The notes beneath the pieces were generated by a model that had not been told where the DNA came from, searched no databases, and was given only the letters and a program-made list of their open reading frames with translations. A stretch of DNA of 64,000 bases, taken from contig CBDCDZ010000004.1 in NCBI GenBank assembly GCA_965215565.1, positions 96,001 to 160,000 on the forward strand. Direction: 5' to 3'. The DNA is from Trueperaceae bacterium. Lineage in GTDB: Bacteria; Deinococcota; Deinococci; Deinococcales; Trueperaceae. The translations under genes were made by a program, and so were the position numbers. Below are positions 1 to 64,000 of the stretch, piece after piece; the first letter of the stretch is position 1; every line of letters starts with the position of its first letter.

Positions 1-864
1 GGACGCTACCGCTTTCGCGCACAGGCTTTTGCCGCAGCCCTGGACGCCTAAAAGCAGCACGCCTTTGGGAAAGGTCAGCCCGAACTGGGCGGCGCGTTCG
101 GGCTCCAGGAGGATTTTGCGCCGCTTTTCTAACCAGGCTTTGAGCCCCTCTAAGCCCGCCAGTTCCACTACGTTTTCTTCGGCAGGGTAGTATTCCAAAA
201 GCCCGTCTCGGCCGAGGATGCCCCGCTTCGCTGCGATGACCCGTTCCGTGTCGGCGGGGCTCAGCATGTTGTCCTCGACCATGACCTTGGTGAGTACCTT
301 TTCCGCCTCTAAGAGCGTCAGCCCTTTGAGGTGGCCCACGAGCTGGTCAAGCTCGCGCTGCGTCATGTGGACCTCAACGTGAATGTGCTTTTTGAGATCG
401 CGGTAGACGTGCGTGACGAGGTCGCGGTATTCGCTCAGGTTGGGGAGCGGTAAGGACAGGGTAGCGCTCATCTCTCTTAACGGAGTAGGCACCTCCAGTT
501 CAGCGCCTGTCACGATGATCGCGCCGTCACGCCGCCCAAACGCCCAGACTGCGTCTTTGAGCTTCGTCGCGACCACGCGGTCCTCTAAGTCCGCCCCCAA
601 TCCCTGAAAGTTGTAGAGCGCCGAGCGCTGCAAGCGCTCTACCTCGCCCAGCGCGGCAACGGGCGCGAGGGTGTCGCGCGACATCGCAAGTTGAAAGGGC
701 TCGCGCAGTCCCTTCGTGCGCGTCCAGGTGTAAAAGGGGAGGCGCAAGCGCTCCGCAAGCTGCGCGAGGAGCGTTTCGGCGCGCCCTTTTTCAGTAGTTT
801 CTAGGAAGATAAGGGGGTAGCGTGAGCGCACAAGCAGCTCTAAATCGCTTAAAATCGTCGCCAC
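1..864 (-). CDS. Ycf46-like AAA+ ATPase (5' part; runs off window)
   Basis: Manual translation from GTG at 864: VATILSDLELLVRSRYPLIFLET... reaching Walker A VLLLGVQGCGKSLCAKAVAS at the window edge; absent from the ORF track because it is open-ended. Confidence 0.85.
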   Translation of the reverse strand, partial: MATILSDLELLVRSRYPLIFLETTEKGRAETLLAQLAERLRLPFYTWTRTKGLREPFQLAMSRDTLAPVAALGEVERLQRSALYNFQGLGADLEDRVVATKLKDAVWAFGRRDGAIIVTGAELEVPTPLREMSATLSLPLPNLSEYRDLVTHVYRDLKKHIHVEVHMTQRELDQLVGHLKGLTLLEAEKVLTKVMVEDNMLSPADTERVIAAKRGILGRDGLLEYYPAEENVVELAGLEGLKAWLEKRRKILLEPERAAQFGLTFPKGVLLLGVQGCGKSLCAKAVAS

Positions 865-956
865 AGTTAAGCGAGCGTAGCACCTGGCGGACGCCCAGGC
901 GGTGGAATAGTTCTCGAGCCTAACCCCGCCCCCAACCCTGCTATGTCCGACTCCAG

Positions 957-1067
957 TAGCAGGTATCATCTGGTTTGAGACACGCCCACTAGATAAAACG
1001 ACGTCTAGCGCGCACATTCGATGATGATACCTGCGCTCATCCGCCTCAGTATGTCTTGGAACTGCTA
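957..1067 (+). mobile_element. MITE-like repeat family A, minimal copy (111 bp)
   Basis: TAGCAGGTATCATCTGG...GATGATACCTGCG...GGAACTGCTA; terminal inverted repeat TAGCAG/CTGCTA; homologous copies elsewhere in window. Confidence 0.8.
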
Positions 1068-1146
1068 CAGCAAGCGTTTTGGAGCGATTGGCATGTGGTG
1101 AGCCAATCGCTCCAAAACGCTTCTCCTATCTCAAGCGCTCTGAGCG

Positions 1147-1953
1147 CTACTTCACCGCGCCCATCGTGATCCCGCTGACGAAGTGTCGCCGGATAAAGAG
1201 CGACAGGACAAAGATAGGCACCATGATGAGAAGCCCCGTCGCTGACATCAACTCCCACTGTACGCCTTGCGACGTCTGCGTCGCCAAGAGCCCGACTTGC
1301 AGCGTCTCGGCGTTGTCGCTGTTCGTCATGATGAGTGCAAACAAAAACTCGTTCCAGGCGAGGATGAAGGAGAACGCCGCCGCCACGATGACGCCGGGGG
1401 CGATGAGCGGAAAGGTCACGTACTGCAAAATTTGAAAGATGTTGCAGCCATCCACCGTCGCCGCTTCTTCAATCTCCACGGGTTGCGCGTCCACAAAACC
1501 CTTGATGAGCCAAATCGCGTAGGGGAGCACCAGCGACAAGTTGACGATGATGAGCGCCCAGGGCGTATCGAGTAGGTTGATGTTGCGAAAGAGCGTGAAG
1601 AAGGGAATACCTACGACCACGGGCGGCACGAACTGGGTGGCGAGTACCCACACCAATAAAAAGGTGCTGAAGCGGAAGCGGTAACGTGAGAAGACGTACG
1701 CGGCTGCCACCGCTAAAGGGATGGCAATAATGATCGTCCCGAGCGAAATGATAAAACTGTTACGCAGGAGCGGACCGAAGTTAAAGGGGTTGGCGAAGAT
1801 CTCGACGAAATTTTGCAGTGTGGGCTGGAAGAACACGTTGAGTGTAAAGACTGCCTGCTCCCGCTTAAAAGCGGTAATTGTAATCCAGAAGATAGGCACG
1901 ATGATGTAAAGCAAGATGAGGGCGCGCCCGACGTTCTCGAGAAGTTTAGACAT
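1147..1953 (-). CDS. Carbohydrate ABC transporter permease (MalG-type)
   Basis: Hydrophobic, EAA loop EIEEAATVDGC, AWNEFLFA motif. Confidence 0.93.
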   Translation of the reverse strand: MSKLLENVGRALILLYIIVPIFWITITAFKREQAVFTLNVFFQPTLQNFVEIFANPFNFGPLLRNSFIISLGTIIIAIPLAVAAAYVFSRYRFRFSTFLLVWVLATQFVPPVVVGIPFFTLFRNINLLDTPWALIIVNLSLVLPYAIWLIKGFVDAQPVEIEEAATVDGCNIFQILQYVTFPLIAPGVIVAAAFSFILAWNEFLFALIMTNSDNAETLQVGLLATQTSQGVQWELMSATGLLIMVPIFVLSLFIRRHFVSGITMGAVK

Positions 1954-1963
1954 GATGCCCCTC

Positions 1964-2867
1964 TCAGTTCTGCCGCTGCAAGACGAGATAGACGTAAGCG
2001 AACGCGAAAATAGACATGAGAATCACCAGAATCCAAGCAAGCGCCGAGGCGTAGCCCATATCGAGGTTGCGAAAGGCGTTCTGGTAGACATAGTAGTTGA
2101 GCGTCTGCGTCGCGCGCCCCGGACCGCCCCCCGTCATGGTGACGACTTGAGCAAAGAGCTTCAAGGAGAAGATCGTTTTAAGTAGCGCAACGATTAAGAT
2201 AACGGGTAAGAGCAGTGGCAAGGTGATCGAGCGGAAGATTTGCAAGCGGTTCGCGCCGTCGATGCGGGCCGCCTCATAGAGGTTTTCAGAGATCGAGCCG
2301 AGCGCGCCGATGAACATGAGCGCGATAAGCGGAGCCCAGCCCCACACCTCCGACATCGCCATCCAGAAGAGCGCCCAGAAGGGCTGCGCGAGCCAGATGA
2401 TACCGTCCAAGAAGGGAAAGAGGGTGCCCACCATCCAGTCATACACGCCGTAGTTCGGATTGAGCATAAAGCGCCAGGAGAAACCCTTGAGCGCAGGGCT
2501 CACCGCGTAGGGAAAGATGAGGAGCACGCGAATCGCGGTGTTGAAGCGGGTCTCGCGCTGCAAGACGAGCGCGAACGCCAAGCCCAGCCCGAGCGAAAAG
2601 GCGACGGAGATGGCAGTGTAGAGGACCGTCACACCCATGCTGTTTAAGAACGCTCCATCCTCGAACGCGCGGAGGTAGTTCTCGAAGCCTACCCACTCGC
2701 CCGGCTCAGGCGAGCGGTTGAGCCGCCACAAGCGGAAGCTCGTCAGAAAGGCGGAGATAAGGGGATACGTCGTCGTCGCTGCAACGACGAGCAGCGCTGG
2801 AACGACCAGCGCTGCGATCGAAAGAGGATTACGCCGCATGGACGGCACCGAGGCTTGCTTGTGTCAT
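1964..2867 (-). CDS. Carbohydrate ABC transporter permease (MalF-type); possible +1 frameshift right after the RBS-linked ATG
   Basis: LYEAARIDGA and TGGGPG motifs; GGGAG-ATG at 2867 is out of frame by 1 nt with the body ORF (1964..2848). Confidence 0.88.
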
Positions 2868-2892
2868 GGCTCCCACCAATCTTGTTTCTCAG

Positions 2893-2958
2893 CAATGCGT
2901 GGCGAGTAGTGAGTGAAATTCAAAGGCTTTAGACTCATTGCTCGTTACTCATTGCTTA
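2893..2958. repeat. Heptamer-based hairpin repeat (copy 1)
   Basis: ...GAGTAGTGAGTGAAA...CTTTAGACTCATTGCTCGTTACTCATTGCTTA, near-identical to 32545-32625. Confidence 0.7.
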
Positions 2959-3000
2959 AGAATTAGTCACCCTGCGGACGCAACCTGCTACGCGCCGACC

Positions 3001-4362
3001 TCAATCATTGTAGTACCCCGCGCGGTCCATCGCCTGTTCGACGTTCGCCGCTGCGTCGTCCAAGGTTGCTTGGGCGTCCGCGCCGTTGGCGATTTCGTTG
3101 ATGGCGACTTCTAAGATGTTTTGCACCTCGAGCCAGTTCGAAATTAAGGGCGTCGAGCGGGCGTTGGAGAGCGTCTCCGCCATCACGCGCTGCAAGCCGT
3201 CGTCAGCTTCGTAGACGTTCGGGTCTTGCAACACCGAGAGGTGCACCGCGACCACCGTGTTGAGGTCCGGCTCGTCGTTGTCGTTGACGACTGCGCGGTC
3301 GAGTTCGGCGCTCGAAATCCACTGGAGGTACTCGTACGCAGCCTCTTTGTTGTCCGACGCGCTGAACATCCCTACCGGCCAGAGGTAGCCGTACGAGGTC
3401 CTGTCGCCCCCCTCCCAGCCGGGCGCAGCCACGAACGCAGTGTTCTCCTGCACTTCGGGCGTCGCAGAGTCCGAGCTGAAGCGGGTGAACATCCACGACC
3501 AGCCTACGAACATCGCGGCGCGCCCTTGCACCATCTCCTGGTTCGCCTCCTGCTCGTTAAAGGCGAGCGAAGCGTCGTCGGTCACGTTGAAGTCCTGTAC
3601 CAAGTCCGCGTAGTAGTTCGCCGCCTCGACGCCCGCCTCATTGTTGAATACGGGGCGCAAGTTCTCGTCAAAGATGTCGCCGCCATTGCCCCAGAGCATC
3701 GAGAAGTAGTTGAAGAGGTTCTGCCCCGCATTGATGCCGTAGTACATAGCGATGGGCTCTAAGTTGGTCTGTTCGCGGATGACTTGCCCCACTTCGACGA
3801 TCTGCTGCCACGTCTGCGGCACCTCTAAGCCCAACTCTTCGAACACGTCGGCGCGGTAGTAGAGCATTTGGGCGTGACCGCGCAGCGGGAAGCCGTAGGT
3901 GGTGTCGGTCCCCATGCGGCTCGAGTCGATATAGGCTTGCGGGTAATCCTCCATCGTCTTGCCCGACTCCGCCATGTACTCGTCTAAGGGCTCGATGAAG
4001 TTCTGCAAGCCGACGCCCCACGAGTCCACCCAAAAGGCGAGGTCATACGTGCCTGTACCCGAGGAGCCCTGGAGCAAAAGCTCATCCTGGAAGTTGCCGA
4101 AGGGCGTGCTGTCCCACTCGACGCTGATGCCTGTAAGCTCCTGAAATTCGCCGCTAGTGCGCTCGATCATGTTGGCTAACTGCGGCGCGGTGGGACAGCA
4201 GCTCAAAATCCGCAGCTCGGTGCCCTCGAAAGGTTTACCCTCCTGGAGCCCGTAGGTTGCCGCCGTCGGCGCTGAACTTGACTCGCCCGTATCTTGCGCC
4301 GAGACCAGCCCAAAAGTGAGCACCAGGAGCGCGGTTAGGGATAATCGACTTGCACATGTCAT
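3001..4362 (-). CDS. Carbohydrate ABC transporter substrate-binding protein
   Basis: Signal peptide, SBP_bac_1-like motifs (YGFPLRGHAQMLYYRADVFEELG); AGGAGG RBS supports ATG at 4362. Confidence 0.92.
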   Translation of the reverse strand: MTCASRLSLTALLVLTFGLVSAQDTGESSSAPTAATYGLQEGKPFEGTELRILSCCPTAPQLANMIERTSGEFQELTGISVEWDSTPFGNFQDELLLQGSSGTGTYDLAFWVDSWGVGLQNFIEPLDEYMAESGKTMEDYPQAYIDSSRMGTDTTYGFPLRGHAQMLYYRADVFEELGLEVPQTWQQIVEVGQVIREQTNLEPIAMYYGINAGQNLFNYFSMLWGNGGDIFDENLRPVFNNEAGVEAANYYADLVQDFNVTDDASLAFNEQEANQEMVQGRAAMFVGWSWMFTRFSSDSATPEVQENTAFVAAPGWEGGDRTSYGYLWPVGMFSASDNKEAAYEYLQWISSAELDRAVVNDNDEPDLNTVVAVHLSVLQDPNVYEADDGLQRVMAETLSNARSTPLISNWLEVQNILEVAINEIANGADAQATLDDAAANVEQAMDRAGYYND

Positions 4363-4649
4363 CTGAGACCTCCTAGTCACAGTCTGGCGTCTCGATAGGA
4401 TGGTTCAACTGGGCTGAGCAGCTACACGACCTTATCCGGTAGCGTCTTATCCAGTAACGTGCTTGTACGTTCGAGACCTCTCGGGACAGATTCCGAGCGG
4501 ACTTGTGAGTGCCGACTGTGAATTATCTCATCCACTAAAGTACCTTTTATCGAGAGGCCTTGTCAATTGTTTGACACGCCTCTTTTTCGTGAGCGACGCA
4601 TTAAATGTAGGCTCGAGCCCACAAAATTCGCCGCCCCAGACCCCCTCTA

Positions 4650-4918
4650 ATACCCTTTCCGGTTAATTCCTAAAGGAATTAACCCGAGTAAAGAGTCTTC
4701 AACCGATGGTAATATCAACGAATAGCCAGTACGAGCCATTTACAACGGCATGATACGCAGTCGCGTGGACCCTAGAACGGGCAAAGCCCGCCCCGTTGGG
4801 GCTAGTTCGCTCCCGCTAGCGGTTGAGGACTCTCTAACGAGCAGAAACAAGTACGGATTCCGATGATAGCGGAATCAACTCTGCAAGAGTTTATGCAGCA
4901 ATCAATCGGAATCCGTAT
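4650..4918 (-). repeat. Structured repeat family B (TACGGATTCCG...CCGGAAA) copy 1
   Basis: Reverse-complement homolog of 48723-49021; several internal hairpins (TTAATTCCTAAAGGAATTAA; GATTCCG...CGGAATC). Confidence 0.75.
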
Positions 4919-5027
4919 AACCCCACTGCTAAGCTAAAAGGGTACGCCTGTAATACCAAAGTGATTTAAGGGTGTCACAACGTGACATCCTTAAACGCTC
5001 GTACCCCCTGCGGGGTGCTCCCACTTG

Positions 5028-5087
5028 ATGAGCGTAACTTCGAACGCCCACACATTGTGACACCCCCTTTTCAGTCTGGTATAAGCT
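5028..5087 (+). promoter_or_regulatory. Conserved promoter-like element shared with the ureA upstream region
   Basis: 46/51 nt identical to reverse complement of 32977-33027, followed by TATAA in both. Confidence 0.6.
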
Positions 5088-5150
5088 ATTCTGAAATGCG
5101 ACGATGAATCTTTACAGCAGTGAGAAATTCGGGTAAAGTCTAGACCTCTT

Positions 5151-5164
5151 TGCATACGTATTCT
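5151..5164. promoter_or_regulatory. Putative LacI-family operator
   Basis: TGCATACGTATTCT: CG-centred imperfect palindrome just upstream of the RBS of an operon that encodes a LacI regulator. Confidence 0.4.
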
Positions 5165-5182
5165 AGCTCGAAAGGAGCGCAC

Positions 5183-5803
5183 GTGGACAGCATCAAAACA
5201 GACCCAGCAACCAGCCCGATGGAGGGGCGCGTCGCCCGCTTCGCTGAGCTTAAAAAGCGCGGCACGCCGCTTATGTTCATCGACAGCATCCTAGAGGGTC
5301 ACCAGCGGATGAACTACGCCCTGATCGGCGACACCGCCAGCGAAAACGACCACTACGATCCCCTCATTACCGCGCCGCACGGCTTCCAAGTCGGCATCGT
5401 CAAGGCGAAGCCGGGCAACGGTCCCGCGTACCACACGCACGACTACGTCGAGGCGTTCATGCCGCTCAAAGGTAAGTGGCGCTTTTATTGGGGCGAAGAG
5501 CCCGACAAGGTGGATGACGACACCATCATCGAAGAGTGGGACCTGATTTCGCTCCCGCCGAAGCTCTGGCGCGGCTTTGAAGTCTTGGACGATACCAATA
5601 ACAGTGGCGCAGAGGGTTGGATTTTGGGCATTTTAGAGGAACACAAGGTCTTTTCAGGTAAAGACCCCTACTGGGCTCCGCAGGTCATCCGCCAAGCCGC
5701 CGAGCAGGGCTTCGACGCGGATGATTCGGGCAAGATGATTAAGCCCAAGCACTACGAGGAGTTGGAGCGCCAAATGCGCGAAAAGTTGGATAGCGACGCT
5801 TGA
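5183..5803 (+). CDS. Cupin-domain protein
   Basis: PGNGPAYHTHDYVEAFMPLKGKW cupin motif 1 and LISLPPKLWRGF motif 2; AAGGAG RBS before GTG. Confidence 0.82.
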   Translation: MDSIKTDPATSPMEGRVARFAELKKRGTPLMFIDSILEGHQRMNYALIGDTASENDHYDPLITAPHGFQVGIVKAKPGNGPAYHTHDYVEAFMPLKGKWRFYWGEEPDKVDDDTIIEEWDLISLPPKLWRGFEVLDDTNNSGAEGWILGILEEHKVFSGKDPYWAPQVIRQAAEQGFDADDSGKMIKPKHYEELERQMREKLDSDA

Positions 5804-6492
5804 GTGACGTGAAACAACCTCTTGTATTACTCCCCGGAACCCTCTGTGACGAACATCTGTGGGCGCATCAGGTGAAGCACTTAGCGGATATAGCGGAGAT
5901 ACATTTTGGCGACCTCTCCAAGAGTTCGTCTGTTGTGAATGTAGCAGGGGATGTTCTAAAGAATGCACCGGATGAATTCGCTCTAGCAGGGCACTCGATG
6001 GGCGCAATTATTGCCTTTGAAATTATGAGGCGAGCGCCGGAGCGCGTCACTAAGCTCGCCATCTTGAGCGGCAACGCGAGAGGTTCGACGCCTGCGAATT
6101 TTGAAACGTGGAACACCTGGGAAGAGATGACGCGCTCGGGGCGTTTTGAAGAGGTCTTAGAGGCGCTGACAAACTGGACGCACCGAGACGATTCACTTCT
6201 CCACTCCGTCATCAAGCTCATGGGACAGCGCGTCGGTGAGGAGGCGTTTTTGAAGCAGTTGGATACGCTGAGGAGCCGCGAAGACCGCCGCGAGATGCTC
6301 CCTGAGATCGAGTGTCCGACGCTGCTCATTGTAGGGCGGAGCGACCCGGCGACGCCCGTCGAACTCCACGAAGAGATCAAAGAGAGGATGCTCCAAGCCG
6401 CGCTCGTCGTGGTTGAAGAGTGTGGGCACTACAGTATGCTCGAGCAACCCGTCACTGTCACTAGCGCGTTGCGGACTTGGTTGGTGAACTAG
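5800..6492 (+). CDS. Alpha/beta hydrolase
   Basis: GHSMG nucleophile elbow, PTLLIVG..D, CGHYS. Confidence 0.9.
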   Translation: MSDVKQPLVLLPGTLCDEHLWAHQVKHLADIAEIHFGDLSKSSSVVNVAGDVLKNAPDEFALAGHSMGAIIAFEIMRRAPERVTKLAILSGNARGSTPANFETWNTWEEMTRSGRFEEVLEALTNWTHRDDSLLHSVIKLMGQRVGEEAFLKQLDTLRSREDRREMLPEIECPTLLIVGRSDPATPVELHEEIKERMLQAALVVVEECGHYSMLEQPVTVTSALRTWLVN

Positions 6493-6507
6493 ATGCGGGT
6501 AAATTGA

Positions 6508-7294
6508 ATGAGACGCAACCTCTTAAAACAAGCCTTCGAACGTGGCGACTCCGTATTGAACGGTTGGCTCCACATCCCCTCGTCTATCAGCGCCGAGGTG
6601 ATGGCGCACGCAGGCTTCGACAGCCTCACGGTGGACATGCAGCATGGGCTCAGCCACTTCGAGAGCGCCGTGCCGATGTTTCAGGCGATTTCGACGACGG
6701 ACACCGTCCCGCTTGGCCCGCGTGCCCTGGAACGAGCCCGGCATCATCATGAAGCTCTTAGACGCGGGCTGTTACGGCGTCATCTGCCCGATGATCAACA
6801 GCGCAGACGAGGCGGCGGCGTTCGTGGGCGCGTGCCGCTATCCACCACACGGCTACAGGAGTTATGGACCGACGCGGGCGTCACTCTATGCGGGGTCAGA
6901 CTACGCCGCAAATGCGAACGAAGAGGTTTTGACCTTGGCGATGATTGAGACAGAGGCAGGGTTGGAGAACCTGGAAGAAATCGTCCAAGTTCCTGGTTTA
7001 GACGCGGTTTACGTTGGCCCGGCGGACTTGAGCCAGAGCTTAGGTGGCAAGCCCGGCGCAGATTTCGAAGAGGGTCCGGTAGTGGAAGCGTTAGAGCGTA
7101 TCGTTAAAGTCGCCCGTGAGCATAACGTCGTCGCTGGACTTCACAATAATTCGACAAAGTACGCAAAAAAGATGATCGACATGGGCTATCAGTTCGTCAC
7201 CGTGGAAACCGACATTCGGCTCTTGTCAGGTGCAGCGAGGAGGATTGTAGGCGAGGTAAAAGTCGAGCAGGAAGCATCAAAAGCAAGCTATTAG
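6508..7294 (+). pseudogene. HpcH/HpaI-family aldolase, split by a +1 frameshift near 6713
   Basis: N-part (GFDSLTVDMQHG) in ORF 6508.., C-part (ARVPWNEPG, MIET, VGPADLS) in ORF ..7294. Confidence 0.85.
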
Positions 7295-7437
7295 CCGCCC
7301 ATAGAAACAGGGAGCAAGAAGATAAGGGCAGTACTGCAAGCACTACGACTTAGCGTCTCAGATATTTCCTGACGAGCTGAAATGCTGACTAGCTAATACC
7401 TGTAAACCATCCAAATTCCATACAAGGAGGAAGGCAG

Positions 7438-8724
7438 ATGAAGTACATCAAAGAAGGCATGAGCGTCGAAGAGCGCGAGACCATCAGTGACGACGTACAG
7501 GAGAAGGTCAAAGGTCTCCTCGCAGACGTTAAGAAGCGCGGCGACGAGGCGGTGCGCGAGTTATCAGACAAGTTCGACAACTACACGCCCGAGAGCTTCC
7601 TCTTGTCGCAAGAGGAGATCGACGAGGCGACGGAACAGGTTTCAGAGGAGGAACTGAACGCCATCAAGTTCTCCTTAGAGCAGGTGCGCACTTTCGCTAA
7701 AGCCCAGCGTGACTCCATCAAAGACATCGAAGTCGAAACGCGCCCCGGCGTTACGCTCGGTCACAAGAACATCCCGATGAACGCGGTGGGCTGCTACATT
7801 CCTGGCGGACGCTACCCGATGATCGCCTCTGCAATCATGAGCATCGCCACGGCGAAAGCGGCGGGTGTAAAGCGCGTGGTGGCGTGTACGCCGCCAAAAG
7901 ACGGCAAACCCTACCCCGCAACCGTCGCGACGATGACCCTAGCCGGAGCCGATGAAATCTACGTCCTTGGCGGTGTCCAGGCGATGGCGGCGATGGCGCT
8001 CGGCACGGAAGCGATTGAGCCTGTGGATTTCCTAGTCGGACCGGGCAACGCCTTTGTCGCGGAGGCGAAGCGGCAGCTTTTCGGCAAAGTGGGCATCGAC
8101 CTCTTAGCAGGACCGACGGAAATTCTCGTCATTGCGGACGAAACCGCCGACGCGGAGATGGTGGCGACTGACCTCTTAGGACAAGCGGAGCACGGGACGA
8201 ACTCGCCCGCCGTCCTCCTGACGAGCAGTGAAGACCTCGCAAACAGCATCCAAGCGGAAATCGACAAGCAGTTAGAAACCCTCCCCACCGCCGAGGTCGC
8301 CGGAAAAGCCTGGCAGGATTACGGGCAGATTATCCTCGTTGATAGCGATGAAGAACTCGTGGAGCAGGCGGACATCCTCGCCTCGGAGCACGTCGAGATT
8401 TTGACCCGCGACCCCGACTACTTCCTAGAGCACATGACCAACTACGGCTCGCTCTTCTTGGGACCGGAAACGAACGTCGCGTACGGCGACAAGACCATCG
8501 GCACGAACCACATCCTACCGACAGGCAAGGCGGCGCGGTATACGGGCGGGCTCTGGGTTGGCAAATATCTCAAGACGGTGACCTACCAAAAGTGCACGCC
8601 CGAAGCGAGCGTAGAAATCGGCGAGAACTGCGCGAAAATCTGCGAAATTGAGGGGTTTGAGGGGCACAAGAAGCAAGCCGAGTTGCGCGTGGAGCGGTAC
8701 GGGAAGGCGCTCGAGAAGGCGTAG
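7438..8724 (+). CDS. Histidinol-dehydrogenase-family NAD dehydrogenase (HisD/HpsN-like paralog)
   Basis: [49 protein letters not shown] motifs; catabolic rather than his-operon context. Confidence 0.88.
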
Positions 8725-8736
8725 AGAAAAGAGAAA

Positions 8737-8860
8737 AGGACTGATCGGCTTGCCTGTCGCGCGTGGCGCGCTCCCGCTAGCAGCGAAGCTGAGGACTGAG
8801 AAAGAGATTTTTACTCAGTCCCTCCGCTCTGCGGAAACTTCGTAACAGCACTCAGTCCTT
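8737..8860. repeat. GGACTGAG/CTCAGTCC hairpin repeat family C with inserted modules
   Basis: 8810-8860 is a reverse-complement homolog of 28319-28368. Confidence 0.65.
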
Positions 8861-8873
8861 TCCTCTCATCATC

Positions 8874-9878
8874 ATGAAAAGGCATTCCTCCAAACGCATC
8901 ACCTCAACCGACGTCGCCCGCGCCGCAGGCGTCTCCCAATCCGTCGTCTCACGCGCCTTTGATCCCAACGGCAAAGTGGCTGCGCAGACAAGAACACACG
9001 TTTTAGAGGTTGCCAAACGCTTAGGCTATCAACCTAACATCTACGCCCGCAGCCTCGTCATGCAAAAAGCGAGTATCGTCGGCATCATCGTCGGCAACTT
9101 GGAAAACCCTTTTTACCCGAGCGTCTTGATGCACTTTTCCGAGGCGTTGCAGCGGCAGGGGCGGCAGGTGCTTCTCTTTTCGACGAAGGACGAAGAAGAG
9201 GTTGGCAATGCCCTTCTACAAGCCCTCCAGTACCGAGTAGAAGCTGTGATTGTTACTTCGGTAACGTTGACCTCGAGCATCACTCAAATTCTCGAGAAAA
9301 GTCAAGTTCCCATCTTTCTCTTCAACCGTACATTAGAAAACGCCCCGCTTCCCTCAGTTTCGTGTGACAACGTCGCAGGCGGGCGGCTCGTCGCGGATAC
9401 GTTTTTAGAGGCAGGACATGAACGCTTCACTTTTATCGGCGGTACGCCCAATACTTCAACGAACAGGGATAGAAGACGCGGCTTCTTAGAGCGGTTACAA
9501 GAGGTCGGTGCGCCTTGTATCTCGGTAGAAGGAACATACAGCTACGACTGGGGTTATGAGGCGCTCGAGCAACTCTCAGAATTACCCGACGCTATCTTCT
9601 GCGCGAACGACATCATCGCGTTAGGTGTGCTCGACGCCTTACGTCTGGAAGAGGTGCGCGTGCCCGAAGAGGTTGCCGTCATTGGTTTCGACGACATCGC
9701 TGAGGCGCGGCGTCCTGCCTATTCGCTCACGACGGTTCGGCAGCCTGTGGGGGCGATGATTGAAGCGACGTTAGGGTTATTAGAGAAATCTACGCCTAAA
9801 ACCCAACTGCTAAGAGGTCAGCTCGTTGAGCGGGCTTCCTCGAGACCCGTCAAAGAGGTTGCAGGGGCAGTCCGGTGA
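8874..9878 (+). CDS. LacI-family transcriptional regulator
   Basis: TSTDVARAAGVSQSVVSR HTH; PDAIFCANDIIALG, VIGFDD, LTTVRQP. Confidence 0.95.
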   Translation: MKRHSSKRITSTDVARAAGVSQSVVSRAFDPNGKVAAQTRTHVLEVAKRLGYQPNIYARSLVMQKASIVGIIVGNLENPFYPSVLMHFSEALQRQGRQVLLFSTKDEEEVGNALLQALQYRVEAVIVTSVTLTSSITQILEKSQVPIFLFNRTLENAPLPSVSCDNVAGGRLVADTFLEAGHERFTFIGGTPNTSTNRDRRRGFLERLQEVGAPCISVEGTYSYDWGYEALEQLSELPDAIFCANDIIALGVLDALRLEEVRVPEEVAVIGFDDIAEARRPAYSLTTVRQPVGAMIEATLGLLEKSTPKTQLLRGQLVERASSRPVKEVAGAVR

Positions 9879-9923
9879 GTTCGTTATCCATTCGACTTAA
9901 AAAGGAAAAGAAGAGGTGAAAAC

Positions 9924-10676
9924 ATCAGCGTAGATTCGCAAGAAGGAAAAGTCGCCGTCGTCACAGGCGCGGCGGGCGGCATCGGCTCGTCCGTCACGAA
10001 GCGGCTGGCAGAGGCGGGTTACAGCGTTGTCTTAACGTACCGGAGTTCTCAGGAGGACGCGGAAGCGTTGGCTGAAAAGTTGCCGGGGGAGAATCACGCC
10101 GTCTTACCTCTTAGCGTGGGGGACAGCTCGAGCGCGAACTCCTTAGCCGAAGAGGTCAAAACTCGCTACGGCAGACTCGACCTCTTGGTGAATAACGCAG
10201 GCATGACCCGCTACGTTGCCCACGACGACCTGGACGGTTTAGACGACGAGCTTATCGACCAAGTGTTCCGCGTCAACTGGCGCGGCGCGTTCGCGTGTGT
10301 CCGTGCGTTTAAGGACTTGCTAATGGACGGTGACGGCGGTTTAGTCGTCAATATCTCATCCATCGCCGGAACGACGGGCGAAGGGAGCAACGTCGCCTAC
10401 TGCGCGTCGAAAGCAGCTCTCGATTCGATGACACGCTCGCTGGCGCGTGCTCTAGCGCCGCAGATTCGCGCCGTATCGGTTGCACCCGGGCTCGTCGAGG
10501 GCGACTACGCCAAGAAACTCGACCCCGAATGGCGGCAAGCGCAGATTGAGGACACCCCCCTTCGCCGCCTCGCCGAAGCGGAGGACGTAGCGAACGCCGT
10601 GCTCGCACTCGCCACCCTCTTACCTTTCACAACAGGAAACATCATCCACGTGGACGGCGGACGACCTCTTAGTTAG
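9924..10676 (+). CDS. SDR-family oxidoreductase (apparent ATC start)
   Basis: In-frame KVAVVTGAAGGIG upstream of the track ORF, NNAG, YCASK; GAGGTG RBS 5 nt before ATC at 9924. Confidence 0.88.
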   Translation: MSVDSQEGKVAVVTGAAGGIGSSVTKRLAEAGYSVVLTYRSSQEDAEALAEKLPGENHAVLPLSVGDSSSANSLAEEVKTRYGRLDLLVNNAGMTRYVAHDDLDGLDDELIDQVFRVNWRGAFACVRAFKDLLMDGDGGLVVNISSIAGTTGEGSNVAYCASKAALDSMTRSLARALAPQIRAVSVAPGLVEGDYAKKLDPEWRQAQIEDTPLRRLAEAEDVANAVLALATLLPFTTGNIIHVDGGRPLS

Positions 10677-10797
10677 GGCGGTGTACCACGTTTTGCGGAC
10701 GCAGTAAGACGACAACTGTAAAGAACGCAAGTCAGTCCTTGTGTAAGCACAAAACGGGACACCTTTTAGTCAGGTGTTGAGCAGTTAGGAGCTAAGT

Positions 10798-11994
10798 ATG
10801 AGCGACCAAAGCGCCCAAAACACGCAGAAGAAGTCGAAGAACCGTTCCTCAACCTCTTTAGTATCAAAAGGCGAAAAGTCCCTCTCGCCCTCCAAGATGC
10901 CCAGCGACTTCTCCATCTCGCTCGCAGCAAAGGGCGGCACCGACAACCTCCTCTACCCCACAGGTGAACGCCAACAGAGTATGCGCGGCTTCGAGGATAC
11001 GTATATCGACATCGTAGATTACATCGTCCGCATCACGCATAAAATCTGGGAGGAGAAGAGCGTCGGCTACATCTACGACACCTACGCGCACAACTCAAAA
11101 GTCACGGACGACTACGGCTTGCAGTATGGGCGCGACAAAATCGTGGCGGACACGCTCCACACGATTAACGCTTTTCCCGACGTGCGCCTCTTCGCCGATG
11201 AGATCGTTTGGGCGGGCGACGACGAGACGGGCTTTCGCACCTCGCACCGCTGCCTCATCATGGGGCACAACACGGGCTACAGCGTTTACGGTCCGCCGAC
11301 GGGACGCAAGGTGGCGGTCTGGTGCACCGCGGACTGCACCGTGAAAGAAAACGAAATCGTCGAGGAGTGGGTGATCTACAACAACTCGAGCCTCGTGACT
11401 CAACTCGGCTTGAACTTGCGCGAGCAGGCGCGGCGCTTGGGCAATGAGATGCAAGAGGACGTAAAAAACGGTCTAAACGATTTGGCGTTCGGCGAACCTG
11501 AAAGGCTTTTAGGACAGGGAAAACCGTCTCAGCTCGAGCCCCCCTCTGGCGCATTCGACGTAGACACCTTTCTACGCTACGCCTACCACACGGTCTGGAA
11601 CTGGCGAAAGCTCGACTTCATCAAAGAGGTCTACGCGCCCACCATGCGCTTCTTCGGTCCAACCGACCGCAAGCTCTACGGGCGCGGCGCGTACCAAACC
11701 TTCGTCCTCTCCCTCCTCGCTATGTTCCCCGATCTCTCCTTCAAGATTGACGACCTCTACTGGATGGGCAACGACGACGAGGGCTACTTGACCTCTTTGA
11801 GATGGAGCGTCGTCGGTACACACCGGGGTTACGGCGTCTACGGCAAACCGACGGGGCGGCGCGTGCACGTCTGGGGTGTCACGCAGCACGTGATTCGAGA
11901 GGGTGTGATTACGCAAGAGTGGATGCTCTTTAACGAGTTCGAGGTGATGCAGCAGCTTTTCCGGGATGAAGCGCTGAGTGAAATGGACGCTTAA
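10798..11994 (+). CDS. Tandem SnoaL-like (ester cyclase / NTF2 fold) protein 1
   Basis: Two repeats of AFPD...GHNTG/GTH.G...G.PTGR...EW. Confidence 0.82.
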   Translation: MSDQSAQNTQKKSKNRSSTSLVSKGEKSLSPSKMPSDFSISLAAKGGTDNLLYPTGERQQSMRGFEDTYIDIVDYIVRITHKIWEEKSVGYIYDTYAHNSKVTDDYGLQYGRDKIVADTLHTINAFPDVRLFADEIVWAGDDETGFRTSHRCLIMGHNTGYSVYGPPTGRKVAVWCTADCTVKENEIVEEWVIYNNSSLVTQLGLNLREQARRLGNEMQEDVKNGLNDLAFGEPERLLGQGKPSQLEPPSGAFDVDTFLRYAYHTVWNWRKLDFIKEVYAPTMRFFGPTDRKLYGRGAYQTFVLSLLAMFPDLSFKIDDLYWMGNDDEGYLTSLRWSVVGTHRGYGVYGKPTGRRVHVWGVTQHVIREGVITQEWMLFNEFEVMQQLFRDEALSEMDA

Positions 11995-12061
11995 CCGAGT
12001 AGCGAAGGTGGCGGAAAAGGGATCTATAAGGGGTTGATTTCTCAAATTAAAGTGCAAAAGG

Positions 12062-12255
12062 TAGCAGGTTACTTCGTAAAGCTCCGCGCAATCATCTGGT
12101 CAGCTTGGGCGAAGCCATTCCCGGAGGGAAACTTCGTAAGCGAAGCAACACTCTCACTAAAGAAACATCACTCTCACTAAAGAGAACATCGCTTAGCACG
12201 CACTTTCAGGGATGGTATCTGCGGAGAAGTGCAGCAACGATAAGTGGAACTGCTA
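12062..12255 (+). mobile_element. MITE-like family A copy with inserted modules
   Basis: TAGCAGGT[21-nt insert]ATCATCTGGTCAG[insert]...GGAACTGCTA. Confidence 0.75.
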
Positions 12256-12702
12256 AGGGTATAGGAAAGAGGACTCGAGCCTACCCCTCAGCAACTTCAG
12301 AACCGAGTATTACAACCCCAAAAAACGGGTGTATGTGGTCTAAGTGAATCATTACACTTGTTTTTGCAGTAACCTGAAGCACTATTCTCATAGACAAAGC
12401 CGCAAATGTGACGTAAGATGAAGCTGGGTTTGTAGGAGTGAGGGCTCGAGCGTCCGCTCGCTTCACAGCGTGAGTCTAAGGTGCAAGCTTGCAATGCAGA
12501 AGGATACAAACCGATATGGAGTTTATTTGCGCAATCTCTTCCCTAAATCATCACGCCCAATGAGCGAAAATCCAACTTTCGCTTCTGCAGTACATCCCAC
12601 AAAAAATAAATATCAATGTGGCATTTAACAGATGTATGTAGCAAACTGAATGCGGGCTACTAGACTAATACGGAAGTATAAATATTCAAGGAGTGGTATT
12701 TC

Positions 12703-13932
12703 ATGAAAGCCGACGAGGACACCCAGAAACAACCTGACCCCCATCACCAGCACGGGCATCACCAGCATGGGCATCATCAACATGGGCACTCTTCTTTTGA
12801 CGCGCGGTCCGTCCAGCCTGTATCCGACATGAGCAGCGCGGACATCAGCAAATTCATGGCGGGTTCACAAAAGGGTAAGTCGCACCCTCTCAAAGGTTTC
12901 GACGAGGACTATACTGACATTGTGGATTATATCGTTCGCAGCACCCATAAGATATGGGAAGAGAAGGGCATCGGGCTCATCTACACGCACTACCGCCACA
13001 ACGTCCTGATTCACACCTCAGACGGCATGACGTACGGGCGCGATAAGGTCATCGCCGACTCTATAAAGACGATGGCGGCATTTCCCGACGTGCGCCTCTA
13101 CGCCGACGATGTGATTTGGGCGGGCAACGACGAGGACGGCTTTCATTCCTCGCACCGCATCGTCTGGGTCGGGCACAATACGGGCTACAGCATCTACGGT
13201 CCACCCACCGGACGCAAGGTCGTGCGGCGCGGCGTCGCGCACTGTTTTGTCAAGGAAAACCGCATCATCGAGGAGTGGATTTCTAGGGATGAACTCGCGC
13301 TAGTCAGACAGCTCGGCTTCAATGAGTTCGACCTCGCCCGCAAGCACGCCGCGCAAGACGCCGCGAAGGGCATTAAAGGACCGGAGTCGCGTGCGCACGG
13401 CGAAGTCGAAAGGCTGTGGGGACAGAGTCCGCCCGAGTGGATGGAGCCCAAGCAGGGCGACGGCTTCGACGTCGAGGACTTCGTTGAGCGCAGCATCCAT
13501 GAAATCTGGAACTGGCGGCTGTTGGGGCGGGTGGGGCTGTACTACTCGAGAAACTATCTCTGCCACACCTCCACGAACCGCACGCTCTACGGCTTAGGCG
13601 ACTTCAAGGCGAATATCTTGGCGCTCCTAGCCGCCTTCCCCGACGCCGCCATGCGCGTCGACCACGTCTGCTGGCTCGGCAATGATGAGGAGGGCTACCG
13701 CGTCGCCACCCGCTGGACGCTGCAAGGCACCCACGACGGACCCGGCATGTACGGCGAGCCGACGGGTCAGCGCATCACGCTCATGGGCATCACGCACCAG
13801 GTGATTAAGGACGGCAAGTTCATCAAGGAGTGGACCGCGTTTGACGAATTTGCGCTCTTGAAGCAACTTTATTGGCCCAAGGATGAGTATGAGATGGAGC
13901 GGGCGTTGGGGCGGAGCGGGTTGCCGCTGTAG
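12703..13932 (+). CDS. Tandem SnoaL-like protein 2 with His-rich N-terminus
   Basis: Paralog of 10798-11994 (GF...Y.DIVDYIVR.THKIWEEK); (HHQHG)x3. Confidence 0.82.
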   Translation: MKADEDTQKQPDPHHQHGHHQHGHHQHGHSSFDARSVQPVSDMSSADISKFMAGSQKGKSHPLKGFDEDYTDIVDYIVRSTHKIWEEKGIGLIYTHYRHNVLIHTSDGMTYGRDKVIADSIKTMAAFPDVRLYADDVIWAGNDEDGFHSSHRIVWVGHNTGYSIYGPPTGRKVVRRGVAHCFVKENRIIEEWISRDELALVRQLGFNEFDLARKHAAQDAAKGIKGPESRAHGEVERLWGQSPPEWMEPKQGDGFDVEDFVERSIHEIWNWRLLGRVGLYYSRNYLCHTSTNRTLYGLGDFKANILALLAAFPDAAMRVDHVCWLGNDEEGYRVATRWTLQGTHDGPGMYGEPTGQRITLMGITHQVIKDGKFIKEWTAFDEFALLKQLYWPKDEYEMERALGRSGLPL

Positions 13933-14122
13933 AAGCAATTGCAAGAGGTCACAACTCTCTTGTGGCTGACAACCTGAGAAGACAAAAGGTAGAATAGGAA
14001 ACGCAGACGTTCGAGCTTCCCGTTCTACCTTTTACATTGTTTGTCTTACCCTTCGCCTCGAGTCAACTTGGACATAGCCTTTTAGACATAGCTCGAGTCC
14101 CTCACTGAGAGAGGAAACCACC

Positions 14123-15280
14123 ATGTCAAATCCAAACCAACCTTATGACGTGATCGTTATCGGCGTCGGTGGCATGGGCAGCGCCACCATCTATGAACTC
14201 GCTAAACGGGGGAAACGGGTGTTGGGGCTCGAGCGCTTCGACGTCCCCCACGACATGGGCTCCTCGCACGGCGTCAACCGCATCATCCGCTTAGCGTACT
14301 ATGAGGACCCCTCGTACGTACCGCTGATGAAGCGGGCGTATGAGCGCTGGCGCGAGTTGGAAGCGGACACGGGCGAGCAGATTTTGCACATCACGGGCTC
14401 GGTGGACGCGGGACCAGAGGATAACGAGGTCTTTAAGGGCTCGTATGAGTCGTGTCTCGAGCATGATATCCCCCACGAGGTTTTAGACCACCGCGAACTC
14501 CACGAACGTTTTCCCGGCTATCAGCTTCCAAGAGGTCACTACGCCTTATACCAAGAGGAGGGCGGCTTTCTGCTGTCGGAGCGGTGCATCGTCAACCACG
14601 TCGAGGCGGCGCTATCAAGAGGTGCAGAGGTGCAGGCGCGTGAGCAAGTCTTGGATTGGGAAACTAAGAGCGGTCACGTTACCGTGCGCACCGAGCGCGG
14701 CGCGTACGAAGCGGGCTCCCTCGTCATCACGGCGGGCGCGTGGGCGTCGCACCTTGTTCCAGGCTTGGGCAAGCGGGCGCAAGCGGAGCGGCAGGCGTTG
14801 GGCTGGTTTCAGCCGCATCAGCCCGAGCTGTTCTCACCCGAACGCTTCCCCGTCTTCAACCTCTTGGTGGATGAAGGGCGCTACTACGGCTTTCCGGTCT
14901 ACGGCGTGCCTGGCTTCAAAATCGGGCGTTACCATCACCTAGACGAACAAGTGAACCCCGATGAGGTGGATAGAGGTCTCTACGCCGCAGATGAAGAGGT
15001 CTTGCGCGACTGCGTGGCGAACTACTTCCCCGAAGCGAACGGTAGGGCGATGATGATGAAAACCTGCATGTTCACCAACAGCCCCGACGAGCACTTCATC
15101 ATCGGGACGCACCCCGAGCACGCCAACGTGAGCTTTGCGGCGGGCTTTTCGGGGCATGGGTACAAGTTTTGCAGCGTGGTGGGTGAGATGATGAGCGACT
15201 TGGCATTGCAAGGTGAGACGCCGCTGCCGATTGACCTCTTTGATCCGAAGCGGTATTTGGCAGCGGAGGAGGTAGTGTGA
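14123..15280 (+). CDS. Monomeric sarcosine oxidase / N-methyl-tryptophan oxidase family flavoprotein
   Basis: GVGGMG FAD motif, GSSHG..RIIR, CMFTNSPDEHF (covalent-FAD Cys region), GFSGHGYKF. Confidence 0.9.
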   Translation: MSNPNQPYDVIVIGVGGMGSATIYELAKRGKRVLGLERFDVPHDMGSSHGVNRIIRLAYYEDPSYVPLMKRAYERWRELEADTGEQILHITGSVDAGPEDNEVFKGSYESCLEHDIPHEVLDHRELHERFPGYQLPRGHYALYQEEGGFLLSERCIVNHVEAALSRGAEVQAREQVLDWETKSGHVTVRTERGAYEAGSLVITAGAWASHLVPGLGKRAQAERQALGWFQPHQPELFSPERFPVFNLLVDEGRYYGFPVYGVPGFKIGRYHHLDEQVNPDEVDRGLYAADEEVLRDCVANYFPEANGRAMMMKTCMFTNSPDEHFIIGTHPEHANVSFAAGFSGHGYKFCSVVGEMMSDLALQGETPLPIDLFDPKRYLAAEEVV

Positions 15281-15317
15281 TCACTTCGCCCCTTGAGCTT
15301 TGGAGTATGCTGTTAAT

Positions 15318-15518
15318 ATGAAAGTTCAAGTAACAAAAGAAGGCGTGACTATCCCTAAAGCCTTGCTTGAGGGCATCGACGCTGTTGAAATTCGCAAAGA
15401 GAACGATGTCATCACGGTTGTACCTCTTGCAGATGACCCTATTTTGGGACTCGGCAGTCAACCTGTTAAGGGCAACACCGCAGACGCCTCGGAGAATCAC
15501 GACGCTCACTTGTACTGA
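15318..15518 (+). CDS. AbrB/MazE-like antitoxin
   Basis: MKVQVTKEGVTIPK swapped-hairpin pattern; TGATG overlap with PIN gene; TATGCT -10 just upstream (leaderless). Confidence 0.75.
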   Translation: MKVQVTKEGVTIPKALLEGIDAVEIRKENDVITVVPLADDPILGLGSQPVKGNTADASENHDAHLY

Positions 15519-15937
15519 TGGAACCTGCTTTCATGGACACGGGTTATCTGTTGGCTTTGGAGCTAACGGATGATCAGCATCATCAAGCAGCGTCATCCCA
15601 CTGGAGTCAGATAAAAGCCGAATTACCACGTCTTGTAACGACCTCTTACGTTTTCGATGAGGTCGTTACGTTTTTCAATAGCCGAGGTTTACACGCTAAA
15701 GCGGTAGACGTAGGCAACCGACTTCTGAAAAGTCCTTCCGTTGATTTTATTCAGGTTGATAAAGAGCTTTTTGAAGTGGCTTGGCAGTACTTTCAAAGAC
15801 ACGAAGACAAAGCCTATTCGCTTACCGACTGTGTTTCTTTTGTCGTTATGAAACAGCGGGGTATTCGCACCGCTTTGGCATTCGATAAGCACTTTGTTCG
15901 GGCGGGGTTCGCTACGCTACCCAAAGATGAAGTCTAG
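15518..15937 (+). CDS. PIN-domain (VapC-like) toxin
   Basis: FMDT, DEVVT, YSLTDCVSF, AFDKHF acidic PIN residues. Confidence 0.9.
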   Translation: MEPAFMDTGYLLALELTDDQHHQAASSHWSQIKAELPRLVTTSYVFDEVVTFFNSRGLHAKAVDVGNRLLKSPSVDFIQVDKELFEVAWQYFQRHEDKAYSLTDCVSFVVMKQRGIRTALAFDKHFVRAGFATLPKDEV

Positions 15938-15997
15938 GAATGAAAGCTCGTTCCGATGCTTATAAACGCCGCCGCAAAAGGATAAGGAGGCATGAGG

Positions 15998-16168
15998 ATG
16001 AAGCAAAAGCAGAAGTTACCTGAAGGTTGGACCGAAGAGAGAATCAAGCGGGTGATTGACCACTACGAATCACAAACAGATGATGAAGCTATTGCTAAGG
16101 ACAAAGCGGCGTTTGCAGCCAAAGAAGAGCTTGTGCAAGTACCTATTGATGATGAGCATTTTTGCTGA
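15998..16168 (+). CDS. Small antitoxin-like hypothetical protein (56 aa)
   Basis: AAGGAGG RBS; MKQKQKLPEGWTEERIKRVIDHYESQTDDEAIAKD...; below ORF-track cutoff. Confidence 0.55.
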   Translation: MKQKQKLPEGWTEERIKRVIDHYESQTDDEAIAKDKAAFAAKEELVQVPIDDEHFC

Positions 16169-16177
16169 CAGAAAAAC

Positions 16178-16693
16178 TTACTCTAAATCCGCTTGTTGCT
16201 CGAGCAGATCACTGACGTATTCCCAAAGGTTGAATATCTCCAGCCTGGTTTCGAAATATTCCTCCGTAACGTTGTCGTGTTTGAGCGATAACAAAATAGT
16301 TTGAGCTGCTTGCATCTCATGTCTCAAGGCGTTGAGAGCCTTGATTCTAGCCAAATCTTCTTTACTCTTAGACGTTTCGACCATCTCAACGAGGGAGTTG
16401 GAAAGGTCTATAAGCTCCCGAGAAATTTCTCGGTAATCGTTTAGCAACTCTTCAACTTGCTGAGATTCATCGGGCGGAAGTTGATCGAGAGTGAGTGTTT
16501 GATACTCTTCTGTACTAAAGTGTCTCCTGATCTTCAAGAAGAGCGAATTGGCTCGAGCTGTGAAAAATATACCATTGAGCGTTTGTCGCTCGAGCTTGAG
16601 CAAAGTAAGTTGTGTGTCGCTTAGCTGGGCAAAGCTGGCAGAAGATAGAAAAATCGACGCAAGACACAAAATAGTAACCGATAGCTTTTTCAC
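16178..16693 (-). CDS. Hypothetical secreted helical protein, low GC
   Basis: GAGGAGG RBS, signal peptide MKKLSVTILCLASIFLSSASFA-Q. Confidence 0.65.
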   Translation of the reverse strand: MKKLSVTILCLASIFLSSASFAQLSDTQLTLLKLERQTLNGIFFTARANSLFLKIRRHFSTEEYQTLTLDQLPPDESQQVEELLNDYREISRELIDLSNSLVEMVETSKSKEDLARIKALNALRHEMQAAQTILLSLKHDNVTEEYFETRLEIFNLWEYVSDLLEQQADLE

Positions 16694-16799
16694 TTCTAAC
16701 AGCCTCCTCGGGGTTGCATTGCATCAACCTTAACTCCGCTTTCCACCGTGTCCTATTGAAAAATTTACTGCGAAGATTGCTAGCTGGTAACACTCAAGA

Positions 16800-16863
16800 A
16801 ACCGAACTTGAAACTTGCTCAAACCTGCAAGAGGCAGTTGAACTCGTACTCGAGGCGAACTAA
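16800..16863 (+). pseudogene. HicB-like antitoxin C-terminal remnant
   Basis: Translates to ...NLQEAVELVLEAN*, resembling the HicB helix; no start. Confidence 0.45.
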
Positions 16864-17151
16864 ACCCTTGCAAACCCCCAAGCAAGTATGTTCTAATTTT
16901 CCGATACCACTTTTTAAGCGGTAGCACTTATTCAGAGTAACCGAGGGACTTGGACCTGTGACGTTGCAGCAACCAGCTTTCATGTAAGCGGGTGCTTCAT
17001 CTAACTTTGCTGTCCAAGCATGGCTGACATTAAAGCTGGAATTTCTTCGTGGTAGACAATTCATTCGTTAGCTGGTACAATCTTTGAGCTTAAACCGGGC
17101 TACGTTTCCAATAGGCAACCCGGTTTTCGCGCATCGGATACGTTAATCCTT

Positions 17152-17238
17152 GCCGGGATGGCGGAATCGGTAGACGCAACAGACTTAAAATCTGTCGGGC
17201 GAAAGCCTGTGCGGGTTCAAGTCCCGCTCTCGGCACCA
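17152..17238 (+). tRNA. tRNA-Leu(TAA)
   Basis: GCCGGGA/TCTCGGC acceptor stem, ACAGA-CTTAAAA-TCTGT anticodon arm, long variable arm, GGTTCAAGTCC, encoded CCA. Confidence 0.97.
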
Positions 17239-17258
17239 CGTCAGGGATGTGAAAAGGT

Positions 17259-17297
17259 GAGGAAAACGGCGAGCTTTAGAAGCTCGCCGTTTTCCTC
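17259..17297. terminator. Hairpin terminator after tRNA
   Basis: GAGGAAAACGGCGAGCTT-TAG-AAGCTCGCCGTTTTCCTC perfect stem. Confidence 0.75.
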
Positions 17298-17395
17298 GCT
17301 TGTGCGCCGCTTGTATGCCCAACCTTTCGCTACGTGCCTCTCGGCGGTGTGCCTACTTTGCTACTTCACGTTAGGGGAATCGACGACAGGCGTAT

Positions 17396-17570
17396 TAGCA
17401 GGTATCATCTGGTCGGAGACGCTCTCACTATACGAAGCACCGTTTAGCATACACATTCTGAGATGATACCCTTGCCGGTTATGAAATTTTTGCGGATGCG
17501 AAAGGCAAAACTTCGTCCCTACGGGCTTTCAGAAAGCGACATTTTGTCTCAGTGTTTTGTGGAACTGCTA
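17396..17570 (+). mobile_element. MITE-like family A copy with a central insert
   Basis: TAGCAGGTATCATCTGGTC...GTGGAACTGCTA. Confidence 0.75.
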
Positions 17571-17763
17571 TGTGAAGTGAGCTGTCTTGTGGTGAGGGTG
17601 CTGTCCAAAGCAAAAAAGGCTATAGGGGTGTATCTTCGCCCACGACTTCAGAACGCCCTTGACCTCGGTGCAGTGGCGGCGCGGAACTCTGGGTGGCGCT
17701 GCCCAAGCTCGGCGTCAGCGTTTAGTCGAAGAATGAGGTTGAGGCGTTAGCCTAACTTAGCGC

Positions 17764-18708
17764 TTAAAAGAACGACCTAACGCTCAGGTTGAAGGTGAGT
17801 ACCGTCGCCACTTCGCTGAAGCGTCCGCCTAAACTCGCAGCGAGTTCTTGCTCACCTAGCACGGTGTAGTTGAGGGTCGGGCTGAATTCAGCACCGCTGT
17901 TTGGAAAACCGATGCGAGCATCTATTGCTAGGCTCGAGTCCGCGTCTTGTAGCAGGGTGAGTTGCCCCGCCACACGCGCTGCTGCCGGACCCAAGTCGGG
18001 CGCTAAAGCGTCGGGCTCTAAGGGTGCGTACGCGCCTTCTAAAGTCCAAAGCCTGTCGCCTAAGTAGCCCGTTACGCCAAGCGCGCCCCGCGCGTCCACA
18101 GGATTTGTAAGCAGCCACCCTTCACCGTACACGACCAGCTCGCCAACCGAACCGCTGCCGCCTAAGCCTGCAACGAAACGGTCTTGGTATAGGGCTGTCG
18201 CTTCTAACTCAAACGCTCCAAAAGTCCGCCGCACGTTGATAAGTGGGATTACGCTGTCTCTGTAGAAGACTGCGCCGCGCACCCGGTAGTTCTCTGGAAA
18301 CCAAACAGCGCGCACCCCAGGCACGCCCAGTCGCACCCCTCTTTCGTTGATCTCCTCGACTGTGAAGGGCAAGGTGGCGCGGGCGTACTCGAGCGCCAAA
18401 CGTTCGCGCCCCGCGCTTAGTTCAACGTCTCCGAAAGAGGTCCGCGCGTAAAGCTCGGTCAGCCCCGGCTCCGCTGTAACCTCTTCGCTGAAGCGGAGGC
18501 TCGGGTCTAGCTCGAGATTAAACGTCACAGGCTCCAAGCGGTAGTCCGCTTCGACGTGCGCCGCCACCGTCCAGCCAACTTGCTCGTCTGAGCCGAGGAC
18601 GACAGTGGCGTCCTCGGCAACCTCTAGCTCACCTCTATAGTTGAGTTGCGCAAAGGATAAAGAAGGGGTGAGCAAAGCGAACATAAAGATAAGGGCGGCG
18701 TACCTCAT
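17764..18708 (-). CDS. Putative outer-membrane beta-barrel protein of a LolA-like/ABC locus
   Basis: Signal peptide, alternating beta-strand pattern, C-terminal Phe. Confidence 0.6.
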   Translation of the reverse strand: MRYAALIFMFALLTPSLSFAQLNYRGELEVAEDATVVLGSDEQVGWTVAAHVEADYRLEPVTFNLELDPSLRFSEEVTAEPGLTELYARTSFGDVELSAGRERLALEYARATLPFTVEEINERGVRLGVPGVRAVWFPENYRVRGAVFYRDSVIPLINVRRTFGAFELEATALYQDRFVAGLGGSGSVGELVVYGEGWLLTNPVDARGALGVTGYLGDRLWTLEGAYAPLEPDALAPDLGPAAARVAGQLTLLQDADSSLAIDARIGFPNSGAEFSPTLNYTVLGEQELAASLGGRFSEVATVLTFNLSVRSFF

Positions 18709-19149
18709 GCCGCTTGCAACGCCCCCTCGCGCAAGACGCGCCCGTCCTCCATGTTCACCGTGCGCTTCACATGGTCCAAGAGCCTCGGGTCGTGCGTCGA
18801 GAACACAAACGTCACGCCCTCATCTTCGTTCAGACGCTTCATCAACTCGATGAGGTCGCCCCCTGATTTGCTGTCTAGGTTCGCGGTAGGCTCGTCTGCT
18901 AGGATGATGTCAGGTTTAGCGGCGAACGCCCGCGCCACCGCCACGCGCTGCTGCTGACCGCCCGAAAGTTGGTTGGGGCGGCGGTCTGCAAACTCCTCCA
19001 TGCCGAGGGCTTTAAGTGACTCTAAGGCTTTAGCCTCCCGCTTCTTCTTGTCCACGCCTTGGAGTTCCAACACGAACGCGGCGTTCTCTAAGGCAGTCAG
19101 CACCGGGATGAGGTTGTAGGCTTGGAAGACGAACCCGAGTTTGTCCAGC
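18705..19149 (-). pseudogene. LolD/MacB-type ABC ATPase lacking the N-terminus (no Walker A)
   Basis: LGFVFQAYNL, LSGGQQQRV, LADEPT, STHD present; GxxGxGKS absent. Confidence 0.85.
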
Positions 19150-19383
19150 GTCCCTGGGTGGTGCAATCACCCTGGTCAAGCCTTGCTCCTCCCCTTCGCT
19201 GTAGATGCGCATGGTGTAGGTGTCCTCTTCGTCCGGACGGATGACTTGCATGTTCAGCGTCGCCGCTTGTGACTCGCCGCGCAGGTTGTTCACGATGGTG
19301 CCCAAGATGCTGCTCGCGTCCTCTTGGGCGTGAGCGAAGCCAAGCGTGAGTAAAAGGGTGAGGGTTGTGAGTACGAATTTCAT
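19141..19383 (-). pseudogene. LolA-like outer-membrane lipoprotein-sorting protein, N-terminal fragment
   Basis: AAGGAG RBS, signal peptide, ...RVIAPPRDAGQ then switches into ATPase sequence. Confidence 0.75.
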
Positions 19384-19437
19384 GTGTTCTCCTTTTAGAG
19401 AAGTAAGAAGTGGGAAAAAAGGTTCTTGCTCCTGCTC

Positions 19438-20043
19438 TTACGTTGCCCGCATCGCCTCAGCCGGGTTGAGATTCCTCACGCGCCTGCCCGGTATGGTGAT
19501 GGCGAGCACAGCAGCGATCAGAATGGTGACCGCAGCCCAAGCGAGGTAGGTGAGGCTCGAGGCGAACACAAACGTGTCGCTGAGCGCTAGACCTTGCAAG
19601 TAGTTGCCATAAAAGGTGTTGATGAAGGGTCCCATCAGGTTAGTCGCGGACATGAGGGCGTTTAAGCTGAACCCGAGCACTGCGCCTAAGGCGAAACCGA
19701 TGAAGGTGGTATAGATAGCCTCCAGCGTCACCATCCGTGCGAGCTGATTCTGATTCAAACCCAAAGAGGTGATGACGCCGAACTCTCTCGTGCGCTCGAT
19801 GACGCTCACGATGACGGTGCTCATGACTGTCACAGCGGCAAAGAGCGCGATCATCAGGACGATGGGAATCATCGACGCGCGTTTGTCTTCAATCACCGCT
19901 AAGAGACCGCCCAAAAGTTCAGAGATAGGGTAAGCTCCAACGTTTTGAGGTAGAACCGACGCGGCATTGACCGCTTCTGCAACCGCTTCTTCATTGCCCT
20001 GCTGCACGTCGAGCGCTACGCCTGTTGCCGTCTCTACACCTGT
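19438..20043 (-). pseudogene. FtsX-like ABC permease, C-terminal fragment
   Basis: SVIERTREFGVITSLG, LEA, NPAEAMR; no N-terminal half or start. Confidence 0.8.
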
Positions 20044-20246
20044 AGCGGTATTGTCCTCGCTGGATTTGAAGATGCAACGGCAGGGCGGCTGCCCGTTTGC
20101 GTCGCCCTCCTCCGGGAGAAGGCTACCTCCAGCTCAAGGCTCTTTTCCGTGCACACTTGAAGCTGCTGTAGCAGCTTCAAGTGTGCGCGCTACTATTACG
20201 AGTTACTAAATGGGCAATAGCACAGAGGGTCTATCCTGCGCGCAGT

Positions 20247-21581
20247 TCACCATTTGAGCCAGCGCTGCCGGTAAAAGTTGGTATAGAAGCCGCCCTTACC
20301 CTTCGCGCCCGTGTCGTACTGATTGCTGTTACACCCGAAGCAGCGCATCTTCCTCGGTTTCACGCTCGTCCCGTTGTAAGCGCGGCCGTAGCGGTCTACC
20401 GAAGCGTTCTTAAAGACAGCGGTATGGAGGTGGGGATAGCCGCTATAACCCGTGAGACCCGCCCGGCCAATCACGACGTAAGGTAAGTTTTTCTTGCTGA
20501 TGAACTTTCCTTTGCGCACGTTGAGACGGCTGAGGTGGGCTGAGCGGTTCGTGTAAGCGTTGCCCCCTACAGTTGTGCGTACGTCTACGAAGATGCCGAG
20601 GCTCCAGTAGTTGTCGTTGCTTTGACCCGCGTACTTCACACGCCCCGGTATGGCGGAGTAGAGCTTTGCGCCGACTTGTAACCCGTAGTCCACAGCGTAG
20701 AACTGCCCGTAGGTTCGTGGCGGATTGGACTTGCAGCCCAGATGATATCTTGGATCATTAAAAAATCCGTTCGTACTCGTGCCCATCCGCGACCAACCCG
20801 GACGATTCGAATAGTAGCTGGCGTCGTTGATCCACTGCGTTTGCCAGCGTAAGCCTCTGGGCTGCAGCGCACAGCCTCTCGCCACCTGCGCCTCTAAAGT
20901 CACGTCCGGTTCGTCGCCTTCCCAGGACGCTTCAGCTAGGGGTGCGCCGTCCGTTCGGCTGTAGTCGAGTTCGACCTCTTTGCCTACCTCCGGCATCCCA
21001 CGTGCTTTCAGGTAGGTCTCCAGGTCAGGTAAGTTGAGTGTTTTAAGAGATTGAACGGGGGGCGTGAACTCGAGCTTGTCGAAAAGCCCCTGCGCCTCCG
21101 CACCGAGTTCTTGCCACACGCCAACGTGATAGACGCGCCCTTCCACCCCGACATAGACCACCGTATACTGCCCTTCGGGTGCGGGTAAGCCGCTGACTGC
21201 AACGCCCACTGCGCCGCCGACCTCGACCTCGGTTTGGTTTAGCTCAAGCTCAGCGTACTCGGCGCGTTTCTCCTCGACCAATTCACCGATTTGCTCAGGC
21301 GTAGCGTCCTCGACGAGAGCGACGCGCAGTTTGGGATGGAACGGATGGAAGTCGTCGCCTTCATTGCGCTCCGCTAAGACGAAGCCGTACGTTCCGTCGG
21401 TGAATTCGTCGTGTTTGACAACCCAGTCTTTCGGCGCGGTGAGGGAGACGCCAACCGTATCATCGGTGACTTCTTGCGTGTTCGGCGTAGCTTTGGCGGG
21501 TGTATCAGTCGCGGCGTCGTTGCCGCAGGCGCTCAAAAAGAGTAAGGCGAGGGCGAGTCCAACATGGCTTAGTTGCTTCAT
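20247..21581 (-). CDS. Lipoprotein M23 metallo-endopeptidase
   Basis: Lipobox LFLSAC; H...YAVDY, SAHLS, GYPHLHT (HxH) in C-terminal domain. Confidence 0.8.
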   Translation of the reverse strand: MKQLSHVGLALALLFLSACGNDAATDTPAKATPNTQEVTDDTVGVSLTAPKDWVVKHDEFTDGTYGFVLAERNEGDDFHPFHPKLRVALVEDATPEQIGELVEEKRAEYAELELNQTEVEVGGAVGVAVSGLPAPEGQYTVVYVGVEGRVYHVGVWQELGAEAQGLFDKLEFTPPVQSLKTLNLPDLETYLKARGMPEVGKEVELDYSRTDGAPLAEASWEGDEPDVTLEAQVARGCALQPRGLRWQTQWINDASYYSNRPGWSRMGTSTNGFFNDPRYHLGCKSNPPRTYGQFYAVDYGLQVGAKLYSAIPGRVKYAGQSNDNYWSLGIFVDVRTTVGGNAYTNRSAHLSRLNVRKGKFISKKNLPYVVIGRAGLTGYSGYPHLHTAVFKNASVDRYGRAYNGTSVKPRKMRCFGCNSNQYDTGAKGKGGFYTNFYRQRWLKW

Positions 21582-21670
21582 AGTCAATTCCTTATAAGGG
21601 GAGAATTGGGTTTGAGTCGCCAGCGTAAAGCAAAGCGGCGACGTAGTTTTGGAGGATAGAAGCGGCGGTC

Positions 21671-23206
21671 TCAACACGCTTTCGCCAGCCTGCCGTTGCT
21701 GCCCGAATAGATGTGAGCGTCGGTGATCCACTTGCCGTTCTTGAGTTTGTTCCAAAGGCGCGTCGTGCCGTAGGGTCCGGTGACGGCTTCGCCCCGTTCC
21801 TGACAGGTGATAACGACGGTGTAGCCGCCGCCGATGGTGCCCACCTTGCTGTAGTTCGTACCGGGACCGCTACGCAGGTTGTAGACGCTGCCGCTCAAGG
21901 TTTTAGCGCGTACGCGGTTGACAGTGGCAGGTCTGGTGTTGAGCTGTCCCAGGTCGCGCTCGATACTACCTACCGTGCTGAACGTTCCGCCGCCCCAAAG
22001 GACGCCGTAGAGGGTTGCCGTTCCCGATTTGCCCCGCTTGAAGATGGGAGAGCCGCTGTCGCCTTTGCCGGACCTGATGTTGGATAGGACCTGGCACAGT
22101 TGGGTCAGTCCGGTGTCGCCGTTCACGTTAAACTGGTTGACGTTGATGCACGTTCTTGTCACCTTGCCCGAGGTCCAACCCGTCGTCCTCCCCACCTTGT
22201 GGAGAATTTCGCCGACGATAGGCGCGTCGGCTTCGCCCGTGATTCTAAAGGAGCCGTTCACGCTCAGCGCGCCGCTGTTGAGGCTCGCCGTCTTAGCGAT
22301 TTTGCCCAAAGCGAAGGCGGAACTTCCTGTATACCGCGCGAACGAACTGTCGCTGTAGCGGCAGCGCCGTCCGGCGGGGCACTTACCGCCGCGGAAATAA
22401 CCGGGGTCTTTCGCCTCCACCCCGATGCGTCTACCGCTCGGCTGGCTATACACCGTACCTTCTGTACCGCCCTGCGTCTTCGTGCAGTGCGAATTGGTGA
22501 TAAAACCCGGCGAGCCTGCGCGCACAACGTGAAATCCCAACGTACAAGCGCCGTTGCCGAAGTTGATCTGAAAGCCCCCTCTCGTTGTATTAGGCGAACT
22601 TCTCAGCCCTAATAGAGGCATAATGGGTTCGGTTTCCTCAAAAAGCACTGCACCCTGGGGAATGCCCGCATCTTGCAAGGTGCGCTCTAGAAGGGCGCGG
22701 TTGGAAAAATCTTCAACGCCAACAACTAAGCGGTTCTGGGCTTCGTCGAGGTCGGTGAAGACGACGCCATCTATCCCCAATACCGAGTCAAGCTGCGCTT
22801 GCCAGGTGAGCAACTGTTCAACCTCATATTGACCCTCCAAGATGTGAATATCAGGCGCAATGTTTTGCGTCTCTAAACCCTCACGCCCCTGCTTGAGGCG
22901 CGCCTCACCCAACACATCTTTAAGCACCGCCAGCGCGTCGTCCCGCTGCGCTTGAGCATTTTGCGTTGTGATCCCAGCGGTGAGGTAGACCGTTAGAACG
23001 CCCTCGTCGTCGAAGAAGAGACCACCGAAGTTGGGTAGACGCTCGGCGATTTGAGCGAGCTGCTCGTCAGGATTGGTGTTCGCTGAGTACGAGGGTGCTT
23101 CGGCTTCATTCTCAGGTTGCGGCGTGGTAGCGCAACTTGCCAGTACGAGCACCAAAGATGTCAAAGCACTCAGGGTCAGCCACGGCTCAGGTAATCGTTG
23201 TCGCAT
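21671..23206 (-). CDS. Lipoprotein S1 (alpha-lytic-like) serine protease with pro-region and C-terminal SH3b-like domain
   Basis: Lipobox VLASC; triad TNSHC, YSDSS, GDSGSP; NLRSGPGTNY; AGGAGG RBS. Confidence 0.85.
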   Translation of the reverse strand: MRQRLPEPWLTLSALTSLVLVLASCATTPQPENEAEAPSYSANTNPDEQLAQIAERLPNFGGLFFDDEGVLTVYLTAGITTQNAQAQRDDALAVLKDVLGEARLKQGREGLETQNIAPDIHILEGQYEVEQLLTWQAQLDSVLGIDGVVFTDLDEAQNRLVVGVEDFSNRALLERTLQDAGIPQGAVLFEETEPIMPLLGLRSSPNTTRGGFQINFGNGACTLGFHVVRAGSPGFITNSHCTKTQGGTEGTVYSQPSGRRIGVEAKDPGYFRGGKCPAGRRCRYSDSSFARYTGSSAFALGKIAKTASLNSGALSVNGSFRITGEADAPIVGEILHKVGRTTGWTSGKVTRTCINVNQFNVNGDTGLTQLCQVLSNIRSGKGDSGSPIFKRGKSGTATLYGVLWGGGTFSTVGSIERDLGQLNTRPATVNRVRAKTLSGSVYNLRSGPGTNYSKVGTIGGGYTVVITCQERGEAVTGPYGTTRLWNKLKNGKWITDAHIYSGSNGRLAKAC

Positions 23207-23282
23207 ATAACCTCCTAAAAGGTTTGGTGCTGAAAGAAATTCGGAGCGGCGTGTGCACTTCAAGTGCACACGCCACGCTTGC

Positions 23283-24053
23283 TCAGCACCAGGGCGCAAC
23301 GCGCTCCCACGTGCCTGTATTGACCCAGGCATCTGAGACCCACTTACCGCTGGCGAGCTTGTCCCAGAGCCTCGAGTACTGGCCGCCGAGTTCGGAGGGT
23401 CCTTTGACCCGCGTACCCCGCTTGTGACAGACGATGCTCACGTTCTGACCGCCCGTCTTCTGCCCGACGACGCGGTAGTTCGTGCCGGGTCCGCTCCGCA
23501 AGTTCACCGTGTAACCCGCCGGAATCGTGCCCGTGGCGTACTGCTTGCCGCCCGACACCTTTCTTACGGCACGTCTGGCTTGTCCTAGATACTGTTTATA
23601 CGCGCCGCTGTTATAGGCGACCCAAGCCGTCCAGTTGCCCCGCTGACGGTAGATGTTGACCGCCGCTTTCGTGTTGCAGGCTGCGTTGTTGAGGCAGCTC
23701 ACTGCATATCTGTGGACACTGTTAATCTGGTAGAGACCTCTATCCACCGTGCCGTTCGCATTGCTGCCGTTAAAGGCGTTCGTACAGAGACCCGACTCGG
23801 CTTTAGCGACCGCGCCCGCTACCGCCCACTGGCTTTTGGGCAGGCGTCCGTCGCGCTTGAGGAGTTCGATAGTTTTCACCATCGAGATACGGTTACATGT
23901 CGCGAGGTTTTCGATGTCGGGCTCGGAGGATGGCGGCGCGACCTGTTGGCTACAGCCCGCGACGAGCGCGAGGAGCAGTGCGGCGATGAGTAGACCCGCT
24001 CTGCGTCTGAAAAGCTCTCGCGACGCTGCTCTATAGACGCCTATACGTCTCAT
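23283..24053 (-). CDS. Lipoprotein lysozyme-like/transglycosylase with C-terminal SH3b-like domain
   Basis: Lipobox LVAGC; AKAESG, DRGLYQIN, WTAWVAY; NLRSGPGTNY. Confidence 0.82.
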   Translation of the reverse strand: MRRIGVYRAASRELFRRRAGLLIAALLLALVAGCSQQVAPPSSEPDIENLATCNRISMVKTIELLKRDGRLPKSQWAVAGAVAKAESGLCTNAFNGSNANGTVDRGLYQINSVHRYAVSCLNNAACNTKAAVNIYRQRGNWTAWVAYNSGAYKQYLGQARRAVRKVSGGKQYATGTIPAGYTVNLRSGPGTNYRVVGQKTGGQNVSIVCHKRGTRVKGPSELGGQYSRLWDKLASGKWVSDAWVNTGTWERVAPWC

Positions 24054-24307
24054 GAGAAATGGATGGGTAAGCGCAAGATGTTAAGTTTTACACATTGACA
24101 GCTCGAGTATCGCCTGCCCTGCGGATAAATTTGCCACTCATGATGAGCTAGCCGTTCCATAAGTATGTCCTCTCCCAAAGATCACTCCAGACGGCGTATA
24201 GAAATATCGAGAGCATAAAGCCAACCGTCCTACACACGGATTCTTAAAACTCGTCCCCCTCTCTGAGATGCGCATCTCGAACGCTCATCAGCTTGCCATA
24301 AGGGGGT

Positions 24308-24346
24308 TGAGAAGCGCCTGAGAAGAGCTGATAAACCCCTGAGTTT
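24308..24346. promoter_or_regulatory. Helically phased direct repeats, candidate regulator binding site
   Basis: TGAGAAG/TGAGAAG/TGATAAA/TGAGTTT at 24308, 24319, 24329, 24340. Confidence 0.4.
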
Positions 24347-24408
24347 GGACTGCTGGACGCTCATCGTCCTCTGATAAAAGACTCACCTTCCGTTGCTAAT
24401 CTGACTTC

Positions 24409-26622
24409 GTGCAACTGAAAACTTTCGGGGGACTGGGCTTAGAGGGGGCGGACTTTCGGCGGGAAACGCCGCTCGTGCTGCTCGTCTACCTCTCGCTCGA
24501 GGGGGAGAAACCGCGTAGGCACGTCGCCGACCTCTTCTGGTCCGACAAAACAAACAAAACACAGCGCCTCAACAACCTCTCGCGGGTGCTCTCCGACCTA
24601 CGTAAATACGCGCCCGGTACGTTCGGGGCGAGCCGTACCCACGTCCGCTCGGAGGTAGGCTGCGACGTGCTCGAGTTCCGCCGCGCCCTGCTAGGGGGCA
24701 ACCACCGGCGGGCAGAAGAACTCTACCGAGGTCCTTTTTTAGAGGGGCACCTGTCTGGTTGGGGCGTCGAACTCGAGGAGTGGATAGACGAGCAGCGCCG
24801 CCTCACGTCCCAGCAAGCCCAAGAGGTTTGTCTCGTATTGGCCGAACAGGAGGCGTCGCGGCGGCACTTTACAGATGGCGCGGCGTGGGCGTGTCACGCC
24901 CATGAACTCAGCGACGTACTCGAGCCGGGCTTATCGAAGCGTTTCTACACCCTCCTCGCCGCCGCCGACCACCCGCTTGCAGGTGTCGTACAGCGCGATA
25001 TGGCGGACTACGACCTCGAGGTGTCTCTGTCAAAAGAAGAGGCGCAGTGGCGGCTCAGCCCGACGTTCGTCGGACGCGAAAGGGAGCGGGCACGGCTGCG
25101 AGGACTCGAGCAGGGCGCTTGGGCGTGGCTCAGAGGGGCCGAGGGCATGGGCAAGACGAGCCTGCTCAAAAGCCTCCCTGGGACCTTTTTACCTGCTCGC
25201 TCGGGCGCTCCCTTTGCGACACTGGAACCCCTGCTAAGTACCGGTGGCGATATTTCTGGGGGAGCGCGGGCACAGCTTCTACAGGAGCTTCGCTGGCGCG
25301 AAGATACCTGGTTGTTCGACGATTGGGAGAAGATGGACGCCGAGAGCCGTGAGCTTTTGGCGAGCCTCCGCAGAGCGAGGCCCCACCTCCGCGTCGTGAT
25401 CGCCGGAGAAGCGCCGCCGCCCTTTGCTGTCGATACTGTTTTGGAGTTGGGACCTCTTTCACCTAGAGCGTTAGAGACTCATCCCGGTGCCTGGGAAAAG
25501 ACGGGTGGACTGCCCAGCCTCGTCCACGCCTACTTGCAAGACGACGCTTTAGAACGTGTGCTAGAGACGCGCCTCGCAGCTTTTTCAGACGAGGTGAGCG
25601 ACGTTTTCTTCAGCCTCGCGCTTCTGGGCGCACCCTGTCCTATCCTGGTACGCCGGGCTCTGGGGTTGGACGCCGCAACGATGACCAGCGCACTCGGTGC
25701 TTTACTGGGCGCACATCTCGTCACCCCGGCGGGGCAGGTCAGAGCCCAGGATACGGCGCGTGCCCTGCTAGCCTCGCAGCCTTCTCGGTTCGGTCCTTTA
25801 GCCCTCAAGCTCGCCCGCTGTTCGGAGCCGCAAGAAGCGTTTGCGCTTTATCAGCAGACTCGAGCGTTCTGGACGCAGGCGGATAAACCCGCTATCCGAC
25901 GCGCCTACGCCGCCTACGCCAACAGCCTCCAACAAGAAGGCCAGGCAGAGCGAGCCGGAGCTATTTTACGTGAGGTGCCACCCGAGGAGGATTTGCTCCT
26001 CGCAGCTTCTTCTGCTGATAACCTCACCGACCAGGATGCGTCTGCTGAGGCTTCTCACGTCATCGAGAAACGCTTTCCGAAGTGGTGGTCTGCTACGCAC
26101 GTCGTTGGGTTTCTGCTCATCGCGCTGTTCAGTTCACGCGGCACTGCCGACGCGGTGACGACAGGCGGGATCATCCTCTCCACCCTGCTCATCTTAGCCG
26201 CGCTTCTCTACTTGGGGTGGCGGCTGGTACGCCTTAGAACATCAGCGGTTAGCTGGTCCGGGGTCGGCGTAGCGGTCGCTGCTGGTGGGGCTCTGGCGCT
26301 CGCCACGTTGAGCCGTTCGGGTCAGCTCGAGAGCCTGATGTGCTTGGGGAGTGTCGCGACGGTTGTAGGAACCGGAGCGACGATAGGTGCGGTTAGAGGC
26401 TCTAAAGCCGGGCTTTGCGGCTCGGGCTTTGCGGCGCTCGGCGCACTTTTTGCAGCCGCGCAACTCTCTTGGGGAATGGATGTCGGACTGCTGAGCGAAC
26501 TCGATATGTCTCTGCTGACGATGCAACTCGTGCTCAGCGTCGGGGCTGCGTTCTGGGGCTACGTCCTCGCGCTTATGATCGTGTCGTCACTTAAATCTAG
26601 GGGACTCTTTGCGACTGGTTAG
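24409..26622 (+). CDS. BTAD/SARP-like regulator with P-loop NTPase and C-terminal multi-pass membrane domain
   Basis: LYRGPFLEG...ELEEWI (BTAD), FVGRERE, GAEGMGKT, LFDDWE; ~170 hydrophobic C-terminal residues. Confidence 0.78.
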   Translation: MQLKTFGGLGLEGADFRRETPLVLLVYLSLEGEKPRRHVADLFWSDKTNKTQRLNNLSRVLSDLRKYAPGTFGASRTHVRSEVGCDVLEFRRALLGGNHRRAEELYRGPFLEGHLSGWGVELEEWIDEQRRLTSQQAQEVCLVLAEQEASRRHFTDGAAWACHAHELSDVLEPGLSKRFYTLLAAADHPLAGVVQRDMADYDLEVSLSKEEAQWRLSPTFVGRERERARLRGLEQGAWAWLRGAEGMGKTSLLKSLPGTFLPARSGAPFATLEPLLSTGGDISGGARAQLLQELRWREDTWLFDDWEKMDAESRELLASLRRARPHLRVVIAGEAPPPFAVDTVLELGPLSPRALETHPGAWEKTGGLPSLVHAYLQDDALERVLETRLAAFSDEVSDVFFSLALLGAPCPILVRRALGLDAATMTSALGALLGAHLVTPAGQVRAQDTARALLASQPSRFGPLALKLARCSEPQEAFALYQQTRAFWTQADKPAIRRAYAAYANSLQQEGQAERAGAILREVPPEEDLLLAASSADNLTDQDASAEASHVIEKRFPKWWSATHVVGFLLIALFSSRGTADAVTTGGIILSTLLILAALLYLGWRLVRLRTSAVSWSGVGVAVAAGGALALATLSRSGQLESLMCLGSVATVVGTGATIGAVRGSKAGLCGSGFAALGALFAAAQLSWGMDVGLLSELDMSLLTMQLVLSVGAAFWGYVLALMIVSSLKSRGLFATG

Positions 26623-26638
26623 CCTATAGGTGTTTAAG

Positions 26639-26793
26639 TAGCAGTTCCACAACATATTGAGACAGTTGAGCGCAGATATCATCCCTTGAAGTGCGTGCTA
26701 GTTACGCAAGTTTGCTGCCTAGCAACATCGTTTTACAAAGTGCGAGTATTTCTGACCAGATGATTGAGCGAAGCTATACGAAGTAACCTGCTA
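26639..26793 (-). mobile_element. MITE-like family A copy
   Basis: Reverse complement of family A; very similar to 34830-34961; 21-nt insert shared with 12062 copy. Confidence 0.8.
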
Positions 26794-26814
26794 AAGGTAC
26801 CGGGCGTGGGCGCG

Positions 26815-27634
26815 TCAGCTTAGGTCCGAACCGAAGCGGCCGAAGTCGAGCGGGGACAACCCGGCAGCGGTCCGCCACGCCCTCAGCGCATCTGCGCACC
26901 TCTGAGCGTGCGTTAAGCCGTCCGTTCCGAGCGCGCGTTCCGAGCGCGCGCAGGTACCGCCCTTCGGCGAACGCCCCCTGGACTAGCGAAGGGCCGCGCA
27001 AGGACGGGCGCATCACCTCGCGCGCCTCGTCCCCACCGTCCGGCACGCCCCACAGCCATACGCCCGCCGCGAGGTACGCATGACCGTCCGCCACGCCGAG
27101 GCGCGGCGCGGTCTCCGGCTTCAGCTCGAGCCCGTCGGCGTAGACTAGGACCTTGTTGCGGTAGATATGCAAGCGGCTCGAGACACGCCGAAAGCTAAAG
27201 GCTTCACGGTGTGCGGTGCGCCCCACAGCGTAGCGCTCCAACGTACCGAAGTGCGCCCCCTCCTCGAGATGAACCTCGGTGCGCTGAGCAAAGTCGGCGT
27301 CTCGGTAAGGAATCACCAACCCAGGGTAGTATTCGAGTTCCGCTCCGCGCTCGACTTGCACCGCGACGCTCTGATACGCCGAGCCGCTCGGCATGGTGTG
27401 GAGTTTCGTCGCCGACTGGTTGACGAGCACGACTTTCGCGCCTGTTCTCACGGAGACCAAAAGGTCGTAGCGGTCCCCTTGCATGATACCCGGACCGACG
27501 TTGAGGAGCTGCAGCAGGGCGCGGCCACCCCCCACCTCGAAGGGACGAAGGACCTTGAGCGGGCTGCCCGCAAACTGCTCCGCGAGGTAGGTCTTACCCG
27601 CTCGCTGGCGGAAGGTCAGCTCGAGCCGACTCAC
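26815..27634 (-). pseudogene. ureD: Urease accessory protein UreD, C-terminus frameshifted by a 13-bp duplication
   Basis: SPLKVLRPF, GPGIMQGD, NQSATKL, PYRDA motifs; GTTCCGAGCGCGC x2 at 26924-26949. Confidence 0.82.
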
Positions 27635-27654
27635 CCGCTCACCTATTAGGACGC

Positions 27655-28269
27655 TCAGGCAGCGACCTCTTCAAACAGTACGTCACGCTTAATCCAGGCG
27701 ATGACCTCGTCCACCCCCGTGCCGTCCTTGAGGTTGGTAAAGACGTGCGGCTTCTCATCCCGCTGCGCCCGCGCGTCGCGGTCCATCACGCTGAGGTCTG
27801 CCCCGACGAGCGGCGCGAGGTCGATTTTGTTGATGATCAAGAGGTCGCTCCGCGTCACACCCGGTCCGCCCTTGCGCGGTACCTTATCGCCACCCGAGAC
27901 GTCCACGACGTAGATGCTCACGTCCACGAGTTCCGGGCTAAACGACGCTGAGAGGTTGTCGCCGCCAGACTCGAGGAAGAGGATGTCCACCTCGGGGTGC
28001 GCCGCGCTCATCTCGTCCACCGCCTCCTGGTTGATAGAGGTGTCCTCGCGGATGGCCGTATGCGGGCAGCCGCCCGTCTGCACACCCCGGATGCGCGCCG
28101 AGGGCAGCGCGCCCGAGCGGTTCAAGAACTCGGCGTCCTCGTACGTGTAGATGTCGTTGGTGATGACCACCAGATCGTACGCCTTTCGCATCCGCTTACA
28201 GAGCGTGTCTAAAAGCGCGGTTTTGCCGGAGCCGACGGGACCACCGATGCCGATTTTGACGGGTTTCAT
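27655..28269 (-). CDS. ureG: Urease accessory GTPase UreG
   Basis: [32 protein letters not shown]. Confidence 0.97.
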
Positions 28270-28318
28270 AGATTTTCCTCCTCTTTGAAAGTGCGTTCAG
28301 TAATCATCTAGTATTGGA

Positions 28319-28412
28319 AGGACTGAGTGCTGTTACGTAGTTTCTGCGTAGCAGAGGGACTGAGTAGTTGAAAACCCCCGTAGGGAGAAAAGATTTTACC
28401 TCAGTCCTTTTC
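28319..28412. repeat. Repeat family C copy
   Basis: GGACTGAGTGCTGTTACG...GAGGGACTGAGTA...CTCAGTCC. Confidence 0.65.
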
Positions 28413-28461
28413 TCTTTCCTCTTCTGATTCGAGAAGTTAAGGCAAGCACCTAACGTCATGT

Positions 28462-29103
28462 TCATGATTGGAACAACCTCGAGTACAAAAACGCCTGCTG
28501 ATGCGCCCGAACATCGAGTGCCGGGGTTGCCGAGAAGAGGTTGGCGTGTGGGTCTTCTAGTATGCGCTCCACGGCTTTGACTATGTCCGGTTGCAAACGG
28601 GTCAAAATCTCCTGCGCCTGCTCGGGGCTCAAGGGCATACAGCGCGTAGCTGCCGCTAGGGAAGAGGTCAGGGTGGATTGTGCGAAGGCGAGCAAGAGAG
28701 GTTGGCGCTCAATCTCTAAACGCTGTCCAAGTGCGCCTAAGGCGACAGCGTGATGAGGCTGGGTGAGTTCGAAGTCCAGTACTTGTGGATAGATTCGCGC
28801 CGCGAGCGTGAGGAGGCGTTTGCCGAGTTTGAGGCTGGTGTTTCTCAAGCCCGGAATGGGTTTCCAAGCCGTAACCTCCTGGCAGAGATCATTTAGCGTC
28901 GGTTCATCTTCTGCTGCAAAAGCGAGCGCACACGCCGCTAGGTCTAGGCGTCCGAAACCTAGCTCTAACTGCACGCTCAAGACTTCTTCCAAACCCTCCT
29001 TATCCAGCCCCATCTGCGCGTAGGTCTCCAAACCCGACGAATGCGCGAAGCTGCCGATGGGAAACCCAGAGTCGAAGAGTTGGAGGAGGGCGAGGTGATT
29101 CAT
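28462..29103 (-). CDS. ureF: Urease accessory protein UreF
   Basis: LQLFDSGFPIGSFAHSSGLE, C-terminal RLFQS. Confidence 0.95.
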   Translation of the reverse strand: MNHLALLQLFDSGFPIGSFAHSSGLETYAQMGLDKEGLEEVLSVQLELGFGRLDLAACALAFAAEDEPTLNDLCQEVTAWKPIPGLRNTSLKLGKRLLTLAARIYPQVLDFELTQPHHAVALGALGQRLEIERQPLLLAFAQSTLTSSLAAATRCMPLSPEQAQEILTRLQPDIVKAVERILEDPHANLFSATPALDVRAHQQAFLYSRLFQS

Positions 29104-29128
29104 AGGCTGCTCCAGGGAAGAGGTCCGC

Positions 29129-29458
29129 TTACAGATACTCTACAGTGCCCAACATGTCTTCGGACTCGAGCACAGTGTGAATGAGCATCAACCCACGGAT
29201 AACCTCACCGACGGGTAGCTGCTGAGAACCGTAAACAATGCCTGCGTGATTCGCCCCAGCCGCTGCTAAGCGCAGGAAATCGGCGTCTTGAGTAAACGTG
29301 ACATGTCCCTTCTTTAGCGCGAGTGCCAACTGCTCCTCATCGCTTGCGCCTAGCATATCGGCTTCGGGAACACTGAGGACATCGACGCCGCGCTGCCGTA
29401 GCCCATTGATGAGCGCTCGAGAGATGTTTTCATCGGTGTAATAGCGAATCTCACTCAC
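29129..29458 (-). CDS. DUF5615 PIN-like toxin
   Basis: YTDENI, GASDEEQL, TQDADF, HAGI. Confidence 0.85.
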   Translation of the reverse strand: MSEIRYYTDENISRALINGLRQRGVDVLSVPEADMLGASDEEQLALALKKGHVTFTQDADFLRLAAAGANHAGIVYGSQQLPVGEVIRGLMLIHTVLESEDMLGTVEYL

Positions 29459-29765
29459 GGCGCTGCGAGGACAGCTTCTTCTCTAACGCTGAGGGAGACT
29501 GCTGCTGTAACGCTTTGACAAGAGCAGCCTCCTCACGAATCTGCGCGTTGATCTCATCCTGATGACCAAAGTAGTAAGCCAAAGCTGCGTGGATTTCTGC
29601 CAAGCTCAGAGCGTATTCAGCGCTAATCTCATCGACGCTTTTGCCCATGCGTTCATACCAGATGACGATGTTTTGTACAGTGATTCGGTGACCCGTGATG
29701 CGAGGTTTCCCGCCGACGATACCGGGGGTGATGTCGATATACTTGTCAAGGACAGGAACGGTCAT
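29451..29765 (-). CDS. DUF433 antitoxin
   Basis: TPGIVGGKPRITGHRITVQNIV, EIHAALAYY; TATACT 5 nt before ATG. Confidence 0.9.
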   Translation of the reverse strand: MTVPVLDKYIDITPGIVGGKPRITGHRITVQNIVIWYERMGKSVDEISAEYALSLAEIHAALAYYFGHQDEINAQIREEAALVKALQQQSPSALEKKLSSQRRE

Positions 29766-29815
29766 GGTTGAGTATAGCAGTTGGTGCATTGCCTTTCGTT
29801 TGAGCTTACAGATGT

Positions 29816-29885
29816 GTAGGTCTCCAAACCCGACGAATGCGCGAAGCTGCCGATGGGAAACCCAGAGTCGAAGAGTTGGAGGAGG
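29816..29885 (-). repeat. Exact 70-bp duplicate of the ureF 5' coding region (29020-29089)
   Basis: Base-by-base identity. Confidence 0.95.
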
Positions 29886-29894
29886 CGGAGGGTA

Positions 29895-30341
29895 TCAGTG
29901 GCTATGCTCCCCCGGCGGCTTCCCTCTAAACGGTCTTTGAGTGCGCTCAGCATGTAAGCCCTCTTTCTCCAACCGCTTCTCTAAAGGCATATTCCAGAGC
30001 GCAATCACCTGACCCGCTTGAACGTCGATATCGCGGTGCAAGTTGCCGATCAAGTGACCGACGAAGGCGGCTTGTTCAATATTCTCAGGCGTCACCACGA
30101 GCACCTCTTCGGGCGCGGCGGTGACGACGTAGGCTTTATCTCCCTCTACGTGCAGGGCGTGACCGACGTGTAAGGTGGTGCCGGTGGGTAGCTCGAGCGC
30201 AAATTCTTGCCCGTCACTCGCTGTGAGCCTGCGCCGCACCCGCTGGCGGTCTTCGCTGGTCATGGGGAGTTCGACGACTTCGTAATCATCGAAATGATGG
30301 AGGTGCGGCAGGGTTTGAATGCGAATCAGCGTGTCTTGCAT
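29895..30341 (-). CDS. ureE: Urease accessory protein UreE
   Basis: DRQRVRRR, HLIGNLH, C-terminal EHSH; position in cluster. Confidence 0.9.
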   Translation of the reverse strand: MQDTLIRIQTLPHLHHFDDYEVVELPMTSEDRQRVRRRLTASDGQEFALELPTGTTLHVGHALHVEGDKAYVVTAAPEEVLVVTPENIEQAAFVGHLIGNLHRDIDVQAGQVIALWNMPLEKRLEKEGLHAERTQRPFRGKPPGEHSH

Positions 30342-30359
30342 AAATCAACTCCTCTAGCA

Positions 30360-30381
30360 AACAAGGGGTTTCAACCCCTTG
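30360..30381. repeat. REP-like palindrome CAAGGGGTTTCAACCCCTTG (also ~36410-36432)
   Basis: Two near-identical intergenic hairpins. Confidence 0.55.
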
Positions 30382-30382
30382 C

Positions 30383-32100
<1,718 letters not shown>

Positions 32101-32104
<4 letters not shown>

Positions 32105-32481
32105 TTGTCGGCTCCCGTATCAACCTCTTGATAGCCCTGCGCTTTCGCCTCTCTTAAAGCGTCGGCTTGGTTGGGTCCTAGCCCCCCATTCACCAGCGCA
32201 TTCATCCCGTAAACCTCTCGCTTTCCACCAAACGCCGCGAGCGTTACCTCACGCCCTTCGCCCGGCTCGAAGCGCAGGGCGGTCCCGGCCGGGACGTCGA
32301 GGTGAAAGCCGTACGCCGCCTTCCGCTCGAAGCGGAGCGCCTTATTCACCTCGAAAAAGTGCGTGTGCGAGCCGACCTGAATCGGCCTGTCGCCGGTGTT
32401 GTCCACGCGCAGCGTCACGGTTTCGCGTCCTGCGTTTAGCTCGAGTTCCCCTTCATCTACAAGCAGTTCACCTGGAATCAT
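32101..32481 (-). CDS. ureB: Urease beta subunit
   Basis: [28 protein letters not shown]. Confidence 0.97.
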
Positions 32482-32544
32482 TCCAACTCCTTTTTGGACT
32501 GAAATAAGTTCGTCGGACCGTTGAGAGACAGTGACTTTTTGTAA

Positions 32545-32625
32545 GCAATGAGTTGAAAGCAATGAGCAATGAGTGAAAACCAAAAGCCTTTAGACTCATT
32601 GCTCATTGCTCGTTACTCATTGCTT
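32545..32625. repeat. Heptamer-based hairpin repeat (copy 2)
   Basis: (GCAATGA)n ... (CTCATTG)n inverted arrays. Confidence 0.7.
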
Positions 32626-32926
32626 ACCTGATCGGGTCGTGAATCGTCACAAGCTTGGTACCGTCTGGGAACGTTCCTTCTATCTGAATGTCAGGGATCA
32701 TCTCGGGTACACCCGCCATCACATCGTCACACGCTAAGATAGTAGCGCCGTAGCTCATCAGCTCAGAAACACTCTTTCCGTCGCGGACGCCCTCCAAAAC
32801 TTCAGCGGTGATGAGTGCTACGGCCTCAGGGTGGTTGAGCTTGAGGCCCCGCTCCTTGCGGCGGCGTGCCACCTCTGCGGCGGTGAAGATAAGGAGTTTG
32901 TCCCGTTCTCGTTCGGTGAGTCGCAC
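32624..32926 (-). CDS. ureA: Urease gamma subunit
   Basis: [40 protein letters not shown]. Confidence 0.97.
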
Positions 32927-32965
32927 GCGCGTGACCTCCACTCTGTCCTGCTGCTCGCACAGGTC

Positions 32966-33027
32966 AGTTATAACATCAGACTGAAAAAGGCGTGGCACAA
33001 AGTGAGGGCGTTCGAAGTTACGCTCAT
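32966..33027 (-). promoter_or_regulatory. Promoter-like element shared with 5028-5087
   Basis: 46/51 identity; TGTTATAAC extended -10-like sequence. Confidence 0.6.
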
Positions 33028-33053
33028 AGTTCTACGTCCGCACGTTCTATTTT

Positions 33054-33328
33054 CAGCAGTTCCACTTATCGTTGCTTGAGTGCAACTATGCGAAGCAACA
33101 CTTCTCCGCAGATTTCACAGCTTTGCTGTAACGGAACTTCATCCCTGAACGTGCGTGCTAGGCGATGTTCTTTTTAGTGAGAGCGTCTCTTCGCTTACGA
33201 AGTTTCCCTTTCGCCTTTAAAAGCGAACGGTTTTCAACCGTAACCTGTGCGAAAACGGCGTAACCGGGAATGGCTTCGCCCAAGCTGACCAGCTCCGAGC
33301 TTTGCGAGACAGACTTTGATACCTGCTA
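33054..33328 (-). mobile_element. MITE-like family A copy, most expanded (275 bp)
   Basis: Family A ends with several nested inserts. Confidence 0.72.
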
Positions 33329-33380
33329 TTTATAGCGTCATCTCCGAGTATGATAAAGCACCTGATAAGCAAGGAGCCTC

Positions 33381-34823
33381 ATGTCTTTTTCTTTCGCTCA
33401 ACTGTTGGCAACATTGCGGGTCGCCGACCTTATCGATGTCGCGCTCGTCGCCGCCTTTTTATACGGTCTCTTTAGCTGGCTGCGGCGGAGCACCTCGCAA
33501 GCAGCCTCACGACGTCTCGCCGCAGTCGTCGTCATCCTCGGCGCGCTCTACCTACTCGCGAGCCTCTTCGAACTATTTTTGGTCGAGAGCCTTCTGCGGG
33601 GGCTCTTGCTCGTTTCGCTGGTCGCTGCCGTCGTTGTCTTTCAGGCGGAAATCCGCCGCCTGCTCGCGCAGCTCGGCTCCTTTAACCCCTTCGCCTCGTC
33701 TACTAATCCAGGCGAAACAACCATCGATCAACTTGTTGAGGCGTCCGCTCACCTAGCTGCAGCTAAGACCGGCGCGCTCATCGCCCTTAAAGGCCAGGAA
33801 CCATGGGACGACCTCATCCAGGGCGGCGTGACTCTGGACGCTCTAGTAAGCGAGCCGCTCCTCTACAGCCTTTTCAACCCCGAGACGGCGGGGCATGACG
33901 GCGCGGTGCTCATGGAGGGGCAGCGCCTCATCCGTTTTGCGGCGCATCTACCGCTCGCGACTGACCTGCCCGACGAGAGTCGCTTCGGCGGCACGAGGCA
34001 CGCCGCGGCGCTCGGTCTGAGCGAGAACTGCGACGCGCTCGTCATCGTCGTGTCCGAAGAGCGCGGCGTCATGAGCGTGGCTCAGGGAAGTGAGCTTACT
34101 GAACTGGGCTCAGCCAGCGAGCTTAAAGAAAGGGTAGAGGCGTTCTGGCAGCACCGCACCTCAGCCGAGCACTCAAAATGGCAGCGGTGGAGGCCGAGGC
34201 TGCAGACGGCCTCGCTCTCGCTCGGCTCTGCCCTCTTGCTCTGGCTTTTCTTCGCCTACAGCCCGGACACGGTCTCCCGGACGCTCAGCGTCCCCGTCGA
34301 ATTTCGCAACCTACCCGAAGACTGGGTGCTCACTAACCTCGCTCCCGAGACGGTCCAAGCGACCCTCATAGGCTCGGAGCGGAGCTTCGCGCTGATGGAC
34401 CGAGAGGTGCTCGCGGTATCGTTCGACCTCACCGCGCCGCGCGAAGGCTCGCAGAGCTTCGCCGTCGGAGAGGACCGTCTCGAGCTACCTACGGGCCTGC
34501 GGCTCAACAGCGTGAGCCCGCAGCAGGTGCGCGTGGAAGCGCATCAGCTTGTAAGGGCTGAGGTGCCCGTCGAGGTGCCGACTGTCGGGTCGTTGCCCGA
34601 GTCGTTGGGGGTAGCGGACATACGGACGAATCCCGACACCGTCACCTTGCTCGTGCCCATGAGAGAAGCGGAAAGCCCTCAGCGAGTGCTCACCGAGCCG
34701 CTCGACCTGCGCGAGGTGAGGCGTGACTTGAGCGTCAGACGTCTGCTCGTCTTGCCGCCAGGCTGGTATTTGCCAGAGGATCAGGGCTCAGAGGTCGAGG
34801 TGAGCGTGCGTATACAGGAGTAG
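33381..34823 (+). CDS. Diadenylate cyclase (CdaA-like) fused to YbbR (CdaR-like) domains
   Basis: 3 TM helices, VVFQAEIRR, HDGAV, GTRHAAA, VSEERG; further TM and YbbR-like C-terminus. Confidence 0.87.
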   Translation: MSFSFAQLLATLRVADLIDVALVAAFLYGLFSWLRRSTSQAASRRLAAVVVILGALYLLASLFELFLVESLLRGLLLVSLVAAVVVFQAEIRRLLAQLGSFNPFASSTNPGETTIDQLVEASAHLAAAKTGALIALKGQEPWDDLIQGGVTLDALVSEPLLYSLFNPETAGHDGAVLMEGQRLIRFAAHLPLATDLPDESRFGGTRHAAALGLSENCDALVIVVSEERGVMSVAQGSELTELGSASELKERVEAFWQHRTSAEHSKWQRWRPRLQTASLSLGSALLLWLFFAYSPDTVSRTLSVPVEFRNLPEDWVLTNLAPETVQATLIGSERSFALMDREVLAVSFDLTAPREGSQSFAVGEDRLELPTGLRLNSVSPQQVRVEAHQLVRAEVPVEVPTVGSLPESLGVADIRTNPDTVTLLVPMREAESPQRVLTEPLDLREVRRDLSVRRLLVLPPGWYLPEDQGSEVEVSVRIQE

Positions 34824-34829
34824 AACGAT

Positions 34830-34961
34830 TAGCAGGTATCATCTGGTCAGAGACACTCGCACTTTGTAAAACGATGTTTCCTGCGGAAAACTGCGTAACT
34901 AGCACGCACTTCAAGGGATGATATCTGCGCTCAACTGTCTCAATATGTTGTGGAACTGCTA
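34830..34961 (+). mobile_element. MITE-like family A copy
   Basis: TAGCAGGTATCATCTGG...GGAACTGCTA. Confidence 0.8.
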
Positions 34962-35000
34962 GATATATCTGCTTGACCACATGACCCGTTATGATGCCTT

Positions 35001-36305
35001 ATGGAGCGTGAGAACATAGGGCGCAAGAGGCAAGAGGCTATTTACATCGGCGGGGTGGCGGGCGATAAGCCCTCTGTACCCGTTGACGTGGCGAAGCTCG
35101 AGGCGGCCGCCCGCCGCAAGATGAGCGCCGAGGGCTACGCCTACGTCGCGGGTGGCGCGGGCACAGAGAGCACCGTGTCGGAGAACCGCCGGGCGTTTGA
35201 GCGCTGGCGCGTCGTGCCCAGGATGCTCAGGGGCGTGGGGGAGCGCGACACCTCGGTGGAGCTTTTCGGTCATACACTGCCGAGCCCCTTTCTGCTCGCG
35301 CCGATAGGCGTTTTAGAGATGGCCCACAAGGAGGCTGATCTCGCCGTTTCCAGAGCCGCCGCCGCCGAAAACGTCCCCTTCATCTTCTCCAATCAAGCCT
35401 CCGTGCCGATGGAGCGGTGCGCCGAGGCGATGGACGAGGTGACGGACAAAATGATGGATAGTGGCGTCGGCGGGGCCCCGCGTTGGTTCCAGCTCTACTA
35501 CAGCCGCAGCACCGACCTGGTTTTGAGCTTCGTAAGGCGCGCTGAAGCCTGCGGCTGCGCGGCTATCGTCGTCACCCTCGACACGACGCTGCTCGGCTGG
35601 CGCACCCGTGACCTCGACCTCGCCTACCTACCCTTTTTGCGCGGCAAGGGAATCGCGCAGTACACGAGCGATCCCGTGTTTGCACAGCTACTCGAACAAG
35701 CGCCGCCAGCGCAGCGTAGAGGTAGGGTCACTCTCGCCTCCATCCGCGCACTCTGGCAGATGATGAGGGCGCACCCCGGCTCGTTTCGTGACAACGTGCG
35801 CTCCGGGAGGCCCGTCTCCGCCGTGCAGCACTTTATCCAAGGCTACTCCAAACCCTCGCTCGATTGGGACGACGTCGCCTTTCTGCGCGAACAGACTGAG
35901 TTACCTATCCTGCTCAAAGGCGTGCTGCACCCAGGCGACGCGAAAAAGGCGCTCGAGTACGGCGTCGACGGGCTCATCGTCTCCAACCACGGCGGACGGC
36001 AAGTTGACGGAGCCATCGCCGCTCTAGACGCGCTACCCAAAATCGCTGAGGTTGTCCAAGGCCGCGTCCCGGTGTTGATGGATAGCGGCGTTCGCGGTGG
36101 CGCGGACCTCTTCAAAGCGCTCGCACTAGGCGCGACAGCCGTCTGCTTAGGGCGTCCTTACGTCTACGGACTAGCGGTGGCGGGCGAGCGGGGCGTGCGC
36201 GAGGTGATTCAAAACCTCAAGGCGGACTTCGATCTGACGCTGGGCTTAGCGGGCTGCAGAAGCGTGCGGGAGATAGACCGGGGCAGCCTCTCGGCTAGGA
36301 CGTAG
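35001..36305 (+). CDS. FMN-dependent alpha-hydroxy-acid oxidase (lactate 2-monooxygenase-like)
   Basis: [21 protein letters not shown]. Confidence 0.92.
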
Positions 36306-36533
36306 CCTTCTCCGGTCGGGCAACGACTAGGGTTGGCGGTCGCGGATAGATAGAAGTCATGCGCCTCGTGAGCGGACTCCAATTCCCGCTAGCAAACGAG
36401 GGGTTGCAAACAAGGGGTTGCAACCCCTTGTTTTAGTGAGCATTTCAGAGGAAGCTGCTATAGGGGCGGCTCTCTTCACCTCTTGACGCCCATCTCCTAA
36501 CGCCGCCTCGAGTTTCTGCTACGCTGCGGTATA

Positions 36534-36645
36534 TAGCAAGTATCATTTGGTTTGGGCCAATCTGAGAAGAGAAAACACGCTTTAGCACGCACTTAATTGT
36601 GATGATACTTGCGTGATTCAAGCTCAGTACTTATGTTAATTGCTA
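36534..36645 (+). mobile_element. MITE-like family A copy, divergent with compensatory changes
   Basis: TAGCAAGTATCAT...ATGATACTTGC...TTGCTA. Confidence 0.75.
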
Positions 36646-36670
36646 TAGAGAAAAGAATTGGGGCGAGGCT

Positions 36671-39600
36671 GTGTCAGATAAAACCGGGGCGGATAAAACC
36701 GGGTCAGAAGAAGCTAGGTTAGATAAAACTGGGGTGGATCAAACCGAGCCAGACCAGCGTGAGTCGGAGGATGAAACGAACGCCCAGCCGGGCACCTCTT
36801 CAGATTCATCGCTGAGCATCGTCGGGCTAGGCGCGTCGGCGGGCGGCTTGAGGGCGTTGCAGCGCTTCTTTGAGCGCACGCCCGCGCAAAGCGGGCTCGC
36901 CTTCGTCGTCGTGATGCACCTCTCGCCCGAGCACGAGAGCCACCTGGCCTCCCTCTTGGAGGGACACACCGACATGACGGTCGTGCAGGTGAGTGAGACA
37001 CTGCCTATGGAAGCCGAGCACGTCTACGTGATCCCGCCGAACCGCAACCTCTCGGCCATCGACACGCACCTGCGCTTAGACCCCCTGGAGAACGAGCGGC
37101 GGCAGCGTGCGCCCATCGATCACTTTTTCAGGACCCTCGCCCGGATGCACGGGGAGCGAGCCGTCGCCGTGATCTTGTCCGGCACGGGTTCAGACGGCGC
37201 GGTAGGGTTGGGGCGCATCAAGGAGGCTGGGGGGCTCGCTGTGGCGCAAGACCCCAAGGAAGCCGAGTACGACAGTATGCCGCGGAGCGCCATCGCGACG
37301 GGGCAAGTCGACCTCGTTTTGAAGGTCGAGGCGATGCCGGAGCGAATCGTGCGCTACATCAGGGAGCGGCGCGAGTTGCGGCTTCCCGAGCGTGACGAGT
37401 CCTTAGAGCAAGATGACCTCGAGGTGTTGGGGCGCATCCTCGCGCAGCTTCGCGCCCAGACCTCCCACGACTTCTCGCAGTACAAGCGCTCCACGCTCCT
37501 GCGCCGCATCACCCGCCGGATGCAGCTTCACCACCTGGCGCGGCTGCCGGACTACCTGGAGCGGTTGCGCGCCGACCCCGAAGAGGTCGCGCTGCTCCAC
37601 CGCGACTTGCTCATCACCGTCACCAACTTCTTCAGGGACGAAGAGGCGTTTGAAGCTTTGGAGCAGCACATCGCTACGCTCTTTGAGGGCAAGGGTCCCG
37701 GCGACAGCGTGCGGGTCTGGAGCGTCGGCTGCGCGACCGGGGAGGAGGCGTACAGCCTCGCCATCTTACTCCTCGAGCACGCCCACCGACTCTCCGCGCC
37801 GCCCGAGGTGCAACTCTTCGCCACCGACGTTCACCCGGACGCGCTCACGCGGGCCCGCGAGGGGATGTTCCCCAAGGGGATTGCGAGCGATGTCGGCGAG
37901 GCGCGGCTGCGGGAGTTCTTCGTGGAGGAGTCGGGCGGCTACCGCATCAGCCAAGCGGTGCGCGAAAGGGTGGTCTTCGCGCCGCACAACCTCCTCTCCG
38001 ACCCGCCCTTCGCCCACCTCGACCTGGTGGTGTGCCGCAACGTGCTCATCTACCTCAAACGCGAGGTGCAGCGCAAGGTCTTCGAGCTGTTCCACTACGC
38101 GCTCCGCGAAAACGGCACGCTCTTTTTGGGCACGTCGGAAACCGCCGACGACGCGCTCTTTGACATGGTGAGCAAGCCGCACCACCTCTACCGGCGCAAG
38201 GACAAGCGCGTGGGGTTGCATCTGCCTCAGCTCCCCCTCTCGCCGTCTATGGCGAAACCGTCGGGAACGCGCAAGGGCGAGGAGGGCGCGGCGCATGTGC
38301 CTTCTGGCGGTGCGTCCTCCAGGGGTGCCTCCTACGGGGCGCAGCACGCCCGCGCCGCCGAGCGCTACGCCCCGCCCAGCGTGCTGATCGGCGAAGACCA
38401 CGACATCCTGCACTTTTCTGAACACGCTGGGCGCTACCTCTTGCAGCCCGGCGGCGACCCCACCGACAACCTGCATAGGCGCATCCGCGCTGAGCTGCGC
38501 GACGCACTCCGCGCCGCGCTGCAAGCAGCCGAGGCGCGGACAGATAGAGACAAAGCAGCTCGGGGCAAAACGGCTCGAGACAAAACGGTGCGCAGTCGCC
38601 CGGTGACGCTCCGCATCGAGGGCGAGACGCGGCAAGTCGCCCTGCAAGCCTCACGTACCCAAGACGACGACCTTCAAAAAGCCACCCTCATCCTGTTTCA
38701 CGAGTGGGAGCCCGAGGGAGACGCGGAGAGCGTGTCAGAGACCGGCTCCAACGCTGCTGATCCGGTAGTCGAACGGCTCGAGGCGGACGTTGCCGGGCTC
38801 CGCGAGCGGCTCCGCGCCGCCACCAGCGAGTACGAGACCTCGCGTGAAGAGATGAAAGCGAGCAACGAAGAGCTGCAGTCGATGAACGAAGAACTGCGCT
38901 CCACCGCCGAAGAGTTGGAGACCTCCAAGGAGGAGCTGCAGTCCATCAATGAAGAACTCGCCACCTTGAATCAGGAGAACCGGCACAAGGTCGAGGAGCT
39001 GTCGCAGCTCACGGGCGATCTGCAAAACCTGCTCGCTGCCACCGATATCGCCACACTCTTTTTAGACCGCAAGCTGCGCATCCGCCGCTTCACGCCCAAG
39101 GTGGGCGAACTGTTCAGCATCCGCGCAGGCGACGTGGGCAGACCGCTCGCGGACCTCACCCACCGGCTCGGTTACGAGGCGCTCATCGCCGACGCCGAGG
39201 TGGTGCTCCGCACGCTGCAGCCCCTGGAGCGTGAGGTCAGGGGGACGGGGACGGACGCGGTGGAGGATACGCCCTGGTATCTCACGCGCATGTTGCCCTA
39301 CCGCACGCCCGAAGACCGCATCGACGGGGTGGTCCTGACCTTCGTCGAGATCACCCGCTTGAAGCGTGTGGAAGAGACGCTGCGCCGGAGCGAGGAGCGC
39401 TACCGGCTGCTCATCGAGAGCGTGAGCGAATACGCCATTTTCACCACCGACGAGCGCGGCGAAGTCACCACCTGGAACACGGGTGCGGAAAGGCTCCTCG
39501 GCTACACCGAGGAGGAAGCGGTAGGCAGGAACGCCGAGCTTATCTTCACCGAGGAGGACCGGGCGGCGGGCGTGTCCCGGCGAGAGTTGGAACGTGCGGC

Positions 39601-40516
39601 GGAAGAGGGCCAAGCGACGGACGAGCGCTGGCACCGCCGCGAGGACGGGTCGCGCTTCTGGGCGAGCGGCGTCACCACGCCGCTCTGGGGACCGGACGCG
39701 GAGCTGCGCGGTTTCGCCAAGGTGATGCGCGACAACACCCGGCGCAAGAGAGCTGAGGAGGAGCGCGAGGGCTTACTGAACGAACTCGCTGACGAGAGAG
39801 AAGAGCTGAGAAAGCTGACCGAGACGCTCGAGTCCCGCGTGACGGAGCGCACGGCTGAGGTGCGCAAGCTCGCGGCCCAGCTCACCCTGGCTGAGGGGCT
39901 CGAGCGCAACCGCGTCGCGCAGGCCCTGCACGACGAACTGCAGCAGCAACTCGTCGCCATCCAGTTCCCGTTGAGCAGCCTGCGCAAGCGGGTGACGGGC
40001 GAGGACGCCGAAGGATTAAAAGAGGTGTCCGAGTTGCTGAAAGGAGCCATCACGACGACCCGCCAAGTGACGAGCGATCTGAGCCCGCCCGTGCTGCGCG
40101 GCGAAGGGCTCGTCGAGGCGCTGCGCTGGCTCACCCGCCGCTTGGAGGAGCGCTTCGGCTTGCGCGTCTCTCTGGAGGCCGAGGGTGAGACCAGCGTGCG
40201 GGGCGAGGCGGTGCGGGCGCTGCTCTTCTCGCTCGTGCGCGAACTGCTTTTCAACGTCGCCAAGCACGCGGATATCGGCCACGCAACCGTCACCGTGCGC
40301 GAAACGGCGGACGTGCTCACGCTCACCGTCGCCGACGGAGGCAAGGGTTTTGACCTCGCGGTGCTGGACGTTGACGGAGACGGCACCGGCTTAGGGCTCA
40401 GGAGCGCCCGCGAAAGGTTGAGGCTCTTCGGCGGCGACATTGAAATTGTGAGTCAGCCCGGCGACGGTACACACGTCACTATCACCGTGCCCGTCTCAGC
40501 GCTTACACTGGACTAA
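36671..40516 (+). CDS. CheB-CheR-PAS-histidine kinase fusion
   Basis: GASAGG/HLSP/GTGSDG (CheB); ITVTNFFRD, GCATGEE, CRNVLIY (CheR); coiled coil; PAS; LHDELQQ and HATPase boxes. Confidence 0.93.
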   Translation: MSDKTGADKTGSEEARLDKTGVDQTEPDQRESEDETNAQPGTSSDSSLSIVGLGASAGGLRALQRFFERTPAQSGLAFVVVMHLSPEHESHLASLLEGHTDMTVVQVSETLPMEAEHVYVIPPNRNLSAIDTHLRLDPLENERRQRAPIDHFFRTLARMHGERAVAVILSGTGSDGAVGLGRIKEAGGLAVAQDPKEAEYDSMPRSAIATGQVDLVLKVEAMPERIVRYIRERRELRLPERDESLEQDDLEVLGRILAQLRAQTSHDFSQYKRSTLLRRITRRMQLHHLARLPDYLERLRADPEEVALLHRDLLITVTNFFRDEEAFEALEQHIATLFEGKGPGDSVRVWSVGCATGEEAYSLAILLLEHAHRLSAPPEVQLFATDVHPDALTRAREGMFPKGIASDVGEARLREFFVEESGGYRISQAVRERVVFAPHNLLSDPPFAHLDLVVCRNVLIYLKREVQRKVFELFHYALRENGTLFLGTSETADDALFDMVSKPHHLYRRKDKRVGLHLPQLPLSPSMAKPSGTRKGEEGAAHVPSGGASSRGASYGAQHARAAERYAPPSVLIGEDHDILHFSEHAGRYLLQPGGDPTDNLHRRIRAELRDALRAALQAAEARTDRDKAARGKTARDKTVRSRPVTLRIEGETRQVALQASRTQDDDLQKATLILFHEWEPEGDAESVSETGSNAADPVVERLEADVAGLRERLRAATSEYETSREEMKASNEELQSMNEELRSTAEELETSKEELQSINEELATLNQENRHKVEELSQLTGDLQNLLAATDIATLFLDRKLRIRRFTPKVGELFSIRAGDVGRPLADLTHRLGYEALIADAEVVLRTLQPLEREVRGTGTDAVEDTPWYLTRMLPYRTPEDRIDGVVLTFVEITRLKRVEETLRRSEERYRLLIESVSEYAIFTTDERGEVTTWNTGAERLLGYTEEEAVGRNAELIFTEEDRAAGVSRRELERAAEEGQATDERWHRREDGSRFWASGVTTPLWGPDAELRGFAKVMRDNTRRKRAEEEREGLLNELADEREELRKLTETLESRVTERTAEVRKLAAQLTLAEGLERNRVAQALHDELQQQLVAIQFPLSSLRKRVTGEDAEGLKEVSELLKGAITTTRQVTSDLSPPVLRGEGLVEALRWLTRRLEERFGLRVSLEAEGETSVRGEAVRALLFSLVRELLFNVAKHADIGHATVTVRETADVLTLTVADGGKGFDLAVLDVDGDGTGLGLRSARERLRLFGGDIEIVSQPGDGTHVTITVPVSALTLD

Positions 40517-40561
40517 CTTAGGAGCGTCGAAACACACCATACGACTCTTTTGGGGGGACGT

Positions 40562-40966
40562 ATGAACGACTCAACCATCTTTATTTTAGAAGACCACGAC
40601 CTCATACGGCGGATGCTGCGCAGGCTCTTAGAAGAGGACGGTTTAACCGTTCTCGGTGAGGCTGCCTCCGCCGAGGACGCCCTGCGCGCGCCCGAACTCA
40701 GGCGCGCCGCGCTCGTGCTCGTCGACCTCTCGCTGCCCGGCATGAGCGGCTTGGACTTCATCCGCTCACCGCGCACCGAAGCGAGCCGCTGCTTGGTGGT
40801 CTCGGCTCACACCGAGCCCTTCTACGCTCAAGCCGCTTGTCAAGCGGGCGCGGCCGGGTTCGTGGCAAAAGACGACCCGGACGCCATCTTAGCGGCGGTG
40901 CGCCGCGCGTTGGAAGCTGGGGCACATAGCGCGAACGGCTCACACGGCGTCCACCGGCTGACCTAA
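40562..40966 (+). CDS. Stand-alone response regulator receiver
   Basis: LEDH, VDLSLPGMSG, FVAK; no output domain. Confidence 0.85.
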   Translation: MNDSTIFILEDHDLIRRMLRRLLEEDGLTVLGEAASAEDALRAPELRRAALVLVDLSLPGMSGLDFIRSPRTEASRCLVVSAHTEPFYAQAACQAGAAGFVAKDDPDAILAAVRRALEAGAHSANGSHGVHRLT

Positions 40967-41031
40967 AGTCGGTGTTCTGGTCCCACACCTCGAGCACTAT
41001 CTTGTGTACGCGCGTCCTATACACTTAGACC

Positions 41032-42783
41032 ATGACGTTCACGCCTCGAGACGAAACGACGCTGAATAACATCGCGGCGGTGACGCGCCAGTTGGGGCGG
41101 CTCGAGGCGCAGCTCGTCACCTACGTGCAGGCGCTAGGCCACGTCGGGGGCGAGCAAGCGACGCTCGTCAGCAACACCCTGGAGGAGTTGCGGCTCACCT
41201 ACGAGGAGCTGCGCAGCCACAACGAGTCGCTCTCCAGCGTGCAGCGCAGTCTGCGCGAAGAGCGCCAGAGCTACCAAGACCTCGTCGAGTTTGCGAGCGA
41301 AGGGCTCGTCGTCACCGATCCGGCGGGCGTCATCCGCGAGGTCAACCAGGCGAGCGTTCAACTCCTCGGGATCGAGCGGCGCTCGCTGGTAGGGCGGCCC
41401 CTGCTGGCCTATCTGCGCTCCCCGGCGGGGCGCGAACTCGCCTGGACGGAGCTGCGCGAGCGCGTGGCGGCGCTCGGGCCCGGCGAGCAGATACGCTGGG
41501 AGGGACGGCTGGGCGCGTGGCGCGAGGTCGAGCCGGAGGTCGCCGTCACGGTGGCGCGTATCGCCCGGCCGGACGCGGCTGAGGTCAGCGGGCTGCACTG
41601 GTCGCTGCGCGACATCAGCGCCCAGAAGCGGAGCGAGGCGGCGGCGCGGCGGCGTCTGCTCGAGTTGGAGGCGCTCTACGCCGCCGCCCCCATCGGACTC
41701 AGCTACTTAGACCGCGAACTGCGCTACTTGCGCGTGAACGAACGGATGGCCGCTATGAACGGTTTCGCGGCTGCCGAGCACCTCGGCAAGCACGGTCCCG
41801 AGTTGATGCCCAGCCTCGAAGAGACGCTCGCGCCTACGCTGCGCGAGGTTTTAGCGCGCGGCGAGCCCCGCTTGAACTTTGAGGTCAGCGGCGAGACGCC
41901 CGCCCACCCCGGCGAGGTGCGCCACTGGCAGGTCAGCCACTACCCGGTCAGGTGCGTTGACGATGAGGTCATCGGCGTCGGCTCGGTGGCGCTCGACATC
42001 ACCGAGCGCGTGCGCTCAGAAGAGGTTGTGCGGGCGCTCAACGAAACCTTGGAGGCGCGCGTCCAGGAACGCACCGAAGAACTGCTGGACGCGAACAAGG
42101 CGCTGCGCCGCAGCGAGTGGCGCTTCTACCAAGCCTTTCACGCCGGGCCGGTGGCGGCCTGCTTGACCACCCTGGGGGAAGACCGCTTTTTAGAGGTGAA
42201 CCGCTCGTTCGAAACGCTGACGGGCTACGCCCCGGACGAGGTCGTCGGCTACACCGCCGAGGAACTCGGCATGTGGTCGTCGGCGGAAGACCGGGCGAAG
42301 CTGGCGCGGGCGCAGGAGGCGGACGAGGGGTTTTACGACCTCGAGCTGAGCCTGCGTACCAGAGCGGGCGACGTGCGCACCGTGCTCCTCTCCGGCGAGG
42401 TCATCCAGCTCGATGGCAACGCCGCGCAGCTCAAGTTTTTCTTTGACATCACCGAGCGCAAGCGCGGCGAGCGAGAACTGCTCGCCGCCATCGAAAGCAC
42501 CCTGCAAGACGCCTTCTGGTTCAGCCACCGGGTCATCGAGAAGCTCGCCCAGATTCGCTCGGGCGACCTCGATCAGACCGAGATAGCCGCGCTGACGCCC
42601 CGCGAGCAGCAGGTGCTCGTACTCGTCGCCAAGGGGCTGAGCAACGTCCAGATCGCCGCTGATCTCGGCTTAGCGCCGCAGACGGTGCGCAACTACCTCG
42701 CGACGCTCTATGACAAAGTCGGTGTTCATTCTCGCGCCGAAGTCATCGTGTGGGCGCGGGAGCGCGGCTTGGTCGGACCTTGA
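41032..42783 (+). CDS. Multi-PAS LuxR-family transcriptional regulator
   Basis: Three PAS/PAC repeats (DIS/DITER) and LTPREQQVL...GLSN..IA..L HTH. Confidence 0.88.
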   Translation: MTFTPRDETTLNNIAAVTRQLGRLEAQLVTYVQALGHVGGEQATLVSNTLEELRLTYEELRSHNESLSSVQRSLREERQSYQDLVEFASEGLVVTDPAGVIREVNQASVQLLGIERRSLVGRPLLAYLRSPAGRELAWTELRERVAALGPGEQIRWEGRLGAWREVEPEVAVTVARIARPDAAEVSGLHWSLRDISAQKRSEAAARRRLLELEALYAAAPIGLSYLDRELRYLRVNERMAAMNGFAAAEHLGKHGPELMPSLEETLAPTLREVLARGEPRLNFEVSGETPAHPGEVRHWQVSHYPVRCVDDEVIGVGSVALDITERVRSEEVVRALNETLEARVQERTEELLDANKALRRSEWRFYQAFHAGPVAACLTTLGEDRFLEVNRSFETLTGYAPDEVVGYTAEELGMWSSAEDRAKLARAQEADEGFYDLELSLRTRAGDVRTVLLSGEVIQLDGNAAQLKFFFDITERKRGERELLAAIESTLQDAFWFSHRVIEKLAQIRSGDLDQTEIAALTPREQQVLVLVAKGLSNVQIAADLGLAPQTVRNYLATLYDKVGVHSRAEVIVWARERGLVGP

Positions 42784-42802
42784 CCCGCGAGCCTGGTTAA
42801 AT

Positions 42803-42936
42803 TAGCACTTCCAAAATATACTGAGACAGACGAATGCAGACATCATCTCATAATGTGCGTGCTAAACACCACTTATTATAGTAAGAGTGTTTCAGACCAG
42901 TTCTGAGCTTTGCGAGACAGACTTTGATACCTACTA
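42803..42936 (-). mobile_element. MITE-like family A copy
   Basis: Carries GAGCTTTGCGAGACAGACTT insert shared with 33054 copy. Confidence 0.75.
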
Positions 42937-43116
42937 AATGTACTAACCGCTTTGGTACATCTATCTCTACCTTTTTGGGTGGAGGATGCGTTTTAATGCT
43001 GGGGGACGGGCTAACGGTCTCTCTGCCGGGGGGTAGAAGCGAGATGGGTTGCTCCTATGCACCCATCTTTTTTACGCCGCAGGAGAGGCACCTCTGCACG
43101 TCACGGGAGGCAGCCT

Positions 43117-44076
43117 TTGACGCAGCACGCAGCGAATACACCTGAACATCAGTGGGGCGGACCAGACAACCCCACCCCAATTTCTCTCGCCACCGTGCTG
43201 GGTGAGCCCGCGCTGCTCAGCCGAGCCGCGCTCGACGCGCTCGAGCAGCCCCTCGTGGTGGTGGACAAGCAGGGGACGCTCAGGGCGACCAACTGGGCCT
43301 GGCGGCGCTTTCGCCGCGCGCTGGGTCACCCCGCCGACGCCCTCGTCGGCAGGTCGTTTGCGGAGATGTGCTTGCAGGACGCGGCCGCGAACGACGGGGC
43401 GAACCGCGAGGACGCCTCGTCGCTCTACGCCGGGCTCGTGGCGGTTCTATCAAACCGCTTGGCGCGGTGCTCGCTCGAGCTGACCTACGCCGGGCGCACC
43501 TTTGCGGTCACCCTCACGCCGCTGCCGGACGCGGCTGGGGCCGTGATCGCGTACTTCGAGATTACCGAGCGCAAAAACTACGAGGCGCGTATTGAGCGTC
43601 TCGCGAACCACGACCCCTTGACCGGGCTCTTCAACCGGCGCTTCTTCACCCTAGAAGCGGAAAAAATCCTGGCGTTGGCTCAGCGTGAAGAGGGCGGTTT
43701 CGCCCTGCTCTTCCTCGACTTAGACCGCTTCAAAAGGGTCAACGACGGCTTCGGTCACGTTTTTGGAGACGCGCTTTTAGGCGAGGTTGCGAAGCGGCTA
43801 AGCGCGTGTACACGCGCGAGCGACCTCTTAGCGCGGCTCTCGGGCGACGAGTTCGTGGTGCTTTTACAGCACGTCTCGCCTCGTGACATGCAAAAGGCAG
43901 TGACGCGCTATCAGGCGTGCTTCGCGCGTCCTTTCGTGGTGCGGGGGGAAGAGGTCGGGCTCGCGGGGAGTTTCGGCGCAGCCCACTATCCCGGCGACGG
44001 CAGTACCTTGGCTGACTTACTGGATCAAGCTGACCGGAGGATGTATAGGGCGAAAAGGGCGGATGGTCGAGGGTGA
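43117..44076 (+). CDS. PAS-GGDEF protein (SGDEF variant)
   Basis: HDPLTGLFNRR, DLDRFKRVND, RASD I-site, LSGDEF, ADRRMY. Confidence 0.9.
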   Translation: MTQHAANTPEHQWGGPDNPTPISLATVLGEPALLSRAALDALEQPLVVVDKQGTLRATNWAWRRFRRALGHPADALVGRSFAEMCLQDAAANDGANREDASSLYAGLVAVLSNRLARCSLELTYAGRTFAVTLTPLPDAAGAVIAYFEITERKNYEARIERLANHDPLTGLFNRRFFTLEAEKILALAQREEGGFALLFLDLDRFKRVNDGFGHVFGDALLGEVAKRLSACTRASDLLARLSGDEFVVLLQHVSPRDMQKAVTRYQACFARPFVVRGEEVGLAGSFGAAHYPGDGSTLADLLDQADRRMYRAKRADGRG

Positions 44077-44360
44077 ACAGCGCCCCAACACAGAGCCTAC
44101 CTAAGCGCGTGCTCCGCGACGCGCACATCGCCGCCCTGACGCGGACCTTTCGGCGGCTGGATGACCTCTTGGGTGACCTCCGCGCGCTTGCCGGCGAAGC
44201 TGTCTACCGGGACGCCGCGCAGAGCGTCGCGTTGTTCAAAGAGGGGGCAGCGGCGGCCTACCTCGACCTCGCCGAACTCACGGTGCTAAGAGATGAGGTC
44301 GAGCGCTTTACAGTTGCGCTCGCCCGCAAGGTGGAGGCGCGGCGCGGGCGGGTCAACTAA
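44073..44360 (+). CDS. Hypothetical protein
   Basis: GTGA overlap with upstream gene, genome-like codon usage. Confidence 0.55.
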   Translation: MNSAPTQSLPKRVLRDAHIAALTRTFRRLDDLLGDLRALAGEAVYRDAAQSVALFKEGAAAAYLDLAELTVLRDEVERFTVALARKVEARRGRVN

Positions 44361-44622
44361 GGCGCGTTGCGCGTTAGGGGGGATCATGTAATTAGTCAAT
44401 GTGTTGAAATAGGGTAGATAGTGGGGCTGCTCGAGACTATAGTCACTCTATCTCCGAAGCTTCAAGCCCACGCCACCCAGCTAGAAACCACCAGGCCAGC
44501 CAGAAACCATCAGGGAAGAAGCCTTCACGCCGCCCCTCAAACTACTCGTCCTGTCAATATGGACAGTAGAGGTGCGGTTGAACGCCCAACTCAAAGCTGT
44601 CCAATAGCGAAAGGAAGATTTT

Positions 44623-44829
44623 ATGTCCGTTATCAAGGTAATCGAAGTATTAGCCCAGTCCCCCGACAGTTTCGACGACGCGGTTAAAGAGGCGCTTAAA
44701 GAGGCGTCTAAGTCGGTGCAGGGCATCCAGAACATCTATGTCAAGGAGATGCAAGCGGTGGTCGAGAACGACCAAATCACGATGTACCGCGTCAACGCTA
44801 AGGTCTCGTTCGCGGTGGGCGAGGCCTGA
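44623..44829 (+). CDS. Dodecin-family flavin-binding protein
   Basis: KVIEVLAQSPDSFDDAV...YRVNAKVSF. Confidence 0.9.
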   Translation: MSVIKVIEVLAQSPDSFDDAVKEALKEASKSVQGIQNIYVKEMQAVVENDQITMYRVNAKVSFAVGEA

Positions 44830-44837
44830 TCTCGAGC

Positions 44838-44876
44838 GAGCGGAGGATGTCAACGTATGACATCCTCCGCTTATTT
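44838..44876 (+). terminator. Hairpin terminator
   Basis: AGCGGAGGATGTCA-ACGTA-TGACATCCTCCGCT followed by T-rich tail. Confidence 0.65.
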
Positions 44877-44941
44877 TGACCGTTGGCTCAAAGAGGATTG
44901 ACGTGAGCGACGTAATTTCAGTATAGGTGTGGTGGCGTACG

Positions 44942-45589
44942 GTGTTTGAAGACCGACACGGCGCGGGGCGCGAGTTGGCGGCAGCGCTCGGAGACTACGG
45001 CGCAGACACGCTAGTTCTAGCGTTGCCGCGAGGCGGTGTGCCTGTCGCTTTTGAGATTGCTAAGACGCTCAGCGCATCCCTCGATGTATTCGTTGTGCGT
45101 AAACTCGGGGTGCCAGGCCGCGAGGAGTTGGCTTTAGGCGCGATTGCCACGGGCGGCGTGCAAGTACGCAACGAAGACCTCATCGCGAGGTTGGGTTTGA
45201 CCGAAGCGGCGATTGGGGCGGTCACCGAGCGCGAGCGGCTCGAGCTGGCGCGGCGCGAAGACCTCTACCGAGGCGAGCGCGGTTCCCTCGATCTTGAAGG
45301 TCGCTCGGTCATCCTCGTTGATGACGGTTTAGCCACGGGCGCAACCATGCGGGCCGCCGTCGCCGCTTGCCGGGCGCTAAAGCCGGAGCATCTCGCCGTC
45401 GCCGCGCCGCTAGGCTCCCCGGACACCTGCGCTCAGCTCGAGCGTGAGGTTGATAAGGTCGTCTGCCTTGAGAGTCCGCAGCCTTTTCATGGAGTCGGCA
45501 GGTGGTACGCGCACTTCCCGCAGGTCACGGACGGCGAGGTCAAGGCGCTTTTAGATGAGGCCACCACCTGGTCTTTAACAAAGGAATAG
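44942..45589 (+). CDS. Phosphoribosyltransferase-family protein
   Basis: ALPRGGVPVA, ILVDDGLATGATM. Confidence 0.88.
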   Translation: MFEDRHGAGRELAAALGDYGADTLVLALPRGGVPVAFEIAKTLSASLDVFVVRKLGVPGREELALGAIATGGVQVRNEDLIARLGLTEAAIGAVTERERLELARREDLYRGERGSLDLEGRSVILVDDGLATGATMRAAVAACRALKPEHLAVAAPLGSPDTCAQLEREVDKVVCLESPQPFHGVGRWYAHFPQVTDGEVKALLDEATTWSLTKE

Positions 45590-45722
45590 AGCGGTTATTA
45601 GAAGTACTGAGCTTGAATCACGCAGATATCATTCCTTAAAGTGCGTGCTGCTTACGCAGTTTTCACACAGTGAAACGATGTTTTATCTCGTGAGATTGGC
45701 TCAAACCAGATGGTACCTGCTA
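45589..45722 (-). mobile_element. MITE-like family A copy
   Basis: ...CCAGATGGTACCTGCTA; closest to 36534 copy. Confidence 0.72.
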
Positions 45723-45742
45723 TAGAGCGTTCAGGAGGTTAT

Positions 45743-46939
45743 ATGAAGCGATTATTTACACTCACTACAGCGTTGTTGCTGACGGGCGCTTACGCTCAGA
45801 CAGGTGGACTATCAGGTGGCGTCACTGGGGGCGCACCTCCTCTAGCCGACCTGCCCGACCGCCGAGCCGTGAGCGAACCCGAAGTCGTCGCCACCTTTCC
45901 CGAGCTGATGCCCACAGGCGTCACGGCGTCCGAGGACGGGCGCGTGTTCGTCAACTTCCCGCGCTGGGAAGAGGGGGTGCCTACAACCGTCGCGGAGATC
46001 GTAGACGGCGAAGTTGTACCGTATCCCGACGCAGAGACGAACCAACTGGATGAGAGCGCACCCCTGGAGCACTTCATCTCGGTTCAGAGCGTGGTCATCG
46101 GTCCAGCGGGGCGGCTCTGGGTGCTCGACACCGGGCGGCCCCTTTTCCAGACGCCGCCCTTAGGACCTAAGCTCGTCGCTGTCGACCTAGAGACGAACGA
46201 AGTTGTCCAGACGGTCTCGCTTGCGGACAGCCCCGCTGTCTTGGACACGACTTACCTCAATGACGTGCGCTTCGACCTGCGTAAAGGTGAGGCGGGCTTA
46301 GCCTTCATTACCGACTCCTCGGGCTCTGGTCCGAACGCGATCATCGTGGTGGACTTAGCGAGCGGTGAGGCGTGGCGGCAGCTAGAAGGCCACCCTTCTG
46401 TTCAGGCCGAGCCCGACTTCTTGCCCATCGTCGAAGGGCGGGCGCTCCTCAGCAACCCGGGCGACGCGCCCGCGAGCTACCTCAGTACCGGGGCAGATGG
46501 TATCGCCATTACCCCTGACAGGCTCTTCTACCGCGCCTTAGCAAGCCGCCACCTCTACAGCGTGCCGCTGGACGCGCTTGCCGAGCGAGATATAGACCCG
46601 CAAGAGTTAGCGGGCATGGTCACGGACTACGGCGACTTGGGCTTCGCCTCGGACGGCTTAGAGTCCGACGACGCGGGCCGCATCTACCTGACCGACTTTG
46701 AAAACGGCGCGGTGCACCGCTTCACCCCGGACGCGCCCCTAGCCGAGCGCTGGGAGACGATTCTCTACACGAACCAGATCATCTGGCCGGACACTTTGGA
46801 CCTCGTGAATGGTGCCTTGTACCTCACCATCAATCAGCTCAACCGCCAGCCCAGCTATCAGAACGGCGAGGACTTGCGCCGTCCGCCCTATGTGCTCTTT
46901 CGCACGGACGTAGACGCCGCGCCCGTGCAGCTCAGATAA
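45743..46939 (+). CDS. Secreted major-royal-jelly/Yellow (L-dopachrome tautomerase-related) beta-propeller
   Basis: GRVFVNFPRW, LWVLDTG, YLNDVRFD, GADGIA, WPDT. Confidence 0.87.
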   Translation: MKRLFTLTTALLLTGAYAQTGGLSGGVTGGAPPLADLPDRRAVSEPEVVATFPELMPTGVTASEDGRVFVNFPRWEEGVPTTVAEIVDGEVVPYPDAETNQLDESAPLEHFISVQSVVIGPAGRLWVLDTGRPLFQTPPLGPKLVAVDLETNEVVQTVSLADSPAVLDTTYLNDVRFDLRKGEAGLAFITDSSGSGPNAIIVVDLASGEAWRQLEGHPSVQAEPDFLPIVEGRALLSNPGDAPASYLSTGADGIAITPDRLFYRALASRHLYSVPLDALAERDIDPQELAGMVTDYGDLGFASDGLESDDAGRIYLTDFENGAVHRFTPDAPLAERWETILYTNQIIWPDTLDLVNGALYLTINQLNRQPSYQNGEDLRRPPYVLFRTDVDAAPVQLR

Positions 46940-46942
46940 CGG

Positions 46943-48181
46943 ATGACGCTTCCCAGAGACAGCCGCCCGAACAGCACCCTAGCCCTCCTGCGCCGCCCCT
47001 ACACCTTTATCTCCGAAGGATGCGAGCGCCACCACAGCGACGTGTTCGAAACCCGCTTGCTTTTGCAGCCTTTCACCTGTATGCGCGGCAAGGAGGCCGC
47101 TAGGCTCTTCTACGACACCTCGCGCTTTAGGCGTTCAGGCGTCGCACCAGGGCGGGTGCAGAAGACGCTCTTCGGACAGGGCGGCGTGCAGGGCTTAGAC
47201 GGCGAGGTTCACAAGCGCCGCAAGGCGATGTTCATGTCGCTGATGACGCGAAAGAAGATTCAGCGGCTCGTGCAGATTACCGAGGGAGCGTGGCGCGAGG
47301 CGGCGGCGCGGTGGGAGCGGCAGGGCGAGGTCGTGCTCTTCTACGAGGTGCGCGAACTTCTGTGCTGCGCGGTGTGCACCTGGGCCGGTGTCCCCCTCCT
47401 AGAAGCCGAAGTGAAGAGAAGAACGGACGACTTCGGCGCGATGATCGACGGCGCGGGCGGGGCCGGACCGAGGCATTGGCGCGGCAGGCGGGCGCGGCAG
47501 AGGGCAAACCGGTGGATTGAAGGGATTATCGCCGAGGTGCGCGCTCGCAGGCTCGAGCCCCCCAAAGGCAGCGCCCTCGCCGTCGTCAGTTGGCACCGCG
47601 ACCTGAGCGGGGCGTTGCTAGAAGGGCGTGTGGCAGCGGTTGAACTCATCAACGTGCTGCGGCCCGTCGTCGCGGTGGACCGCTACATCGCGTTCACGGC
47701 GCTGGCGCTCTTTGAACACCCAGGGAGCTGGGTGAGGCTGAGGACCGAGGCGGACGGCCTCGAGTTCGTCCAGGAGGTGCGCCGCGTCTACCCCTTTTTT
47801 CCCTTTGTCGCCGCGCAGGTAAAGCGCGACTTCGAGTGGCGGGGCTACCCCTTTCCTGCAGGGCGCAAGGTGCTCCTTGACCTCTACAGTACCAACCGCG
47901 ACCCTCGCGTGTGGCGGGAGCCAGAGGCGTTCCAGCCCGAACGCTTCCGCACGTGGGACGGGAGCGCTTACAACTTCATCCCGCAAGGCGGCGGCGATCA
48001 CTTCGAAAACCACCGCTGCGCTGGAGAGTGGATCACGATTGCCCTTATGAAAGGGGCGCTAGACTTCTTGACCGGGTCGCTGCGCTACACCGTGCCGGAG
48101 CAGGACTTGAGCGTCAACTTGTCGAGACTGCCCGCCGTGCCGACGAGCCGCTTCGTCATCCGCGAGGTGCGGCGGGTTTAA
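46943..48181 (+). CDS. Cytochrome P450, CYP152 (fatty-acid peroxygenase) family
   Basis: LINVLRP (Arg-Pro), EVRRVYPFFP, HRCAGEWIT. Confidence 0.9.
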   Translation: MTLPRDSRPNSTLALLRRPYTFISEGCERHHSDVFETRLLLQPFTCMRGKEAARLFYDTSRFRRSGVAPGRVQKTLFGQGGVQGLDGEVHKRRKAMFMSLMTRKKIQRLVQITEGAWREAAARWERQGEVVLFYEVRELLCCAVCTWAGVPLLEAEVKRRTDDFGAMIDGAGGAGPRHWRGRRARQRANRWIEGIIAEVRARRLEPPKGSALAVVSWHRDLSGALLEGRVAAVELINVLRPVVAVDRYIAFTALALFEHPGSWVRLRTEADGLEFVQEVRRVYPFFPFVAAQVKRDFEWRGYPFPAGRKVLLDLYSTNRDPRVWREPEAFQPERFRTWDGSAYNFIPQGGGDHFENHRCAGEWITIALMKGALDFLTGSLRYTVPEQDLSVNLSRLPAVPTSRFVIREVRRV

Positions 48182-48183
48182 TA

Positions 48184-48294
48184 TAGCAGGTATCATCTGG
48201 TCAGAAACACGCTCACTATAGAAAACACTGTTTAGCACGCACGTTCAGGGATGATGCCTGCGGCACTTCGTCTTAGTATGTCGTGGAATTGCTA
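48184..48294 (+). mobile_element. MITE-like family A, minimal copy
   Basis: 111 bp, colinear with 957-1067. Confidence 0.8.
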
Positions 48295-48327
48295 ACCCAT
48301 GTATTCAGTACTTAAAGGGGGCTAAAG

Positions 48328-48705
48328 ATGACAAAACCGTTAGGACATAAACGTTGGGCCATCGCCGAGGGCTACATCCCGAGCTGGAGCCACGGCCCGG
48401 AGCCGGAACTGGCGAGCCACGAGACTGCGTGTTTGCTCAATACCTCGGACAAGGAGGCGCACGTCGAGATCACGCTCTACTTCGCGGAGCGCGAGCCTGT
48501 CGGTCCCTACCGCGTCACCGTGCCGCCGAGACGCACCTTGCACTTGCGCTTGGATGAACTGGGGGACCCCGAACCCGTGCCGAGAGACACCGACTACGCG
48601 AGCGTTTTAGAGTCGGACGTGCCCGTCGTGGTGCAGCATAGCCGCCTCGACTCCCGTCAGGCCGAGAACGCCCTGCTTTCGACAGTGGCGTACAGCGAAG
48701 GTTGA
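48328..48705 (+). CDS. Sensory rhodopsin transducer (ASRT) family protein
   Basis: WAIAEGYIP, SHETACLLN, VVVQHSRLDSRQAENALL. Confidence 0.9.
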   Translation: MTKPLGHKRWAIAEGYIPSWSHGPEPELASHETACLLNTSDKEAHVEITLYFAEREPVGPYRVTVPPRRTLHLRLDELGDPEPVPRDTDYASVLESDVPVVVQHSRLDSRQAENALLSTVAYSEG

Positions 48706-48722
48706 GCAGTCACGACTGAGTA

Positions 48723-49021
48723 ATATGGATTCCGGTTGATTACTGCATAAACTCCGTTATGAAATTTTGCTTCCAGCAAACGCTTCGCGCTTCTACGGAG
48801 ACGGAGTTGATTCCGTGCTCACCGGAATCCGTACTTTTTCATCTCGCAAGAGAGTCCTCAGCGAGAGGTATCGTTACGGGCAGGCCGCCCTGCCGTTGCA
48901 TCTTTCAATCTACGCGCGTAGATAACGGCTCAGTGTGCAGTCGCGTGGACCGCTCCCGCTAGCTGCTGAGGACTCTTCTCCGCTCGGGGTAATTCCTACG
49001 GGAATTACCCGGAAACCGTAT
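48723..49021 (+). repeat. Structured repeat family B copy 2
   Basis: ATATGGATTCCGG...GGTAATTCCTACGGGAATTACCCGGAAACCGTAT. Confidence 0.75.
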
Positions 49022-49024
49022 AAA

Positions 49025-49051
49025 GCGCCCCGAACTCCGAGTTCGGGGCGC
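49025..49051. terminator. Hairpin between convergent genes
   Basis: GCGCCCCGAACTC-C-GAGTTCGGGGCGC. Confidence 0.6.
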
Positions 49052-49098
49052 AAGGCGTTGGCAGTGCGAACGAACGCTATCTGCCGTGGTTTGGACGA

Positions 49099-49581
49099 CT
49101 ACTCGTCGTAGGTCGCCGCCCTTGACTCGTCCTTGGTGTCGGGCCGGTCCCCTTCAACGAAGTTCTTGATGGACTCTAAAGCCGAGACCAGTCCCTCTTG
49201 CACGTCGTCGCGGTCGGGCGCGTTCTCCGAGGTGTTGTCACCCGGCGGATCGCCCTCTCCGTGAGGGGGTGCGCCCGTAAAGGTGAGGTGCACCGTCACG
49301 TCCGAGCCGCTCCCGTTCTCCGCAATCTCCAGCCAGCCCGTATAGTAGCCTTCGTCCGCGCCCCACTCGAGCCTATAGTTGTCCCGGTCCTCCCGAAAGT
49401 AGCCCTCCGAGTCGTACTCGTGCCCCTGCGCCTCGCCTTTGACCTCAACGCGCTCGCCCTGGCTGGGCTCGGCGCTGTGGGTGGTCGGCAGGTACTTGGG
49501 CAGGTTGCGCACGTCTGCAACGAAGTCCCAGACGCTCTCTGGTGACGCCTCTACGTTGGTGGTGTGTTCAAATTCGCTCAT
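49099..49581 (-). CDS. SRPBCC-family protein
   Basis: VEASPESVWDFVADVRNLPKYLP; C-terminal helix LESIKNFVEG. Confidence 0.82.
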   Translation of the reverse strand: MSEFEHTTNVEASPESVWDFVADVRNLPKYLPTTHSAEPSQGERVEVKGEAQGHEYDSEGYFREDRDNYRLEWGADEGYYTGWLEIAENGSGSDVTVHLTFTGAPPHGEGDPPGDNTSENAPDRDDVQEGLVSALESIKNFVEGDRPDTKDESRAATYDE

Positions 49582-49806
49582 GCTACCCCTCCAACGCCAA
49601 CGTAGACCCTCTAGGAAGAATCATTATGATTCGCGCCTACAGTCTCTACGCAGGTCTCTGCGCAGGTTTTTGCGCAGCGGCTCACTATAAGACCTTGCGC
49701 GGCGTCGCACTTTCCTAGTCTCGGCTGGGTTTAGAGTGGGCGTAGCGGCGCGCAGGGTTTGTGTTTTTTGCAGGGTCTCATTTTTTGCAGGGTCTCGGGG
49801 GAGCAT

Positions 49807-51477
49807 ATGAGTAACGGTACGTATGACGCTATCGTCGTCGGCGCAGGTCACAACGGTCTCGTGACGGCGCTTTACCTCGCCAAAGCAGGTTGGAAAACGC
49901 TCGTTTTGGAGCGCAACGCGCGGGTGGGCGGCGCGGTGCAGAGCGCTGAAATCACCCGCCCCGGCTTCGTCCACGACCTCTATTCAATGAACCAAAACCT
50001 CTTTTTGGCCTCGAGCGTCTACGGGGAATTCAGCAAAGATTTAGAGCGGCACGGTTTGGAGTACGCTGTCTCGGACAAGCCCTACTGCAACCTCTTCCCA
50101 GGCGGCGAGAGCGTGCGCGTCTACGGCGACGCCGATAAAACGTTGGGGCTCATCCGGGACCGCAATTCCCAAGACGCCGAAGGCTGGGGGCAGCTCTACG
50201 GGCACTACCACAAACTGCAAGAGGCGTTCTTGCCCCTCTACGGCTCGCCGCTCCCGTCAGTACAGATGGGCATGAAGGTGGCGGACGCCGTGCGCAAGGT
50301 GGGCGCGGGCGAGGTCTTAGAACTCACCCGCTTGCTGCTGAATTCCACTCGCGAACTCGGCGAGAGCTTCTTCACGACGAAAGAGATGCAAGCCGTCATC
50401 GCCACCTGGGGGATGCACCTCGACTTCGGGCCGGACGTCTCGGGCGGGGCGCAGTTCCCACTCCTAGAGACCTTTGCGGACATGGAGGAGGGGATGGCGA
50501 TCCCCAAGGGCGGCGCGTCGAAGATGCCGCAAGCCTTGGTGGGTCTCCTCCGCGAGTACGGCGGCGAGGTGCGCACAGAAGCTGAGGTCACGCGCGTCAC
50601 TACGCAGAACGGACGCGCCACCGGTGTCGAACTGGCGAGCGGCGAACGGCTGAGTGCGAAACGCGCCGTCGTCGCCAACCTCACGCCAACGGTACTCTTC
50701 GAGCGGCTGCTGCGTGACGCGCCGCTGCCCAAAGGGTTCCGCCGCGAGGTCAAGCGCTACGAGTACGGCCCCGCCACCATGATGGTTCACTTGGCGCTCC
50801 GAGGTAAGCCGCAATGGGCAGCAGGGGAAGAGATAAGCGACTTCGCCTACGTCCACATCGCGCCCTACGTCGAGGACCTAGCCCGCACCTACACAGACGC
50901 CCTGAACGGTACGCTGCCCGCGAGCCCGCTGCTCATCGTCGGGCAGCCGACTGTATTCGATCTTTCGAGAGCCCCTGACGGCCAGCACATCCTCTGGCTT
51001 CAGGTGCGCACGCTGCCCAGCACCATCCGGGGTGACGCCTTAGGCCGGATTGAAGCCCGCACCTGGGACGAGGCCAAAGAGCCCGTCGCGGAGCGCGTCT
51101 TGGACAAGCTGGAGGCGTACGCGCCGGGCATACGCGACCTCATCTTAGAGCGCGTCGTGTATTCGCCCGCCGACCTAGAGCGCCACAACCCCAACCTCGT
51201 CGGCGGCGACAGCGTAGGCGGAAGTCATCACCTGCGGCAGAACTACTTCTTTAGGCCCATCCAGGGCTGGTCGAACTACAAGATGCCCCTGACCAACCTC
51301 TGGATGGTCGGCGCGGCGACCTGGCCAGGCGGCGGCACGAACGCAACCTCGGGCTATTTGGCGGCGCAAGCACTTTTGTCTCAAGGACGCAGGCGCAAGG
51401 CGCTCGCGGGCGGCGCAGTTGGAGTTGGAGCCCTGGCGCTGGGCGCGTTCGCGGCGCAGGGTTGGACCAAACGCTGA
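49807..51477 (+). CDS. Phytoene-desaturase-family FAD oxidoreductase
   Basis: GAGHNGL, LER..RVGG, NPNLVGGD, GAATWPGGG. Confidence 0.87.
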   Translation: MSNGTYDAIVVGAGHNGLVTALYLAKAGWKTLVLERNARVGGAVQSAEITRPGFVHDLYSMNQNLFLASSVYGEFSKDLERHGLEYAVSDKPYCNLFPGGESVRVYGDADKTLGLIRDRNSQDAEGWGQLYGHYHKLQEAFLPLYGSPLPSVQMGMKVADAVRKVGAGEVLELTRLLLNSTRELGESFFTTKEMQAVIATWGMHLDFGPDVSGGAQFPLLETFADMEEGMAIPKGGASKMPQALVGLLREYGGEVRTEAEVTRVTTQNGRATGVELASGERLSAKRAVVANLTPTVLFERLLRDAPLPKGFRREVKRYEYGPATMMVHLALRGKPQWAAGEEISDFAYVHIAPYVEDLARTYTDALNGTLPASPLLIVGQPTVFDLSRAPDGQHILWLQVRTLPSTIRGDALGRIEARTWDEAKEPVAERVLDKLEAYAPGIRDLILERVVYSPADLERHNPNLVGGDSVGGSHHLRQNYFFRPIQGWSNYKMPLTNLWMVGAATWPGGGTNATSGYLAAQALLSQGRRRKALAGGAVGVGALALGAFAAQGWTKR

Positions 51478-51519
51478 CACGCCCGTCAAGAGGTCATGCG
51501 GTAGAGCGGAGGAGATTAT

Positions 51520-53913
51520 ATGAGCAGCACAGTCGGTCATACGAGCATTCAAGATATCCGTCAAGAGAGGTTGGCGCAGCTTCACACCTATTGGCGGGCA
51601 GTCAACTACCTGGGCGCGGCGCAGCTTCACCTCAAGGCAAATGCGCTCCTGCGCGAACCGCTAACGAAGGAGCACGTTAAGACGCGTATTTTAGGACATT
51701 GGGGCACGCAGCCCGGTCTGAACCTCATCTACGCGCACCTGAACCGGCTCATTCAAGATACGGACGCGGACATGATGCTCGTGACCGGGCCGGGACACGG
51801 TGCACCTGCGATTTTGGCGAATCTCTATTTGGAGGGAACTTTAGGCGAGGTGGACGAGCGGTTCCGGGTGAACGCACAAGGGATGACGAACCTCTGCAAG
51901 CTCTTCTCCTGGCCCGAAGGTCTGCCCAGCCACCTGCGCCCCTTTACGCCGGGGCAGATTCAAGAGGGCGGTGAACTCGGCTACAGCCTGGCCCACGCTT
52001 ACGGCGCAGCCTTCGACAACCCTGAACTGATCGTGGCGTGCGTCGTCGGCGACGGCGAGGCGGAGACGGGGCCTCTTGCGGCGGCCTGGCACTCGAACAA
52101 GTTCTTGAACCCCGCACGTGACGGCGCGGTGCTGCCCGTGTTGCACTTGAACGGCTACAAAATCGGCGGTTTAACGCTTCTTGGGCGCATGAGCGACGAG
52201 GAGTTGCGCAAACTTTTTGAAGGACTTGGTTATCACGTGCATTTCGTTGTGGGAGATGAACCGAGGCGTGTGCACGAGGCGTTGTGGAAGACGTTGGACA
52301 GGTGCCATGAAGAGATTCACAGGATGCGAGAGGACGCCAGAACTAATTCGAACTTCACTAAGCCTACTTTGCCGTTGATCGTTTTGCGAACCCCCAAAGG
52401 CTGGACCGGGCCGGGGAGCTTAGAAGGAAAGCCCGTCGAGGGGACCTTCCGCGCTCACGGCACGCCGCTCTCAGACCCAAAGAACGACGACGAAGAGTTC
52501 GAGACGTTGGGGGCTTGGCTAAAGAGCTACGACCCCGCATCTCTCTTTGACGAGGCTGGCGAGCCAGATGAGGCGGTGCAGTCCCTCTTGCCCGAACCGA
52601 GCAAGAGGTTGGGCCGCAGCCCGCACGCGAACGGCGGCGAGCTTCTGGTCCCGTTGACGCTGCCGAACCTCTCCGACTACGCCGCAAACGTGGATGAGCC
52701 GGGCGGCGTCGAGGCGAGCGCCACGAAAACGGTGGGCGCGTACCTGCGCGACCTCTTTAAGCACAACAGTGAAGAGAAGAACTTCCGCCTGCTCTGCCCC
52801 GACGAGATCGATTCGAACAAACTCGACGCCGTCTTCGACGTGACCGAGCGCGTCTTCACCTGGCCCCTGGAGGAGACCGACGCGCACGTCTCTAAAGAGG
52901 GCCGCGTCATGGAAATCCTCTCGGAACACACCTGTGAGGGCTGGCTCGAGGGCTACCTCACCACCGGGCGGCACGGGCTCTTCGCCTGCTACGAGGCGTT
53001 TATCACCATCATCGACTCGGTGGCGAACCAGTACGCGAAATGGCTCAAGTCGGCTAGAGATACCCCTTGGCGCAAGCCCATCGCCTCCTTGAACTACCTC
53101 TTGACCTCGCACTCCTGGCGGCAGGACCACAACGGCTACAGTCACCAGGGACCGGGCTTCATCAACACCTTACTCACCAAAAAGAACGAGGTCGTGCGCA
53201 TCTACTTGCCACCCGACGCCAACAGCTTGCTCGCCGTCACCGAACGCTGCTTGAAGAGCCGCGACCAGATCAACTTGATCATCGCCTCGAAACAGACCAT
53301 GCCGCAGTGGTTGTCCTTTAGGGAGGCGCAAGCGCACTTAGAGCGGGGCGCGTCCGTGTGGGACTGGGCGGGTCATACTGGGACCGACGAAGCGCAAGGA
53401 GAAGGAAAACCCGATATCGTGCTCGCCTGTGCGGGCGACGTACCGACGATAGAAACAATCGCGACCGCCATGCTCTTACGCCGCGATCTGCCCGAGCTGA
53501 GCGTGCGTGTGGTGAACGTCGCGAACCTCTTAGCGTTAGACCCGGAGCACCCGGACGGCTTGGACGCGGACACCTTTGTAAACCTCTTCACAGACGACGT
53601 GGACGTGACGTTTGGCTTCCACGGCTATCCCAGAGTGATTCACGAACTCATCCACCGTCGTCCGAACCCCAGCCGCTTCCACGTGCACGGCTACATCGAG
53701 GAGGGCAGCACCACGACGCCCTTTGACATGCTCGTCTTTAACCGCATGAGCCGCTTTCAGTTGGCTCTGTCCGTTTTGCGCCATACTGAGCACCGAGACT
53801 TGGCGGAGCAGAAGGCGGCGCTTAGGGAGAAGTACGAGGCGAAGCTAGAAGAGCACCGCCGCTACATCACGGAGCACGGTGAGGACCTGCCGGAGGTCGA
53901 GGGGTGGCGGTAG
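51520..53913 (+). CDS. xfp: Phosphoketolase
   Basis: GHWGT, GPGHG, EGGELGY, GDGEAETG, QDHNGYSHQ. Confidence 0.95.
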   Translation: MSSTVGHTSIQDIRQERLAQLHTYWRAVNYLGAAQLHLKANALLREPLTKEHVKTRILGHWGTQPGLNLIYAHLNRLIQDTDADMMLVTGPGHGAPAILANLYLEGTLGEVDERFRVNAQGMTNLCKLFSWPEGLPSHLRPFTPGQIQEGGELGYSLAHAYGAAFDNPELIVACVVGDGEAETGPLAAAWHSNKFLNPARDGAVLPVLHLNGYKIGGLTLLGRMSDEELRKLFEGLGYHVHFVVGDEPRRVHEALWKTLDRCHEEIHRMREDARTNSNFTKPTLPLIVLRTPKGWTGPGSLEGKPVEGTFRAHGTPLSDPKNDDEEFETLGAWLKSYDPASLFDEAGEPDEAVQSLLPEPSKRLGRSPHANGGELLVPLTLPNLSDYAANVDEPGGVEASATKTVGAYLRDLFKHNSEEKNFRLLCPDEIDSNKLDAVFDVTERVFTWPLEETDAHVSKEGRVMEILSEHTCEGWLEGYLTTGRHGLFACYEAFITIIDSVANQYAKWLKSARDTPWRKPIASLNYLLTSHSWRQDHNGYSHQGPGFINTLLTKKNEVVRIYLPPDANSLLAVTERCLKSRDQINLIIASKQTMPQWLSFREAQAHLERGASVWDWAGHTGTDEAQGEGKPDIVLACAGDVPTIETIATAMLLRRDLPELSVRVVNVANLLALDPEHPDGLDADTFVNLFTDDVDVTFGFHGYPRVIHELIHRRPNPSRFHVHGYIEEGSTTTPFDMLVFNRMSRFQLALSVLRHTEHRDLAEQKAALREKYEAKLEEHRRYITEHGEDLPEVEGWR

Positions 53914-54030
53914 GGTAAGCTCGCTTACTTGAGCCAAGTTGCAAGATTTCTATGCGGCAGAATGGGCATTTCGCGCTTTGAGCGTTAGGTCAACTAGGAT
54001 ACAACCTCGCTTTGCACTTCGCACATCCTA

Positions 54031-55008
54031 CTAGCCTGTTACAAAAAACGTTGGGAGCGGTGCCGTTTCACGAAGCTTCTGCGTCACCTCGAGCGTGACA
54101 GTAGGATGAATCTCCTCGAGCGCAAGCAGGGTTGCGCCGACGACGGGCTCTACGGAAGCGCGAACCACTTCGGCTTCAGGCAGTTCGCTACGCACCTGCG
54201 CGACCAAGGCGTCTTGTAGCAGGCTCGAGGCGTGGCGGAAGACGCCGCCCGTAAGCACGAGCGGAAAGGCGTCGGCGGCTCCCAAACCGACCTTACGCGC
54301 CGCGACGAGGGCGTAGCCGCCGAGCGCCGCGCCCTGCTGCGTCACAATGCCCTCGGCGACGGCGTCACGCGCCGCCTCATCCAAGAGTAGCGGGGCCAAG
54401 CTCGAGCGCTCCGGTTGCGCCTGGTTCCTAGTGGTAAAAACGTGCAGTAGGGCTTCGGTGTTCTCTAAGCCGAAATGCGAGAGCACCCTTTCCGTCAGAC
54501 GTGTCGGGGGCGCGAGACCGAGGTGCGACAAGTAGACAGCCCGGAGCGCACGCTCGCCCAGTTCAAAACCCCCGCCCGTGAGTTGCCAGAATGACGAGTG
54601 CCATGCCCCCCTCATCCCCCGCGCCCCCACCGCCGCGCCCGTACCGCAAGCTACCGCGACGCCGAAGTGCGGCGAGCCGCTCCGGAGCGCCCCGAGCGCG
54701 TCGTTGACTATCACAGGCGAGTGCCCGAAGCTCCAGGTACCGAGTTCGCGCCGCCAAAAGGCGAAATCTTCAGGCCAGTCCGCGCCGACCAAGCTGAAGC
54801 AGCTCGCGCTGACGTCCCGGACGCCCACCTCTGCCCTCGCCAGAGCCGCGTCCACCGCGCGGCGCACCTCCTGGACCGCGCGTATCTCCGAGCCGTAGAT
54901 GTCGCCCGCGCCGCCGCGCCCCCAGCCGAGGACTTCGCCATCTTCTGAAGCGACTAACGCGACGGTTTTCGTGTTTCCCGCGTCCACGCCCAAAACGGTG
55001 GTGCTCAT
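54031..55008 (-). CDS. BadF/BadG-type N-acetylglucosamine kinase
   Basis: GVDAGNTKT, VNDA, CGTG, LTGGVF. Confidence 0.85.
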   Translation of the reverse strand: MSTTVLGVDAGNTKTVALVASEDGEVLGWGRGGAGDIYGSEIRAVQEVRRAVDAALARAEVGVRDVSASCFSLVGADWPEDFAFWRRELGTWSFGHSPVIVNDALGALRSGSPHFGVAVACGTGAAVGARGMRGAWHSSFWQLTGGGFELGERALRAVYLSHLGLAPPTRLTERVLSHFGLENTEALLHVFTTRNQAQPERSSLAPLLLDEAARDAVAEGIVTQQGAALGGYALVAARKVGLGAADAFPLVLTGGVFRHASSLLQDALVAQVRSELPEAEVVRASVEPVVGATLLALEEIHPTVTLEVTQKLRETAPLPTFFVTG

Positions 55009-55017
55009 ACGTTCGCG

Positions 55018-55764
55018 TCAGGTAGCCCGCGCAGGCCAGGCGGCGCGGTCCACGATGACGGTGACGTGTCTGTTCTGCAGATAGGACGCGGGCAGCTCGG
55101 GGGTCACCGGTCCTTGCAAGGCGCGCCGCAGCACCTCGCGCTTGTGCCCGCCCGAGACGAGGAGAAGCGTCCTTCTCGCGCCTAGCAGCGTAGACATGCC
55201 GCAGGTCAGAGCGCGGCGCGGGACCTCGCCCTCCCAGTAGGCCGCGTTGCTGCGCAGGCTCGCCTCGGACAGCGTGACTTGACGGGTCGGGGCGTCGGCG
55301 TCGGAGGGAGGCTCGTTGAACCCTAAGTGACCGTTCGGCCCGAGACCCAGCACGGCGAGGTCCACGCCGTCGCACTCTGTCACCTCGTGGTCGTAAGCGC
55401 GGCAGGCGGCCTCTGTGTCCTCGGCGTCGCCGCGCAGCCGTACGACCTGAGTGACGCCGAGCGGCTCCACGAAGACCTCCCTCATCCAGCCGTAGAGCGA
55501 GCGCGAATCGTCCTCGCTCACCCCGACGTACTCGTCGAGTTGGAGGGCGGTGAGGTGGCGCGTCTCCAGACCTGTCCCGCGCCGCCAGGCGAGCTTCTCG
55601 TACGTCCGCAGGGGCGTGTTGCCCGTCGCAACCAGAACGCTTAGCGTGGGCTTCTCGCGGATAGCGGCGGCGATGAGGTCTGCAGCCCGTTCGCTCATCG
55701 CTTCGAGGTCGTCCTCGACGAACAGGTTCACGTTCGGTGCGCTGGGCGCTTCCTCGGGTGTCAC
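55018..55764 (-). CDS. nagB: Glucosamine-6-phosphate deaminase
   Basis: ATGNTP, LDEYVG, LGLGPNGHLGFNEP, PASYLQ. Confidence 0.9.
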   Translation of the reverse strand: MTPEEAPSAPNVNLFVEDDLEAMSERAADLIAAAIREKPTLSVLVATGNTPLRTYEKLAWRRGTGLETRHLTALQLDEYVGVSEDDSRSLYGWMREVFVEPLGVTQVVRLRGDAEDTEAACRAYDHEVTECDGVDLAVLGLGPNGHLGFNEPPSDADAPTRQVTLSEASLRSNAAYWEGEVPRRALTCGMSTLLGARRTLLLVSGGHKREVLRRALQGPVTPELPASYLQNRHVTVIVDRAAWPARAT

Positions 55765-57059
55765 GCTAAGTACCTCTCGGGGAGCCACGCACGTTGCGCG
55801 TGGGCCATCTCGTCGTAGAGCCGTTCGGCCAGCGGGAGCGACAGGACCAGCGGGTGGCTCGTAAGAGCCCGCACCGCTTCCCGACGTGCGCCTTCCCACG
55901 CCGCGTCCGCCGCGAGCCGCTGGTACTCGCCTAAAGAGGTGACGAGGCCCCGCACGTGCCTCGGCAGGCGGCCCGAGGCGAGCGGCGTCGCGCCGTGCTT
56001 GTTCACGACCGAGGGCACCTCCACCACCAGGTCGTCCGGGAAGTCGGGGAGCGCGCCCCGGTTGGGCACGTTCAGCGTCCAGACCTCCTCTCGCTCGTTG
56101 AAAATCGCATTCATCACGTCGAAAGCTAGCTCGAGTTCGAAGATGCCGCCCCTCGAGCGCGCCGGGTCGAGCTTGGGCGAAGGCGCGTGGCGTTGCTCGC
56201 GGTAGTGCTGCCAATAGCCCTCTGCCGCCGCCATGATGTCTTGCGCCCGCGTCCTCGGCTTCGCCTGCAGCTCGCGCAGCACCTCATCCTTGAAGTAGTA
56301 GTACTGGAAGTAGGCTGCGGGCACGCGCTCCATGACCGAGGCGAGGTGGAGCATCCGCTTGGCGTGAGGCTCCACGTTCGGGTCGTTTCGCTTGCGTTCG
56401 TAGGCATTTTGAACGAGCGGGATGAGGTCCTCGCCGTCGTAGCGGTGTCGCACGCTCCAGCAGGCGTGGTTGAGGCCCACCATGACGGTGTCGAGCTTGC
56501 CCGGCTCCAGGTCTGCCGCCACTGCTAGCTCCTGCGGGAAGACGATGGGGCCTTCGCACAGCGAGATGGTCTGGATGGGGCTGTGCCGCGTCACCGCGTC
56601 CGCGACGACGTTCACGGGGTTCGTGTAGTTGAGCAAGAGCGCGTCCGGGCAGACCTCTTCCATCTCCCTCACGAGGTCTTTAATGACCGCCAGCGCCCGC
56701 AGCGCCATGAAGAGCCCGCCCGGTCCCTGGGTCTCCTGCCCGATGACGCCGTGCTTTGGGGGGATGGATTCATCCAGATGCCGCGCCTCAAAGCCGCCGG
56801 GCCTGAAGGAGGAGAGCACCGCGTCGCAACCCTCCAGGGCCGCCCTGCGCTCAGTCGTGCAACTTATGGTGAGGTCGAGCCCTCGCGCCTCAGCCATGCG
56901 CCGCGCGAGCGCCGCAACTAGCTCTAAGCGCGCTTCGTCCAGATCGACGAGTACCACCTCGGAGCCTCGGAAGCGCTCTCCCTGTTTGGTAAAGGCTGCC
57001 AGCGTCCCCGGCGCGCGGGTGCTGCCCCCGCCGATGTAAGCCCATTTGATGCGTGCGAT
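55761..57059 (-). CDS. GH4 glycoside hydrolase (6-phospho-beta-glucosidase-like), apparent ATC start
   Basis: In-frame (I)ARIKWAYIGGGSTR, GQETQGPGG, NYTNP, LCEG, GLNH. Confidence 0.9.
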   Translation of the reverse strand: MARIKWAYIGGGSTRAPGTLAAFTKQGERFRGSEVVLVDLDEARLELVAALARRMAEARGLDLTISCTTERRAALEGCDAVLSSFRPGGFEARHLDESIPPKHGVIGQETQGPGGLFMALRALAVIKDLVREMEEVCPDALLLNYTNPVNVVADAVTRHSPIQTISLCEGPIVFPQELAVAADLEPGKLDTVMVGLNHACWSVRHRYDGEDLIPLVQNAYERKRNDPNVEPHAKRMLHLASVMERVPAAYFQYYYFKDEVLRELQAKPRTRAQDIMAAAEGYWQHYREQRHAPSPKLDPARSRGGIFELELAFDVMNAIFNEREEVWTLNVPNRGALPDFPDDLVVEVPSVVNKHGATPLASGRLPRHVRGLVTSLGEYQRLAADAAWEGARREAVRALTSHPLVLSLPLAERLYDEMAHAQRAWLPERYLA

Positions 57060-57424
57060 AGATGCCTCCCGGTGTGGCTAACATGTCCCTGCCACTACAA
57101 ACAGTTTGATTTTACCTCTTTGGGCTCGAGGGGAAGCGTCGGCAGCGGTGCAGGCTTTTATCACCAAGGTGAAAAAGCAGCAAGTCAGGCTATCAGCCAG
57201 TCAGCACCGTTCGTTCACTACGTGAGGACTTACGTACACCAGCTTGACTGGATTTCAGGACGAAGGCTTCGCTGACAGACTGAAATGCTGACAAGCTGAA
57301 CTGCTCTCGAGCTGTAAAGAGCAAGAAAAATCGTGTTTTAGAACGTGATGATAAAAGCTCGTCAGCGGTGTAGCGTTCGCGCCGACAGGTACTTCAGCGC
57401 AGTGAGGTATTGATACAGAACCCT

Positions 57425-58210
57425 CTAAGCGAGCACCTCGAGCCTGTCCCCCACGTGCAGCGTGCCCGGACCGCGCGGCGCGAGGTGGACGCCGAAGGTG
57501 ACGCCAGCAGGCGAGCGGCGCAAGCGGGCGAGAGTCGCTAAGGTCTCCTTGCCGTACGCGCCTGAGCGCTGGTCGACGTTGACCACCATGCAGCGCACGC
57601 AGGGCTCTAGCACGTCCAAGATCACACCGCCGAGTTTCACCACGCGCCAGCCATCCTCAGCGTAGGGTGTATCACCTTCCACCACCAGGTTAGGTCGGAA
57701 ACGCTCGGCTCCTACAGGTGTCTCCAGGTATCCGTTGAGGTGCGCCAGCGACGCCTCTGTGATGAGGTGCAGCGGGTTGCCGTCGGTCAGCGCGAGCGGG
57801 ACATCCGAGGCCGCGCCGGAGGGGAGCAGCTTCGGGCGCGCCGTCCCCTCGGGCATCCCGGCGAGCCGGTAGGGTGCGCTGAACCGCTCGGCCAGCCAGC
57901 CGCCGTCGTCAACTTGAACAGCGGGGCAGGGTTGACCGAACACCGTGGCGGAAACCTCCGGACCGTCAACCTCCAGGGGCAGCTCGAGCCGCTCTTCACC
58001 CATTCGTAGTTGCAACGTGTTACCCAACGCGACGTTCAGCCCTGCCAACCTCGGGCACTGCCGCTGTGTGACGACCTCGCCGCTCGGGTCAATGATCGCC
58101 CAGTTCCGGTCGAAGCGCAGACCGCGCGGCGTGAGGTCGGCGTCGCGCAAGGAGATACCAGACGCGGACTTAACCGGGTAGCAGTTGAGGCTCTGTAAGT
58201 AGTTGAACAT
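57425..58210 (-). CDS. MOSC-domain protein
   Basis: YPVKS, DRNW, RFRPNLVV, PCVRC. Confidence 0.9.
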   Translation of the reverse strand: MFNYLQSLNCYPVKSASGISLRDADLTPRGLRFDRNWAIIDPSGEVVTQRQCPRLAGLNVALGNTLQLRMGEERLELPLEVDGPEVSATVFGQPCPAVQVDDGGWLAERFSAPYRLAGMPEGTARPKLLPSGAASDVPLALTDGNPLHLITEASLAHLNGYLETPVGAERFRPNLVVEGDTPYAEDGWRVVKLGGVILDVLEPCVRCMVVNVDQRSGAYGKETLATLARLRRSPAGVTFGVHLAPRGPGTLHVGDRLEVLA

Positions 58211-58470
58211 GACGCTCCCTTGCCCCGAGAAAACCTTGTTGGCGGCGCACTTCTAGTCTGTGTTTCGACATTCAGTGTAGCACCGAGTACAATTCAAGTC
58301 TACTTTAGAGCGCTGAGGTACACCTCTACCCGCCGAATGTGATAGAATTCACCCGTAGACAACAGTTCAGAACGCACGGGGTAAGGGGGTCATCGGTTGG
58401 CACTATTTATAGGCATCGAACGTACAAGCGTCAGCTTAGTCGGGGGCTCGGCGGGTCGCGGTGATACCGG

Positions 58471-59550
58471 ATGAGCGCGATACGCCTCGAAGGGGTCTCT
58501 AAGCACTTCGGGCAAGAGGTGGCCCTAGAGCCGCTCGACTTGACCTTCCCCGAGGGCCAGTTCACCGTGCTCTTGGGACCGTCGGGTTGCGGCAAGACCA
58601 CCACGCTGCGCATCCTAGCGGGGCTCGAGACGCCCACCGAGGGCCGGGTCTTCTTCGGGGACCGGGACGTGACCTTCGAAGAGCCCAGAGCCCGCAATGT
58701 GGCGATGGCGTTTCAGGACTACGCCCTGTACCCACACATGAGCGTCCACCGCAACATCGCCCTCAACCTGCGCGTAGGCGGGCTGGGTAAAGCCGAGGCG
58801 GACGAGCGCGTGCGGGGCGTGGCGGAGCGCTTGGGCATCACCGAGCACCTGGACAAGCGTCCCGGTCAGCTCTCGGGCGGGCAGCAGCAGCGCGTGGCTT
58901 TGGGCCGCGCCATCGTGCGCGAGCCGCACCTCTTCCTGATGGACGAGCCTTTAAGCAACCTCGACGCCGTTTTGCGCGCGAGCATGAGAGCCGAACTCAA
59001 GAAGCTCCAGGCGACCTTAGGCGTCACCGCCGTCTACGTCACCCACGACCAGGCCGAGGCGATGGTTATGGCGGACCAGATCGTGGTGATGCAGCGGGGC
59101 CGCGTGGTGCAGCGCGGCACGCCCCGCGAAGTCTACGACCACCCCGCGACGCTCTTCGTCGCTCGCTTCGTCGGCAATCCGCCCATGAACCTCTTGAGCG
59201 GCGAGCTGCTCGGCTACGGCGCGGATGAGATGGTGGGCGTCCGCCCGGAGTACGTGAAGCTCGTCCCCGAGGGTGCGCCGGACATAGCGGGGAGGGCGCT
59301 CGAGGGCCGCGTCTCCTTCGTCGAGGACGCGGGCGGCTTGGGCTTCGCCGAACTGACCCTGCCGAACGAACAGGTCGTCACCGTCCAACTCGACCCGCGC
59401 GAGCTGCCCCGGATGGGCGAGACGCGCGCCTTGGAACTGCCCGAACCCCACCGCGTCCGCTTCGACCGCGAGACGGGGCGCGCCCTGTCTGACCCCGCTG
59501 ATTCAAGCGCAAAGAAATCCCACGTCCAAGCTCACCCTCTGGAGGTTTAA
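58471..59550 (+). CDS. Sugar ABC transporter ATPase (MalK-type)
   Basis: GPSGCGKT, LSGGQQQR, DEPLSNLD. Confidence 0.95.
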   Translation: MSAIRLEGVSKHFGQEVALEPLDLTFPEGQFTVLLGPSGCGKTTTLRILAGLETPTEGRVFFGDRDVTFEEPRARNVAMAFQDYALYPHMSVHRNIALNLRVGGLGKAEADERVRGVAERLGITEHLDKRPGQLSGGQQQRVALGRAIVREPHLFLMDEPLSNLDAVLRASMRAELKKLQATLGVTAVYVTHDQAEAMVMADQIVVMQRGRVVQRGTPREVYDHPATLFVARFVGNPPMNLLSGELLGYGADEMVGVRPEYVKLVPEGAPDIAGRALEGRVSFVEDAGGLGFAELTLPNEQVVTVQLDPRELPRMGETRALELPEPHRVRFDRETGRALSDPADSSAKKSHVQAHPLEV

Positions 59551-59551
59551 T

Positions 59552-60838
59552 ATGGCACGTCTTCTCTTCGCCCTTTTCGCGCTCTTCGCCCTGCTCCTCA
59601 ACCCGGCCTTTGCCCAAACCACCCTCACTTGGTGGACCACCTGGAGCGCCGAGGCGGACACCCAAGCCTGGGGCGACGCCCTCGTCGAAGCGTTCGAGGC
59701 GGAGCACCCGGACATCACTGTCGAGCGCGTGGATTACGCCGGGGACGACCTCAAAGTCGCCATCCAAGCGGCGCTCGCGGCGGGTGCACCGCCCGACGTG
59801 TGGCACTCCTGGGGTGGCGGTGTTTTAGGCTCGTTCGTGCAAGAAGGGGTCGTCTACGACATGAGCGAGCTGTTAGGCGAACTCCAGTCGGACGGGCTCG
59901 TCGGCGACGGCGTGCTCTCGGCGGCGACGTTTGACGACACGCCCTACTGCTTGCCCTACGAGGTCTTCGCCGCGCCCATGTTCGTCAACGTCGATCTGTT
60001 CGAGCAGGTTGGCTTAGAGGTCCCCGACCCTACACAGGGCGAGACCTGGACCTGGGAGGAATTCATGAGCGCCGTGCAGACCTTTGAAGAGGCGGGCGTC
60101 CAGCCCCTCACTGTAGGTGGGCAGGGCAACTGGCAGCTCTCCTTTTACTACATGTACCTCGTCGACCGCTTCGGCGGCTCGGACGCTTTCGCGGAGGCGC
60201 TCAGTCGCGAGGGCTCCTTTACCGCCCCCGCCTTTGTGCAAGCAGGCGAGTACGCGCAAGACCTCGTCGAGATGGACGCCTTCCAGCGCGGCTTCCTGGG
60301 CGCGGACTACGACGTGGGGCAGCGCCCCTTCTTCACGGGCGAGGCGGCGATGTACGTGATGGGTTCCTGGATGGTCGGCGGGCTGCGCGAGTTCGCGCCC
60401 GACTTCAACCTGGCGTTCATCAACTTCCCCACCCTCCCGGACGGTGAGGGCGACCCCGGCATGATGGTCGGCGCGACGCAGACCTACTACTGCGTCTCCG
60501 AAGCGTCGCAGCAGAAGGAGGCGGCTTTGGATTTAGTGCGCTTTTTAGCCCGCCCCGAGAACGTGCGCGGCTACGTCGAGGCGACGGGGCGTCTGGCCGC
60601 CCTGAACGTCGAAGTTCCCGAAGGCACATATGACCCTGTGGTGGTGGACCTGCTCGAGCGCATCAGCAGCGCGCCCTACTTGCAGATCGCTTACGACCAG
60701 GGCGCGCCGCCACAACTCGCCACCGAGCACATCGAACTGATGGGGCAACTCTTCGCCGAGCGCATGACGCCCGAAGAGGTCGCCACGCGCCACGAGACCG
60801 TCGCCGAGCAGTTGGAGTCCTCGGGTGAACTGCCCTAG
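59552..60838 (+). CDS. Sugar ABC transporter substrate-binding protein
   Basis: Signal peptide; PPDVWHSWGG, AAMYVMGSW. Confidence 0.9.
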   Translation: MARLLFALFALFALLLNPAFAQTTLTWWTTWSAEADTQAWGDALVEAFEAEHPDITVERVDYAGDDLKVAIQAALAAGAPPDVWHSWGGGVLGSFVQEGVVYDMSELLGELQSDGLVGDGVLSAATFDDTPYCLPYEVFAAPMFVNVDLFEQVGLEVPDPTQGETWTWEEFMSAVQTFEEAGVQPLTVGGQGNWQLSFYYMYLVDRFGGSDAFAEALSREGSFTAPAFVQAGEYAQDLVEMDAFQRGFLGADYDVGQRPFFTGEAAMYVMGSWMVGGLREFAPDFNLAFINFPTLPDGEGDPGMMVGATQTYYCVSEASQQKEAALDLVRFLARPENVRGYVEATGRLAALNVEVPEGTYDPVVVDLLERISSAPYLQIAYDQGAPPQLATEHIELMGQLFAERMTPEEVATRHETVAEQLESSGELP

Positions 60839-60856
60839 ACCTGGCGGGCGGCGCGG

Positions 60857-61729
60857 ATGACGCGCCGCCCTAATATGTGGGCGTACGGATTGTTGCTGCC
60901 CGCCTTGGCGGTGTTCGTGCTGTTCTACATCTGGCCCAACCTGGAGATTTTCTACCTGTCGTTCTTCAACTGGTCGGGCATCTCGCCGCAAAAGACCTTT
61001 ATCGGGCTCACCAACTACCGGGCGCTTTTAGACGATGACCTCTTCATGTTCTCGCTGCGCAACACGGCGCTCATCGCGGCTGTGTCGGTGTTCGTGCAGA
61101 TTCCTATCGCCATTGGGCTAGCGCTGGCGCTCGAGCGCCCCACCCGCACCAATAGGGCGCTCTCGGCTGTCATCTTCTTGCCTATTGTCATCTCACTCGC
61201 AGCCACCGCGCTCATCTGGACTTGGCTCTTAGACCCGTCGTTCGGCGCGGTCAACTGGGCGCTGGAAGCCGTAGGTTTGGACGCTTGGGCTAGGGCTTGG
61301 CTCGCCGAGCCGCAGACCGCCTTTCCAACGATTCTCTTCGTCACCAACTGGGTCTACATCGGGCTCTACATGGTGCTCTTCATCGCGGGGCTCAAAGCTA
61401 TTCCGCGCAACCTCTACGACGCGGCGAAAGTGGACGGGCTCTCGAGGGTGCAGACCGCGCTGCAGGTCTCCGTGCCCCTCTTGCGCGAGGTCATCGTGGT
61501 CGCCCTGATCCTCGCCATCACGGGCTCGTTCAAGGCGTTCGACCTCATCTGGATCATGACGGGCGGCGGTCCCGCGAGCGCCACGGAAGTAGCGCCGACC
61601 GTGATCTACAAAACGGCGTTCCGACGCCTGCAGTCGGGCTACGCCGCCTCGCAAGCGGTCGTTGTGTTCTTAGTCGCGCTCTCGCTCGTTTTAGTGCAGC
61701 TCCGTGTGACGCGGGCGAGGGAGGCGTAG
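60857..61729 (+). CDS. Sugar ABC transporter permease
   Basis: LYDAAKVDG, MTGGGP. Confidence 0.93.
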   Translation: MTRRPNMWAYGLLLPALAVFVLFYIWPNLEIFYLSFFNWSGISPQKTFIGLTNYRALLDDDLFMFSLRNTALIAAVSVFVQIPIAIGLALALERPTRTNRALSAVIFLPIVISLAATALIWTWLLDPSFGAVNWALEAVGLDAWARAWLAEPQTAFPTILFVTNWVYIGLYMVLFIAGLKAIPRNLYDAAKVDGLSRVQTALQVSVPLLREVIVVALILAITGSFKAFDLIWIMTGGGPASATEVAPTVIYKTAFRRLQSGYAASQAVVVFLVALSLVLVQLRVTRAREA

Positions 61730-62596
61730 GTGGCGCGGACGCGGACAGGACGCGGCGACGCCACCGTCAAAACGCAGCGCGGACCGGGCTACTGGGTAGT
61801 GCGCGTCTCGCTCCTCGCGTACGCTTTCGCCGTTCTTTTCCCCCTCGCTTGGATAGCGATCACCGCTCTCAAGACGGAGGACCAAATCTTCGAGGAGCCC
61901 CTGGCGCTGCCCGCCTCACCCGCGTGGGGTAACTTCGTCCAAGCGTGGACCCAAGGGGGGCTGGGTCTAGCCTTCTGGAACTCGCTCTTCGTGACCGTCA
62001 TCGCGGTCGTGATCGTCGCGTTAGGTAGCGCGATGGCGGCGTATCCGCTCGCCCGCGCCTCCTTTTTAGGTCGCCCCGTGTTCTACTACCTCTTCTTGTC
62101 GGGCACCTTTTTAGCGCCCATCACCGCCATCGTGCCGCTCCTCAAGCTCCTGCGCAACTTGGGGCTCTACAACACACCCTGGGCGCTCATCTTGCCGAAC
62201 GCCGCCTTCGGGCTGCCTATCTCCATTTTCCTGATGCGCTCGTACTACCTCTCGCTGCCGCGCTCTTTAGAGGACGCCGCGCGGGTGGACGGGCTCTCGC
62301 CCTGGCGCACCTTTTTCCAGGTGATCTTGCCGTTGGCGCGACCTGCGCTCTACACCGTCATCATCTTGCAGACTATCTTCATCTGGAACGAGTACCTCTT
62401 CGCGCTCGTATTTCTGAACGACCCGGCGACCTACACGCTGCCCCGTGCGCTCGTCGCCTTTCAGGGAACGTACGTGACGCAGTACGGTCCGTTGGCGGCG
62501 GGCACGCTGCTGACCGCGCTGCCGACGGTCGTGCTCTACCTCGTGTTTAGCGACCGGGTGCGGCAGGCGATGGGGGTGAGTAGCGGAAAGGGGTAA
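61730..62596 (+). CDS. Sugar ABC transporter permease
   Basis: LEDAARVDG, IWNEYLF. Confidence 0.93.
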   Translation: MARTRTGRGDATVKTQRGPGYWVVRVSLLAYAFAVLFPLAWIAITALKTEDQIFEEPLALPASPAWGNFVQAWTQGGLGLAFWNSLFVTVIAVVIVALGSAMAAYPLARASFLGRPVFYYLFLSGTFLAPITAIVPLLKLLRNLGLYNTPWALILPNAAFGLPISIFLMRSYYLSLPRSLEDAARVDGLSPWRTFFQVILPLARPALYTVIILQTIFIWNEYLFALVFLNDPATYTLPRALVAFQGTYVTQYGPLAAGTLLTALPTVVLYLVFSDRVRQAMGVSSGKG

Positions 62597-62716
62597 AGGA
62601 CCAGGCGTTCGTCAAATTGCCTTGCATAAGAGCTATGCGCACTCCTTACGAGTCAGGACAGGAGATAGGGCGGCGTCTAGGGAGGCAAAAGCGAAAGCTG
62701 GGCGGCGCTAAAGAGA

Positions 62717-62753
62717 AAGAGGAGGCTCCACCGCCGGTGGAGCCTCCTCTTCT
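62717..62753. terminator. Hairpin between convergent genes
   Basis: AAGAGGAGGCTCCACC-GCC-GGTGGAGCCTCCTCTT. Confidence 0.65.
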
Positions 62754-62762
62754 CAGGTACAG

Positions 62763-63863
62763 CTACTGCGCCCGCTCGAGCACCCCGCAGGCAATACGCG
62801 AGCCCGCCTTGCCGCCTGGGTCGGTCTCCTTGTCGTCAATCCCCGCGTGGATGATGAGCGCCGTACCGCCGGGTTTGAGGAACGGGTTCTCGCCCTCCAG
62901 ACTCGCCAGGGGGAAGCGCACCTCTAAGGTGGCGCTGCCGTCCTCGTTAAAGGTGTAGTTATAGTTCTCGCTGTCGCCCACGTGCGGACCGTTGTCCTCG
63001 CCGTGCCCCACGTCCGCCGGGTTATAGTGCCCACCTGCCGCGCCTGCCGCCTCTAGGACACCGTCGCCGTCCGTGTCAGCCGCCTCGCAGGAGCCGTTCT
63101 CGTGGACGTGAATGGCGTGCAGTCCCCCGGAGATGACGTCGTTGGCGGAGAGGTCAAGCGCCATCAACACGCCGCCCCCCTCGACTTCGCTGAAAGTAGC
63201 TGTGCCGAGCGTGTTGGACAGGTCCTCGGCAGAGACGACGGAGGCGTTAGCGCCCACCTCCATACCGTTGTCACTCGTCACGACGACGTAACCCTCTTCC
63301 GACTCGCTCGCTTCGCCTGCGGCGTCCGTGACCTCAGCGCCGAACACGTAAGCGAACTCGTCTCCCGCACCTTCCAGCTCAGTGACGTTGAGCGCGTCCT
63401 CGTCCACCCTGACCTCGTACACGCAGGTGACGCTCGTCGGGCTGTCCGAGAGTTCGCAGTCGCTCATGGGCTCGCTGATGCCGGTAGGCTGCCCTAAAGT
63501 GAAGAAGCTCTGGGCGGGGTCCAAGGGACCACTCAGCCCCTCGGGTAGACCGTTGAGTAAGCGCACCTCGATGTCGGTGACACCGTCCGGGTCCTCGTAG
63601 CTGACCTGCACGTAGAACGCGCCGCCCGGCGCGACCCGGATGACGCGGCTGTCCGAGGCGTCCGTAATGTTCCCCTCCGCGTCGCTCAAGTAGGGACCGC
63701 CGTAGCTCTCGCTCACCCCGAAGCTGCCCGTAGGAGCGTCTTCACTGACGTCCTCAGCAGGCTGAGTGACGTTCGAGCCGCCCAACTGGTCACAGGCGAC
63801 AAAGAGTAGCGGAAACAGAATGAGAAGTAGATGTAGAGATGACAACCGGAAGAAACGCTGCAT
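62763..63863 (-). CDS. sodC: Lipoprotein Cu/Zn superoxide dismutase with extra N-terminal domain
   Basis: Lipobox LFVAC; HAIHVHENG, GGHYNP, GHG, HVGD, IIHAG.DD, SRIACG. Confidence 0.85.
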   Translation of the reverse strand: MQRFFRLSSLHLLLILFPLLFVACDQLGGSNVTQPAEDVSEDAPTGSFGVSESYGGPYLSDAEGNITDASDSRVIRVAPGGAFYVQVSYEDPDGVTDIEVRLLNGLPEGLSGPLDPAQSFFTLGQPTGISEPMSDCELSDSPTSVTCVYEVRVDEDALNVTELEGAGDEFAYVFGAEVTDAAGEASESEEGYVVVTSDNGMEVGANASVVSAEDLSNTLGTATFSEVEGGGVLMALDLSANDVISGGLHAIHVHENGSCEAADTDGDGVLEAAGAAGGHYNPADVGHGEDNGPHVGDSENYNYTFNEDGSATLEVRFPLASLEGENPFLKPGGTALIIHAGIDDKETDPGGKAGSRIACGVLERAQ

Positions 63864-64000
63864 AGTGCCCCCCATAGGCTATAAGCGGAAGTTGCGCCGA
63901 TTTCTCGGCGTGTGTGATGGCGCAGTGCTAATAGATTCTCAGTGTTCTCTACAAAAGACCAAGAGGACAAGGGGGCAGCCTACACAAGGGGCAATGGCTG

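Follow-up and report, generated by a model that had tools for sequence, protein, structure and literature searches.

As shown in Table 1, the window (the whole stretch analysed, 64,000 nt of a Trueperaceae genome) contains host repeats of three families (A, B and C) together with much smaller hairpin modules, whose families are numbered with the prefix F. Family A is a MITE with TAGCAG...CTGCTA ends and 490 elements genome-wide. Its profile points to TA ends; alignments of empty sites are too diverged to display a TA duplication, and no IS630 element with ends matching this MITE was seen. The family A copies at 34830 and 26639 are 97% identical over 75 nt, yet their F5 hairpins, which occupy one and the same site, differ. 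For the composite at 17471-17535, one contig, which may represent a paralogue, joins 17470 to 17536 and lacks the composite.

Table 1. Host repeats and modules located in the window.
Feature	Positions	Strand	Basis
Family A host MITE, empty 111-bp core, TAGCAG...CTGCTA ends	957..1067	+	
F10 module (CTAGCGGGA-hairpin-GAC) with further nested hairpin inserts, upstream of family B core	4760..4819	-	read from sequence
Family B host repeat core (TACGGATTCCG...CGGAATCCGTA)	4846..4921	+	
Family C host repeat (AGGACTGA...TCAGTCCT)	8736..8860	+	
F10 module inside family C, adjoining F1-like hairpin	8756..8780	-	
F5 module (hairpin + AACTNCGTAA tail) inside family C	8824..8845	+	
Family A MITE, modules at core positions 8 and 23	12062..12255	+	
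F2 twin-GNA module, core position 8 of family A	12070..12090	-	
F2 module; F5 (12119-12139) nested between its two mini-hairpins	12106..12147	+	
Family A MITE holding a composite of 65 nt in three layers (17471-17535): F5 outermost, with inverted F5 (about 17479-17502, GTTATGAAATTTT unit) and F6 (17517-17533)	17396..17570	+	
F7 module variant not in family A, either truncated or split by a further insert	20075..20096	+	
Family A MITE with F5 (26702-26724) and F2 (26765-26785)	26639..26793	-	
Family C repeat with F5 (28333-28354)	28318..28409	-	
Heavily nested family A MITE: F3 (33295-33317), F2 > F5 > inverted F5, F1-type module, F2 near 3' end	33054..33328	-	
Family A MITE with F5 (34878-34898)	34830..34961	+	
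Family A MITE, empty	36534..36645	+	
Family A MITE with F3 (42903-42925)	42803..42936	-	
Family A MITE with F5 (45652-45674)	45590..45722	-	
Family A MITE, empty	48184..48294	+	
Family B core with GAAGCGCGAAGCG insert, insert itself holding F5 (48757-48778)	48720..48839	-	
F7 module, 27 nt, in element enclosing family B	48872..48898	-	
F10 module in element enclosing family B	48940..48962	-	

An earlier note on this DNA had proposed that units of 20-55 nt are shared across unrelated repeats of a Deinococcota-like genome. The placement agrees with the relatives of the host genome, which are labelled Trueperaceae. Nearly all of the quoted units were found again: GAGCTTTGCGAGACAGACTT at 33297 and 42905, CTTGGGCGAAGCCATTCCCGG at 12104(+) and 33264(-), GGAAACTTCGTAAGCGAAG at 12127(+) and 33189(-), GTTATGAAATTTT at 17478 in family A and 48756 in family B, CGCTCCCGCTAGC at 4808, 8769 and 48951, and AAGATGCAACGGCAGGGCGGC at 20069(+) and 48884(-). 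TACTTCGTAAAGCTCCGCGCA is exact only at 12070; the module in the 26639 copy is a 3-base variant of it. The first three examples turned out to be the same module at the same site, in family A only; sharing between unrelated repeats is carried by the last three (GTTATGAAATTTT, CGCTCCCGCTAGC and AAGATGCAACGGCAGGGCGGC). As to size, the small units are real and measure 17-30 nt, and those of 40-55 nt are nested composites.

Small recurrent modules extend genome-wide. We found 562 copies in eight pattern-defined families on contig C4, far above the 17 in the reversed sequence used as control; the pattern search returned 0 modules in the three small contigs. Units of 21-27 nt make up 507/562 copies (21-25 nt, 474/562), and F6 modules are mostly 17 nt long. 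The hosts are the 111-bp MITE of family A, two other repeats, other modules and genes. Family A hits hold 414 of the 562 modules, and 215/490 family A elements carry at least one, with a maximum of nine. Nesting decomposition revealed 77 modules that emerge only once inner modules are peeled away. Distinct variants number 88 for F5, 47 for F1 and 30 for F2, most of them keeping an intact stem of at least 3 bp. F1 and F10 carry CTAG. All F10 loci found in the search (18/18) are restricted to Trueperaceae, and genome G002 has 88 F5 tails.

The modules are mobile, and precise gains were observed at orthologous sites. Between G000, the genome of the window, and its sister species G001, 11 orthologous family A pairs have the same orientation, and six of them differ by exact module(s), one of the six being seen only at its left junction; these MITE copies are degenerate. 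In G000 a hicA-like gene is 24 nt longer with its reading frame kept, and the site is empty in G002 and G005; an IS630 transposase gene also carries an in-frame module insertion. Composites of up to 66 nt move as a single unit: one of 66 nt is 65/66 identical between IS630 copies that are only 81% identical, an empty IS630 allele exists, and the same composite occupies a second, unrelated context. Empty alleles with precise insertion points were thus found in sister copies, where the earlier note had proposed to look for them, and also in sister species. Among MITE core pairs at least 97% identical, the module set differs in 106/151, and one identical 27-nt background holds five F5 variants; the same site has been gained repeatedly and independently by different hairpin variants. 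Fitch changes per carrier at three sites were 31/40, 42/52 and 32/51, counts that are upper-biased because the 111-column core tree is poorly resolved. At two of the three sites they lie at or below the shuffled minimum, so presence partly follows the MITE tree. Flanks are not co-converted with module gain: mismatches near the site amounted to 0.41 and 1.59 per carrier/empty pair, vs. 1.09 and 1.96 in controls. For F1 the value was 1.9 vs. 1.4, of which the junction base accounts for 1.0 (41/41). Excision scars are rare, as unfilled F1 sites have A in 395/407 cases and C or T in its place (scar alleles) in 4/407.

Most families present DNA-type GNA mini-hairpins on one strand, the 3' end of which adjoins a target A. 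Main loops of the G..A type were observed in 27/28 distinct variants of F2, 34/43 of F1 and 5/6 of F6. The F5 tail loop is GNA in 86/106, compared with 180/2756 background triloop hairpins, but its main hairpin loop is G..A in only 21/77 variants (A..A 14, T..C 10). F1 tetraloops are GNRA in only 7/18, and the short stems of F3 were not resolved by the loop test. According to PMC13037366, only GNA triloops give a DNA mini-hairpin that withstands nucleases, and the corresponding RNA form is much weaker. Insertion targets are ^AC or [A]TC, without target duplication, and often lie in or next to hairpins. Junctions are N^A for F2, F5 and F6, where the A of the F5 and F6 rule is partly imposed by the search patterns, and a one-base replacement of A for F1, F3 and F10; the F7 junctions are G^C or G^A and do not obey the rule. 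F2 carriers have A at +1 in 40/40 vs. 147/215 empties (p = 2e-6), and F5 carriers have T at -1 in 52/52 vs. 142/203 (p = 2e-7). The right flank of F2 is AC in 99/103. F1 sits in both homologous arms of the MITE with the same one-base change in each, and some of its junction pairings contain G-T wobbles. No replichore strand bias was seen for MITE A or most families, the skew being weak and the copies not independent.

These data indicate insertion at short specific sites without target duplication, and we would give about half of our confidence to a spread as folded ssDNA by means of a putative trans-acting nick-and-join enzyme. In such a scheme, ssDNA of the GNA strand would arise by copying or by peeling out, and its mini-hairpins would protect it. 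A protein recognising mini-hairpin and tail would nick the single-stranded target 5' of A, and the module 3'-OH would be joined to that A and the 5' end to the left flank, in an HUH-like strand transfer. Replication would then fix the insert, the donor site remaining filled. MITE A may amplify modules passively and supply hundreds of new targets, and nesting would arise because hairpin-rich modules serve as targets for one another. Against the proposal, the one-base loss in F1, F10 and F3 is unlike a clean HUH transfer, F5 main loops are mostly not G..A, F7 departs from the junction rule and strand bias was not seen.

A search of the three carrier genomes (G000, G001 and G002) found no dedicated enzyme common to all. 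The single HUH candidate is a RAYT encoded between mutS and mutL, whose role as the mover we regard as doubtful. Its gene is present in G000 and G001 and was not found in G002 (97% complete), and 10 family genomes in which F5 has not expanded also have RAYT-type genes. RAYT and a second Y1 domain each own a separate, different REP family; the scans gave 0 modules in the Y1-domain region and, for both REP families, 0 at distances of up to 60-80 nt, and none were seen in the RAYT flanks. The suggestion that a reverse transcriptase or RAYT moves the modules in common was therefore not sustained, with a reverse transcriptase in one of three carriers and RAYT in two. Modules resemble REP/REPIN-RAYT systems in being short, non-autonomous ssDNA hairpins without target duplication (PMC3116915 and PMC3479197), but they have neither the GTAG guide and palindrome unit nor doublets, and do not flank or enter the RAYT gene. 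E. coli TnpA-REP cuts C^T (PMC3479197), unlike the N^A junctions of F2, F5 and F6. With IS200/IS605 elements (IS608, ISDra2) the modules share a proposed ssDNA intermediate, two hairpins and absence of duplication (PMC6006769 and PMC3479197). They are about 50 times smaller, however, lack a transposase gene and show no lagging-strand bias, and on the hairpin strand their conserved target bases are found on the 3' side of the joint, compared with the 5' side in those elements.

An unlikely alternative to the nick-and-join enzyme is homing by short-patch gene conversion or oligonucleotide capture, in which a resistant ssDNA module with its flanks anneals at the fork to a homologous empty MITE. 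Host single-strand annealing would suffice, without a dedicated enzyme, and rare microhomology jumps would seed new contexts. The concentration of copies in one MITE family, the identical change of F1 in both homologous arms and the exonuclease resistance of the mini-hairpins favour it, as does the finding that F2 and F5 pairs of the same variant are more alike close to the site than at a distance. Yet filled sites show no excess of flank mismatches, single-copy hicA and IS630 received insertions without donor homology, and F5 occupies 38 distinct contexts whose common part is only about CGT^. Rather improbable is polymerase template switching, in which a stalled nascent strand jumps at 2-4-nt microhomology, copies a module and returns, quasi-palindrome correction producing compensated stems. 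Such switching would explain the one-base junction changes in three families, the targets in or beside hairpins and the lack of a dedicated enzyme in all three carriers, but module ends stay constant across many contexts, strand-asymmetric G..A loops need a one-strand selection that it does not provide, and the expansion is confined to one genus among the 121 family genomes searched.

A nick that is made by a small GIY-YIG ssDNA nuclease, of the Ssn type or another, and directs copying before the host repairs the site appears quite improbable. The Ssn/NTS-SRM system is similar in its ssDNA hairpin repeats, directional tail and one-strand reading, and its nucleases cut ssDNA site-specifically beside hairpin repeats (PMC11893778), the activity demonstrated for them being cleavage and not insertion. 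In G000, a few SRM-like repeats contain F5. However, the G000 scan detected only a YhbQ-like 91-aa protein, one of UvrC size and one weak GIY-YIG match, no Ssn-type nuclease and no module-flanked gene resembling a nuclease or encoding a small GIY-YIG protein. The 91-aa protein also occurs in module-free family genomes, and no module adjoins its gene in G000. An RNA intermediate with reverse transcription is very unlikely: the F1 wobbles and the group II intron-sized reverse transcriptases of G001 would suit it, but RVT_1 is absent from G000 (99.99% complete) and G002 and the loops are of the DNA type. Still less probable is mobilisation by resident IS110 bridge recombinases, which are present in 3/3 carriers; in G000 they target the same hot spot of MITE A, and in G002 their target is a host repeat. 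IS110 duplicates its 2-nt core (TC) and the modules duplicate nothing, its ncRNA donor-like guides match IS110's own ends and not modules, no bridge RNA with a donor loop matching a module junction was seen, and a 21-bp double-stranded circle is sterically implausible. The view that modules are immobile remnants of a long ancestral repeat left by deletion, the one-subfamily vertical descent considered in the earlier note, has a negligible probability and is refuted by empty orthologous and IS630 alleles, the outgroup-polarised gain in hicA, A at unfilled F1 sites, near-identical cores differing in modules and the unrelated hosts and genes, even if module presence partly tracks the MITE tree.

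Small dispersed repeats, SDR1-8, were reportedly described by Elhai et al. in 2008 from Nostoc punctiforme and relatives. These cyanobacterial SDRs measure 21-27 nt, form several families, nest in MITEs and in themselves and fold into compensated hairpins, with structure kept by compensatory changes in SDR4-6. To our knowledge they are confined to Nostocales-type cyanobacteria. The Trueperaceae modules share their size, several families, nesting and precise insertion, and module stems are mostly intact across variants, as judged from variant counts. An SDR-like system is thus present in Trueperaceae, in a different host phylum. SDR5 targets the position between the third and fourth base of HIP1 (PMC4390886). 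We identified a HIP1-splitting cyanobacterial module, called SDR5 by its match to the published target rule and not to the published consensus, which has twin GNA hairpins and ATC directly 3' in 10/10, and follows the same junction rule. It has a 12-nt core, GCGAAGCCATGC, in common with an F2 variant (best score reached in 0/200 shuffles), so the analogy with SDRs drawn in the earlier note was strengthened. Families other than F2 match it weakly or not at all, and the F5 tail was not enriched in 81 cyanobacterial-order genomes. Unlike SDR5, none of the Trueperaceae modules (0/562) lies in a HIP1 site, HIP1 itself occurring 41 times vs. 39.9 expected; their targets are ^AC or [A]TC, and three families delete the target A.

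We tentatively consider a cross-phylum class of smallest transposons, ssDNA units of 17-27 nt in which Deinococcota F2 is related to the cyanobacterial SDR5 type and which one kind of enzyme serves. Equally tentatively, this enzyme may read GNA mini-hairpins and join 5' of a target adenine without duplication, with nested cargo of at least 66 nt. The mover is possibly a core host enzyme or the RAYT, domesticated within the mutS-mutL operon. Our literature search found no paper that explains how SDR-sized elements, known since 2008, move. The genus offers a large, young and well-polarised set, with hundreds of copies, target rules, orthologous empty sites and in-frame gene insertions, and a strand and junction rule common to Trueperaceae modules and one cyanobacterial module. 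The question becomes tractable with defined oligonucleotide assays and a small number of candidates. A dedicated enzyme, if there is one, would represent a novel chemistry of ssDNA insertion for cargo this short, and proteins could acquire small in-frame insertions from it.

The short hairpin modules of the source genome (G000; 4.49 Mb, 99.99% complete) are real, mobile insertions. The window covers positions 96001–160000 of its contig C4. When the flanks of a module were rejoined without it, empty alleles were found, often hundreds of them, and almost none remained once the junction was moved by 3 nt; no target duplication was seen at the module sites. The precise insertion points with empty alleles that the earlier note had asked for are therefore present. 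The note had also quoted six motifs shared between repeats, and all six occur, although one is exact at just one of its two places. Their units could be assigned to families of our catalogue: those at 12070 and 26765 are F2, the one at 12104 is F2 with F5 inside, those at 20069 and 48884 are both F7, and GAGCTTTGCGAGACAGACTT, GTTATGAAATTTT and CGCTCCCGCTAGC are F3, an inverted F5 and F10, respectively.

The main host of the modules is family A, a non-coding MITE of 111 bp with the ends TAGCAG...CTGCTA. G000 carries 490 elements, 462 of them near full length; it was also found in two genomes of the same genus and in one other family member, and not in 37 further relatives. Public records with the same repeats are labelled Trueperaceae. 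Relative to the consensus, the copies hold 575 inserts of at least 10 nt, a count that takes in alignment noise at ragged 3′ ends; 269 measure 21–25 nt, and above this range the lengths bunch at multiples. Hot spots lie at core positions 8, 11, 23, 48–50, 68–69, and 73–76. Families B and C, hairpin repeats of smaller size, have themselves grown through nested inserts. In the left non-coding end of the IS110 elements residing in family A (see the table), guide-like stretches match the target and the donor, and the circle junction of these elements would give the promoter TTGACA-18-TATATT; in G002, one of the two other genomes of the genus, a different IS110 is inserted in the element enclosing family B (L361, L364). 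Contigs assembled from the reads of three runs were compared with window positions 4000–23900, and their joints are explicable by paralogous MITEs.

Eight module families were defined by pattern from the family A inserts and peeled genome-wide, innermost first. The resulting catalogue, with a few percent of false positives and with variants and at least four further small families lying outside it, holds 562 modules vs. 17 in the reversed G000 sequence. A length of 21–25 nt was determined for 474 of the 562, and 215 of the 490 family A elements contain at least one module, with a maximum of nine per element. Rfam gave no match to the modules. Contigs C1–C3 are free of catalogue modules; C3 resembles a small plasmid or prophage present roughly twice in tandem in the assembly, with a period of ~11 kb.

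Module families of the G000 catalogue and location of individual features
Feature	Position	Size or number	Remarks
F5		188 copies	G000 catalogue
F1		134 copies	G000 catalogue
F2		103 copies	G000 catalogue
F6		37 copies	G000 catalogue
F3		33 copies	G000 catalogue
F7		32 copies	G000 catalogue
F10		28 copies	G000 catalogue
F8		7 copies	G000 catalogue
Near-identical IS110	G000:C4 638769, 681682, 1227066, 1291047, 2530254, 3106148, 4135944 (L002-L007)	seven	all in MITE A, one site, TC core
RAYT	G000:C4:3590032-3590553 (-) (L365:1532-2053)	173 aa	custom profile; between mutS and mutL, overlaps both
Y1/RAYT-like domain	G000:C4:3784710-3788675 (-) (L001)	~170 aa + REP-derived peptides	in frame inside 1322-aa restriction-modification methyltransferase-like ORF
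hicA-like gene with F5 insert	G000:C4:643126-643365 (L296:227-466)		2-nt deletion near 3′ end vs. G002
ORF with F5	G000:C4:3663906 (L297:420-686)	88 aa	F5 in frame near end
Second MITE in family A copies	G000:C4 3126784, 3659042, 4098755	103-104 nt	at core position 48; ends TAAGTA...TACTTA-like
Direct repeat	window 29020-29095 and 29816-29891	76 nt	97% identity; inside urease accessory region
Rfam 5_ureB_sRNA match	window 31648-31958		antisense, in urease alpha gene

Module gains are recent and repeated. Among pairs of family A cores at ≥97% identity, the module set differs in 106 of 151, and one identical 27-nt background holds five different F5 hairpins. F5 falls into 48 context clusters (38 with a stricter pattern), and for 16 of the 48 an empty allele exists. 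Comparison within the genus covered 1.6 of the 4.58 Mb of the G001 chromosome, at a mean identity of 83% across the aligned parts, and 0.4 Mb of G002, so that the ortholog counts are lower bounds. Syntenic flanks on both sides were found for 35 of the 62 family A copies in these 1.6 Mb; 16 have family A in G000 as well, 11 in the same orientation. Six of the 11 pairs have a degenerate core in common and differ by exact module(s), two show wider differences, two lack an insert in either genome, and the remaining pair carries F2 in each genome, with hairpins that differ. An unbiased indel survey of 943,606 columns gave 58 clean cases of 14–70 nt, five of which fit catalogue patterns, F7 among them. 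Coding sequences outside the repeats are also entered: in G000, a single-copy hicA-like gene contains an F5 of 24 nt in frame, which is missing from the gene in G002 and in a further relative, G005. A 66-nt composite with F10 lies in frame in IS630 transposases of both G000 and G001 and is identical at 65 of 66 positions between elements that are only 81% identical; an IS630 allele without it exists, and the composite also occurs in an unrelated G001 context. The G001 homologue of the 88-aa ORF is too diverged at the F5 position for an empty site to show.

On one strand, F2, F5, and F6 form two mini-hairpins in tandem, while F1 and F3 are built as a bulged hairpin with a tail. Stem sequences vary freely with pairing kept, and the loop-closing bases are G and A, as seen in 27/28 distinct variants of F2, 34/43 of F1, and 5/6 of F6. 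The F5 tail loop is GNA in 86/106 cases vs. 180/2756 for background triloop hairpins; its main loop is looser (G..A in 21/77, A..A in 14, T..C in 10). The 2-bp stems of F3 are below the resolution of this test, and F1 tetraloops showed no GNRA preference (7/18). PMC13037366 describes the exonuclease-resistant DNA mini-hairpin for GNA triloops only, with RNA counterparts far less stable. From the G..A loops and the DNA-type nature of the GNA mini-hairpin, we infer that selection acts on one DNA strand. Replichore bias was absent for MITE A (248:242) and for most families; F6 is split 28:9, by copies that are not independent.

The modules also select their targets. Read on the hairpin strand, the module 3′ end adjoins a target A. 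F2 is followed by AC in 99/103 copies, with AC not required by the pattern; the junction A of F5 and AC of F6 are written into the patterns, yet were confirmed where empty alleles exist. The C allele at +1 is never taken by F2 (A in 40/40 carriers vs. 147/215 empties), F5 requires T at −1 (52/52 vs. 142/203), and the F7 junctions are G^C or G^A. For F1, F10, and F3 the target A is lost on insertion. At the main F1 site, C or T is found in 102/104 filled copies and A in none, vs. A in 395/407 and C or T in 4 of the unfilled ones; it follows that the filled state is derived and that modules seldom leave. One-base replacement does not hold as a general rule for all modules: the hicA insert and F2, F5, F6, and F7 read as blunt insertions, except for one F5 cluster that has an extra base.

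The favoured mechanism, to which we give about an even chance, is enzyme-catalysed transfer: an enzyme would move the folded single-stranded module site-specifically, its 3′ end would be joined to the target A, and the net outcome at lineage level would be copy-in. We infer every chemical step of this pathway. HUH/Y1 (RAYT-like) nucleases had been proposed in the earlier note as a co-occurring enzyme. Among the HUH families, our search was confined to the Y1 type and gave two candidates in G000: the Pfam scan detected only the methyltransferase-borne domain, and the custom profile caught the free-standing RAYT that Pfam missed; an HUH motif regex returned 2 irrelevant matches. The RAYT, which carries an in-frame GTAG-type REP, has a 78% identical counterpart in G001 (L369), and none was found in G002; 10 family genomes that show no module expansion also have RAYT-type genes. 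The methyltransferase-borne Y1 has a REP family of 85–89 copies; a long frame of similar kind is present in G014. Each Y1 has its own REP family, and no modules lie near these. The 16 ORFs with modules on both sides are, by inspection, all ordinary genes or an IS1-like remnant. No candidate enzyme fits all three carriers.

Among the alternatives, short-patch conversion is unlikely, though ahead of the rest; near the site, carriers were no more different from their nearest empty sister than empties among themselves, apart from the F1 junction base, and donor flanks are not carried along. Template switching is somewhat less probable still. Nicking of the Ssn type is improbable: the GIY-YIG matches in G000 were limited to YhbQ-like, UvrC-sized, and a single weak one, and the YhbQ-like gene is shared with module-free relatives. 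Slightly poorer prospects attach to an RNA route, as the reverse transcriptase suggested earlier (RVT_1) is absent from G000 and G002; G001 alone has such enzymes, of group II intron size. Mobilisation by IS110, present in all three carriers and targeting the same MITE site as the modules, is very improbable, since its insertion duplicates the TC core. Descent has practically no chance of being the explanation. Fitch changes, counted on a short and poorly resolved alignment, number 31 for 40 carriers, 42 for 52, and 32 for 51, below shuffled means of 38, 48, and 47, so a share of the copies came down together with the MITE.

Expansion was seen in the genus only: its three genomes have 116, 69, and 88 F5 tails, vs. 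≤11 in 118 other family genomes (G056, on which no conclusion depends, entered solely this tally and that of RAYT-type genes) and a background level across a cyanobacterial order (81 genomes). F10 was found in Trueperaceae only. The F5 pattern matched five loci outside the family vs. ~1 expected from its 20 fixed bases; several adjoin other GNA hairpins, their neighbours are housekeeping genes, and the genomes concerned show no expansion (1–9 tails vs. 0–6 in the control). These matches are no more than a weak hint of cross-phylum spread. Lone F5-like modules amid other GNA mini-hairpins were noted in Acidimicrobiales, Spirochaetaceae, and Clostridia records (L037, L041, L043, L046). Cross-phylum spread of F2 was rejected (16 foreign matches vs. 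~17 expected, many in coding DNA). Four viral scans gave 0, 0, 1 (chance-like), and 0 matches, and plasmid BLAST nothing meaningful.

A 23–25-nt cyanobacterial module with twin GNA hairpins was found in 150 kb of a Nostoc punctiforme plasmid and in 5/41 genomes of a cyanobacterial order, followed by ATC in 10/10 and ATCGC in 8/10 cases. An F2 variant has a 12-nt core in common with it, at a score reached by 0/200 shuffles; F5 and F1 are weaker (2/200 and 5/200), and the other families gave no match. Common ancestry is suggested rather than shown, because shared GNA motifs inflate the scores, and F2 may be kin to the small dispersed repeat SDR5. The latter, according to PMC4390886, splits HIP1 precisely after its third base; G000 shows no excess of HIP1, and 0 of its modules lie in HIP1. 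Further comparison drew on PMC3116915, PMC3733652, PMC2884548, PMC6513891, PMC11893778, and PMC3479197, and literature searches turned up no account of modules of this kind in Deinococcota. The Trueperaceae system works like the SDRs, but the tests run place it outside SDR5, REP/RAYT, and Ssn/SRM. General SDR features are reportedly set out in Elhai's 2008 paper, and the GNA structure or the junction rule may already be given there or in its supplements. The system is SDR-like, and what is new is its lineage, the number of families, and the strand, junction, and one-base-loss rules.
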